Assembly: GCA_965223155.1 (NCBI GenBank)
Contig: CBDCVR010000015.1
Location: 544,001-608,000, forward strand
Source: Candidatus Multivoradales bacterium
GTDB taxonomy: Bacteria; Acidobacteriota; Thermoanaerobaculia; Multivoradales; JAHEKO01
DNA: 64,000 nucleotides
Reading direction: 5' to 3'
Of this stretch, positions 1 through 64,000 are shown piece by piece. Below the pieces are notes generated by a model. It did no database searches, was not told the origin of the DNA, and saw only the letters and a list, made by a program, of their open reading frames with translations. The translations under genes and the position numbers were made by a program. How positions within the stretch are numbered: position 1 is the stretch's first letter; every line of letters begins with the position of its first letter.

Positions 1-840
1 ATGGCTACGGAACGGCTCCTCCCACTCCTCGCCCTCGAAGCCGCTCCGGGTCGAGCCCAGGTGGCAGGTCACGCACCGGTCTACCCGATCCACGTTGGTG
101 AAGTTGATGTCGTTGTAGAGGCCTGACAGGATCACCTGCTCGATTTTGAGATCGGGCTGGACGAAGTCCATGAAGGGCGCGTTCAGGACGAAGTAGTCGA
201 GCTTCTTGTCCAGGTTGGCGACTCGCTGCTCGAGCCCGTCGAGGCCCGAGCGCAGCGCCGCCAGCTTGCTGTCAGCGGCGTCCAGGCCCGAGCGCTCGGC
301 CTCGAGCTGACTCTCCAGCTCGGCTTCCCGGACGCGCAGAGCTTCCAGCTCACGCAGCTCCCCTTCGAGCTTGGCCCCAAGCTCGTCGTTTTCCCGCTTC
401 CGCGTCTCGATGCGCTTGGCCTTGCCGCTCTGGAGCGCGACGTCGTACTCGTAGCGCGCGGTGTCGAGCTTGGACTTGGTGGCCCGCGAGGCCGCATCCA
501 CGATGTAGATCTGTTTGGCGGTGGCTTCGAGGTCGCCTTCCAGGGCCTCGAGATCGGCCTTGCGGTCGGCGAGCGCCGTCTCTTCGGCCGCGATCTCCTC
601 CCGAATCTGGCGGATCTCATTGTCGCTGAGGCTCTGCTTTTCGGCCTCGGCCTCGGCCACCAGCATCTGCTGCTCGCGCTCCCGGAACTCGGACTGGAGT
701 CGTTTCCAGGGCTTGGCGTAGTCGTCGAAGACCATCCACAGCGTTGTCGCCAGGAGCGCGATCGAGCTCCACGCGAAGACCGCGTTCAGACTGCGGAAGT
801 TGTAGTGCCGGTCGGGAATCTTCTTGGGCGCCTTGGACAT
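1..840 (-). CDS. Membrane-anchored c-type cytochrome subunit of the Rieske/cytochrome b complex (partial, runs off the window edge)
   Basis: Not in the ORF track. Manual translation from ATG at 840 stays open to position 1: MSKAPKK..., a TM helix (VFAWSSIALLATTLWMVF), about 165 aa of E/K/R/L/A-rich coiled coil, then DRCVTCH (CxxCH at nt 75-61). Lies directly downstream of the cytochrome b genes. Confidence 0.85.
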   Translation of the reverse strand, partial: MSKAPKKIPDRHYNFRSLNAVFAWSSIALLATTLWMVFDDYAKPWKRLQSEFREREQQMLVAEAEAEKQSLSDNEIRQIREEIAAEETALADRKADLEALEGDLEATAKQIYIVDAASRATKSKLDTARYEYDVALQSGKAKRIETRKRENDELGAKLEGELRELEALRVREAELESQLEAERSGLDAADSKLAALRSGLDGLEQRVANLDKKLDYFVLNAPFMDFVQPDLKIEQVILSGLYNDINFTNVDRVDRCVTCHLGSTRSGFEGEEWEEPFRSH

Positions 841-850
841 CGATCGGGCC

Positions 851-1930
851 TTACAGGTTCAGGAAGAATTCCTGGATGTGAACGAAGTACTTCAAGTTGA
901 AGATCCAGCGCAGGAACATCTTGATCGGCAAGAGCATCATGGTCAGAAACAGGCTCATGCCGACGTAGTAGCGCGGCGGCCCCATCTCGTCGTAGAAGCG
1001 CTTGATGTATTGCAACTTGATGAGAGCGACCGGCAGCACGAAGAAATAGCCCAGCATGAGCACGATGCCGAGGCTCTCCCGGATGATCCAGTGGGACGGC
1101 AGGCCCATCCCGAGGATCTTGATCCAGAAGATCTCGGACAGATCCACGTTGACCAGAGGCTCGATCTTGTTGACGTCCCAGAACTCGTAGGGACCGAAGA
1201 AGTTCCAGTTGGGCCCGCGCAGGAAGGTGCCGATGACGATGAGCTGGACCCAGAGGACGACGAAGCCGAACAAGAACAGGATGATCTCGGTCTTGCGTTC
1301 CTTGAAGGTGTAGTAACCGTTGCCCTTGGGATTGGTGTCGATGTACGGGATCGCCATCAAGCCGACGATGATGAGCCCCGGCAGAACCACCCCCGCCATC
1401 CAGGGATCGAAATAGACCAGCATTTCCTGGAGCCCCAGGAAGTACCACGGCGCCTTGGAAGGGTTCGGAGCCACCGACAGGTTGGCCGGCTCTTCGAGCG
1501 GCGCCTTGAGCACGATCGACCAGATCACCATCCCCACCGTCAGGATCACCATGCAGATGAACTCGGAGAAGACCAGGTCGGGCCAGGTGAAAATCTTGTC
1601 CTCGGACTCGCTCTTTTCGAACGTCGGCTCGCCGCGGTCGATGGCCTCATCGTTCTGGATGGCCTTGTACATCGCCAGCCACCAAAAGTAGCCGACGAGG
1701 TAGACCATCATCACGATGGGCACGTTGTCGGGCTTGGCCACGACCTCGCGAAAGGTCGGATCGAACGAGCTGACCACGAAAAACAGGGTCATCAGGATCA
1801 GCATGATCCAGCCGCCGGTCTTGGTCCAAAGCCACTTGGACTTGACCGCCAGCCAGAAGAGGATCAGGGAAAGGGTGAAGGAATACTGCGGGTACGAGAG
1901 GGTATTGATGAATCCCTTGATCGCTTCCAT
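851..1930 (-). CDS. Cytochrome b C-terminal subunit (subunit IV/PetD-like) with N- and C-terminal membrane extensions
   Basis: FTWPDLV...APLEEPAN...PNPSKAPWYFLGLQE (Qo-motif region), many TM helices, and position after cytochrome b6. Confidence 0.85.
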   Translation of the reverse strand: MEAIKGFINTLSYPQYSFTLSLILFWLAVKSKWLWTKTGGWIMLILMTLFFVVSSFDPTFREVVAKPDNVPIVMMVYLVGYFWWLAMYKAIQNDEAIDRGEPTFEKSESEDKIFTWPDLVFSEFICMVILTVGMVIWSIVLKAPLEEPANLSVAPNPSKAPWYFLGLQEMLVYFDPWMAGVVLPGLIIVGLMAIPYIDTNPKGNGYYTFKERKTEIILFLFGFVVLWVQLIVIGTFLRGPNWNFFGPYEFWDVNKIEPLVNVDLSEIFWIKILGMGLPSHWIIRESLGIVLMLGYFFVLPVALIKLQYIKRFYDEMGPPRYYVGMSLFLTMMLLPIKMFLRWIFNLKYFVHIQEFFLNL

Positions 1931-1986
1931 TACCGGCTCCCCCGCTTGCGCCTAGCGGCGACGATTTCGACTGCTACCACGGGCTG

Positions 1987-2772
1987 CTAGACCGGACCCG
2001 AGATTCCGCCGTCCTTGCGGACGCGCCAGAAGTGAACCGCCATCAGGCACGCCGCGACGAAGGGGATGCCGAGACAGTGCAGGACGTAGAAGCGGATGAG
2101 CGTTCCGCCACCGATGGTGCGGCCCGCAATGAGCGCAAAGCGGGCGTCGCTACCGACGTGAATGAGTTTCTGGCCCCCTAAGGTCAAGAGCGCCGCTCCT
2201 GGTCCCTCGTGCCCCAAGAGCGGCGTCGCTCGCGCCATGTTCGAGCCGACCGTGATCGCCCAGACCGCGAGCTGATCCCAAGGCAACAGGTACCCGGTAA
2301 AGGACAGCAAGAGTGTCAGCACCAGCAGGATCACGCCCACGTTCCAGTTGAACTCGCGCGGCGGCTTGTACGAACCGGTCATGAACACCCGGAACATGTG
2401 GAGCCACACCGCGATCACCATGGCATGGGCGCCCCAGCGATGGAGCTCGCGCATGATGCCGAAGGCGGCAACCTCGCGCAGATCCACCATGTCGAAGTAG
2501 GCGTACTCGACCGTCGGCCGGTAGTAGAACATCAGCAGCAACCCCGTAATGGTCTCCACCAGGAAGAGAAAGAACGAGGTCCCTCCCATGCACCACGTGT
2601 AGCTCATCCTGAGACCCGACTTCTTGACCTTGATCGGATGCAGATGCAGGACGACGTTGCCCAGCATCGCCAGGGCACGCTTCCGGTTGTCAGTCGGAAT
2701 CCCGACCCGGAAGATGGACTTCCAGATCTGGGACTTGACGATCGCCTTTTGAAGGTCTCTCAGTTTTTCCAT
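1987..2772 (-). CDS. petB: Cytochrome b6 (split cytochrome b, N-terminal subunit)
   Basis: Four heme His (LHRW, WLHM, VLHC, VHFW), YKPPREFNW, TGYLLPWDQ, C-terminal GISGP, and TWCMGG with the heme ci/cn Cys. Confidence 0.93.
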   Translation of the reverse strand: MEKLRDLQKAIVKSQIWKSIFRVGIPTDNRKRALAMLGNVVLHLHPIKVKKSGLRMSYTWCMGGTSFFLFLVETITGLLLMFYYRPTVEYAYFDMVDLREVAAFGIMRELHRWGAHAMVIAVWLHMFRVFMTGSYKPPREFNWNVGVILLVLTLLLSFTGYLLPWDQLAVWAITVGSNMARATPLLGHEGPGAALLTLGGQKLIHVGSDARFALIAGRTIGGGTLIRFYVLHCLGIPFVAACLMAVHFWRVRKDGGISGPV

Positions 2773-2824
2773 GAACTCCCCGCTCTATCCTGCCGAACCT
2801 TGTTTCCGGGTCCGGTCTCGAGAC

Positions 2825-3406
2825 CTAGCCCATCTCGAGGTACGAGTTGGGATCTTCCCAACCGCCCTGCTCCCACAAGTACCTTTGCGCCTTATCGACC
2901 ACGATCTGGCCATCGGCCGGATCGATCGCGATCTTGGCCCGCTCCAACGGCCGCGGCGTCGGACCCTCGAAGTTGATGCCGTTCTTGTAGTAGCCGCTGC
3001 CGTGGCACGGGCACTTGAATTTGTTCTGCGCTTCCAGCCAGGCGGGCGGACAGCCGAGGTGCGTGCAGATCGCGATCAGCGCGGTCAGCTGGCCCTCGTT
3101 GTTGACGATCCAGACGCCGTTCGAGTCCTTGAAGCGCTCGTCCACGACTCCCGGCGGAAAATCCGAAGGAGCTCCGACCTTGAAGGACGTCGGCGGCTCG
3201 AACAGCACGTTCGGGAACATAAAGCGCCCGAACGCCGTCATGCAGCCGCCGATGGCCGCGGTAAAACCAACCCACGCCACGGCCGCCCACGAGAACAGAC
3301 CGCGGCGGCTGATCTCGGCGTCGGCGGAGGCCTTGGGCTTGGCGGGCTTGGCCGCGGCCGGCTTTGCCGGCTCCGAACTTCCGTCCACCTGGATCTCTTC
3401 GCTCAT
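2825..3406 (-). CDS. petC: Rieske [2Fe-2S] subunit
   Basis: CTHLGC and CPCHGS boxes, GPTPRPL, Tat-like ISRRGLF before a TM helix. Start moved to ATG 3406 (MSEEIQ). Confidence 0.95.
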   Translation of the reverse strand: MSEEIQVDGSSEPAKPAAAKPAKPKASADAEISRRGLFSWAAVAWVGFTAAIGGCMTAFGRFMFPNVLFEPPTSFKVGAPSDFPPGVVDERFKDSNGVWIVNNEGQLTALIAICTHLGCPPAWLEAQNKFKCPCHGSGYYKNGINFEGPTPRPLERAKIAIDPADGQIVVDKAQRYLWEQGGWEDPNSYLEMG

Positions 3407-3582
3407 CGGGTTCGCTGGCCACGCAGAGGTTACCCCGCCCGCGCGCAAAACTGCCAAAACGTTGCGCTGTTTTTATTCGAACGGCCGCTTGGGTGTCAAG
3501 GTTGGCCGGACGCCGAAAACCCTTCGATCGGCCGGCCGGAACTCGCCCGGAGCCCGCGATCGGCACGGCTATACTCCCGACC

Positions 3583-4593
3583 ATGACGAAGAACCCTTTG
3601 CCCAGCGTCCCACGCCTCGTCCTTTCCCTGCTTTCGATCCTGACGATCGCCGCCGCCGGTCTGGTCCTGTCCGGTTGCCAATCCCAGCCACCCGACGATG
3701 TGGCCGTGATCGCCAAAGAGTCGGCGGTGGCCGCGGACGACGGCGCAGCCGAGCCAGTCCCGGTCGCAAACCCCGGCGTGGTCGACGTCCGCGCCGAAGA
3801 ATACGCCTTCTACGGACCACCGACTCTCCCGTCCGGGTGGGTCACACTCAGGTTCCACAACGACGGCGCCGAGCCGCACTTTCTCTTGCTCTGGAACCTT
3901 CCCGAGGGCAAGACCTTCGAGGACTACGACAACGATGTCGGCCAGCCGTTCGAGTCTCTGTACGTCCGCTACCGCGCCGGCGAGATCGACAAGGCCACTT
4001 TCTTCGAGAAGCTCATTGCCGCCATCCCGCCCTGGTTCTACGAAGCCGTGCCCATGGGCGGACCGGGCTTCACCGCTCCCGGCGCGACCTCGGAAGTCAC
4101 CGTCTATCTCGAGCCCGGCGACAACTACGTGATGGAGTGCTACGTCCGTGCCCAGATCCAGCCGGACAGCTTCCACGGCACCCACGGCATGTTCCGGCCG
4201 TTGATCGTCACCGACGAGGTCTCGCCGGTCGTCGCCCCGGAGCCCGACGTCCACGTCACTCTGTCGAGCTTCGAGCTCGCCGTCGAGGGCGAGCTCGGCG
4301 CCGGTTCGCATCTCGCCCGGGTGGCCGTTGAGGACACTCCCGAAGGTTTCGTGCGCCACAATGTCCATCTGGTGCGGCTCGAGAAGGGGCAGTCCGGCGC
4401 GACGGTGGCGGCCTGGATGGACTGGGTGGACGCCATGCTGCCACCGGCTCCGGCCGAGTTTCTGGGCGGCGCCGGCCAGACCGTCGAAGGAAGGGTCAGC
4501 TACGTGCCGTTTTCGCTGGAGCCGGGCCGCTACGCCTGGGTCTCGGAAGGATTCGCGGCCAAGGACATGGTCCACGAGTTCACCGTCGAGTAG
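3583..4593 (+). CDS. Two-domain cupredoxin-like lipoprotein
   Basis: Start ATG 3583. Lipobox VLSGC. Domain 1 has PHF...ECYV-x-FHGTHGM (H, C, H, M type-1 copper pattern). Domain 2 repeats the LEPG-Y pattern without the Cys. Confidence 0.65.
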   Translation: MTKNPLPSVPRLVLSLLSILTIAAAGLVLSGCQSQPPDDVAVIAKESAVAADDGAAEPVPVANPGVVDVRAEEYAFYGPPTLPSGWVTLRFHNDGAEPHFLLLWNLPEGKTFEDYDNDVGQPFESLYVRYRAGEIDKATFFEKLIAAIPPWFYEAVPMGGPGFTAPGATSEVTVYLEPGDNYVMECYVRAQIQPDSFHGTHGMFRPLIVTDEVSPVVAPEPDVHVTLSSFELAVEGELGAGSHLARVAVEDTPEGFVRHNVHLVRLEKGQSGATVAAWMDWVDAMLPPAPAEFLGGAGQTVEGRVSYVPFSLEPGRYAWVSEGFAAKDMVHEFTVE

Positions 4594-4603
4594 GCACGGC
4601 GCC

Positions 4604-6037
4604 ATGGCGACTCCCGAGACCGCGGCCATGCCCCGTGCCCGAGCACGCCGGCGGCGATTCTGCGGGCTCGGGCTCGCCATCGTTCTGGCGGCGCTCGCCG
4701 CAAGCCGCACCCCGGCGGCTGCAGCCGTCGTCGAGGAAGTCGAGACCCCGGGTGGTGAGCGCTACGCTCTGTTCACTCCATCCCCCGAGTCCGGCACGCG
4801 GCCAGATGGAGCGGTTCTCCTGGTCCTCGACACCCGCGGCCGCGCCGTCAGCGCTCTCGAGGCCTTCCGGCCCGCGGCCGAGCGGTTCGGCTACACGGTC
4901 CTGAGCTCGTACGCTACGCGCAGCGATCTCCCGGCGGGAACACCCGATCCCAACGAGCCCGCCGTGCGGGCGCTCCTGGACGAGGCCCAGACGCAGTACG
5001 GCGCCTCGCCCGGCCGCATCTATCTGGCCGGCTTTTCGGGCACTTCGCGCTTCGCCTGGATGGCGGGCAAGGTCTTTCCGGATCTCGTCGGCGGCATCGT
5101 GGGTTGTGGCGCCGGGCTGCCCGGTCCGTGGGCGGACTGGAAGGACGTCGGCTTCGCCTACTTTGGCACTGCCGGCCGCACCGACTTCAACCACCGAGAG
5201 ATGCGCGAGCTGGACCGCACCCTGGACGGCGTCCTGGTGCATCGCTTCGCCTATTTCGACGGCGGCCACCAATGGCTGGACTCGGAAACCGCGACTCAGG
5301 CTCTGGCCTTCTTCGAGCTCGAGGCCATGCGCCGGGGCCGGCGCGGGCGGGACGCGGCCTTGATCGAACAGCTTCTTGCCGAGCGTCTCGCCGCCGCCGC
5401 CGCAGCCGAGACCGGCGGCGAGCTTTACCGGGCGGCAACTCTGCTCGAGGCCGCGGCCGAGGACTTCGAGGGCTTGGTCTCGGTCGATCGGACCGACGGC
5501 GTCCGGGACCGGGCGGAAGCGCTTGCCGGCAACGCCGAAGTCCGAGCCGCGCGCGAAGCTCACGACCGAGCCGTCGGAGCCGAGCTCGAGTACCGCGACC
5601 GGGTCGGCGCCGTGGTTCGCGGCATCGCCTACGACGCGCAGCCCGGCTCGGCAAAGACTCTGGCCCGGGAGCTCGAGATCGAAACGCTCAAGGAGATCGC
5701 CGGCGGCGATTCGCTCGAGGCCGACTCCGCCCGCCGGCGCCTGGAGACGGCCTTCGTGCAGCTGGCCTTCTACACTCCGCGCGTCCTCGAGCCCAAGGCG
5801 CCGCGGCGAGCGGCCCTGTGTCTCGAGCTGGCGACCCGGATCCGCCCGGGCTCGAGCCAGCTCTGGCTGCGGCTGGCCCGGGCTCACGCCCGCGGCGGCC
5901 AGGCCAAGGCGGCGCTCGCCGCCCTCGAGCAGGCGGTCGAGCTGGGCGGTGTCGGCGCCGACGATCTCGACGACGAGGCCTTCACCTCGCTCGGCCGGAA
6001 TCCCGCCTTCGCGGCCTTACGGCAACGAGTGCGGTGA
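4604..6037 (+). CDS. Exported alpha/beta-hydrolase with helical/TPR C-terminus
   Basis: Signal-like hydrophobic segment, YLAGFSG nucleophile elbow, TD and GGH putative triad residues, and TPR-like C-terminus (LWLRLARAHARGGQAKAALAALEQA). Confidence 0.7.
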   Translation: MATPETAAMPRARARRRRFCGLGLAIVLAALAASRTPAAAAVVEEVETPGGERYALFTPSPESGTRPDGAVLLVLDTRGRAVSALEAFRPAAERFGYTVLSSYATRSDLPAGTPDPNEPAVRALLDEAQTQYGASPGRIYLAGFSGTSRFAWMAGKVFPDLVGGIVGCGAGLPGPWADWKDVGFAYFGTAGRTDFNHREMRELDRTLDGVLVHRFAYFDGGHQWLDSETATQALAFFELEAMRRGRRGRDAALIEQLLAERLAAAAAAETGGELYRAATLLEAAAEDFEGLVSVDRTDGVRDRAEALAGNAEVRAAREAHDRAVGAELEYRDRVGAVVRGIAYDAQPGSAKTLARELEIETLKEIAGGDSLEADSARRRLETAFVQLAFYTPRVLEPKAPRRAALCLELATRIRPGSSQLWLRLARAHARGGQAKAALAALEQAVELGGVGADDLDDEAFTSLGRNPAFAALRQRVR

Positions 6038-6059
6038 GGGTCCGGGGGACCGGGGATCC

Positions 6060-6713
6060 CTAGGATTCGTCACCCAAATCGACCAGGCGGTGCCTGAGGG
6101 CGTGCGCCACGACTTGGGCCCGGTTGTGGACGTGGAGCTTGTCCAGAATGTTGCGCACGTGGAACTTGACGGTGTTCTCGGTGATGCCCAGCTGCTTGGC
6201 GAGCTTGCGGTTGGTGGTCACGCCGTCGACCATGAGCTCCAAGACCTCTTGCTCTCGATCGGTGAGCGCGTCGGGGTCTTCGCTCCGGCCCCTTGGGGCC
6301 GGCTTGGCGAACTCGTCCAGGAGCTTCCGCGCCAGGGACGGCGTCAGTGCCGGCTCGCCCTTGCCGACGCCATCCAGAAGAGCGAAGAACTCGTCCGCCT
6401 CGAGATCCTTGAGCAGGTAGCCCTTAGCGCCGGCCTTGATCGATTCGAACAAGTTGGCATCGTCGTCCGACGCCGTCAGGATGATGACCTTGATCTCGGG
6501 CAGCTCGGCGGCGAAATGCTTGGTTGCCTCGAGGCCGTCAACCTCGGGCATGGCGAGGTCCATGAGCACGATCTCGGGCTTGAGCTCCCAGGCCTTTTCT
6601 AGCGCTTCCCGACCGTTCGAGGCTTCGCCGACCACCTCGTAGTCCCGGGCGCGGAGCAGGCTTCCCAGGCTCTCCCGAAAGAGCGCGTGGTCGTCAACGA
6701 TGAGTACTCGCAT
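6060..6713 (-). CDS. NarL/FixJ (DosR-like) response regulator
   Basis: Start ATG 6713: MRVLIVDDH, LMDLAMP phosphoacceptor, GYLLKD, and LuxR HTH (LTDREQEVL...TVKFHVRNILDKL). Confidence 0.95.
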   Translation of the reverse strand: MRVLIVDDHALFRESLGSLLRARDYEVVGEASNGREALEKAWELKPEIVLMDLAMPEVDGLEATKHFAAELPEIKVIILTASDDDANLFESIKAGAKGYLLKDLEADEFFALLDGVGKGEPALTPSLARKLLDEFAKPAPRGRSEDPDALTDREQEVLELMVDGVTTNRKLAKQLGITENTVKFHVRNILDKLHVHNRAQVVAHALRHRLVDLGDES

Positions 6714-6792
6714 AGGGATCTCCGTTCCGCCCGGCAACTCGGGGTCGTGACCAAGCCTAGCAGCCCGTCGTGGACGGCTCGGCCAAGGCCCG

Positions 6793-8139
6793 CTAGACGA
6801 TGGGCACCTCGAAGCGTACGCAGGTGCCGGCACCGCGGCTGGACTGGATCTCGAGGGTGCCGCCCGCGCTCTCGGCCCGTTCCTTCATGATGGTCAGGCC
6901 GAAACGCGGCAGGCCGGCGCGCTCGACGCTTGCCGGATCGAAGCCGGCGCCATCGTCTTCCACCGTAGCGATGAGGCCCTTGTCATCCCGCCGGATGCTG
7001 ACCTGCACCCGGTCCGCGTCAGCGTGCTTGCGCACGTTGGCCAGAGCCTCCTGGACGACCCGGAGCATCTGGAGCTCCACCCCGGGGCTCACCTCGAGCG
7101 GGTCGTCAATCGCGAGCTCGCCCGGGATGCCGCTGCCCTCCTGCCAGTGCGCGAAGTACTCGCGCAGAACTTCGGCGATCTGGCGTTCGCCGCTGGGCTG
7201 GGAGCGCAAGGCCAGGATCCCCTCACGAACGTCCGAGTAAGCCTCCCGAGCGGCCGCCGCCAACTGATCGAGTTGCTTGCCAGCCTCGGCGTCCTTGCCC
7301 GCCCGCAGAAATTCCTGCACCGCCTGCGCCTTGGTGTTGACGTAAGCAAGGACCTGCGCCATGCCGTCGTGCATCTCGCGACCGATGCGGCCCCGCTCCT
7401 CGGCGACCGCCAGATTCTCCAGCTCATGATGCAAGTACGACTTGTCGATCGCCACCGCCGCGGTGGCCGCGAAGCGCACCAGCATCTCCTCGTCGGCCTC
7501 GGAGAAAGTCTTGGCGGCCTCCTTGTTGGCGAGGTAGAGGTTGCCACGAAACGGGCCCTGGCAAAGGATCGGCACCGCCAGCAGACTGGCCATCGTCGGG
7601 TGGTGCTCGGGCACGCCACACGAGCGCGGATCGGCCTTGAGGTCGTCCAGGCGCAGATGCCGGCGCTCGTGCAGAACGACGCCCAAGAGGCCCTTGCCCT
7701 GGGGCGGTTCACCGATACGTTCCCTCTCGACGGCAGATAGACCCGAGGTGACGAACTCGACGATACGACCGGTCTCGGCGTTGACCGAGAGCGCGCCGTA
7801 ACGGGCATCCAGAAGCTCCCGAGCCTGGTCCACGATGCGCTGCAAGACGATCTCGAGCTCGAGCTCGCCGTGGATGTCGCGGGCCGCCCGGCCGATGGCC
7901 AGGAGCTCGCGGTTCTGGGCGTCCAGACGCCGGTGCATGTCGGTTAGAAACATGAAGGCGATGCCGACCGGAAAGAGAACCGCCAGAGTCACGATGCCGG
8001 TCCATACCAGCCGTCCCTGCCAGGTCTGAAGGTAGGGCTCGAGGGCGTGGGTGGCCGCGGCGAGGACCACGATGACGGTTAGGAAGCCCGCCAGCGACAT
8101 CCACTTGAACCGACGCAGATCCAGTTGCCGTACGCTCAT
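6793..8139 (-). CDS. Membrane-anchored GAF sensor histidine kinase (HisKA_3; DosS/DevS-like GAF)
   Basis: Two N-terminal TM helices, a GAF domain, ERGRIGREMHD H-box, QEALANVRKHA N-box, VEDDGAGFD G1-box. Confidence 0.92.
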   Translation of the reverse strand: MSVRQLDLRRFKWMSLAGFLTVIVVLAAATHALEPYLQTWQGRLVWTGIVTLAVLFPVGIAFMFLTDMHRRLDAQNRELLAIGRAARDIHGELELEIVLQRIVDQARELLDARYGALSVNAETGRIVEFVTSGLSAVERERIGEPPQGKGLLGVVLHERRHLRLDDLKADPRSCGVPEHHPTMASLLAVPILCQGPFRGNLYLANKEAAKTFSEADEEMLVRFAATAAVAIDKSYLHHELENLAVAEERGRIGREMHDGMAQVLAYVNTKAQAVQEFLRAGKDAEAGKQLDQLAAAAREAYSDVREGILALRSQPSGERQIAEVLREYFAHWQEGSGIPGELAIDDPLEVSPGVELQMLRVVQEALANVRKHADADRVQVSIRRDDKGLIATVEDDGAGFDPASVERAGLPRFGLTIMKERAESAGGTLEIQSSRGAGTCVRFEVPIV

Positions 8140-8221
8140 CGAGTCTCGGTGAGTATAGTGATCCGTGCGGTCCGGCTCCGGCGCGAAGTGGCCGCGATCT
8201 CGGTGGGTACCGGCCTTCCGG

Positions 8222-8446
8222 CTACCGCTTGCGGCTCCTCGTGCTGATCCCGAGCACGGCGTAGAAAGGCGACCACCCTAGGATTCCGGTCACCAGGGGA
8301 TACCAACCCACGATGCGGCAGGTCACGGTCGCCAGGCCCTGAGGCGGCGCCAGCCAGCCGATCCCCAGCAGAAGCGCGCCCAGCACGATTCGCACGGTTC
8401 GATCGACACCGTTCTGGTTCGGCAGATTCTTGGCGAGAAAGCTCAT
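8222..8446 (-). CDS. DUF2892 / YgaP-like small membrane protein
   Basis: NQNGVDRTVRIVLG...LVTGILGWSPFYAVLGIST matches the DUF2892 pattern, with Ser where the usual CP Cys sits. Start ATG 8446. Confidence 0.85.
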   Translation of the reverse strand: MSFLAKNLPNQNGVDRTVRIVLGALLLGIGWLAPPQGLATVTCRIVGWYPLVTGILGWSPFYAVLGISTRSRKR

Positions 8447-8564
8447 CTCGCCGGCCGGATCGAGGTGCGCACGCCTCAGCATGGCTCGAACGGCGATCGC
8501 GGCGCCACACCCGGCCGGGTAGGTTTGATCCACCAGGGCCGGCGCCCGCCTGGGAAGTTAGACC

Positions 8565-9518
8565 CTAGCCTTGCCCCGAAAGCACCTGCTGGGCCTCGAG
8601 AGCGGCCTGGCGCACGCGGTAGCTCGGATCCGAGTCCGCCAGGGACGCAAGCAGCGGCAGATGCCGGTCCGAGCCCACCCGAGCCAGAGCGCTCAACGCC
8701 TGAACCATGGTCTCTTCCTGCTGCTCCGGCGTGATCCCAGAGACGGCCTCGGTTAGCGAGCGGTCGAGCATGCGCTCCAGAACCGGAACGCCTCGATCGC
8801 TGCCCAGGGTGCTGACCGAGAGCGCGGCGTTCCAGCGCACGTCGGCGACCTCGTCGTCGAGCAGCGGCTCGAGCCGAGCCACCGCCAATGGCTCGCCCAG
8901 CTGGCCGAGGGCGTAGGCGGCCACCTTGCGCACGCCGGGGTCCTCCGAGGCCAGCCGTTCGGCCAGCGCCGGGATGGCGTCGGCGTCCCCGATCGCTCCC
9001 AGGGCCCAGAGCAGGTAGATCCGGGTCTGGGAGTCTGGTTCTTCCTCGAGGGCCTGGGTCAGGCGCTCGACCGAGGCTTCGTCCCGGGTGTAGCCGAGCA
9101 CCAGCGCCAGGTAGCGCCGGATCTCGGGGTCTTCGGCCTCGCCAAAGAGACGGCGCACTTCGGCCGCCACCTCGGGCTGCCCCGCCAGGGCATCCGGATC
9201 GGCGGTCAGGATCTTCGAGAGCTCATAGGCCGCCTGCGCGCGGCGTGGACGCCAGGACGAGCGCAGATCGTTCAGGTAGTCCTGCGTGTCCTGCTGGTCG
9301 TAGGCGATCCAGCCAAAGCCGACGAAGACGCCGACACAGACCAGCACCACCAGGAGCGGCACCAGGAAGAGCCCGAAGAAGGCTCGTAGGGGGCCGCGGT
9401 CGTCCTGGTCCGGATCGTCCTCGATCGGATCGAGGACCGGCGGCTCAGACGCGAGCTCCCGACCCGGAGCTTCGCTCGACGGATCCGCGCCGGTGTTGCC
9501 GGGTTCTTCGTGCGCCAT
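8565..9518 (-). CDS. Membrane-anchored HEAT-repeat protein
   Basis: One TM helix followed by repeated units such as VRKVAAYALGQLG and VRWNAALSVSTLG. Confidence 0.85.
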   Translation of the reverse strand: MAHEEPGNTGADPSSEAPGRELASEPPVLDPIEDDPDQDDRGPLRAFFGLFLVPLLVVLVCVGVFVGFGWIAYDQQDTQDYLNDLRSSWRPRRAQAAYELSKILTADPDALAGQPEVAAEVRRLFGEAEDPEIRRYLALVLGYTRDEASVERLTQALEEEPDSQTRIYLLWALGAIGDADAIPALAERLASEDPGVRKVAAYALGQLGEPLAVARLEPLLDDEVADVRWNAALSVSTLGSDRGVPVLERMLDRSLTEAVSGITPEQQEETMVQALSALARVGSDRHLPLLASLADSDPSYRVRQAALEAQQVLSGQG

Positions 9519-9581
9519 CGCCGGCGGAGCTTACCGCGATTCTCCTAGTCGCCGGCGGCCGCCGGCGAGAACGGCGGGCTC

Positions 9582-9609
9582 TTGACACCAGAGTTGCGCG
9601 GGATATCCT
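9582..9609 (+). promoter_or_regulatory. Putative sigma70 promoter of the act-cta operon
   Basis: TTGACA (9582-9587), 16 nt spacer, TATCCT (9604-9609). Confidence 0.55.
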
Positions 9610-9620
9610 TCGCACGACTG

Positions 9621-9640
9621 CTTGTGAAAATTTTCACAAG
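9621..9640. promoter_or_regulatory. Rex-type operator (ROP)
   Basis: Perfect AT-rich palindrome CTTGTGAAAATTTTCACAAG matching the Rex consensus TTGTGAA-N4-TTCACAA, just downstream of the -10. Confidence 0.8.
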
Positions 9641-9742
9641 CCCTCGTCTGGTCCGAACCTACCCTTCCAGGTGGTTGAGGGTCGGGGCGCCGTCCGATAG
9701 GTTCGAGCGGCTCCCGTCGAATCCGCCAAATCGATCAAGTCC

Positions 9743-10393
9743 ATGGGCCAGATCTTCCACCAGAGCACCAACACGATCTCGCGAGTCTCGATCTTTGGAG
9801 CCGTGTTCTTCCTGGGCGCCCTGGGCTGGGTCTTCACCGCCCTCGACCGCTCGTCCTACAACACCGGCCAGGGGGTCGTCTTGAGGCAGCCGATCCCCTT
9901 CAGTCACGATCACCACACGTCCGCTCTCGGCATCGACTGCCGCTACTGCCACACCTCGGCCGAAACCGCGGCGAGCGCTGGAATTCCGCCGACCGCCACC
10001 TGCATGAACTGCCACAAGCAGATCTGGGCCAACAGTCCGATGCTGGAACCGGTCAGGACCAGCTTCCAGGACCGGCAGCCGATCGCCTGGGACCGGATTC
10101 ACGACCTGCCGGACTTCGTCTACTTCGATCACTCGATCCACCTGGCCAAGGGCATCGGCTGCGTCTCCTGCCACGGCCGGGTCGATCAGATGCCGCTCGT
10201 CTACCAAGCCAGCTCGCTGCAAATGGAGTGGTGTCTGGAGTGCCATCGCGATCCGGAGCCGCACCTGCGGCCCCGATCCGAGGTGGCCAACATGGCCTGG
10301 CAGGCACCGGCGGACGAGCCCGAGCTCGCCGCCCGCCTGCTCGAGACCTACCACGTTCAGAGCAAGACCAGCTGCTCGGTCTGCCATCGCTAA
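9743..10393 (+). CDS. actA: Alternative complex III pentaheme cytochrome c
   Basis: N-terminal TM and five CxxCH motifs (CRYCH, CMNCH, CVSCH, CLECH, CSVCH); QPIPFSH and LPDFVYFDHSIH. Confidence 0.95.
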   Translation: MGQIFHQSTNTISRVSIFGAVFFLGALGWVFTALDRSSYNTGQGVVLRQPIPFSHDHHTSALGIDCRYCHTSAETAASAGIPPTATCMNCHKQIWANSPMLEPVRTSFQDRQPIAWDRIHDLPDFVYFDHSIHLAKGIGCVSCHGRVDQMPLVYQASSLQMEWCLECHRDPEPHLRPRSEVANMAWQAPADEPELAARLLETYHVQSKTSCSVCHR

Positions 10394-10415
10394 ACGGAAT
10401 CCGCCGGAGCCCACT

Positions 10416-13475
<3,060 letters not shown>

Positions 13476-13487
13476 GAAACGAACCTC

Positions 13488-14869
<1,382 letters not shown>

Positions 14870-14873
<4 letters not shown>

Positions 14874-15424
14874 GCGCTCCGGTGACCGGCAAGCGGCTTC
14901 CCCTCCACGGCGTCATGGCCGAGTTCGGCGGTCCCCGCCGCCTGCTGCGGGCGATCAAGGCGGCCCGCGAAGCCGGCTACTCCAAGATGGACGCCTACAC
15001 GCCCTATCCCATCCACGACGTCTGGGAGGCACTCGGGCATCACAAGTCGAAGCTGCCTCCGATCGTCCTCATCGGCGGACTCCTGGGCGCGGCGTTGGGC
15101 TTCGGGCTCCAGTACTGGGTCTCGGTCATCGAATATCCCCTCAACATCGGCGGCCGGCCGCTCAATAGCTGGCCCGCCTTCATCCCGGTGACTTTCGAGA
15201 CCACGATCCTGGTGGCGACGTTCTTCGCCGTGCTGGGAATGTTCGCCTTGAACGGGCTGCCCGAGCCCTACCACCCCGTCTTCAACGTCAAGCGTTTCGC
15301 GCTGGCGTCGCGAGACCGCTTCTTTCTCTGCATCGAGGCCTCCGATCCCATGTTCGACCGCGCCGGAACCGCCGAGTTCCTGCAATCGCTGGAAGCCGAG
15401 GAGGTCTCCGAAGTTGCCTCCTAG
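14870..15424 (+). CDS. actD: Alternative complex III subunit D (DUF3341)
   Basis: [36 protein letters not shown]. Confidence 0.93.
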
Positions 15425-16058
15425 AGCTTCCAGCCTGGGCCGGCCAGCCGGCCTGGCCTGCCTGGCGCTCGCCACCATCTTGGCCGGCGGCTGCCGTCAG
15501 GACATGCACGATCAGCCGGTGCTCGAGCCCTACGAAGCCAGCGACTTCTTCTCGGACGGACGCGCCGACCGCGCGCCGATCGACGGCACCGTGGCCCGGG
15601 GCCAGCTCTCCGAAGACCGCGCCTACTTCACCGGTCTCGACGGCGACGCCTTCGTCACCGCGCTACCGGTACCGGTAACTCGGACGCTTCTCGAGCGCGG
15701 CCGGGAACGCTACGAGATCTTCTGCTCACCCTGCCACGACCGGCTGGGCGCGGGCCAAGGCATGATCGTGCGGCGGGGCTTCAAGCAGCCCGCCTCGTTC
15801 CATGAGGCCCGGCTGCGCGAGCAGCCCGCCGGGTACTACTTCGATGTCATGACCCGAGGCTTCGGTGACATGTCGAACTACGCCGCCCAGATCTCGGCCG
15901 CCGATCGATGGGCCATCGCGGCCTACATCCGCGTCTTGCAGCGTTCGCAGCGAGTCGAGGTGAATCGGCTACCGGCGGCTCTAAGGAGCCACGTTCTGGC
16001 CGGCCTCGAAACGCCTCCGGCCGCCGGCGGCGCCCCGCAAGAAGGACACGATGACTGA
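15414..16058 (+). CDS. actE: Alternative complex III subunit E, monoheme cytochrome c lipoprotein
   Basis: Lipobox LAGGC-RQDMHDQP, GTVARG, CSPCH, DRWAIAAYIRVLQ. Confidence 0.93.
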   Translation: MPPRASSLGRPAGLACLALATILAGGCRQDMHDQPVLEPYEASDFFSDGRADRAPIDGTVARGQLSEDRAYFTGLDGDAFVTALPVPVTRTLLERGRERYEIFCSPCHDRLGAGQGMIVRRGFKQPASFHEARLREQPAGYYFDVMTRGFGDMSNYAAQISAADRWAIAAYIRVLQRSQRVEVNRLPAALRSHVLAGLETPPAAGGAPQEGHDD

Positions 16059-17235
16059 CCCGCGTGAGCTGACCGCCGAGAACTTCGCCCCGCCAAGCGA
16101 CTTGGCCCGGATCCGGCGCACGGCGCTCGGCCTTGGCATCGCCGGCGCGGCGCTCTGTGTCCTCGGACTCGTCGTCGATCGCGAGCAGGTCTTCCGCTCT
16201 CATCTCGTCGCCTGGATCTTCTGGATGGGCATCGCCATGGGCGGCTTCGGCACCATGCTGCTCCACCACATGACCCGTGGCGCCTGGGGACTTCTGATCC
16301 GTCGAATCTTCGAAGCCGGAGCACGGACCCTGCCCGTCCTGGTCTTGCTTTTCCTGCCGGTCCTCTTCGGACTCACCGCGCTCTTTCCGTGGGCGCGACC
16401 CGAGGCGGCCGCGGACTCGCTGATCCAGACCAAGGCCTGGTACCTGAATCCCGGATTCTTCATGCTGCGAGCGGCAATCTACTTCGCGATTTGGGGCCTT
16501 TTCACCTGGGTGCTGCTGCGGCGGTCCCGGCTTCAGGACGAGACCCGGAACCCGGGCCTCTTGCGCAAGATGCAGAACGTGGCGGGGCCTGGACTGGGCA
16601 TCTACGGATTGACCGCGACCTTCGGCTCGGTCGACTGGCTGATGTCGCTCGATCCCCACTGGTACTCGAGCCTCTTCGGCGTCTACTTCATCGGCGGCCA
16701 GGCCGTAGCGGCGATGGCGGCGGCCATCCTCATGGTCCGCTACCTGGCCAAGCGCCCGCCGCTCGAGGGCGTGTTTCAGCCGCGCCACTACCACGACTAC
16801 GGCAACTTGCTGATGGCCTTCATGCTGCTCTGGAGCTACTTCGGCTTGTCGCAGCTCCTCATCATCTGGACCGGGAACCTACCTGAAGAGACCGTCTGGT
16901 ACATCCACCGTAGCGAGCATGGCTGGCAGTGGGTCTCGATCGCGCTCGCGCTGTTCCACTTCGCGGTGCCGTTCTTCCTGCTCCTGAATCGTTCGGTCAA
17001 GCGCGACATCGACCGGCTGGCCAAGGTGGCCGTCCTGCTGCTGGTTGTGCACTGGCTCGACGTCTACTGGCTGGCAGCGCCCGCCTGGCACGAGCACCTG
17101 ACCGTGCACTGGCTGGATCTGGCCGCCACGGTCGCGGTCGGGGGCCTCTGGTTCGGTGCCTTCTGCCACGCTCTCGGCAAGCGGCCCCTGCTGCCGCTGG
17201 GCGACCCATATCTCGACGAGGCCCTGGAATCATGA
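16051..17235 (+). CDS. actF: Alternative complex III subunit F
   Basis: DWLMSLDPHWYSSLFG, HDYGNLL, IWTGNLPEE; about 10 TM helices. Confidence 0.93.
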   Translation: MTDPRELTAENFAPPSDLARIRRTALGLGIAGAALCVLGLVVDREQVFRSHLVAWIFWMGIAMGGFGTMLLHHMTRGAWGLLIRRIFEAGARTLPVLVLLFLPVLFGLTALFPWARPEAAADSLIQTKAWYLNPGFFMLRAAIYFAIWGLFTWVLLRRSRLQDETRNPGLLRKMQNVAGPGLGIYGLTATFGSVDWLMSLDPHWYSSLFGVYFIGGQAVAAMAAAILMVRYLAKRPPLEGVFQPRHYHDYGNLLMAFMLLWSYFGLSQLLIIWTGNLPEETVWYIHRSEHGWQWVSIALALFHFAVPFFLLLNRSVKRDIDRLAKVAVLLLVVHWLDVYWLAAPAWHEHLTVHWLDLAATVAVGGLWFGAFCHALGKRPLLPLGDPYLDEALES

Positions 17236-17702
17236 GCGAGACTCCGCGTCACGACACCTCGCGGCCTCTGGACGCCGAGCTCAGCCTGCGCGGCATCATC
17301 GGTTTCGCGGTAGGCCTCACGGTCGTGGTGGCGATCGCCGCCGTCGCCATGTGGTTTTCCTCCGGTTTCTTGAAGGACCGCATCGCGGCCTCGGACCCGC
17401 CGCCCCCGGCTCTGCCCGAAGCGCGCCAGGCCGTCACGCCGCCCGGCCCGGCGCTTCAAACCGATCCTCAACAGGACCTGGCGGCGCTCCGGACGGAGGA
17501 AGACGACCTCTTGACCACCTACGGCTGGATCGACGAAGGCCAAGGCCTCGCCCGGGTTCCGGTGGAGGTCGCGATCCAGCTCGAATTGGAAGCTCCGTCG
17601 TCGCCGCCGGCTGCGGCCGAGGACGTTGTCGAGGACGGCGTTCCTTCGGCGGAAACCGCGGCTGACACGCCGGCAGACACCCAGGAGGAAGGCCTCGAAT
17701 GA
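17232..17702 (+). CDS. actG: ActG-like single-TM subunit
   Basis: ATG 17232 overlaps the actF stop. One TM, then P-x-LQ and LTTYGWID...RVPVEVAI. Lies between actF and SCO. Confidence 0.7.
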   Translation: MSETPRHDTSRPLDAELSLRGIIGFAVGLTVVVAIAAVAMWFSSGFLKDRIAASDPPPPALPEARQAVTPPGPALQTDPQQDLAALRTEEDDLLTTYGWIDEGQGLARVPVEVAIQLELEAPSSPPAAAEDVVEDGVPSAETAADTPADTQEEGLE

Positions 17703-18610
17703 GTGCCCGAGCCACGCTTCTCGCCGCCCTTCTGGCCGCCACGACCTGGATCGCGGGTGCGGCCCCCGAGCCGGCGGCGGCAACGCCCGGTGCGCGACCG
17801 CGGGACGGGCACACGGCCAGCGCCGTCCCCGCCGAGCTCGGAGCCATCGCCTTCGAGCAGAAGCTGGGCGAGACCATCCCGGGCGAGCTCGAGCTGGTCG
17901 ATTCCGAGGGCCGGCCGGTTGGCCTGGGCGAGCTCGTCACCACGCGGCCGGCGCTCCTGGTCCCGGTCTACTACGACTGCCCGATGCTCTGCGGGCTGAC
18001 CCTGGAGGGCCTGACCAAGGCGCTCAAGACGCTGTCCCTGACCCCGGGGTCGGATTTCGACGTCATCGCTTTCTCGATCGACCCCGCTGAGACCGCCGAG
18101 CAGGCCCGCGCCGCCCGCGCGCGCACGCTGGCTCGGCTGGCCGACTCCGGAGTGGCCCGCGATCGGATCGACGCCGGCGGCGCCGGCTGGCACTTCCTGG
18201 TGGGCTCCGAGGCGGTTGTCGCCCGGCTCACCGAAGCCATCGGATTTTCTTTCAGCAGCGACGAGGCCACCGGGGAGCTCGCCCACGCCGCCGGGCTCCT
18301 GGTGCTGACGCCGGACGGCGTCATCGCCCGCGTCTTTTTCGGAGTCGAGTTCCCGCCGCGCGATCTCAGGCTGGCTCTGGTCGAGGCCGGCGCCGGCCGG
18401 ATCGGCAACGTCGTGGACCAGATCCTCCTCTACTGCTTTCGCTACGATCCGGCCTCGGGCCGCTACACCGCCGCGATCTTGAATCTCGTCCGCGCCGGTG
18501 GCGGATTGACGCTGCTGGTGCTCCTCGGCTTCCTGTTCAGAAGCTGGCGCTCAGAGCGCCGGCTGACGGCGGCCGAGAACGCCGCCGGCGCCGGCGGGAG
18601 GCTCGCCTAG
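17699..18610 (+). CDS. SCO1/SenC copper chaperone family protein
   Basis: YYDCPMLC (CxxxC), conserved His (LAHAAG), LLYCFRYDP, C-terminal TM. Confidence 0.92.
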   Translation: MSARATLLAALLAATTWIAGAAPEPAAATPGARPRDGHTASAVPAELGAIAFEQKLGETIPGELELVDSEGRPVGLGELVTTRPALLVPVYYDCPMLCGLTLEGLTKALKTLSLTPGSDFDVIAFSIDPAETAEQARAARARTLARLADSGVARDRIDAGGAGWHFLVGSEAVVARLTEAIGFSFSSDEATGELAHAAGLLVLTPDGVIARVFFGVEFPPRDLRLALVEAGAGRIGNVVDQILLYCFRYDPASGRYTAAILNLVRAGGGLTLLVLLGFLFRSWRSERRLTAAENAAGAGGRLA

Positions 18611-19564
18611 ATGCCCGAGAGCTTCCCGCTTTTCCCCGCCCGCGCAACCGAGCTCGCCCGCGAGATCGACGCGCTCTTCTTCACTGCGCTCGGCATCACG
18701 ACCGTCTTCTCGATCCTGATCGCGTCGCTCATCCTGTACTTCGCGATTCGCTACAAGCGCCGTTCCGAAGACGAGGTGGGCCAGCCCGAAAAAGCCGGCA
18801 TGTGGCTCGAGGTCACCTGGTCGGTGATCCCTCTGGCGATTCTGATGTTCCTCTTCTCCTGGGGCGCCAAGATCTACTTCGAGGCGCGCCGGCCGCCGGC
18901 CGACGCCGTTACCTACTACGTAACCGGCAAGCAGTGGATGTGGAAGGTCCAGCATCCGAATGGCCGGCGCGAGATCAACGAGCTCCACGTCCCGGTCGGT
19001 CAGAGCATCAAGCTCATCATGACCTCGGAGGACGTCATCCACTCCTTCTTCGTCCCGGCCTTCCGGGTCAAGATGGACATCCTGCCAGGTCGGTACACGA
19101 CCCTGTGGTTCCGGGCTGACAAGACCGGGACCTACCGGCTCTTCTGCGCCGAGTACTGCGGCGCCGAGCACTCTTTGATGCGGGGCTCGATCGTGGTGCT
19201 GGAGCCCCGAGGCTACGAAGCCTGGCTGGGCGGCCGCCAGACCCAAACCGAGCGCGTCGCCACCGGCGAGGAGCTCTTCTCGCGTCTCGCCTGCGACACC
19301 TGCCACCGGGCCGACAGCGCCGCCCAGGCGCCGATCCTGGATCGCACCTTCGGGAGCGAGGTGCGCTTTACCGACGGCACCTCAGTGATCGCCGACGAGA
19401 ACTACCTGCGCGAGTCCATCCTGAACCCGGGCGCCCAGGTCGTCGAGGGATACAACGCGATCATGCCGACCGCACAAGGCAAGCTGAACGAGGAGGAGCT
19501 GCTCCAGCTCATCCGCTATCTGAAGGGGCTGACTGACGAGGCGGCCGAGGACGAAGCACCATGA
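18611..19564 (+). CDS. ctaC: Cytochrome c oxidase subunit II with fused cytochrome c (caa3 type)
   Basis: DVIHSF, CuA motif [13 protein letters not shown]-terminal CDTCH. Confidence 0.96.
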
Positions 19565-21189
19565 CGGCTCAACAGGTCACCAAGGCGGATCGCCGACGCA
19601 CACACTATCTGAACGCCGAGTACGGCGTCCGGTCGTGGCTCTTGACCCACGATCACAAGAGGATCGCGATCCTCTACTTGATCTCGATCTCTGCCTTCTT
19701 CTTCATCGGCGGCCTGATGGCGGTGCTCATCCGGCTCGAGCTGGCCACTCCGGCTGGCGACTTCGTCCAGCCGGACACCTACAACCGGCTATTCACGATG
19801 CACGGCATCGTCATGGTCTTCTTCTTCCTGATCCCATCGATCCCGGCGGTTCTGGGGAACTTCCTGATCCCGCTCATGATCGGCGCCAAGGACCTCGCGT
19901 TTCCCCGGGTCAACCTGGGTAGTTGGTACGTCTACACGCTGGGCGGCCTCTTCACCCTCTGGTCCATCATCCAGGGCGGCGTCGATACCGGCTGGACCTT
20001 CTATACGCCGTTCTCGACGATGTACTCGAACACATTCGTCATCTCGACGGCTCTCGGGATTTTCATCACCGGGTTCTCCTCGATCATGACCGGGGTCAAC
20101 TTCATCGTCACCATCCACAGAATGCGGGCGCCGGGGCTGTCCTGGTTCCGGCTGCCGCTCTTCGTGTGGGCCCACTACGCCACCGCCCTCATCATGGTGC
20201 TGGGAACGCCTGTCTTGGCCATCACCATCCTTCTGGTCGCGGCCGAGCGCGTGCTCCACATCGGCATCTTCGACCCGGCCCTGGGCGGCGACCCGGTGCT
20301 CTTCCAGCACCTTTTCTGGTTCTACTCCCATCCTGCGGTCTACATCATGATCCTGCCCTCGATGGGGGTCATCTCCGAGCTCATCACCGCCTTCGCCCGG
20401 AAACGCATCTTTGGGTACAAGTTCATCGCCTTCGCTTCGGTGGCCATCGCGGTCCTGGGATTCCTGGTCTGGGGACACCACATGTTCTTGTCCAGCCAGT
20501 CCGTGTACGCGGGAATGATCTTCTCGGTGCTGTCGATGCTGGTCGCCGTGCCCTCGGCGATCAAGGTCTTCAACTGGACCGCCACACTCTATGAGGGCTC
20601 GGTGTCCTGGGACACGCCGATGCTCTACGCCCTGGGCTTTATCGGCCTCTTTACCATCGGCGGGCTGACCGGGGTCATGCTGGCGACGCTGGGTATCGAC
20701 ATCCACGTCCACGACACCTACTTCGTCGTCGCCCACTTCCACTACATCATGGTGGGCGGCGCCATCATGGGCTACCTGGGCGGTCTCCACTTCTGGTGGC
20801 CCAAGATCACAGGCCGCCTCTATCCAATCTTCTGGTCCAAGTTCTCGGCCATCGTGATCTTCGTCGGTTTCAACCTGACCTTCTTTCCCCAGTTCCTACT
20901 GGGCTACCTGGGCATGCCACGGCGGTACTACACCTATCCCGAGGATTTCCAGGTGCTGAACGTCATGTCCTCGGCTGGCGCCACGATCCTGGGCATCGGC
21001 TACCTGATTCCGATCATCTACTTCGTATGGTCGATGCGCTACGGCCAGCGGGCCACGGCCAACCCTTGGGGCGCCGAGGGGCTCGAGTGGCAGACCGAGT
21101 CACCACCGCCGACGCTCAACTTCGACGAGCCGCCGACGGTCACGCGTGAAGCCTATGCCTATTCCGACTCCGAGACGGTGAACGTATGA
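19561..21189 (+). CDS. ctaD: Cytochrome c oxidase subunit I, A2 type
   Basis: [19 protein letters not shown] (A2 YS motif), WGHHM, AHFHY, GMPRRY. Confidence 0.97.
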
Positions 21190-21866
21190 GCGATTCGACG
21201 GTCCACGCCACGGCTGCCGATAGCGGGCATCTAGCCTCTCACTGGGACAGCCTCGAGCAGCAGCAGGAGGCCTCCTTCTTCGGCATGTGGGTGTTCCTGG
21301 TCACCGAGATCATGTTCTTCGGCGGCCTCTTCGCGGCCTACGTGGTCTACCGGGCCGGGCACCAGCAAGGCTTCGCGCTGGCGTCGAACGAGCTCTCGAT
21401 CGGCTGGGGCGCGTTCAACACCGCCGTTCTGATCGGATCCAGCCTGACCATGGCGCTCGCGGTCTGGGCCGCGGCCTCCGAACGGCGCAAGGCGCTGGTC
21501 GGCCTCCTTATCGGCACGATCGCGCTGGGCTCGGTCTTCCTGGGCGTCAAAGCCGTCGAGTACTCGCACAAGTTCCACGAGCATCTGGTGCCTGGAGCGG
21601 CATTCGACGCCGGACACTTTCCGGACCGCTATGCCAACGACGCCCACATGTTCTTCAATCTCTACTTCGTCATGACCGGGCTTCATGCCCTGCACATGGT
21701 GATCGGCATCGGTCTCTTGACCTGGCTGGTCGTTCTAGCCAGGCGGGGCCGCTTCACCGCCGGCAACCACAATTTCGTCGAAGGCGTTGGCCTCTACTGG
21801 CACTTTGTCGACATCGTCTGGATCTTCCTGTTTCCGGTTCTCTACCTGCTGGGAAGGGCCACCTGA
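21186..21866 (+). CDS. ctaE: Cytochrome c oxidase subunit III
   Basis: [36 protein letters not shown]. Confidence 0.95.
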
Positions 21867-21869
21867 GCC

Positions 21870-22157
21870 ATGAGCGAGCATTCCTACTCGATCAAACCGT
21901 ATCTGGCCGTCTTCGCGGCACTCATGGTCCTGACGGCCGCCACCGTGGCCGTAGCCTTCGTGGACCTGGGCGCTTTCAACGACGTCGTGGCCATGGCCAT
22001 CGCGGTGCTCAAGGCCACCTTGGTCGTCCTCGTCTTCATGCACGTTCGCCAGAGCGCGCGCATGACCAAGCTCGCCATCGTGTCGGGCTTCCTGTGGCTG
22101 GCGATCCTGATCGGCCTGACTCTGTCGGACTACTGGAGCCGCGGCTTCCTCGGCTGA
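21870..22157 (+). CDS. ctaF: Cytochrome c oxidase subunit IV
   Basis: Three TM helices, IAVLKATLVVLVFMHV motif, position after subunit III. Confidence 0.9.
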   Translation: MSEHSYSIKPYLAVFAALMVLTAATVAVAFVDLGAFNDVVAMAIAVLKATLVVLVFMHVRQSARMTKLAIVSGFLWLAILIGLTLSDYWSRGFLG

Positions 22158-22212
22158 GCGTAGCCGTGGCATACTGCGCCCGCTTCACGCAGAGCCAACG
22201 GAGGACCTTCGG

Positions 22213-22575
22213 ATGTCGTATCTCACCTACAAGTTCCTGCATCTCGCCGGCATCTTGGTCCTGTTCGTGACCGCCGGCGGAGTTGCGCTCTACGCCGCCA
22301 ACGGCGGCACCAAGGAGGGCAACACGGCGCGCGCCTGGGTCTCGGTCCTCCACGGCCTCTCGCTCGTCGTCATCCTGGTCAGCGGCTTCGGGCTGGTGGC
22401 GCGCATCGAGAGCGGCTTCGCTCCTTGGGTCTGGGCCAAGTTCGCCCTCTGGTTCGTGCTCGGCAGCTTCGCGCTGCTGCCACTTCGCCGCCAGAGCCTG
22501 GGCATGCCCTTCTACTTCCTGGTCCCGGCCCTGGGCATGGTCGCCGCCTACCTGGCGCTCTTCAAGCCCTTCTAG
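22213..22575 (+). CDS. Small four-TM membrane protein (SirB2/HemJ-like)
   Basis: GAGGA RBS; YKFLH, LHG and WVWAK motifs; C-terminal KPF. Confidence 0.7.
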   Translation: MSYLTYKFLHLAGILVLFVTAGGVALYAANGGTKEGNTARAWVSVLHGLSLVVILVSGFGLVARIESGFAPWVWAKFALWFVLGSFALLPLRRQSLGMPFYFLVPALGMVAAYLALFKPF

Positions 22576-22592
22576 CCCATAGCTCGCATCTG

Positions 22593-23312
22593 TCAGGTTC
22601 CGGCGAGAGCCTTGAGGGCGGCTCCCACCCCGTAGGCGAGCGAGGCGGCGATGCCACCAATTGCGAGCGTTCCGAGACCGGTACTCCACCACGGGGAAAC
22701 CGACCAGCGGCTGCGTACCGCGCCGATGGCGAAGAACACGGCTCCGGTCAACGCCACCGCCAGCTCGAACGGCCGCGGCCAGCCCGCCAGGTAGGGCAGG
22801 AGCGGCACCGCGCCACACACCAGAAACGCCGAAAACGTGCTCCAGGCCGCGAGCCAGGGCGAGCGGCGCTCGAGCGGCAAACCGTATTCCTCGGTGAGCA
22901 TGGTCCGCACCCAGCGTTCGCGATCGGAGCTGATGACCTCGACGACGCGTTCCAGGATCGCGCCCGTAAAGCCTTTGCGGGCGAAGATCTGCCGGATCTC
23001 CTCGCGCTCGCCTTCCGGCTCCTGGTCGATGTGGCGCCGCTCCACTCGCTTCAGGTGCTCGGCCATGTCCAGCTCGGCCTTGGTGCCCGAGTAGTTCCCG
23101 GCGGCCATCGAGAAGCCGTCGGCGAGCAGGTTCGCCAGCCCCAGAATCACGATGATCTTGGGCGATAGCGCCGCGCCCACGACTCCCGAAACCACGGCGA
23201 AGGTCGTGACCGCGCCGTCGATGCCTCCGTAGATCCAGTCCCTGAGATAGCTCGCTTCGGGACCGCTCGCCAGGCGGCTCCTGATGGCCTCTGGAGAGTG
23301 TTCGTGCTCCAC
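22593..23312 (-). CDS. VIT1/CCC1 family Fe/Mn transporter
   Basis: YGGIDGAVTTFAVV, ANLLADGFSMAAGNY, EGEREEIRQI. Confidence 0.93.
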   Translation of the reverse strand: MEHEHSPEAIRSRLASGPEASYLRDWIYGGIDGAVTTFAVVSGVVGAALSPKIIVILGLANLLADGFSMAAGNYSGTKAELDMAEHLKRVERRHIDQEPEGEREEIRQIFARKGFTGAILERVVEVISSDRERWVRTMLTEEYGLPLERRSPWLAAWSTFSAFLVCGAVPLLPYLAGWPRPFELAVALTGAVFFAIGAVRSRWSVSPWWSTGLGTLAIGGIAASLAYGVGAALKALAGT

Positions 23313-23315
23313 GGA

Positions 23316-24233
23316 CTATCCGTTCTCGCGCTCCTGGGCCAGAACCTCGGACCACAGACCGCCGAGGGCGTCGCCGAGCGAATACCGAGGTTGCCAGCCG
23401 AGGGTTCTCAGCTTGCCGTTGTCGGCCTGGAGACGCGGCACGTCCACCGGCCGGATGCGCGCGGCGTCGAGCTCGACCTGGACCTCCAGGCCCGAGATTC
23501 GGACCAGCTCGTCCAGGGCGGAGCGGATCGACACCGACCGGCCCGAGCCCAGGTTATAGACCTCGCCGCCCTCCCCACGCTCCACCAGCACGGCGTAGGC
23601 GGCCACCGCGTCCCGAACGTCCACGAAATCCCGCTCGGCCTCGAGGTTGCCCACCTTGAGGACCACCGGACCCGCCTCGTCCGCGCGGCCGCTCGACGCC
23701 AGCTGGCGCGCGAAGTTGGGCAGCGCGAACGACGGCGCCTGTCCCGGGCCCACTACGTTGAACATGCGCACCACCACCCCTCCGGCGCGGAGCACCATCC
23801 GCTCGGCGGCGGCCTTGGTCAAGGCGTAGGGATTCCGGGGTGCCGCTTCCCGGCTCTCCACCAGGGGCAAATCCTCGGCTTCGACCTGGCCGTAGACCTC
23901 CGAGCTAGACGCCAAGAGAAAGCGCGCCCCGGCCGCGGCGTCGAGGACGTTTTCGACGCCGACCAGGTTGACCGCGAAGTACGCCGGAATCCTCTCCCAC
24001 GACGCTCCAACGTGGCTCAAACCGGCGAGGTGGATGACCGCGTCGGGCGCGATCTCGACAAGTGCCGACGTGACCGCGGAGCGGTCCAGGATGTCTACCC
24101 GGCGCTCTTCGATTCCGGCTGTACCCGCCGGCGAATCGAGATGGAGGCCGACCACGCGATGGCCGGCGTCCCGGAGGCCGCGGGCGAGGTGGCGGCCCAG
24201 AAAACCCGAGCTGCCGGTGATCAGGACCTTCAC
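23316..24233 (-). CDS. NAD-dependent GDP-sugar dehydratase/reductase (Rmd/Gmd-like)
   Basis: TGSSGFLG, SSSEVYG, PYALTK (YxxxK), VGNLEAERDFVDVRD. Confidence 0.88.
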   Translation of the reverse strand: MKVLITGSSGFLGRHLARGLRDAGHRVVGLHLDSPAGTAGIEERRVDILDRSAVTSALVEIAPDAVIHLAGLSHVGASWERIPAYFAVNLVGVENVLDAAAGARFLLASSSEVYGQVEAEDLPLVESREAAPRNPYALTKAAAERMVLRAGGVVVRMFNVVGPGQAPSFALPNFARQLASSGRADEAGPVVLKVGNLEAERDFVDVRDAVAAYAVLVERGEGGEVYNLGSGRSVSIRSALDELVRISGLEVQVELDAARIRPVDVPRLQADNGKLRTLGWQPRYSLGDALGGLWSEVLAQERENG

Positions 24234-24244
24234 GAAGCGGGCTG

Positions 24245-26707
24245 CTAGGGCCGGTTGCTGCTGCCGTGCCCGACGTCCAGGAAGGTCCCGATGTTCTTGA
24301 GCGAGACCCCGATCCGGAAATCCCGATCGCGCAGGAAATTCTCGCCTCCGGCACTGTCAATCCCCAGGAAGCGCTTGAACTCGCGGACCTCGAACCGGAG
24401 ACCCCAGCATTGCGAGGTGTAGTTGAAGACATGCCGCTGCTGTTGCATGAAGCCGGTCACGAAATCGTAGTTGATCGAGTTCTGCATGGTGAGGTGATTG
24501 CGCACCAGCGTGAGATTCGAGTTGAGCCGGAGCTGATGGCTCCGGGTACCGACCGTGGTCAGGGGCAGCGCGGGCTCGGCGGCCGGATCCACGGGATCTT
24601 CCGCCGGGGCCTCGGTCAAGGCCGCGAGCTCTTCCTGAAACTGGGCGACCCAGCTCAGTCCCAGCGAGCCCCGGTTGAACCGCTTGCTCGCCAGGAGCGA
24701 CGCCGAGCTGAAATCGTCCAGCAGGTCGCTGTAGCTGGAGCGCAGCTCGAGGCTCGTGCGCTCGGAAGGATTGAACCGCAGCCGCATCGCGACCGCCGAC
24801 TTGCGGGTCTCGAGAGCGGTAATGCGGCTGATCTCGAAGGGCTGCTCCTCGCGCAGGCTGAAGGACCGGCCCAGCTCGAAGGTCATGATCTCGCGGGCGC
24901 TCTCGCCGGTCTTCTCGTTGGCCGGCTTGGCCAGAAGGCGGTTGACGAGCGCGACGCTGGCAATGGTGCGGTCCTGCAGGCGGTCCACCTCGTCGAACAG
25001 CGGCACCAGCTCCTGATCCTCGTATTCATCGACGAAGAGATAGCTGAAGCGTGGCTCGATGACGTGCTTGAACTTGCCGAAGCGGCCCAGCTTGCGGTCG
25101 AAGATCCGAGAAAAGGACGGACCGATGACCGAAGCCGACGCCGAGGGAAAGGTCCGCGTCAAGGCGTCGCCCGAGAAGGCCCGGCGGTCCTCGGTCAGGC
25201 TGTTCTCGTAGTAGGTCGTCCGGGCGGACAGGCCGACCGAGGCCGACAGCCAGGGGATCGTGCTCACCGGAATCGTGAGGGTCGGGGCGATGTCGGCGCG
25301 GGAGTAGCTCTCCTCGAGGACGTCGGTACGACTCACCTCGAAAAGGTTGATCGAGCTCAGCAAGCTGAAGTAGAGCGGCAGCTCGCCGATCCGGGTGGGA
25401 CGCAGCCGGTACTCGATCTCGGGCAGCTGGCGCTGGTTGATGAGAACGTCTTTGCGGATAAAGGTCTCGCGATCGTCCAGGAGGACGCTCAGCGAGTGCG
25501 AGCCCCAGTTGCCGCTCAGGAATCCGTTCGAATAGAGCGAGCGGATGGTGATGTCGTTGAAATCGCGCTCGAAGTCCCGAAAAAAATCGAAGTCCGAGAA
25601 GTCCTGGTAGTTGACCTGGCCGCGCAACCCGAACGGAAGGTCCTTGCTGGAATGGAACCACGAGGCCTTCCAGCGGGTCTCGGTCGGAATCGGCTCGTCG
25701 GGCGCGAGGGGATCGTCCAGAAACAGCCCACTCGAATCCTGGATCGAGAAGTAGCGCAGCGTGCCGCCGGTGGCGTGGCTGGGCTGGTAGCGGAACTCGG
25801 TCCCCAGACCGAGAAAGTCCTCGGTATAGAGATCAGCGAAGAAGGTCGCGTCGTAGCTGTCTCCGAAGGGCTGGAAGTAGGCCAGCCCCAGGGTTTCGCC
25901 GCGGCGTTCCGAATAGCCGAAGTTGGGGAAGAGAAAGCCGGCCACCCGGCCACGCTTGGCGGGAAAGAGCATGTACGGCATGTACAGCACCGGCATCTTC
26001 TTGACTCGCATGCGCGTGTTGCGCACCCGCGCGAATCCATCCAGCTTGATCCGCCCTCGGCCCAGACGGAAGCTCCAATCGGGTACCTCGTCTCCCGAGC
26101 AAGAGGTCACCGTGCCGTCGGTGACGACGTAGACGTCGCCGGCGAGCTTCTCGACCTGGCGGCCCTCGAAGTAGATATCCGGATCCACGAACGCCTGCGC
26201 TTCGTAGAACTTGCCCTCCTTGGACTCGAGGTCAAACTCCACGCGCCGGCCGGTGATGCGCTTGGGCCCCTCGTCGACGACCACGTGCCCCTCGGCCACG
26301 AGCTTCTTCGTATCCAGGTTGACCGTCACCGAGTCGGACTGGAGCCGGAGGTCGCGGTAGTTGACCTCGACCGCGTCGGAGGCGACGACCACGTTGGCGT
26401 CCGAGTAGGTCAGGGTTCCAGCACTTCCGGTCGCGGTCCCGCCACCACTGGCGTCGGCGAACGGCAAGGTGAACGTGATCCGCTCGACCGGCGGCGGCTC
26501 CGTTTCCGTCAGCTCGGTTTCCTCGAGCTCGGAGTCGGGAGCCTCGGACGCCTCCGGCGCAGCCGTTTCGGCGGCCGTGGCCTCACGGTCCTCGGGCAGC
26601 TCCCCAGCCTGGTACGTGCTCTGGGCGCCGAGGCTCCCGGGCGCGACCGCGGCCAGGCCGAAGCACGCCAGAAGCACCGCCGCAAGGAAGGAAACCGGGA
26701 TCCTCAC
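24245..26707 (-). CDS. lptD: LPS-assembly protein LptD
   Basis: Likely GTG start at 26707 overlapping the thiolase stop. Signal peptide, OstA-like jellyroll (AEGHVVV, TSC...PDW), PVLYMPY, GFLFPNFGYS, KHVIEP, QCW barrel end. Confidence 0.88.
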   Translation of the reverse strand: MRIPVSFLAAVLLACFGLAAVAPGSLGAQSTYQAGELPEDREATAAETAAPEASEAPDSELEETELTETEPPPVERITFTLPFADASGGGTATGSAGTLTYSDANVVVASDAVEVNYRDLRLQSDSVTVNLDTKKLVAEGHVVVDEGPKRITGRRVEFDLESKEGKFYEAQAFVDPDIYFEGRQVEKLAGDVYVVTDGTVTSCSGDEVPDWSFRLGRGRIKLDGFARVRNTRMRVKKMPVLYMPYMLFPAKRGRVAGFLFPNFGYSERRGETLGLAYFQPFGDSYDATFFADLYTEDFLGLGTEFRYQPSHATGGTLRYFSIQDSSGLFLDDPLAPDEPIPTETRWKASWFHSSKDLPFGLRGQVNYQDFSDFDFFRDFERDFNDITIRSLYSNGFLSGNWGSHSLSVLLDDRETFIRKDVLINQRQLPEIEYRLRPTRIGELPLYFSLLSSINLFEVSRTDVLEESYSRADIAPTLTIPVSTIPWLSASVGLSARTTYYENSLTEDRRAFSGDALTRTFPSASASVIGPSFSRIFDRKLGRFGKFKHVIEPRFSYLFVDEYEDQELVPLFDEVDRLQDRTIASVALVNRLLAKPANEKTGESAREIMTFELGRSFSLREEQPFEISRITALETRKSAVAMRLRFNPSERTSLELRSSYSDLLDDFSSASLLASKRFNRGSLGLSWVAQFQEELAALTEAPAEDPVDPAAEPALPLTTVGTRSHQLRLNSNLTLVRNHLTMQNSINYDFVTGFMQQQRHVFNYTSQCWGLRFEVREFKRFLGIDSAGGENFLRDRDFRIGVSLKNIGTFLDVGHGSSNRP

Positions 26708-27882
26708 AGCCGTTCCACGACTACCGCGGTGGCCTCGCCGCCACCCAGACAGATCGCCGCGCAGCCGATCGTGAGGTCTCGGGCGGCGAGCGCGTTGAGC
26801 AACGTGACCACGATCCGGGCGCCGGAGGCGCCGATGGGATGGCCTAGAGCCACGGCGCCGCCGTTGACGTTGACCTTCTCGGCCGGCAGATCGAGCTCGC
26901 GGACAAAGGCCATGGCGACAGCGGCAAAGGCTTCGTTGACTTCCCAAAGATCCACGTCTCCGAGTTCGAGGCCGGCGCGCGCGACCGCGCGCCGTGCCGC
27001 TTCGATGGGAGCCGTCGTGAACCATTCCGGCTCCTGGGCGAACGAGGCATGAGCGCGGATGCGGGCCAGAGGTGCGAGGCCGCGCGCCTCGGCGGTGGCC
27101 GCCGACGTCAGCACCAGAGCCGCGGCGCCGTCATTGATCTTGCTGGCGTTGGCGGCGGTAATCGTGCCCTCCGGATCGAACGCCGGTCTGAGGCGGCTCA
27201 TCTTGGCCAGATCCACCCGGAAAGGCTCCTCGTCGCGCGCCACCGACTTGGGATCGCCCTTCCGCTGGGACACTTCGACCGGAACGACCTCGGCGGCAAA
27301 GGCTCCTTCGTCCCAGGCGCGTCGCGCCCGGGCGTAGCTCTCCGCCGCGAAGGCATCCTGGTCTTCTCGGCTGAGCTCGAACTTGCGGGCACAGAGCTCG
27401 CCACAGTTGCCCATGTGCCGGTCGGAGTAGGGATCCCAAAGGCCGTCGTGGATCATCGAGTCGACCAGCCTGCCGTGACCGAGCCGCTGACCCGCCCGCG
27501 CGCCAGGTGCCAGATAGGGGGCCTGGCTCATACTCTCCATGCCGCCCGCGGCCACCATCTCGAAATCCTCGCAGCGCAGCTCATTGGCGGCAAACATGAG
27601 GGCCTTCATGCCCGAACCACAGACCTTGCCGACGGTCACCGCTCTGGTAGCAGGCGGGCACCCCGCAGCCAGAGCCGCCTGGCGTGCCGGCGCCTGGCCG
27701 ACGCCGCCGGTCAGCACCGAGCCCATGTAGACCTGCTCGAGATCGGCCGGCTGGATGCCGGCACCGGCGATCGCTCCGGCCAAGGCCCGCGCGCCCAACT
27801 CGGGCGCTGACTGGGAGGCAAGCTCGCCCTGGAAGGCGCCGATCGGGGTGCGGACGGCGCTCAGGATCACGATCTCTTGCAT
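26704..27882 (-). CDS. Acetyl-CoA C-acetyltransferase (thiolase)
   Basis: Start ATG 27882: VRTPIG, KVCGSG, NEAF, GGAVALGHPIGASG, CLGGG. Confidence 0.96.
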   Translation of the reverse strand: MQEIVILSAVRTPIGAFQGELASQSAPELGARALAGAIAGAGIQPADLEQVYMGSVLTGGVGQAPARQAALAAGCPPATRAVTVGKVCGSGMKALMFAANELRCEDFEMVAAGGMESMSQAPYLAPGARAGQRLGHGRLVDSMIHDGLWDPYSDRHMGNCGELCARKFELSREDQDAFAAESYARARRAWDEGAFAAEVVPVEVSQRKGDPKSVARDEEPFRVDLAKMSRLRPAFDPEGTITAANASKINDGAAALVLTSAATAEARGLAPLARIRAHASFAQEPEWFTTAPIEAARRAVARAGLELGDVDLWEVNEAFAAVAMAFVRELDLPAEKVNVNGGAVALGHPIGASGARIVVTLLNALAARDLTIGCAAICLGGGEATAVVVERL

Positions 27883-28031
27883 CCGGTTTTCCCTGCCCTC
27901 GATTGGTGCCCGGCGGCTGTCGACAGTCCCAAAACCTTCCGCCAGCAACGCCTGCGCCCCTCGACGGCCGGCCGTGATGCTAGCACAGCGTTCGGCTGGC
28001 GCCGGGCGGTGGAATCGGCGATGATCCCCGC

Positions 28032-28508
28032 ATGAAAAGCCTCGCCATCGACCTGGGAGCCAAGCGCGTCGGCGTCGCCATTTCGGACGCCGAGGGCCGC
28101 TTCGCCGTTCCCCTGACCACCCTCGATCGACGCGACGACGAGCAACTGGCGCGCGCGATCGGCGAGCTCGCCCGCCAAGAGGAAGTCGAGCGCCTGGTGG
28201 CCGGCGAGCCGCTGCGGCTGGATGGCAGTCCGGGACCCGCGGCGCTTCGAGCACGGCGTTTCGCCGAGCGTCTGGCCCGGGATCTCGGACTGCCGCTCGA
28301 GCTGGTCGACGAGGTTCTAACCAGCCGCGAAGCCGAGGAGCGGCTGCGCGCCGCCGGCGTCGATCCCCGCCGCCATCCGGAGCGCGTCGACGCGGTGGCC
28401 GCCCAAATCATTCTCCAGGAAGCGCTCGACCGGGACGCGCGCGACCGAAACGCCGATTCCGAGTGCGCCGACACCCGCTCGGAGCTTGCGCCCGACCCGG
28501 CCTCCTGA
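28032..28508 (+). CDS. ruvX: YqgF/RuvX pre-16S rRNA nuclease / Holliday junction resolvase-like
   Basis: LAIDLGAKRVGVAISD, DEVLTS, DAVAAQIILQ. Confidence 0.93.
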   Translation: MKSLAIDLGAKRVGVAISDAEGRFAVPLTTLDRRDDEQLARAIGELARQEEVERLVAGEPLRLDGSPGPAALRARRFAERLARDLGLPLELVDEVLTSREAEERLRAAGVDPRRHPERVDAVAAQIILQEALDRDARDRNADSECADTRSELAPDPAS

Positions 28509-28521
28509 GGCCGGCACGACC

Positions 28522-29598
28522 ATGAGCCGCTTTGTTCGAGGCTGTCTGGTCCTGAGCTTGGTCTTGGGCTCGATCCTGGTCGCCGCCGGAGGCTTCGCCG
28601 TCTGGCGAGCCAGCGAGGCGATTCAGGCCCCGTATCAGGGATTTTCCGGCAGCGAGCGAGTGGTGAGGATCGAGTCCGGCGCTACGGTCACCCAGACGAT
28701 TGCCGCGCTCCACCAGGCAGGCGTACTCGAAAGCGAGCTCCTGGCGAGAACCTACTGGCAATTCGTGCTCGACGAGCCGCCGCTCCAGGCGGGCGAGTAC
28801 CGCTTTCGCGGGCCGCAAACCCTACCCGCCGTCCTCGCCAAACTCGAGCGCGGCGAGGTGCTGACCCATCCCGTGACGCTCATCGAAGGCCTAACCTTGG
28901 AAGAGACCGCCGCCCACTTGGCGAACGAAGGGTTCGGCCGGGAGGAACGCTTCCTGGAAGAGATGCAACGGGTCGGGCGCATCGTCGATCTGGACCCGGA
29001 CGCCCCCTCGCTCGAGGGCTATCTCTTTCCCGACACCTACGCGTTCTCTGCCGGCACCTCCGAAGCCGACGTAGTCTCGACCCTGGTCGCCACCTTTCGT
29101 TCGAAGCTCGAAGCCGTCAACTTTCAGCCGGGCGGCACCGGCCCCATCGGCAGCCCGCGGGACCTCGTCGTCCTGGCGTCGATCGTCGAGAAGGAGGCCC
29201 AGCGTGACGACGAACGGCCCGTCATCGCCGCGGTCTATACGAATCGTCTGCGTATCGGCATGGGGCTCTACGCCGATCCGACGATCATCTACGCCTTGAA
29301 ACAGGCCGGAACCTGGGACGGCAACCTGCGCCGCCGCGACCTCGAGATGGATTCTCCATACAACACCTACCGCACCCAGGGCCTGCCGCCGGGGCCCATC
29401 GGCTCGCCCGGATTGGCCAGCCTCCAGGCTGCCGCCCAGCCGGCCGACGTCGACTACCTCTATTTTGTCAGCCGCAACGACGGCTCCCACGTCTTCGCTC
29501 GCACTCTGGCCGAGCACAACCGCAACGTCTACGAGTGGCAGAAGCTCTACTGGCAGCGGCGTTGGGCCGAGGAGCGCGAACGTGACAAATTACATTGA
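28522..29598 (+). CDS. mltG: Endolytic transglycosylase MltG
   Basis: LEGYLFPDTY, LASIVEKE, SPYNTY, GLPPGPI, YLYFV. Start ATG 28522. Confidence 0.95.
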   Translation: MSRFVRGCLVLSLVLGSILVAAGGFAVWRASEAIQAPYQGFSGSERVVRIESGATVTQTIAALHQAGVLESELLARTYWQFVLDEPPLQAGEYRFRGPQTLPAVLAKLERGEVLTHPVTLIEGLTLEETAAHLANEGFGREERFLEEMQRVGRIVDLDPDAPSLEGYLFPDTYAFSAGTSEADVVSTLVATFRSKLEAVNFQPGGTGPIGSPRDLVVLASIVEKEAQRDDERPVIAAVYTNRLRIGMGLYADPTIIYALKQAGTWDGNLRRRDLEMDSPYNTYRTQGLPPGPIGSPGLASLQAAAQPADVDYLYFVSRNDGSHVFARTLAEHNRNVYEWQKLYWQRRWAEERERDKLH

Positions 29599-29647
29599 CC
29601 GTCCTTTGGAGACTCGATAGCAAAGGGCTCAAAGGAGCTCGAATCCG

Positions 29648-31906
29648 ATGGTGAATCCGGTCAAGTTTGGAGAGTTTCTCCTTTTCAAGAAGGGCGAGGA
29701 GCGACCCTACGCCTCCTCCTACCGGGCTGGAACCGTGCACGGTCGGATCATCGACCGGGTCGTACGGCTCGAGCTCTTCGACGGCAAGACCATGGACCGG
29801 CAGCTCTTCCTGCGGCACCTGCCGGCGGCCGGCGCTATTCAGCCCATGCTCGAGGATCCCCACATCGCACGGGGCATCGGGGTCGGCATGGCCGACGGCA
29901 TCCCCTACGCCGCCTACGACTTCGAGCTCGGCGTCAGCCTGACCGACTTCCTCGACACGGCCCGCCGGCGACGGTTTCCGATCCCCCTCGACCAAGCGCT
30001 CTTCGTCACCGAGCGGATCTCACTCGCCCTGTCGGCGGCTCTCGACCGCAAGCACGAGGGCCGGCCGGTCACCCACGGCTTCCTGGTGCCCGACAGCGTG
30101 CTTTTGGCTCATGACGGCAGCGTCAAGGTCTTCGGATTCGAGATCGGCAAGGCCCTGCGGGAACAGTTCGGAGCCACCCAGCCCCTGGACCGCTACATCG
30201 CGATCGAAGCTCGAGGCGGCGGCGAGGGTGCGCCCAACGACGACGTCTTCTCGCTGGGCGTGCTGCTCTACGAACTCCTGGCCGGCGCCCCGCTGGGCGA
30301 AGCCAATTTCGCGCGGCTTCCCGAGATCGTGGATCAGCTCGTCGTCCAAGCCACCAACGAGCCGGCTCCCGAGTCTATCCGCGCACTGCTCAAGAAGAGC
30401 CTTGCGCCGCGCGCCGAACGCTTCGAAGACGCGCTGGCCTGGCAGCAGAGCCTGGGACGCATCATTCTTGAAGGCGAGTTCAACCCGACGACGTTCAACC
30501 TGGCCTTCCTGATGCACACGCTCTTTCGCGAGCAGCTCGAACAGGCGCGCGAGGAGCTCAAGGAACACAAGAGCTACCGCCTGCCCGAAGCCCGGGACGT
30601 GACCGGTGACGCCGAGCCGCCGACCGAGCCGACAGCTCCGGCTACCGTGGCTCCGGCACCGATCCCGGCCGCGGAACCCGCTCCCACCGGCCCCGTACCG
30701 GTCGCGGAAGCCGGATCCGGAACCAGCGCGCCCGCGCTTGGCGACGCCGCCACCCCGACCTCGGAGGTCGCCGTCTACGACGAGGCGGCCGACGAGACTA
30801 CCGGTGTCCCTCTGGCCGGAGACCAGCGCGACAGGGACGAACCCGCTCCGCTGTATTCCGATTCTTCGGTAGCCGATTCCTCGGTTTCCGGCTCGTCGGT
30901 CGCCGCCACCGGGCAGGCTTCCGGGCGCCGCAAGTTGCCCTTCTGGCTCGGCTTCGCGGCCACGGCGGCGATCGCTACCCCACTCGTCTACTTCATGGCC
31001 ATCCGTGGCGGCGAAGCGGGCGAAGGCGGCGGCGAGACGCTCGCCCCTCGATCGGCCCAATCGATCGGAACCGGGGCCGAAGGTCCGTCGGCTTTGGGAA
31101 TCGAGCCGACCCAGATGGCGAGCGAGACTGTCGTCGCCGACTCCCGGCTCGCCTCGGCCGGCGGCGATGAGCTCGGCGAGGACGCGGGCGACGCTCTGGG
31201 CAAGCTGCCACCACCGCCCGACCAGGACGCCGAGGCCCTGGACCTGACCAAAAAGGAGCTCCAGGCGCTTCTTGCCGAGCGCGCCCAGGCGGTGGAAGCC
31301 AACCTCAAGGCAGAGTTCGAGCGCCGCATCGCCGAGCTTCAGAACAAGATCGAAGCTCAGGATCAGGCGGCAGAATCCGGCACTGGCTCGACCGCCGCCG
31401 TGCAGACGGCGGCGCGGTCCGCGAGCACGCCGGCACCGACCGGTGGCGCTCAGGCGCCCTCCGGAACCGTCTCCCAGACACTTCCGAAGACCGTCGTTTC
31501 CCCCTCCAGTACTCAAGCGGCGAGGCCGTCGACTCCGACCGCCGCAGAGAGCGCGATCCCGGCGGGCGGTCAGGCGGGTGCCGGCGGAGCCGAGCCCATC
31601 GGGAGCAAAGAAGCGGTGCCCGCGCCCAAAGCGGCCGTGCGCACTCCGCCCAAGCTTCTCCGCCTTTCCCAACCGGTCTACCCCGCCGCGGCCCGGCGCC
31701 TCAATCGCTCGGCCAGCGTCCGGGTCAAGGTGCTGGTGGCTCCGGACGGCAAGGTTCGGGAAGCCACGATCCTCGGCGCCAAGGCCGGCAGCGGCTTCGA
31801 CAACGCGGCGCTCACCGCCGTTCGCAAGTCCAAGTGGAAGCCCGGAACCGTCGATGGCCGGCCCACCGAGGCTTGGACGATGGTGACCATCGAGTTCGTG
31901 CCGTAA
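29648..31906 (+). CDS. Ser/Thr pseudokinase - TM - TonB C-terminal domain fusion
   Basis: Kinase-fold remnants (THGFLVPDSVLL, VKVFGFE, DVFSLGVLLYELL), TM (FWLGFAATAAIATPLVYFM), coiled coil, TonB_C (PVYPAAARR...FDNAALTAVRKSKWKPG...IEF). Confidence 0.85.
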   Translation: MVNPVKFGEFLLFKKGEERPYASSYRAGTVHGRIIDRVVRLELFDGKTMDRQLFLRHLPAAGAIQPMLEDPHIARGIGVGMADGIPYAAYDFELGVSLTDFLDTARRRRFPIPLDQALFVTERISLALSAALDRKHEGRPVTHGFLVPDSVLLAHDGSVKVFGFEIGKALREQFGATQPLDRYIAIEARGGGEGAPNDDVFSLGVLLYELLAGAPLGEANFARLPEIVDQLVVQATNEPAPESIRALLKKSLAPRAERFEDALAWQQSLGRIILEGEFNPTTFNLAFLMHTLFREQLEQAREELKEHKSYRLPEARDVTGDAEPPTEPTAPATVAPAPIPAAEPAPTGPVPVAEAGSGTSAPALGDAATPTSEVAVYDEAADETTGVPLAGDQRDRDEPAPLYSDSSVADSSVSGSSVAATGQASGRRKLPFWLGFAATAAIATPLVYFMAIRGGEAGEGGGETLAPRSAQSIGTGAEGPSALGIEPTQMASETVVADSRLASAGGDELGEDAGDALGKLPPPPDQDAEALDLTKKELQALLAERAQAVEANLKAEFERRIAELQNKIEAQDQAAESGTGSTAAVQTAARSASTPAPTGGAQAPSGTVSQTLPKTVVSPSSTQAARPSTPTAAESAIPAGGQAGAGGAEPIGSKEAVPAPKAAVRTPPKLLRLSQPVYPAAARRLNRSASVRVKVLVAPDGKVREATILGAKAGSGFDNAALTAVRKSKWKPGTVDGRPTEAWTMVTIEFVP

Positions 31907-31972
31907 CGAAGGCCCGAGACCGGTATACTCAAGATTCCTGCTAACGAGGAGTCTACGGACCGGAGGAGAACC

Positions 31973-32680
31973 ATGAAACGATTCACAAGCCTATTTCTCG
32001 CTTCCTTCGCCCTGGTACTCGTGGCCAGCGCGGCCTGGGCCAAGCCTTCGGTCGGCGTCGCCGAGTTCCGCAACAAGACCCGCGCCGGGTGGTGGTACTC
32101 GGGTGTGGGTTGGGATCTCGCCGACACTCTGACCAACGAACTCGCGGCCACGGGCTCGTTTACGGTAGTCGAGCGCGCCAAGCTCGAGCCCGTCCTGCGC
32201 GAGCAGGATCTGGCGGACTACGGCCGGGTTCGCCCCGGAACCGGCGCTGCCATTGGCAAGCTCACCGGAGCCAAGTACCTGATCCTGGGCAGCCTTTCGG
32301 CCTATGAGGAGAACGTCAAGGGAGGCCGCGGCGGCGTCGGCTACCGCGGCATTCGGCTCGGCGGCAAGAAGAACGAGGCCTATCTGGCGGTGGACCTTCG
32401 GGTTGTCGACACGACCAGCGGTGAGATCGCCTTTACCCGCACGGTCGAAGCGCGCACCGGCGGCCGCGGCTTCAGCGTCGGCGTCTTCCGCGGCGGTTTC
32501 GCGGGCAACCTGGGCAAGCACGAGAAGACTCCGGCGGGTAAAGCTATCCGCGCGGTGCTGGCCGAGGCGACCGACTACCTGGACTGCGTCATGGTGCGCC
32601 AGGACTCGTGCACGGCCGAGTTCGACGCCAAGGAGCGCAAGCGGCGGGCGGGTCTCAAGGATTCGATCAAGCTCGACTGA
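31973..32680 (+). CDS. CsgG/HfaB family exported protein
   Basis: Signal peptide, FTVVERAKLEPVLREQ, GKLTGAKYLILG, VDLRVVDTTSGEI. Confidence 0.85.
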   Translation: MKRFTSLFLASFALVLVASAAWAKPSVGVAEFRNKTRAGWWYSGVGWDLADTLTNELAATGSFTVVERAKLEPVLREQDLADYGRVRPGTGAAIGKLTGAKYLILGSLSAYEENVKGGRGGVGYRGIRLGGKKNEAYLAVDLRVVDTTSGEIAFTRTVEARTGGRGFSVGVFRGGFAGNLGKHEKTPAGKAIRAVLAEATDYLDCVMVRQDSCTAEFDAKERKRRAGLKDSIKLD

Positions 32681-32765
32681 GCGCTTCGCAGCTTCCATGC
32701 CCCAGGGGCGGCCGTAGCCGCGGCCGCCTCCGGTTTGCCTCGTCCCTCGGTGAGAGGCCGTTCTG

Positions 32766-33578
32766 GTGATCGTCAGCCGGCACGGCTCGGGGCTCGTCCT
32801 CGTCACGCAGCCGGATCACGCGGCGCTTGCCGGCGCCCTGATGGCTCTGTGGCGCGCCGATGGCATGCCCGACCATCCCCGAAGGGACGACCTCGTCTTC
32901 GCGGCCCGGGAGCACGACAATGGCTGGCAGGAGATCGACGCGGCGCCGCTCTTCGACCCTGCGAGCGGGCGGCCGACCTCCTTCGACCAAGTCCCGGAGG
33001 CCACCCGCCGCGAGCTCTGGGCCCGTGGCGTTCGCCGGTACGCCACGGAGCGCCCTTACGCCATGCGGCTCATTTGCCACCACGCGCGGGATATCTACCA
33101 GCGGCACCGCGAAGACCCTGCTTGGAGCGAGTTCTTCGCCGATCTCGAGACCTTCGAAGCCGAGCTACCGGATCCGGCGCGAGCCCCCGAGGCGGTGGCG
33201 GCTGACGCCTTGCTGCTGCGGACCGTGGATTCCCTGAGTCTGGCCGCCTGCGGTCACCGCGGCGGCTCGGGCGGCCGGCTCAGGGTGGTCGGCGGCGCGG
33301 GCGGCGACCACCAGGACGACCGAGGCGACCGGAAGCGAGGGGAACTCGCCGCTCGGATCCAGGATGACGCGGTGTGGCTGGACCCCTTTCCGCTGGCGGG
33401 CTCGACGACTCTCGAGGTCGCCTGCCGGCTCCTGCCGAAGCGGCACTACGCCTCGGCCAGGAGCTTCCGGGAAGCGCTCCTCGAAGCACCCTGGATTCGG
33501 CGTGCGATTCGCTGGCGCCGGCTCGTTTCCCCCTCCGCGCTGCCCGCGGAGCCACCAGATCGGCCTCCGATGCCGTGA
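32766..33578 (+). CDS. DUF3891 family protein
   Basis: VTQPDHAALAG, EHDNGW, DSLSLAAC, LDPFP. Confidence 0.8.
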   Translation: MIVSRHGSGLVLVTQPDHAALAGALMALWRADGMPDHPRRDDLVFAAREHDNGWQEIDAAPLFDPASGRPTSFDQVPEATRRELWARGVRRYATERPYAMRLICHHARDIYQRHREDPAWSEFFADLETFEAELPDPARAPEAVAADALLLRTVDSLSLAACGHRGGSGGRLRVVGGAGGDHQDDRGDRKRGELAARIQDDAVWLDPFPLAGSTTLEVACRLLPKRHYASARSFREALLEAPWIRRAIRWRRLVSPSALPAEPPDRPPMP

Positions 33579-33592
33579 TACCCTAGGGTCGA

Positions 33593-34147
33593 ATGTCCGC
33601 GCAAGATCGAGTAGAAGAAACCGCGCCCGAGCCGGAAGAGATCGCTCAGCGCGTCCTCGTTCCCTCCCCGATCGGGGTCATCGGCATCGAGTTGACGGGC
33701 GAAAATCTGACGAAAGTCGTGATCATTCCGCGCGGCAAGGAGCGCAAGTCCTTCGTGCCCTTCGGCGAGCTCAAGCGAGCCGACCGTTCGGAGTTCCTGG
33801 ACGAGGCCGTGGGCAGGTTTTCCGAGTACCTGGCGGGTGCGCGCAAGGGCATCGGCCTGGACTGGGACCTGGGGCCGTCGGGGGTCACCGGATTCCCCAA
33901 GCGCGTCTTGAAGGAGACCGCCAGAATTCCGTACGGCCGCACCCGGAGCTACCAACAGATCGCCGCGGCGGCGGGCAACGGCGGCGCCTACCGGCAGGTC
34001 CTCGCCGTACTCCAGGAGAATCCGATTCCGCTGGCCATCCCCTGCCACCGGGTCGTGACGGTCAAGTCGGGACCGGGAAGCTATGTCGCCGGCCCCAAAA
34101 AAAAGCTCTGGCTCCAGCGCCTGGAGCAGCGCGGCCTCACGGTCTAG
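33593..34147 (+). CDS. ogt: Methylated-DNA--protein-cysteine methyltransferase
   Basis: IPYGRTRSYQQIA, NPIPLAIPCHRV active site. Confidence 0.9.
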   Translation: MSAQDRVEETAPEPEEIAQRVLVPSPIGVIGIELTGENLTKVVIIPRGKERKSFVPFGELKRADRSEFLDEAVGRFSEYLAGARKGIGLDWDLGPSGVTGFPKRVLKETARIPYGRTRSYQQIAAAAGNGGAYRQVLAVLQENPIPLAIPCHRVVTVKSGPGSYVAGPKKKLWLQRLEQRGLTV

Positions 34148-34191
34148 ACACGGTCTAGACCGATCCGCTTGCCAGGTCTGAACGGCTCGGG

Positions 34192-35256
34192 CTAGCTCGC
34201 CTCCAGCGCCACCTCGACGCTGGCTTCCTCCCCGGCTTCGAGCCAGATCGTGCGCTCGACCGAATCGAATCCGGGGCGCACGACCTCGAGGACGTGCTCG
34301 CCAGGGCTGATGCTCAGCGGCGACCGCAGGCGCGAGAGCTCCCGGCCGGTTCCCAGGAAGCGGCCGTCCAGGTACACCGAAGCATCGAGCGGCTCGACCC
34401 GGAGCTCGACGCGAGCGGGTACCAACCGTTCGGCAAGCGGCTCCCGGTCATCCGGGTCACCACGCTCCCGGACCCGGATGTCCTCTTGATCGCGCTCATC
34501 ACGCTCATCACGCTCACGCGACCGGCTCCTGGCCACCAGCTCCTCCTGGTCGAAGACCGTCAGCTCCTCGGCCGGCACCGTCTCGCCCGGCACCAAGTCG
34601 AGCTCGACGTCGATCACCAGCCCGGCAAGCACGTTGATCTCCCGGCGCACGGTCTCGAAGCCCTGCCGCAAGAAGATCAGCTCGTGCCGGCCCTTTTCGA
34701 GCCAGAGGTGGCCGGGAAATCCGTCGAACTTGCCGGCCGTGCCAATGTACTGCCCATCTACCCAGACCTCGGTCTTCTTGGGTCGGACGTTCAGATCGAG
34801 GCCGCCGAATTCCTCATAGCCCCGCGACGGATAGTGCGAGTAGTAGATCGGGTACCAGTGGAAGTACGGGTTGTAGTAATAGCCCCCGTAGTAGCCGCCC
34901 CACACCCAGCCGAAGCCGCCATGGCGTCGGCGATGCCGATCACTGTCGGTCCTCGAGCGATCCCGGGAGCGCCGGGACCGGGTGACACTCGCGCCGCCAC
35001 GGCTGCCGCCCTGGCGGGTCGTGACCGTGCCGGAGCGGCCGGCGGTCGCGCCCCGGGCGGTTCCGTTGGGCGTGCGCGGCGCGGAAGCCGTCGTGCCCGA
35101 AGTCATCGGCCCGCCGCCGCGCGCGGCGGGAGTGCGGGTCTTGGGCGCATCCCCGGCAGCGCCGGCTGGCATCAGCAAGGCGGTCGCGCCGGCCAGAAGG
35201 CCCGCCATCACGGTTCGTTGTAGAAGACGTTTCGATCGATTGCAGACAGCTCTCAT
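34192..35256 (-). CDS. Exported PEGA-domain protein
   Basis: GGAGGAG RBS before ATG 35256. G/R/T-rich then Y/G-rich linker, two PEGA repeats (EVWVDGQYIG, SVYLDGRFLG). Confidence 0.82.
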   Translation of the reverse strand: MRAVCNRSKRLLQRTVMAGLLAGATALLMPAGAAGDAPKTRTPAARGGGPMTSGTTASAPRTPNGTARGATAGRSGTVTTRQGGSRGGASVTRSRRSRDRSRTDSDRHRRRHGGFGWVWGGYYGGYYYNPYFHWYPIYYSHYPSRGYEEFGGLDLNVRPKKTEVWVDGQYIGTAGKFDGFPGHLWLEKGRHELIFLRQGFETVRREINVLAGLVIDVELDLVPGETVPAEELTVFDQEELVARSRSRERDERDERDQEDIRVRERGDPDDREPLAERLVPARVELRVEPLDASVYLDGRFLGTGRELSRLRSPLSISPGEHVLEVVRPGFDSVERTIWLEAGEEASVEVALEAS

Positions 35257-35410
35257 TGGTTCTCCTCCGGCCTCCTCCGGCATTCTCCAGACACCGGGCC
35301 GTTACCTCTACCGAAATTGCAAGGTCCAGACCACCGGACACAGGCCCGGTCCGATACCTCGGCTGGCCGTCAGAACGGCCTGCTGAGGCCTCGGTGGCCG
35401 TCCACCGTCC

Positions 35411-36436
35411 TCAAACCGAGGCACCCGCCGTCCTGCTCTCGGGCTGCCGGTCCGTTTCGACTGTGACCGGCTGGGCGGTCGGCCTGGCCTCGAGCACGGT
35501 TCCCAGCTCGGCAAGGGCATCCCGCACCGCCGGTGTCGCGGCACCGGGCGAGAGGACGGCGACACAACCGCCACCGCCCGCGCCGCAAGCCTTGCCCCCC
35601 CAGGCACCAGCCCGGCGGGCGGCTTCGAGCATCGTTTCGATGCCGGGAGTCGCGATCCCCTCGGCCAGGCCTCGCCGCAGCTCCCACTCCCGTCCCATGA
35701 GCTCACCCACCGCCGGCAGATCGGACTCGCGAAGCGCCTGGGCCAGATCGGAGGCCACGCGCGCGAGGCCCTCAAAGCGCCGCACGATCTCGGGCTCGGC
35801 GCTCAAGCGGCCGCGGACCACGCTCCAGTTCTTGCCGGCCGAAAAGTGGCTCTTGCCCGTATAGGCAACCGTCAAACACGCGCCGAGAGCCTCCAGGTCC
35901 ACCGCCAGCCGTTCCACCCGCTCGCCTCCGATCTCGTGATGGATCGCCAGCGCGCCCCCGTACAGCGGCGGGAAGTGGTCCTGCCGACCGGTCGGCAGGC
36001 TCATGAGCCGGGCTTCGACATCGCGCGCGATCGCGCTGCGGGCGTCCGGACCCCGAACGTGCCCTCCGGCGGCCTCTTCAGCCGCGGCCAAGAACGCGAT
36101 GGCCAGAGACGAACTCGCGCCCAGCCCGCCGCCCCGGGGCGACTGGCTCGTGACATCGACACGCGCGGATGCCAGTTCGGTCTGCCGGACGAGATGACCG
36201 AAAAGGGCGGTCTCATTGTGCTCCAGCCACTCATCACTGGTCTCGACCGGAAAGCGTCCGCCGTCTTGCCGCAGCTCGAATCCGGACTCTCGGGAACGAA
36301 TCGTCACCGTGACCATCACCTCGATAGCCACGTTGACCGTGACCGCTCCCTCATGGAGCAAGCCCAGGGGCCAGATGTCGAGGGTCCCGCCGGCCAAGTC
36401 CACCCGGCAGGGAGCCCGCGCGGTGACGAGACTCAT
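35411..36436 (-). CDS. GHMP kinase (HddA-like sugar/heptose-phosphate kinase)
   Basis: APCRVDLAGGTLD, PRGGGLGASSS, GRQD, GGKACGAGGGG. Confidence 0.88.
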   Translation of the reverse strand: MSLVTARAPCRVDLAGGTLDIWPLGLLHEGAVTVNVAIEVMVTVTIRSRESGFELRQDGGRFPVETSDEWLEHNETALFGHLVRQTELASARVDVTSQSPRGGGLGASSSLAIAFLAAAEEAAGGHVRGPDARSAIARDVEARLMSLPTGRQDHFPPLYGGALAIHHEIGGERVERLAVDLEALGACLTVAYTGKSHFSAGKNWSVVRGRLSAEPEIVRRFEGLARVASDLAQALRESDLPAVGELMGREWELRRGLAEGIATPGIETMLEAARRAGAWGGKACGAGGGGCVAVLSPGAATPAVRDALAELGTVLEARPTAQPVTVETDRQPESRTAGASV

Positions 36437-37782
36437 CGCGAGCCGCTCTGCGGCGCGGGCTGAACCTCGCGGTTTAGAGCGGCAACGGCAACGCCTTCGA
36501 GGTCTCCGAAGTCCACCGGTCCGTCCTCGAAAAGGGAGCTTCGCATCCGCTCGCGCTGCGCCAGAAACTCCGGCAGCCGGTCCTGGGGCACTGGATCCGA
36601 AGGCACGCTCTTGAGCGACAACGGGTTGATCCAGCGTCCGTCGCGCTGCACGCGATAGTCGAGATGGGACGCGGTCGAGAGTCCCGTCGAGCCGACGTAG
36701 CCGATGACCTCCCCCTGGGCTACCCGCGCCCCCGAGCGAATGCCCTTCGCGTACCCTGACAGATGCAGATACGCCGTCAGGTACCCATTGGGATGTCGCA
36801 CCTTGACGGTCTTTCCTCCACCCCGATCCCAGCCGGCCGAGACCACGACTCCGTTTGCGGTCACTCGCACCGGCGTGCCCTTGGGCGCACCGTAGTCAAC
36901 GCCGTAGTGCGGACGGTATCGCTTCAGGATGGGATGAAACCGCCGATTGCTGAAGCGCGACGTAATCCGCGAATAGCGGAGCGGAGAGCGCAGGAACATC
37001 TTCCGCAGCGGTCGCCCCTCGGCATCATAGTAGGCCCCGTCCTCACCGAACCGGTAGGCCTCTAGGCGGCGTCCGGCATTGTCGTAAGCGACCGCCACGA
37101 TCTCGCCGAGCGAATCGCGCCGGCCATCCAGATAGTTCACCGTGTAGAGAATCCGGAAGCTGTCGTCGACCCGCAGATCCCGGGTGAAGTCCAGGTCCCA
37201 CTGGAAGACGTCCGCCATCAGCACCGCCAGGGCCGCCGGCCCGCCGGCCCTCTCGATCGAGCTTTCGAGCGCGCCCTCGAGCGTGCCCGCAACCGTCGCG
37301 GCCTTGACCGAGCGCCTGAAGGGCGTCCAGCTACCGGCCCAGCCCGCTTCCGTGTGATCGACCCGCGCCCGGCCGGACTTGGCGACCACCATCTCGAACG
37401 AGCGCACCTCGTCCTCGGGGCCGAAGGTCACGGCGTAGTTGTCGCCCGGCCGGATCCGGCGCGGATCTACCCAGGCGGAGAGTTCCTCCAGGAGGGCGTT
37501 CGCCTCAGCCGGCTCGAGTCCCAGGTCGGCCAGAACGCCTCCCAAAGTCTCGGCCGGAGCGAAGGTCAGCTCGACAGGAACCTGAGCGTCGGGCGCGACC
37601 GAGCTCGACAGCAGCCCATGGGCCTGGTGGAAGGGAATCGCCCGAGCTACAGGGTACGGCGACTCCGAGTAGGCGGTCAGCCGCCGCTGGGTCACCCAAA
37701 GCCCAACCGCGGCGAGCCCGAGAACGCCGATGGCGATCCAGGCGAGCCGGCGGCGGGATTCGCTTCGTCGCGTCTGCACCAA
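36433..37782 (-). CDS. M23 family peptidoglycan DD-endopeptidase (MepM-like)
   Basis: RFHPIL...HYGVDY, YLHLS, GSTGLST..HLDY; N-terminal TM. Confidence 0.93.
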   Translation of the reverse strand: MVQTRRSESRRRLAWIAIGVLGLAAVGLWVTQRRLTAYSESPYPVARAIPFHQAHGLLSSSVAPDAQVPVELTFAPAETLGGVLADLGLEPAEANALLEELSAWVDPRRIRPGDNYAVTFGPEDEVRSFEMVVAKSGRARVDHTEAGWAGSWTPFRRSVKAATVAGTLEGALESSIERAGGPAALAVLMADVFQWDLDFTRDLRVDDSFRILYTVNYLDGRRDSLGEIVAVAYDNAGRRLEAYRFGEDGAYYDAEGRPLRKMFLRSPLRYSRITSRFSNRRFHPILKRYRPHYGVDYGAPKGTPVRVTANGVVVSAGWDRGGGKTVKVRHPNGYLTAYLHLSGYAKGIRSGARVAQGEVIGYVGSTGLSTASHLDYRVQRDGRWINPLSLKSVPSDPVPQDRLPEFLAQRERMRSSLFEDGPVDFGDLEGVAVAALNREVQPAPQSGSR

Positions 37783-37911
37783 GAGCTCCGAGCCGGAAAA
37801 AACGGGGGGATCAAGCCGCCGTCGTGCGCCCCACCCAAGCTACGCTACCACAGGGTTCGAGCGACCCCATGGCTGCGGCCGTCCTTGTCAGCGAACTGCT
37901 ACCAGGGAGGG

Positions 37912-38400
37912 TTAGTCGTAGGCAGGGCCTAGGACCGAAGCCGGATCGGCGGGCAGCTTGCCGCGGAACGCCGCCGCGCCATCCTTGATCGCCAGCATGC
38001 TGGGAAGGTAGGTGATGCTGTGTTTTTTCGAGAACGAGCCCTCGGGGTCCAGGAGCACGCGGAGATCGCCCGCCTTGCCATTCAGAAAGGACTCGACGGC
38101 CTTCCGGTCTTCCTGGAAATTGACCAGATAGACGGCGGCCTTGCTCCCCCACTCCTTCTCGATCCGGGCGGCGCGGGCGACGATCCCGCGGCAGCGCGGC
38201 GACCAGGTCGCAAAGAAGATCAGGATCGCATCCTGGGGAAGATCGTCGGCTTCGAGCGCCGAACCGTCGAGTCGGGTCAGGGTCGAGGCGTCGAGAGCCG
38301 CGGCCGGCGCCGGCAGCACACCCAGGACGCCCAGGGCCAGCGCCAGAGCCAGGCTCCCGATCACGGCCCGTCCGGTCAAGAAACTTTTCGCTCTGTTCAT
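37912..38400 (-). CDS. Exported TlpA-like thioredoxin-fold protein with SxxC motif
   Basis: Signal peptide, FFATWSPRC, VLLDPEG, ITYLPS (cis-Pro loop). Confidence 0.85.
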   Translation of the reverse strand: MNRAKSFLTGRAVIGSLALALALGVLGVLPAPAAALDASTLTRLDGSALEADDLPQDAILIFFATWSPRCRGIVARAARIEKEWGSKAAVYLVNFQEDRKAVESFLNGKAGDLRVLLDPEGSFSKKHSITYLPSMLAIKDGAAAFRGKLPADPASVLGPAYD

Positions 38401-38404
38401 GGCT

Positions 38405-38641
38405 CTACTCTCCGCTCTGTCGTGCGTGAAGGCTGGTCAAGATCCGTTGCCGGAGCGCGCTTGGTGCCCGGCGCCGGGTGCAACGCTTCCGAACCACGGT
38501 CACGAGACGCTTGGCGTATCCCGCCTGCCGCGCGCACTCCGGACAGATGGAGACGTGCTCCTCGAAGGAGACGAGCAGCTCGCCGTCCATCTCGTTGTCG
38601 GTGTACAGAAACACGACCTGTCTGACCTTGCGACAATCCAT
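38405..38641 (-). CDS. Zinc-binding anti-sigma factor (RsrA/RshA-like, zf-HC2)
   Basis: MDC...HVSICPEC (HxxxCxxC)...APSALRQRI, directly after the ECF sigma gene. Confidence 0.9.
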   Translation of the reverse strand: MDCRKVRQVVFLYTDNEMDGELLVSFEEHVSICPECARQAGYAKRLVTVVRKRCTRRRAPSALRQRILTSLHARQSGE

Positions 38642-38671
38642 GGCGTTTCTCGTCTTCGCCCGCCGTTCTCG

Positions 38672-39337
38672 TTAACGATTCGCCTTTTCGGGAAATTCCG
38701 CCTCGGCCGTGCCCGCTGCCACGGGCTCGTCCCCTCTCGAGCGCATCTTGGACGGCTCCCGGTCGCGCAGGTAGCCGTGCTCGGTGGCGTATTCCAGCAT
38801 CGCCGCCTCGAGCAGCTTGCGCCCGCGATAGAGCCGGCTCATGACCGTGCCCAGCGGCACCTCCAGGACCTCGGCGATCTCCTTGTACGAGAATCCCTCC
38901 AGATCGGCCAGGACCACCGCCATGCGGTAGTCCTCGGACAGCGAGTCCAGGGCCCGCTGGACGTCCTCGTCCAGCACGTCCTCGAGCAGCGATTCTTCGG
39001 GGCTCTTGACCCTCCCCGTGGCCTCATCCGTCAAGCGGGACTCGAGGCTCTCCTCGATGTCCGCGAAATCGCTCTCGGTGGGCCGCTTCTGGGCCTTCCG
39101 ATAGTTGTTGATGAAGGAGTTCTTCAGGATCCGAAAGAGCCAGGCCTTGAAGTTGGTCCCTTCCTGGAACTTGTCGTAGTAGCGGTAGGCCTTGAGGTAG
39201 GTTTCCTGCACCAGATCCTCGGCGTCCTGGCTGTTCCGAGTCATGCGATACGCCGTGTTGTACAGCGAATCCACGAAGGGCATGGCCGCCTCCTCGAAAT
39301 TCCAGCCGTGGGCGTGTGCTTGATCCTTGCTAGCCAT
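38672..39337 (-). CDS. ECF sigma factor, SigR/SigH-like
   Basis: [53 protein letters not shown]. Confidence 0.93.
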
Positions 39338-39394
39338 GATTCTCTCTCGAGCCTGATGGGCCCTGGATTTGGTCTCCGGGTCCTACTTCTCGAC

Positions 39395-39421
39395 TACGCA
39401 GGAACCATGCCATGAGGTTCC
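39395..39421 (-). promoter_or_regulatory. Putative ECF-type autoregulatory promoter, overlapping an inverted repeat
   Basis: Minus strand GGAAC-N18-CGTA about 60 nt upstream of the sigma start. GGAACC...GGTTCC inverted repeat at 39401-39421. Confidence 0.4.
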
Positions 39422-39442
39422 GGCCCATACCGGCTCGTACCC

Positions 39443-40909
39443 CTACGGTATAGCGAGGAGACTGTTCTTGGCGAACTCGACCAGGGGCTCGGGCAGGATG
39501 CCCAGAAGCAGCGTCACGATGGCACACATCGCGATGACGCCCATCAGCCCGGGAGCGTTGAGGGGCGCCGGGGTCTCTTCGGTGGCGTCCTTCAAGTACA
39601 TCTGGACGCCGATGCCGAGGTAGTAGTAGAGGGACACGGCGCTCATCAGGACGCCCACGACGGCCACCCAGATCCAGCCCGACTTGATCGCGGCCGCGAA
39701 GAGATAGATCTTGCCAAAGAAGCCGCCGGTCGGAGGAATGCCGGTCATCGCCAGCATGAAGAGCAGCATCATCGCCGCCAGCCACGGCGCCCGCTTGGCA
39801 AGGCCCGCGTAGTCCGAATAGCTTTCCCGGGCGTAGCCCTTGCGCTCCAGGACGATGACCACGGCGAAGGCACCGATGGTCATGAAGGTGTAGGCGCAGG
39901 CGTAGAAGAGAAGCGCCCAGAGGCCGTCCTCGGACACCGCGATCACACCCAGTAGAAGGTAGCCCGCGTGCGCGATCGAGCTGTAGGCCAGCATCCGCTT
40001 GACGTTCGACTGGGTCAGGGCGGCGAGGTTTCCCCAGACCATGGTCAGCACCGCCACGCCCGCGGTGATCCACTGCCAGTCCAGCCTCAGGTGCGGCAGG
40101 CCCTCGAACAGGATCCGGACCAGGATGGCGAACGACGCCGCTTTGGATGCCGTCGCCAGAAACGCGGTCACCGGGGTCGGGGCTCCGACGTAGACGTCCG
40201 GCGTCCAGACATGGAAGGGCACCGCCGCCACCTTGAAGAACAACCCCATCGCCAGAAGCAGCCACCCGGCCCCCAGAATCCGGTTGCCGGCGCCGAAGGC
40301 CATCGCCTCGGGCAGACTGGCCGCCACCTGATCGAGCTGGATCGAACCGGTGGCGCCGTAGACCAACGAGATTCCGTACAGCAGAATGCCGCTCGACAGC
40401 GCTCCGAGGACAAAGTACTTGAGCGCCGCCTCGTTCGAGCGCCGCTCGTGCTTGAAGAACCCGACCAGGATGTAGCTCGACAGGGCCATCAACTCGAGCG
40501 CGATCCAGATGGAAAGCAAGCTGTAGCCGCTGACCATAAAGAGCATTCCGGTCGCCGCCAGCAGGATGAGCGAGTAGAACTCGGCTGGCCGGTAGCCACC
40601 GTCGGTCAGGAAGCGCTCGGAGACGACCACGGTTAGAGCCGTGGCCACGAGAAAGAGCATCTTCCAGAAGAACGCGTACCCGTCCAGCACGAACATCCCC
40701 GCCAGGATCGTCTGCTGGGCCTCGGGCACGCCCTGGACGGTCACGAGTAGCACGGCGGTGATCGCCAGCGCCGCCAGCGCCGCCAGCGCGCACAGGCGGT
40801 AGCCGTTGCCACGCTTGACCGCGCCGCCGACGAGCAGCAGCATGCCTGCTACCGCCAGAAAGATCTCCGGCGCCAGCAGCAGGAATTCCTGGGGCTGAAT
40901 CGAGTCCAC
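39443..40909 (-). CDS. nuoN: NADH-quinone oxidoreductase subunit N
   Basis: EAALKYF, FKVAAVPFHVWTPDVYVGAPTP, KRMLAYSSIAHAGY. Confidence 0.96.
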   Translation of the reverse strand: MDSIQPQEFLLLAPEIFLAVAGMLLLVGGAVKRGNGYRLCALAALAALAITAVLLVTVQGVPEAQQTILAGMFVLDGYAFFWKMLFLVATALTVVVSERFLTDGGYRPAEFYSLILLAATGMLFMVSGYSLLSIWIALELMALSSYILVGFFKHERRSNEAALKYFVLGALSSGILLYGISLVYGATGSIQLDQVAASLPEAMAFGAGNRILGAGWLLLAMGLFFKVAAVPFHVWTPDVYVGAPTPVTAFLATASKAASFAILVRILFEGLPHLRLDWQWITAGVAVLTMVWGNLAALTQSNVKRMLAYSSIAHAGYLLLGVIAVSEDGLWALLFYACAYTFMTIGAFAVVIVLERKGYARESYSDYAGLAKRAPWLAAMMLLFMLAMTGIPPTGGFFGKIYLFAAAIKSGWIWVAVVGVLMSAVSLYYYLGIGVQMYLKDATEETPAPLNAPGLMGVIAMCAIVTLLLGILPEPLVEFAKNSLLAIP

Positions 40910-40910
40910 C

Positions 40911-42491
40911 CTAGTGAGCTCCAGCCTCGGCGTGCGTGGCCTCGTCGTTGACGGCTTCGGGCTGGCTGGCCTGAACGATGTCGACCACGTAGCCCACCGG
41001 CTTTTCCAGAATCCGGAAGAACGGGCGCGGATAGAGGCCGATCCAGAAGCACAGGATGACGAGCGGGATCAGATAGGCGAATTCGCGCTTGTTCAGATCC
41101 TCGAGCTCCTTGTTCTCGGGATTGTTGAGTGGTCCGAAAAAGACCCGCTGGTACATCCAGAGCATGTAGGCCGCGCCCAGGACGATGCCGATGGCGCCCA
41201 TGAGCGCCCACACCCAGTTGCGATTGAAGGCCCCGACCAGGATCGTGAACTCACCCACGAAGCCGTTCAAGGCTGGCAGACCGATCGAGGACATCGTGAT
41301 GATGAGGAAGATCGTCGCGAAGGCGGGCATGCGCGCCGAGATGCCTCCGTACTCCGCGATCATGCGCGTGTGGCGCCGTTCGTAGATGACGCCGACCAGG
41401 AGGAAGAGCGCGCCGGTCGAGATCCCGTGGTTGATCATCTGCAGAATGCTGCCGTTCAGTCCAGGACCGTTCAAGGCGAAAAGGCCGAGCATGACGAAGC
41501 CGAGGTGGCTCACCGACGAATAGGCGACGAGCTTCTTCATGTCTTTCTGGGCCATCGCCACCAGCGCCCCGTACAAGATCCCGATGATCGACAGCGCCGC
41601 CATCCAGGGCAGAAGCTCCCAGGTCGCGTCCGGCAGGATCGGCAAGGAGAAGCGCACGAAGCCGTAGGTGCCCATCTTCAGCAGAACGCCGGCCAGGATC
41701 ACGGAGCCCGCGGTCGGCGCTTCGACGTGAGCGTCGGGAAGCCAGGTGTGGAAGGGAAACATCGGCACCTTGATGGCGAACCCGACAAAGAACGCCAGGA
41801 AGATCCAGAACTGAAGATCCGGTGGAATGGCCTGGGCGATCTCGTGGAACTGCGGGATGAAGAAGCTCTTCTCGTTGGCCAGTCCATCCAGACCCAGGAG
41901 GCCGGTGGAGTTGTAGAAGTAGAGCGCCAGGATGCCGAGAAGCATCAGAACCGAGCCCACCAGGGTGTAGAGGAAGAACTTGATCGCCGCGTAGAGCTTG
42001 CGCGGTCCGCCCCAGATCCCGATCAGGAAGTACATCGGTACCAGCATGACTTCCCAGAAGACGTAGAACAGGAAGAAGTCCATCGCCATGAAGACACCCA
42101 GCATGCCGGTCTGAAGGAGCAGCATGAAAACGTAGTACTCCTTCTCCCGGGTCTCGATCGCCGACCAGGACGACAGGAAGGCCAGGACTCCCAGAAGAGT
42201 CGTCAGCAGAACCAGCAAGAGCGCGATGCCGTCGATGCCGAACTCGTAGCGAATCCCGAGACTCGAGATCCAGGAAGCGCTCTCGCGGAACTGGAAGAGA
42301 TCGCCGTCCCGCTCGAACGCGAACCAGAGCGGCAACGACACCAGAAAGTCGACCATGGCCACACCGGTGGCGAACCGGCGGATACCCCGCGCGCTCGAGC
42401 TCTTGAAGAAGAAGATCACCGCCAGAGCACCGGCAAGCGGTATGTAGCAGATGATGCTCAGAATCGGCAGAGAAGAAACCCAGTCGAACAT
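40911..42491 (-). CDS. nuoM: NADH-quinone oxidoreductase subunit M
   Basis: FWEVMLVPMY, HTWLPDAHVEAPT, LLKMGTYG, KKLVAYSSVSH. Confidence 0.96.
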   Translation of the reverse strand: MFDWVSSLPILSIICYIPLAGALAVIFFFKSSSARGIRRFATGVAMVDFLVSLPLWFAFERDGDLFQFRESASWISSLGIRYEFGIDGIALLLVLLTTLLGVLAFLSSWSAIETREKEYYVFMLLLQTGMLGVFMAMDFFLFYVFWEVMLVPMYFLIGIWGGPRKLYAAIKFFLYTLVGSVLMLLGILALYFYNSTGLLGLDGLANEKSFFIPQFHEIAQAIPPDLQFWIFLAFFVGFAIKVPMFPFHTWLPDAHVEAPTAGSVILAGVLLKMGTYGFVRFSLPILPDATWELLPWMAALSIIGILYGALVAMAQKDMKKLVAYSSVSHLGFVMLGLFALNGPGLNGSILQMINHGISTGALFLLVGVIYERRHTRMIAEYGGISARMPAFATIFLIITMSSIGLPALNGFVGEFTILVGAFNRNWVWALMGAIGIVLGAAYMLWMYQRVFFGPLNNPENKELEDLNKREFAYLIPLVILCFWIGLYPRPFFRILEKPVGYVVDIVQASQPEAVNDEATHAEAGAH

Positions 42492-42525
42492 GCTCTAACT
42501 CCTAGGCGTAGGCTCGGACATCCGT

Positions 42526-44589
42526 CTAGCCCAGCCGCACGAACAGATAGAAGACACTCAAGATCAGCATTCCCACAGCGAGCACCATTGCGTACTGGGA
42601 AACCAGCCCGGTCTGAAGCGATCGGAAGAAGCGCGAGGCGAAGCTCATGACCGCGCCGGTCAGATTGACGAGCCCGTCCACGACGTACTTGTCGAAAAAA
42701 CCGGACAAGAGCGACACCCCCACGGTCACGTGCCGCGAGCCGTTGACCAGCACGCCGTCAATGAATCCGGCGTCGAAGCGAAAGAGGCTCCGGGCCGTCG
42801 CCCAGGCTCCGCGAACCACGGTGGCATCGTAGGCCTCATCCACCCAGTACTTGTTCTCGAGGGTTCGGTGAACGGCGGGGAAGCGTTCGGCCCAGCGCTG
42901 GCCCTCTTCCAGGCCCCGGTCCTTGTACAGCCGCCGGGCCAGGAAGATCCCGCCCAGCGCCACCGCCACCGACAGCGCCATCAACACCAGCTCCACCAGC
43001 ACCGGCGCGTGGTGGTGCTCGCCATGCCCCACGTCCGCCACCACCGGCTCCAGATAGTGCGCGAACACGTTCCAGTCGAACGAGCCCAGCTTCGGCAGGC
43101 CGATCCAGCCCGCAAGCACCGAGCCCACTGCCAGGATCGCCAGCGGCACCGTCATCACCCGCGGCGACTCGTGCAGGTGATGCCGCTGCTCGTCCGTGCC
43201 CCGGAACTCGCCCGAAAACGTCATGTAGATCAGCCGGAACATATAGAACGCCGTCAGCCCCGCGGTCACCAGACCCACCAGCCACAGCACCTTGTGCTCC
43301 CCGAAGACCGCCGCCAGGATCTGGTCCTTCGAGAAGAACCCGGCCAGGCCCGGCACCCCGGCGATCGCAAGCGCCCCCACCAGCATCGTCAGATACGTCA
43401 CCGGCAGCGCCTTCTTCAAGCCGCCCATCTTCGTCATGTCCTGCTCGCCGCTCATCGCGTGGATCACCGAGCCCGAGCCCAGAAACAGCAACGCCTTGAA
43501 GAACGCGTGCGTCCCCAGGTGGAACACCGCCGCCGTGTACGCGCCCACCCCCGCCGCCAGGAACATGTATCCGAGCTGCGACACCGTCGAGTACGCCAGG
43601 ACCTTCTTGATGTCCTTCTGCGCCAGGCCGATCGTGGCCGCGAACAGAGCCGTCAGCGCTCCGACTACCGCCACGAAGCCCGACACTCCGGGCGCGAGCT
43701 GGTAGAACGCGTTCGTGCGCACCACCATGTACACCCCGGCGGTCACCATCGTGGCCGCGTGGATCAGCGCCGAGACCGGCGTCGGGCCGGCCATCGCGTC
43801 CGGCAGCCACACGTAGAGCGGGATCTGGGCGCTCTTGCCCATCGCGCCCACAAAGAGACACAGGGCCACGAAGGCCGCGAACGACAGGCCCAGAAGATAG
43901 GGCTCGGTGACCGCGTGCGGGTCGGCCTCGACCGCCGAGAAGATCGTCCCGTAGTCGAGCGTCCCGAACCGGCTGGCCAGAGCGAACAGGCCCAAAAGAA
44001 ACGCGAAGTCCCCGATCCGGTTGACGATAAAGGCCTTCCGACCGGCGTAGGGCGGAAACTCTTCCTCGTAATAGAACCCGATCAAGAGATACGAGCACAG
44101 GCCCACCCCTTCCCAGCCCACGAAGGTCACCAGGAAGTTGTTGCCCAGGATCAAGAGCAGCATCGAGCCCATGAACAGGTTGAGGTACACGAAGTAGCGC
44201 TGGTACCCGCCCTCGTGCGCCATGTACCCGGCCGAGTAGACGTGGATCAGGAACCCCACGAACGTCACCACGAACAGCATCACCGACGACAGCGGATCCA
44301 GAAGGAAGCCCATCGGGATCTCGAGGCTCTTCCAGACCGACTCGCCGTGCCCGCCCCCTATCTCCATCCCACCGGCCGGCACCCACAGGTAGACGATCTT
44401 CTCGAAGGCCTCGCGACTGCCGCTCAGGAACTCGGCCAGGATGCCGAGGGAAAGCGCCAGTGCCGCCCCCACCGAGCCCAAGGCGATGGCATTGACCCCG
44501 GCCTTCGAGACCCGGTTGCGCAGCACCACGCCGTTGAGCAGAGCGCCCAAGAACGGCAGCACCGGAACCAGCCAGATGAGCTGCTTCAT
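42526..44589 (-). CDS. nuoL: NADH-quinone oxidoreductase subunit L
   Basis: GWEGVGLCSY, GKSAQIPLYVWLPDAMAGPTPVSALIHAATMV, HAFFKALLFL. Confidence 0.96.
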   Translation of the reverse strand: MKQLIWLVPVLPFLGALLNGVVLRNRVSKAGVNAIALGSVGAALALSLGILAEFLSGSREAFEKIVYLWVPAGGMEIGGGHGESVWKSLEIPMGFLLDPLSSVMLFVVTFVGFLIHVYSAGYMAHEGGYQRYFVYLNLFMGSMLLLILGNNFLVTFVGWEGVGLCSYLLIGFYYEEEFPPYAGRKAFIVNRIGDFAFLLGLFALASRFGTLDYGTIFSAVEADPHAVTEPYLLGLSFAAFVALCLFVGAMGKSAQIPLYVWLPDAMAGPTPVSALIHAATMVTAGVYMVVRTNAFYQLAPGVSGFVAVVGALTALFAATIGLAQKDIKKVLAYSTVSQLGYMFLAAGVGAYTAAVFHLGTHAFFKALLFLGSGSVIHAMSGEQDMTKMGGLKKALPVTYLTMLVGALAIAGVPGLAGFFSKDQILAAVFGEHKVLWLVGLVTAGLTAFYMFRLIYMTFSGEFRGTDEQRHHLHESPRVMTVPLAILAVGSVLAGWIGLPKLGSFDWNVFAHYLEPVVADVGHGEHHHAPVLVELVLMALSVAVALGGIFLARRLYKDRGLEEGQRWAERFPAVHRTLENKYWVDEAYDATVVRGAWATARSLFRFDAGFIDGVLVNGSRHVTVGVSLLSGFFDKYVVDGLVNLTGAVMSFASRFFRSLQTGLVSQYAMVLAVGMLILSVFYLFVRLG

Positions 44590-44894
44590 CCTTCGAGCTC
44601 CGTGGCGCTATCCAGATGGGTCGTGCCGCGCAGGCGGAACAAGGCCAGCAGGATGCCGAGCCCGACCGCGGCCTCACCCGCGGCGACCGCGATCGTGAAG
44701 ATCGTGAAGATCTGGCCGGTCAGGTCGGCCAGTTGGTAGGAGAAGGCGATCAGGTTGAGGTTGACGGCGTTGAGCACCAGCTCGAGCGACATCAGGACCG
44801 TGATCATGTTGCGCCGCGTGAGAACACCGGTCAGCCCGATCGCGAAGAGCAAGAAGCTCACGATCAGATAGTGCTGGGTGGTGATCTCGAGCAA
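44586..44894 (-). CDS. nuoK: NADH-quinone oxidoreductase subunit K
   Basis: TTG start at 44894; RRNMITVLMSLELVLNA, VAAGEAAVGL. Confidence 0.93.
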   Translation of the reverse strand: MLEITTQHYLIVSFLLFAIGLTGVLTRRNMITVLMSLELVLNAVNLNLIAFSYQLADLTGQIFTIFTIAVAAGEAAVGLGILLALFRLRGTTHLDSATELEG

Positions 44895-44896
44895 GG

Positions 44897-45430
44897 CTAG
44901 TCCTTCCTCCCCAGCACCACCGCGCCGATCATCGCCACCAGCAGAAAGACCGAGACGATCTCGAAGGGCAAGAGGTAGTCGCGATAGAGGCTCCAGGCCA
45001 CGGCCTCGGTGTTGCCAACGACTTCGCCACCGACCGAAGTAAACGCCTCCGGCGAGCCGGCGGCGCCGCCCAGCTCCGCACCCAGAAACAGGGTCACGAA
45101 GACGCCGACCAGAAGCAGCGTAATCAGCACCGCCAGGCGAGCGTTGACGCCGAACATCGCGGTTTCTTGAAGCTGGTGCAGGTTGATCAGCATGATGACG
45201 AAGAGAAACAGGACCATGATGCCGCCGGCGTAGACGAACACCTGGACCACGGCCACGAATTCGGCGTGCCGGAGCAGGAACAAGGCGGCGACCGCCAGAA
45301 AGCTCACCAGGAGGGCGAACGCCCCGTACATGGGATTGCGCTGGGTGACGACACCCAGGGCTCCAAGAACCGCCACCGCGGCGAAGAAATAGAAGAGAAG
45401 CGCCGGCCCGTGGGCGGTCAGGAACTCCAA
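44897..45430 (-). CDS. nuoJ: NADH-quinone oxidoreductase subunit J
   Basis: AEFVAVVQVFVYAGGIMVLFLFVIML, YLLPFEIVS. Confidence 0.95.
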   Translation of the reverse strand: MEFLTAHGPALLFYFFAAVAVLGALGVVTQRNPMYGAFALLVSFLAVAALFLLRHAEFVAVVQVFVYAGGIMVLFLFVIMLINLHQLQETAMFGVNARLAVLITLLLVGVFVTLFLGAELGGAAGSPEAFTSVGGEVVGNTEAVAWSLYRDYLLPFEIVSVFLLVAMIGAVVLGRKD

Positions 45431-45575
45431 GCGACCTCCTCAAGAGCCATAGCCGCCATCGAGCGCAAAGACGAGAAGCGATCGACGCTCGTCGCGCGCG
45501 CTGCAGGCAACGGGGAACCGACTCTGCGCCCTGATGAGCACGATGTGTGCTTCAGATCCTTCCACCCGAGCCGAC

Positions 45576-45618
45576 GACTCGCTGCGGCGTACTCAGAGTA
45601 CGCCGCAAGCGCGGAGTC
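45576..45618. repeat. REP-like palindromic hairpin in the nuoI-nuoJ spacer
   Basis: TGCGGCGTACT-cag-AGTACGCCGCA perfect stem (45583-45607), extended by GACTC/GAGTC. Confidence 0.7.
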
Positions 45619-45656
45619 CGCGAGGACGGGGCAAGACGGCGTGCTATCCGCGTGCC

Positions 45657-46156
<500 letters not shown>

Positions 46157-46157
<1 letters not shown>

Positions 46158-47239
46158 CAGGTGAGCACCTTGACCAGGCCGGTGGCGAAAACGTTGACCA
46201 AAGACAGCGGGATCAGCCACTTCCAGCCCAGGTCCATCAGTTGATCGAACCGGTAGCGCGGGAACGTGCCGCGAAACCAGATGTAGACAAACAGAAAGCC
46301 GAAGAGCTTGACCGAGAACCAGATCAGGCCGACCACCCCCGGGGGCAAGAACGACAGCTCCAGAAAGGACAGAGCCTCGACGTTCGGGAACGGCCGCAGC
46401 CAGCCGCCGAAGAACAGAGTGACCGCCACCGACGAGATCACGATCATGTTGGCGTATTCGCCCAGGAAAAAGAGGGCGAAGCGCATGCCGGTGTACTCGG
46501 TGTGGAACCCGGCCACCAGCTCGGACTCGGCTTCGGGCAGATCGAAGGGATTGCGATTGGACTCGGCCACCCCGGCCACCATGAAGATGAAGAAGGCCAC
46601 GATCTGAGGCACCACGTACCAGACGCCCGCCGCGCGCTGGGCCTCGACGATGCCGGTCAGGGACAGGGTGCCCGCGAGCATGATCGGGCCCACCAGGGCG
46701 AATCCCTGGGGCACTTCGTAGGAGATCATCTGCGCCGCCGAGCGCAGCCCCCCCAGGAGCGAGAACTTGGAATTCGAGGCCCAGCCGCCGATGATGATGC
46801 CGTAGACCCCGATCGTCGCCATCGCCACCACAAAGAGGAGGCCGACGTTGACGTCGGTGATCACGAACGAGAGACGGCCGGCGTCGGCCGCCGGCGGCCC
46901 GAAGGGAATCACCGAGAAGATGATGAAGGCCGGCGCCACCACCAGGCAGGGAGCCAGGACGAACGCCCACTTGACCGCGCGGACAGGGATCACGTCTTCC
47001 TTGACCAGGAGCTTCATGATGTCCGCGATGGGCTGGAGCAGACCCCAGGGGCCGACCCGGTTGGGGCCGACCCGAACCTGCATGAAGCCCAGGATCTTGC
47101 GCTCGGCCAAGACCAGGTAGCTGATCAGAGGCAGAACGCCCAGAAACAAGAGGGCGGCGATCTTGAGCGCCGGCGACAGCGCGTAGTAGAAGAGCGTCGG
47201 GCCGAGGGCCTCGAGCGCGCCTGCGAGCGGAGCCGGCAT
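46157..47239 (-). CDS. nuoH: NADH-quinone oxidoreductase subunit H
   Basis: ATG 47239; ERKILGFMQVRVGPNRVG, AQMISYE, PFDLPEAESELVAG, PRYRFDQLM. Confidence 0.96.
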
Positions 47240-48378
47240 CAGCGGTCGATCTCCCCCAAAACGATGTCCGCGGTGCCGATGATGGCGACCAGGTCGGCAA
47301 CCAACTGGCCGCGCGCGAGCTCCGGCACCGCCTGCATGTTCATGAACGAAGGCGCCCGCACGTGGCACCGGTAGGGCTTGGGCGTGCCGTCCCCGACGAG
47401 GTAGAACCCGATCTCGCCCTTGGGCCCTTCGATCGAGAAATAGGTCTCGCTGTCCTTGGGAGCCTTCAATACCCGCGGCCGCTTGGCCATGATCGCTCCC
47501 TCGGGCAAGGCGTCCAGGCACTGCTGGACGATCTTGACCGACTGGCGCATCTCTTCCATACGCACCAGATAGCGATCGTAGGTGTCGCCGTTGTAGGCCA
47601 CCGGCACCTCGAAGTCGACCTCGCCGTAGGCCTCGTAGGGGGCCGACTTGCGAATGTCCCAATCGATGCCGCTGGCGCGAAGCATCGGGCCGGTGACCCC
47701 GTACTCCTGGGCCACGTCCGGGTCGAGCACGCCGACCCCCACCGTCCGCTTCTTCCAGATGCGGTTGTTGGTCAGGAGCCCCTCGTACTCATCGACCTTC
47801 TCCGGAAAGGAGTCGATGAACTCGCGGCACCGGTCCGTCCAGCCCACCGTCAAGTCGTAGGGCTGTCCGCCCGGACGCATGCAGTTCAAGGTCAGCCGGG
47901 CGCCGCAGTACTCCTCGAAGAGATCCAGGATGACCTCACGCTCGCGGAAGCAGTAAAAGAACGGGGTCATGGCGCCGATGTCGATGGCGTGCGTCGCCAG
48001 CCACAGAAGATGACTGGAGATGCGCTGGAGCTCGCACAGGAGGGTCCGGATGTAGCGCGCCCGCGGCGGTGTCGTGAGCCCGATGAGCTTCTCGACCGCG
48101 CCCACGTAGGCCAGGTTGTTGGTCGCGGCCGCGACGTAGTCCATGCGATCCGTGTGTGGCACGTTCTGGAAGTACGGATGGAGCTCGAAGAGCTTCTCGG
48201 TGCCGCGATGGAGGTAGCCGATCACCGGATAGCAGTCGATGATGCGCTCGCCGTCGACCTTCAACTTGAGCCGCAGAACGCCGTGGGTCGAAGGATGCTG
48301 GGGCCCGAAATTGAGCTCCATCTCCTCGACGTCGAAGAGCGTCTCGGGCGGCTTGACGGTGGCGATGGGCTCGGTCAT
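47239..48378 (-). CDS. nuoD: NADH-quinone oxidoreductase subunit D
   Basis: ATG 48378; NFGPQHPSTHGVLRL, GYLHRGTEK, DRMDY, C-terminal GEIDR. Confidence 0.97.
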   Translation of the reverse strand: MTEPIATVKPPETLFDVEEMELNFGPQHPSTHGVLRLKLKVDGERIIDCYPVIGYLHRGTEKLFELHPYFQNVPHTDRMDYVAAATNNLAYVGAVEKLIGLTTPPRARYIRTLLCELQRISSHLLWLATHAIDIGAMTPFFYCFREREVILDLFEEYCGARLTLNCMRPGGQPYDLTVGWTDRCREFIDSFPEKVDEYEGLLTNNRIWKKRTVGVGVLDPDVAQEYGVTGPMLRASGIDWDIRKSAPYEAYGEVDFEVPVAYNGDTYDRYLVRMEEMRQSVKIVQQCLDALPEGAIMAKRPRVLKAPKDSETYFSIEGPKGEIGFYLVGDGTPKPYRCHVRAPSFMNMQAVPELARGQLVADLVAIIGTADIVLGEIDR

Positions 48379-49265
48379 GTGGACTCTCCAGCGGCTTCGT
48401 CCGGCGCGGTCTCGCCGCCGCCGGCCGCCTCCTCGGGAGCGGGCGGCTCGGGCGGTTTCCAGCCGGTGCCCGTGCCGGCCACCGGCCCCGCCTCGTCCTC
48501 GTAGTACTCGGGATAGATCGCCGCGCCCGTGTCGATGCCCTCGATGGGAAAGTCCTTTCTGAGCGGGAAGCCGTTGAATCCCTCCCAGAGCAGGATCCGG
48601 GTCATGTCGGGGTGCTCGGCGAAGCGCACGCCGTACATGTCGTAGATCTCGCGCTCGCACCAGTCGGCGCCCCGCCAGACCGGGATCACCGTGGGCACCT
48701 CGTCGCCCTCGCCCACCCGCACCTTGAGCCGCACCCGGCGGTTCTTGCCAACGCTGTAGAGGTGGTAGACGACCTCGAAGCGCTCGTCCTCGCGCTTGGG
48801 ATAGTCGACTCCGCAGATATCCACGAGCAGACCGAAGCCGTCCTCCTTCAACCGCTCGCACGCCGTCCGGATCCGGTCCCGGCGTACGTCGATCTCGAGC
48901 TCGTCGCCTCGCCGGCGCGCCTCGAGCACCGCCTCCGTGTCCTGTTCGATGAGTGCCGCGACCAACTCGTCACCGGCGGCATCCTCGACCGCCGGAGCGG
49001 CCGGATCCCGCTCCCACGGGGGCTTTGCGGCTTCCTCGGCCGCCTTCTTGGCCTTGGCCGCCGCCAGGGCCTTGGCCTTGGCTTCAGCTTTCGCCTTGGC
49101 GGCCGCGGCTTCGTCGGCAGCTTCTTTGGCGGCGGCTTCGGGCGCGGGCGAATCGCCGGAAGCAGCCTGGCCGGGACCCTCTTCGGGAACCGCCTCGTCC
49201 CGACTCTCCGAAACCTCGTCCGGAGTCTCGTCCGGAGCGTCGGGCTGCTTGGTGTCGTCGCTCAT
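48375..49265 (-). CDS. nuoC: NADH-quinone oxidoreductase subunit C with long N-terminal extension
   Basis: RFEVVYHL, EREIYDMYG, PLRKDFP; about 90 aa acidic/Ala-Lys N-terminal extension. Confidence 0.94.
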   Translation of the reverse strand: MSDDTKQPDAPDETPDEVSESRDEAVPEEGPGQAASGDSPAPEAAAKEAADEAAAAKAKAEAKAKALAAAKAKKAAEEAAKPPWERDPAAPAVEDAAGDELVAALIEQDTEAVLEARRRGDELEIDVRRDRIRTACERLKEDGFGLLVDICGVDYPKREDERFEVVYHLYSVGKNRRVRLKVRVGEGDEVPTVIPVWRGADWCEREIYDMYGVRFAEHPDMTRILLWEGFNGFPLRKDFPIEGIDTGAAIYPEYYEDEAGPVAGTGTGWKPPEPPAPEEAAGGGETAPDEAAGEST

Positions 49266-49280
49266 CGAGGCTTCGGATTC

Positions 49281-49793
49281 CTAGGCCAGGGTCTGGCCCA
49301 CCAGCAGGCGCTCGTTCTTGGTGTCGACCACCGACATCCGGTCGATCTTGCGCTGCAGGTGGAGCAAGCCCCAGAGCAGCGCCTCGGGGCGAGGCGGGCA
49401 GCCCGGGACGTAGACGTCCACCGGGATCACGCGATCGACGCCCTGGGTCACGGCATAGGTTCGGTAGGGGCCGCCGCAGGTGGCGCAGGCGCCCATGGCG
49501 ATCGCCCACTTGGGCTCGGGCATCTGATCCCAAAGCCGGCGGACGATCGGCGCCATCTTCTCGGTCACCGTGCCGGCGACGATCATCAGGTCGCTCTGCC
49601 GCGGACTGGCGCGGAAGACCTCGGCTCCGAAGCGGGACATGTCATGGCGCGGATCCAGCACCGCCATCATCTCGATGGCGCAGCAGGCCAAGCCGAACTG
49701 CATGGGCCAGATCGCCGACCGGCGAGCCCAGTTGAAGATCTTGTCGTAGGTCGTGGTCAGGACGTTCGCGTTGACCTCGTCCCTTACGCCCAA
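49281..49793 (-). CDS. nuoB: NADH-quinone oxidoreductase subunit B
   Basis: Likely TTG start at 49793; [29 protein letters not shown]. Confidence 0.96.
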
Positions 49794-50140
49794 TTCAAAG
49801 CTCCCCGCCGCCAGACGTAGACGTAGCCGATCACCAGGATTCCGAGAAACACCATCATCTCGATGAACCCGAAGAGCGCCAGACGGTCGAACATCACCGC
49901 CCACGGAAACAGAAAGATCGTCTCGACGTCGAAGATCACGAACAGCACGGCGATCAGGTAGTAGCGCACCGAAAACCGGTGGTCATGCGCCAAGCTGTCC
50001 GGCTCGTTGCCGCACTCGTAGGGCTCGCGGTTGGTGGTCCCCCGGCCGCCGTGCCGGAACAGCCGTGCCGCGATCAGCGACACCGCCAGAAACAGCGCCG
50101 CGATGACGGCGAAGACCAGTATGGGGAGGTAACTTTCCAT
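49784..50140 (-). CDS. nuoA: NADH-quinone oxidoreductase subunit A
   Basis: ATG 50140; [25 protein letters not shown]. Confidence 0.95.
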
Positions 50141-50236
50141 CCAAACTGCCGAGGTCACACAACGGTCGTTGGGGCCTGCGACTCGGCGTACGAAACTGCC
50201 CGGAGCGCCGTAATTCTACCGATGGGCTCCACCCTG

Positions 50237-51364
50237 TCAAGAAACGGCGGAAGGCCCGATCAGGCTCTCTTCGAAGAGCTCCCGGCGGCCGGCCGAAGAC
50301 AGACCGCGAGACTGCACGAGCACCCGGATCTCCTCGCCCATGCCGTCCAGCCGCAGGAGCTCCATGGCGTCCAGCCGGGCCTGGTGGCGACTGTCTCCAT
50401 CACCCGCATTGGCCTCCTCGCCCGTACCCGCCTCGAGCTCCCGAAAAAGCCCGTTGGCCGCGAGCCAGGCGGCCTGCCGCGTCCAGGCCACGGTCTCGAG
50501 ACCCTCGGCCTCGCCGGCCTCGATCAGGGCCGAAAAGTCGACGTGCGCGGTCAGATCCTGGCGTCCGGCGTCGGCCAGAACGTTCCGATGGACGCGATGA
50601 CCGTAGTAGGAGGCCAGGGTACCGTGCCTACGAACCCGGGGATCGAAGAGGCTCTCGCGCTCAAAGCCGTAGTCGCAGGTCACCAGGAGACCGCGTTCGA
50701 GCTTGCGGGCCAGCTCCCGGTAGAGCGCGCCCCAGTCCGCGACGTCCGCGATCTGCCCCTCAACAAGCTCCGACCCGATCCGGGAAGCCAGCTCCGGCGG
50801 CGCCGGTCCGCCCTCCCGCCAGGCGAACGCACCATCCTGCCAGTCCACCAGAACCTCCCGGACCTCGCCGTCTCTCCAGAGCAGACGATCCACCGCCAGG
50901 GCGTCGAAGAGCTCGTAGGAGAAGACCAGACCCACGACGGGGGGCTCGACCTCGGCGAGGCGCTCGAGATACCGGACGCCCGGATCGGCGGGCGCGTTGT
51001 TCGAGGCAGCCGACGAAGCGGGCGGCAGTGCCCCGCCACCGCGCTCGACTCCTATCAGACGCCGGCCCGGAGCCGCCCCGGCCACGACGCCAAGGTGCCG
51101 GCCGGAGCCATAGCCGACCTCTAGATAGTCCGACGGCCGACCCAGCACCGAGTCCAACCGGCGGAGCAGGCCGGCCGTGGTCCTGCCGAAGAGGTCCGAG
51201 TAGCTCGAACCGGTGATGAAATCCGCACCTTTACCGATCGGGGAGACCGGCCCGGCGTAGTAGCCGCCCTCTCCGTACAGAGCTTCCTCCATGAACTCGG
51301 AAAAGCGGATCGGGCCATCACCCCGGATGCGCTCGCGGAGACGACCTTCGGGAGTCGAGGGCAT
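50237..51364 (-). CDS. SAM-dependent methyltransferase, MidA/NDUFAF7 family
   Basis: GPIRFSEFMEEALY...GYY, ADFIT, EVGYGSG, ELFDAL, DYG, QDLTAHVDFS, MGE. Confidence 0.9.
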   Translation of the reverse strand: MPSTPEGRLRERIRGDGPIRFSEFMEEALYGEGGYYAGPVSPIGKGADFITGSSYSDLFGRTTAGLLRRLDSVLGRPSDYLEVGYGSGRHLGVVAGAAPGRRLIGVERGGGALPPASSAASNNAPADPGVRYLERLAEVEPPVVGLVFSYELFDALAVDRLLWRDGEVREVLVDWQDGAFAWREGGPAPPELASRIGSELVEGQIADVADWGALYRELARKLERGLLVTCDYGFERESLFDPRVRRHGTLASYYGHRVHRNVLADAGRQDLTAHVDFSALIEAGEAEGLETVAWTRQAAWLAANGLFRELEAGTGEEANAGDGDSRHQARLDAMELLRLDGMGEEIRVLVQSRGLSSAGRRELFEESLIGPSAVS

Positions 51365-51436
51365 CTCTCAAGTATCTCGCACAGAGCGAGCTGGAGAACG
51401 CCCACTCCGTGCCGACTGGCGGCGGCCGCAGGGCAT

Positions 51437-51697
51437 GGAAATTGGTGACAGTTACCTAGCAACAGATGGAAGATCGGAGGAACGCCACGGCTGCGAACCG
51501 TTGCGGGAAACTGTCACCAATTTCCTCCACGGCACCAGGGGCCCCCAATCGATCCGGTCAGCCAATGAGGCGCACTCGCTCAGAACGAATGGAAACTGTC
51601 ACCAAGTTCCTCCGTCAAGTTCCGGCGAGCGAGACGCCGGCACCAGCGGCCCCCAATCGATCCGGTTAGCCAAAGAGGCGCGCTCGCCAGAGTGAGT
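51437..51697. repeat. Intergenic REP-like inverted and direct repeat cluster
   Basis: GGAAATTGGTGACAGTTACC (51437) is inverted relative to GGAAACTGTCACCAATTTCC (51506) and GGAAACTGTCACCAAGTTCC (51591). Each of the last two heads a duplicated unit containing GGCACCAG.GGCCCCCAATCGATCCGGT.AGCCAA.GAGGCGC.CTCGC. Confidence 0.8.
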
Positions 51698-51751
51698 TCC
51701 TTCGGCTTCGCCCCAGAATGACGCCGCAGCAAGAGGCTACAATCTACGCGA

Positions 51752-64000: not shown

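Follow-up and report, generated by a model that had tools for sequence, protein, structure and literature searches.

The question raised by this locus is whether two neighbouring quinol-oxidising operons, read in opposite directions around a set of sensor genes, form a dedicated respiratory switch. The window is a 64,000-nt stretch of an acidobacterial genome (Candidatus Multivoradales bacterium; contig CBDCVR010000015.1, positions 544,001 to 608,000), and all coordinates refer to it. An earlier note proposed that a haem-GAF two-component system and Rex partition quinol oxidation between a Rieske/cytochrome b6 complex and alternative complex III (ACIII) with a caa3-type oxidase. We consider it reasonably probable that the locus is instead a layered respiratory hub, not built as a single switch, in which Rex would act alongside a genome-wide haem sensor programme.

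Gene content and orientation were confirmed by Pfam and NCBIfam: the Rieske/cytochrome b6/subunit IV/cytochrome c (pet) genes read leftward and the act, SCO and caa3 genes rightward. On the minus strand, the Rieske 2Fe-2S subunit (2825..3457; PF00355, with CTHLGC and CPCHGS motifs in the translation) is followed by a cytochrome b6-like subunit of the split cytochrome b type (1987..2772; PF00033, 138 bits), a 359-aa subunit IV or PetD-like membrane subunit (851..1930; PF00032) and a cytochrome c of about 977 aa. The 5' part of the last gene (1..840) encodes a TM helix, a coiled coil and the first CxxCH in the window; 697 further residues to the left of the window hold multihaem (Cytochrome_C7-like) and three class-I Cytochrom_C domains. 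The cytochrome b6-like subunit was found at 84-97% identity in 21 of 41 genomes.

A membrane-anchored HEAT-repeat protein (8565..9518, minus strand; PF13646, 144 bits) had been counted as part of the intervening cassette. However, among the 69 HEAT loci with at least 2.5 kb downstream, Rieske/cytb6 genes followed HEAT directly in 45 and lay within 10 kb in 58. By this conservation, the HEAT gene belongs with pet, as the first gene of the ancestral operon, and stands outside the sensing cassette. The comparisons show, as a first layer, a co-directional unit of HEAT, Rieske, cytb6, subunit IV and giant cytochrome c that appears ancestral in Thermoanaerobaculia.

On the plus strand, actA (9743), actB (10416), actC (13488), actD (14870; PF11821, 224 bits), actE (15414) and actF (16051) were assigned by Pfam and NCBIfam and occupy 9743..17235. 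They are preceded by a sigma-70-like promoter (TTGACA, 16 nt, TATCCT; 9582..9609, plus strand), which is conserved in the relatives G001, G002 and G007. The operon had been read as a full actA-G; actA-F held, and the actG position is taken by a one-TM ORF (17238..17702, plus strand; about 150 aa, start codon not fixed) that no Pfam or NCBIfam model matched and that occurs at the same position in 7 relatives with 39-62% identity. A SCO1/SenC-like copper chaperone (17699..18610; PF02630), the caa3-type oxidase (18611..22157; coxII at 18611 with a fused cytochrome c domain, coxI at 19561, coxIII at 21186 and coxIV at 21870, by Pfam and NCBIfam) and a small SirB/DUF2214-like membrane protein (22213..22575; weak Pfam matches below cut-off) follow on the same strand.

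The adjacency of the two operons recurs among relatives. Pet and ActD lay at most 25 kb apart in 14 of the 21 relatives with a cytb6 orthologue. Of the 54 HEAT loci whose upstream flank reached 5 kb or more, 20 had a divergent actA no more than 2.5 kb away. The excerpt of Trojan et al. (2021, PMC8407424) used here describes acidobacterial strains with cytochrome bc1 and/or ACIII as complex III; in this lineage, our genome searches found Rieske/cytochrome b and ACIII to coexist. Two complex IIIs had been counted at this locus, which is an undercount, because a third quinol-oxidising module, a second Rieske/cytochrome b operon, is present on contig C14.

The gap between HEAT and actA contains a perfect 18-nt Rex operator, TTGTGAA-N4-TTCACAA (9622..9639), which matches the consensus given in the excerpt of PMC5317091 used here. 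Its position is shortly after the -10 element of the act promoter and midway between HEAT and actA, 104 nt from either start codon. This box was the only perfect match in the 4.0-Mb genome, compared with none in five control genomes (one reversed, four Markov-simulated), and thus the proposed Rex-type operator proved real. A box with 1 mismatch was found upstream of atpB in the ATP synthase operon, at a level with no control matches, whereas the 2-mismatch box at nuoA was no better than chance (0-2 such matches in controls). The genome carries one canonical rex gene (PF06971 and CoA_binding). The box before actA was perfect in G001, G002, G012, G015 and G022, with 1 mismatch in G007 and 2 in G040; gene and conserved box both support the Rex part of the earlier note. 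Among 74 HEAT loci, 10 had a box with at most 1 mismatch no farther than 450 nt from HEAT, compared with 6 of 1480 random windows, and 6 of these 10 loci had no act genes nearby. Together, these comparisons show the HEAT-pet unit divergent from actABCDEF-orf-SCO-caa3 in many genomes, with a predicted Rex operator in the common promoter gap.

The second layer is a sensor module on the minus strand. It begins with a small YgaP-like TM (DUF2892) protein (8222..8446, ORF to 8533; PF11127, 53 bits), which stood directly upstream of the kinase in 15 of 15 aligned genomes. The membrane-anchored histidine kinase (6793..8139) has two hydrophobic helices, one GAF domain, HisKA_3 and HATPase_c, and is followed by a NarL/LuxR-type response regulator (6060..6713, ORF to 6833; PF00072 and PF00196). 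The kinase GAF domain aligned without gaps to DosT GAF-A (2vzw, E 1e-31) and DevS GAF-A (2w3d, E 1e-27). H180, Y202 and H257 were invariant across 22 orthologues, and the first two aligned with DevS His149 and Tyr171, given in the excerpt of PMC4082495 used here as the haem-binding (proximal) His and the distal Tyr. Judged by these alignments, the kinase is truly homologous to the haem-GAF kinases DosT and DevS, as had been supposed. The DosR half of the suggested DosS/DosR-like pair fared less well: the closest solved relatives of the regulator were VraR and NarL, with DevR only fifth, and no DosR-type box was found in promoter regions.

The module is not fixed at this locus. Of 34 kinase-bearing genomes, 6 had it where pet and act meet: in G000, G001 and G002 it was placed exactly between the operons, and in G012, G007 and G022 it adjoined act or pet. 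In 8 it stood beside a different Rieske/cytochrome b operon. Only 2 of 80 HEAT loci contained the kinase. In the kinase tree, the copies adjacent to act or pet were split over two or more separate parts. A single origin for all of them was disfavoured by an AU test (p = 0.016), for a group picked after the tree had been seen. These patterns show the DUF2892-kinase-regulator set to be a mobile module, inserted between HEAT and Rieske in this genus.

The other two genes between the operons behaved as filler. The lipoprotein (3583..4593, plus strand; signal peptide and Cys in the translation) had no Pfam or NCBIfam match; its description as cupredoxin-like comes down to an Atlas lead, to clusters where 12-14% of the members have cupredoxin families. 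Similarly, the gene called a hydrolase is present as a secreted protein with weak C-terminal TPR matches in Pfam (4604..6037, plus strand), and the hydrolase part is an Atlas lead (hydrolase and TPR clusters, 0.94-0.98). By tblastn, the lipoprotein had no match in 24 relatives' loci, and the hydrolase-like gene was found in G001 alone, with 52% identity. The pet/act arrangement recurs in relatives, but the intervening block did not travel with it as one conserved unit.

Such variation would also suit an adjacency without regulatory meaning, in which the junction between HEAT and Rieske is a hot spot for insertions, the module landed there by chance and any targets are unrelated to its neighbours. 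Besides the unconserved filler, the junction carries unrelated cargo in other genomes (nosZDFY, a monohaem cytochrome c, a CRP/FNR-type regulator, methyltransferases and a patatin-like gene), and the module has non-respiratory or mixed neighbours in G015, G030 and G032. However, the inserted genes are for the most part respiratory themselves (nos, cytochrome c, USP), the module's variable neighbours are mainly Rieske/cytochrome b, act and USP genes, and the operator matches described below are enriched near respiratory genes. We regard chance landing as improbable.

A candidate operator of the regulator is the palindrome CYACCC-N4-GGGTRG (8506..8523; PWM score 20.6). Of 15 modules, 11 carried this palindrome ahead of DUF2892, at a distance of 52-184 nt, and the motif stayed with the module in five or more distinct genomic settings. 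Matches scoring at least 15.9 numbered 11 in this genome compared with 1-3 in four control genomes, by a matrix trained on the same sites that it scores highest. Nine of the 11 were intergenic or in 5' regions, and six of these flanked respiratory electron-transfer genes (oxidase, Rieske/cytochrome b, c-type cytochromes, ACIII). In this genome, sites precede the second oxidase, the second Rieske/cytochrome b operon (19.4), multihaem cytochromes and a PFOR/CBS pair. Among relatives, operator-like sites were found before non-pet Rieske genes in G026, G037 and G029 and at 8 of 17 further loci, and before nosZ in 2 genomes. The strong site before the second Rieske operon was absent in 3 of 7 kinase-bearing genomes with a close orthologue (G004, G022 and a truncated G039 locus).

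The link from palindrome to regulator assumes autoregulation and is drawn from sequence, so that the motif could in principle belong to another transcription factor or be a structural element. The strict pattern was counted 5 times in the whole genome, close to the roughly 4 that a hand estimate gives on base composition. An operator-like site is also present in G003, which gave no kinase match; this assembly also lacks ActD and cytb6, and the kinase region may thus simply be unassembled. Against a different owner stand the movement of the motif with the module and the absence of a site at the orthologous Rieske-2 operon of G025, which has no kinase. Furthermore, half-sites separated by 4 nt fit a LuxR-type dimer. 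We consider this alternative very unlikely.

The same sites bear on the local switch of the earlier note, which is also favoured by the placement of the module between or beside the two operons, in at least two parts of the kinase tree. A weak operator-like palindrome (9658..9675; 15.9) lies downstream of the act promoter, and stronger ones occur upstream of actA in G020 (18.0), between actA and an inserted nosZ in G012 (18.1), and between HEAT and Rieske at locus L105 (17.4). However, the window site scores at the level of 1-3 chance matches per genome and was not conserved in the same-genus G001 and G002. Upstream of the window Rieske gene, neither a Rex box (best match 7 mismatches) nor a candidate operator (best score 0.8) was found. 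The best operator sites lie elsewhere in the genome, with a stronger one at the third quinol-oxidising module, and the kinase is rare at HEAT loci. In relatives, Rex boxes stand before both HEAT-pet and act, which implies co-regulation of both branches and not partition. A dedicated pet-versus-act switch is only faintly suggested; we hold it to be unlikely, though less so than chance landing.

Under the layered reading, Rex most likely adjusts the capacity of the main chain, and the haem sensor would turn on alternative branches genome-wide. When NADH/NAD+ is low, Rex would occupy its operator and keep ACIII-caa3 repressed, and probably the HEAT-led transcript and the ATP synthase operon as well; rising NADH would release it, as in known Rex behaviour. 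The kinase is predicted to bind haem via H180 with Y202 distal, to report O2, NO or CO, and to phosphorylate the regulator via H257. The regulator would then bind the palindrome, including that at the module's own promoter. The putative low-oxygen set marked by the palindrome comprises a second haem-copper oxidase, a second Rieske/cytochrome b operon with multihaem and molybdoenzyme genes, multihaem cytochromes, an MtrAB-like porin-cytochrome operon, the PFOR/CBS pair and OsmC, and in relatives nosZ and tandem USP genes. With a single weak site past the act promoter and no site at pet, the effect of the regulator on its two window neighbours would be at most modest. The insertion itself would have severed pet from the Rex-controlled HEAT promoter and put the sensor module downstream of that promoter. 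In this soil-type acidobacterium, the sensor seems to control a low-oxygen programme that spans the genome, not a private switch between its neighbours.

In the ACIII-caa3 clusters of Rhodothermus marinus and Flavobacterium johnsoniae, actABCDEF is followed by caa3-type oxidase genes. The window shares this order and single transcription direction, but it differs in the SCO gene and lineage-specific one-TM ORF between act and cox and in the divergent Rieske/cytochrome b6 operon, with a Rex box common to both. The pet operon shares split b6-like and subunit IV-like subunits with Rieske/cytochrome b complexes that have a multihaem cytochrome c. ExtP (261 bits, cut-off 290) and ExtQ (64 bits, cut-off 150) were the best NCBIfam models, both matched under their equivalog cut-offs. 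Unlike those complexes, the operon begins with the HEAT-repeat membrane protein and ends with the roughly 977-aa coiled-coil multi-domain cytochrome c.

The sensor module resembles DosS(DevS)/DosT-DosR of mycobacteria, which senses hypoxia, NO and CO, in its GAF-A homology, the retained proximal His and distal Tyr, the HisKA_3 and HATPase_c core and the adjoining NarL/LuxR-type regulator. The Dos regulon contains USP and CBS proteins, and relatives' modules likewise adjoin tandem USP and CBS-domain genes. In contrast to DosS/DosT, the kinase has two N-terminal TM helices and only one GAF domain, lacking a GAF-B, a DUF2892 membrane protein precedes it, and the host is an acidobacterium; unlike DosR, the regulator has a different palindrome as its candidate operator.

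As in known Rex regulons (Ravcheev et al. 2012), a canonical rex gene is present, the window operator equals the generalised consensus and overlaps the start of a respiratory operon, and the ATP synthase operon bears a second near-perfect box. The excerpt of PMC5317091 used here does not link Rex with ACIII. The difference lies in the predicted targets, which here are the ACIII-caa3 operon and, in relatives, the HEAT-Rieske/cytochrome b6 operon.

The gene list that an earlier note had drawn up for the two operons and the interval between them was confirmed by ORF listing together with Pfam and NCBIfam scans. The pet operon lies on the minus strand and encodes a Rieske protein (2825–3457), a cytochrome b6-like protein (1987–2772), a PetD/subunit IV-like protein (851–1930), and a cytochrome c, whose ORF extends from 840 past the left window edge. 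A Rieske 2Fe-2S protein, a split cytochrome b6 and subunit IV, and a c-type cytochrome in one operon identify a Rieske/cytochrome b (b6f-like) complex. Within the window, the cytochrome c ORF contained a TM helix, a long coiled coil of about 200 residues, and one CxxCH motif; 697 further residues to the left carried a multihaem segment and three class-I cytochrome c domains, giving about 977 aa in total (window 1–840 plus the fetched locus L006:7907–10000). This build is unusual for a complex III cytochrome.

The act-cta operon on the plus strand contains actA to actF, a SCO1-like gene, coxII (with a fused cytochrome c), coxI, coxIII, and coxIV, as assigned by Pfam and NCBIfam. Alternative complex III (ACIII) was recognized by a multihaem ActA, a molybdopterin-like and FeS ActB with a TAT signal, NrfD-like ActC and ActF, ActD, and a monohaem ActE. 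ActF had no Pfam match and resembled ActC at 23–27% identity in tblastn. The oxidase was of the caa3 type, with COX2 and Cytochrom_C in one protein, COX1 at 502 bits, COX3, and COX4_pro. The series had been read as actA to actG; actA to actF stood, and the actG position is taken by a conserved one-TM ORF (17238–17702, +) whose identity has no family model behind it. Its frame was kept in the loci of seven relatives at 39–62% identity. Between actF and SCO, a 169-aa ORF at 17156–17665 was discarded as the gene, since relatives conserve the other frame only. In acidobacterial strains, cytochrome bc1 and/or ACIII serve as complex III, as stated in an excerpt of Trojan et al. 2021 (PMC8407424).

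The source genome (4.0 Mb) contains four COX1 genes, two Rieske/cytochrome b operons, and one ACIII. At 98.7% completeness, cytochrome bd was not found in it and USP genes gave 0 matches. One of the four COX1 genes, which encodes another haem-copper oxidase subunit I, is situated some 13 kb to the left of the window (contig C15, 529718–531145). Within the window, the AT skew was 0.19–0.28 over 40001–48000, and the G+C content was 0.54–0.57 in 60001–64000 versus about 0.67 elsewhere.

The adjacency of the two operons was analyzed in 40 relatives and the source genome, using the kinase, ActD, and window-type cytochrome b6 as markers. A full-length kinase orthologue (at least 321 bits) was present in 34 of 41 genomes, ActD in 35, and window-type cytochrome b6 (at least 84% identity) in 21. 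Cytochrome b6 and ActD lay within 25 kb on one contig in 14 of the 21 genomes having cytochrome b6. The minimal arrangement, seen by tblastn in fetched loci of G015, G040, and G019, reads cytC-subIV-cytb6-Rieske-HEAT in one direction and actA onward in the other, with no kinase.

The HEAT gene (8565–9518, −) encodes a membrane-anchored HEAT-repeat (PBS-lyase-like) protein and had been counted as a member of the sensing interval. Synteny across 80 HEAT-anchored loci (L054–L133) assigned it to the pet unit instead: of the 69 loci that reach far enough downstream, 45 had Rieske/cytb6 directly after HEAT and 58 had it within the next 10 kb. This position in most loci makes HEAT the leading gene of the pet unit, outside the sensing cassette, and gene order shows this place as conserved across Thermoanaerobaculia. 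Its conserved first place marks the protein as a candidate for an assembly factor or an additional subunit of the Rieske/cytb6 complex. A divergent actA lay at most 2.5 kb from HEAT in 20 of 54 loci with enough upstream sequence.

A Rex-type operator had also been proposed, and we found a perfect 18-nt box (TTGTGAA-N4-TTCACAA) at 9622–9639, in the gap between HEAT and actA. The consensus is that of Ravcheev et al. 2012, as quoted in a passage of PMC5317091. This box was the sole perfect match in the genome; one box with a single mismatch lay upstream of the ATP synthase a-subunit gene, and three boxes with two mismatches were located at nuoA, ABC/T2SS-E, and cheA/regulator. The control genomes (one reversed and four Markov-simulated) gave 0 perfect, 0 one-mismatch, and 0–2 two-mismatch matches. 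Thus, the perfect and one-mismatch boxes stand out, and the nuoA box does not. All three two-mismatch boxes were set aside as not above chance, the one 76 nt upstream of the nuoA-nuoE-nuoF cluster being plausible by context only. A 20-nt Rex pattern with a 6-nt spacer had zero matches at up to three mismatches; the form that fits has 18 nt and a 4-nt spacer. The genome encodes one canonical Rex, a 221-aa frame with PF06971 at 63–66 bits and a PF02629 Rossmann domain at 68 bits.

A distance of 104 nt separates the Rex box from each of the two start codons, that of HEAT and that of actA. The only sigma-70-like promoter match within 3300–9900 was TTGACA-16-TATCCT at 9582–9609 (+), a promoter-like match for act that ends 12 nt ahead of the box. 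Promoter hexamers and box were all kept in G001, G002, and G007, and a Rex box upstream of actA was conserved in seven relatives with 0–2 mismatches. In 10 of 74 loci, the 450 nt upstream of HEAT contained a box with at most one mismatch, compared to 6 among 1480 random windows; in six of these ten loci, no act genes were close by. Taken together, we predict a Rex operator common to ACIII-caa3 and the HEAT-led unit, and NADH would relieve the predicted repression. Passages of PMC5317091 contain no link of Rex with alternative complex III, and within the full-text searches made, these targets may be new.

Other cargo was observed at the HEAT/Rieske junction in other genomes, including nosZDFY, a monohaem cytochrome c, and a CRP/FNR-type regulator. 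The regulator gene lies between HEAT and Rieske in G019 (L059:10858–11562), where the act region has no Rex box at up to two mismatches. In G012 (L030:9648–16501) and in L102:10746–17560, nosZ-nosDF-nosY genes occupy the act/HEAT or HEAT/Rieske junction as an insertion, with an operator-like palindrome before each.

The sensor module of the window consists of a YgaP-like TM/DUF2892 gene (8222–8446), a TM+GAF+HisKA_3 kinase (6793–8139), and a NarL-type regulator (6060–6713), all on the minus strand. This trio was conserved in relatives and its position varied. It lay between HEAT and Rieske in the source genome, G001, and G002 (one genus), between the nos cluster and HEAT in G012, and divergent from actA in G007 and G022. 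In G026, G037, G029, G019, G023, G024, and G010 it was at most 6 kb from a different Rieske/cytochrome b operon, as was a paralogue in G014. Tandem USP genes adjoined it in G019 and G010 (both with CBS and DUF302 genes), G020, and G014, and neighbours were mixed in G015, G030, and G032. The module annotation leaves out ORF rows chosen by GC3 at the kinase in L026 and L028, which were on the wrong strand. In the kinase tree, the window genus and G007 formed a supported clade, with G012 and G022 placed elsewhere. A single clade of all act/pet-adjacent kinases was rejected by the AU test (p = 0.016), for a group picked after the tree had been seen. By this comparison of position and phylogeny, the module is mobile.

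The locus had been read as a possible regulated unit. Its interval was not a conserved block in the synteny check: the kinase occurred in only 2 of 80 HEAT loci, the lipoprotein in none of the relatives' loci fetched, and the hydrolase-like gene, among the same loci, in G001 only. In the window, these two are a lipoprotein with no family match (3583–4593, +) and a secreted protein with a C-terminal TPR (4604–6037, +); their names, cupredoxin-like and hydrolase, are Atlas leads. An AlphaFold2 model of the lipoprotein made without an alignment was unusable (mean pLDDT 36), so its name stays such a lead. G002 carries two tandem USP genes and a monohaem cytochrome c (L035:6280–8709) in place of these two genes. 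Its order is HEAT-DUF2892-kinase-regulator-USP-USP-cytochrome c-Rieske-cytb6-subIV-cytC, all co-directional. The insertion probably parted pet from its Rex-controlled promoter and put the sensor behind that promoter.

The kinase had been described as a DosS-like heme-GAF protein, and the homology was borne out. Its GAF domain aligned ungapped with DosT GAF-A (2vzw, E 1e-31) and DevS GAF-A (2w3d, E 1e-27). In DevS, His149 is the proximal haem ligand and Tyr171, on the distal side, hydrogen-bonds the ligand (from an excerpt of PMC4082495). H180 of the kinase aligned with DevS His149, and Y202 with DevS Tyr171 and DosT Tyr169; both were the same in 22 of 22 orthologues. The HisKA_3 and HATPase_c core (PF07730, PF02518) was present, with the phospho-accepting H257 invariant in the 22 orthologues. 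The module is DosT-like by these alignments, and the kinase would bind haem and sense O2, NO, or CO.

A palindrome, CYACCC-N4-GGGTRG, was found upstream of DUF2892 in 11 of 15 modules, 52–184 nt before the start codon. A symmetrised matrix built from the module sites themselves was used to scan the source genome, which gave 11 sites scoring at least 15.9, compared to 1–3 in the reversed and three Markov-simulated genomes. The module itself ranked first (20.6, window 8506–8523), followed by a COX2-COX1 oxidase operon (19.4), a second Rieske-cytochrome b-multihaem-molybdopterin oxidoreductase operon (19.4), OsmC (19.0), a 752-aa multihaem protein (18.7), and a monohaem cytochrome c with an aldehyde dehydrogenase on the opposite side (18.4). 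The remaining sites were at a divergent PFOR/CBS pair (17.9), a YhhN/Band-7 gap (17.8), a NapC-MtrA-MtrB-like operon (17.7), an intragenic position (16.8), and window 9658–9675, downstream of the act promoter (15.9). The second Rieske/cytochrome b operon (L019, contig C14 1299450–1305176) encodes a 550-aa multihaem cytochrome, a 783-aa molybdopterin oxidoreductase, and an alginate-export-like porin, and has a strong candidate operator copy 43 nt upstream. Locus L047 (C15 1069844–1081341) holds a NapC/NirT, MtrA-like, and MtrB/PioB-like porin-cytochrome operon and the PFOR/CBS pair, with an operator-like site at each, suggesting that extracellular electron transfer shares this control.

Among relatives, operator sites lay upstream of the module-adjacent non-pet Rieske genes in G026, G037, and G029, of 8 of 17 further non-pet Rieske genes, and of nosZ in G012 and L102. 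Sites upstream of USP genes were weak (12.8–14.1). G025 had neither the kinase nor an operator site at the orthologous operon. In G003, the site was present and the kinase absent; ActD and cytb6 are missing from this assembly too, and the region may thus not have been assembled. In these comparisons the palindrome travels with the sensor module and marks respiratory genes, and the regulator presumably acts on this candidate operator. The operator is predicted to outline a coherent low-oxygen regulon of an alternative oxidase, the second Rieske/cyt b-molybdoenzyme operon, and multihaem and porin-cytochrome genes, with nosZ in relatives. In G020 (L039:8120–8450), the Rex box before actA was deleted and a strong operator-like palindrome (18.0) was present instead, as if one regulatory input had been exchanged for another at an orthologous promoter.

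The earlier note had interpreted the locus as a dedicated switch that splits quinol oxidation between pet and act through the heme-GAF pair and Rex. The weak site near act and the repeated recruitment of the module to the junction speak for it and keep it a possible, if less likely, reading. Against it, Rex boxes at both the HEAT-pet and act promoters in Thermoanaerobaculia point to co-regulation of the two complexes and argue against partition, and the best operator score upstream of the window Rieske gene was 0.8. The pet Rieske neighbourhood in 24 relatives' loci had no operator site of at least 12; one of the 80 HEAT loci, L105, had a site of 17.4 between HEAT and Rieske. The weak act-proximal site was not conserved in G001 or G002. 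A dedicated switch is weakened by these results. The genomes compared show HEAT-pet and act-cta as a conserved hub that carries a Rex box.

Beyond this hub, we offer a joint reading that is tentative and rather unlikely. The DUF2892-kinase-regulator trio would be a membrane-integrated haem gas sensor and master of respiratory branching through the previously undescribed CYACCC-N4-GGGTRG operator. This three-part sensor, known so far from Thermoanaerobaculia, would combine a membrane-anchored, single-GAF DosT-type offshoot with a small two-helix partner. In the window genus, insertion of the module into the HEAT-pet operon would have rewired the hierarchy of Rex and sensor, bringing the O2 sensor under NADH/NAD+ (Rex) control and freeing the Rieske/cyt b6 complex from Rex. 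In that arrangement, the response to oxygen would be gated by the redox signal. Thermoanaerobaculia are known mostly from MAGs (all relatives here are MAGs); the locus provides testable predictions of how they regulate respiration.

In comparison with known systems, the kinase would be a DosT-like haem sensor outside Actinobacteria with a new architecture; the literature matches listed for DosT, GAF, and haem sensors did not mention Acidobacteria. The regulator had been labelled DosR-like. It is of the NarL type, and no Dos box supports a closer likeness. The core of that box is GGGAC-N4-GTCCC. With this core, taken from general knowledge, none was found in promoters of the window; a single one-mismatch match in the 64 kb was intragenic, compared to 5.6 expected by chance, and was rejected. 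The regulator is a generic NarL/VraR-type protein, for which DevR (DosR) ranks fifth among solved relatives. DosS and DosT are soluble cytoplasmic proteins with tandem GAF-A and GAF-B domains, whereas the window kinase has a single GAF domain (residues 93–232 by Pfam) preceded by two N-terminal hydrophobic helices, seen as two hydrophobic stretches in the translation.
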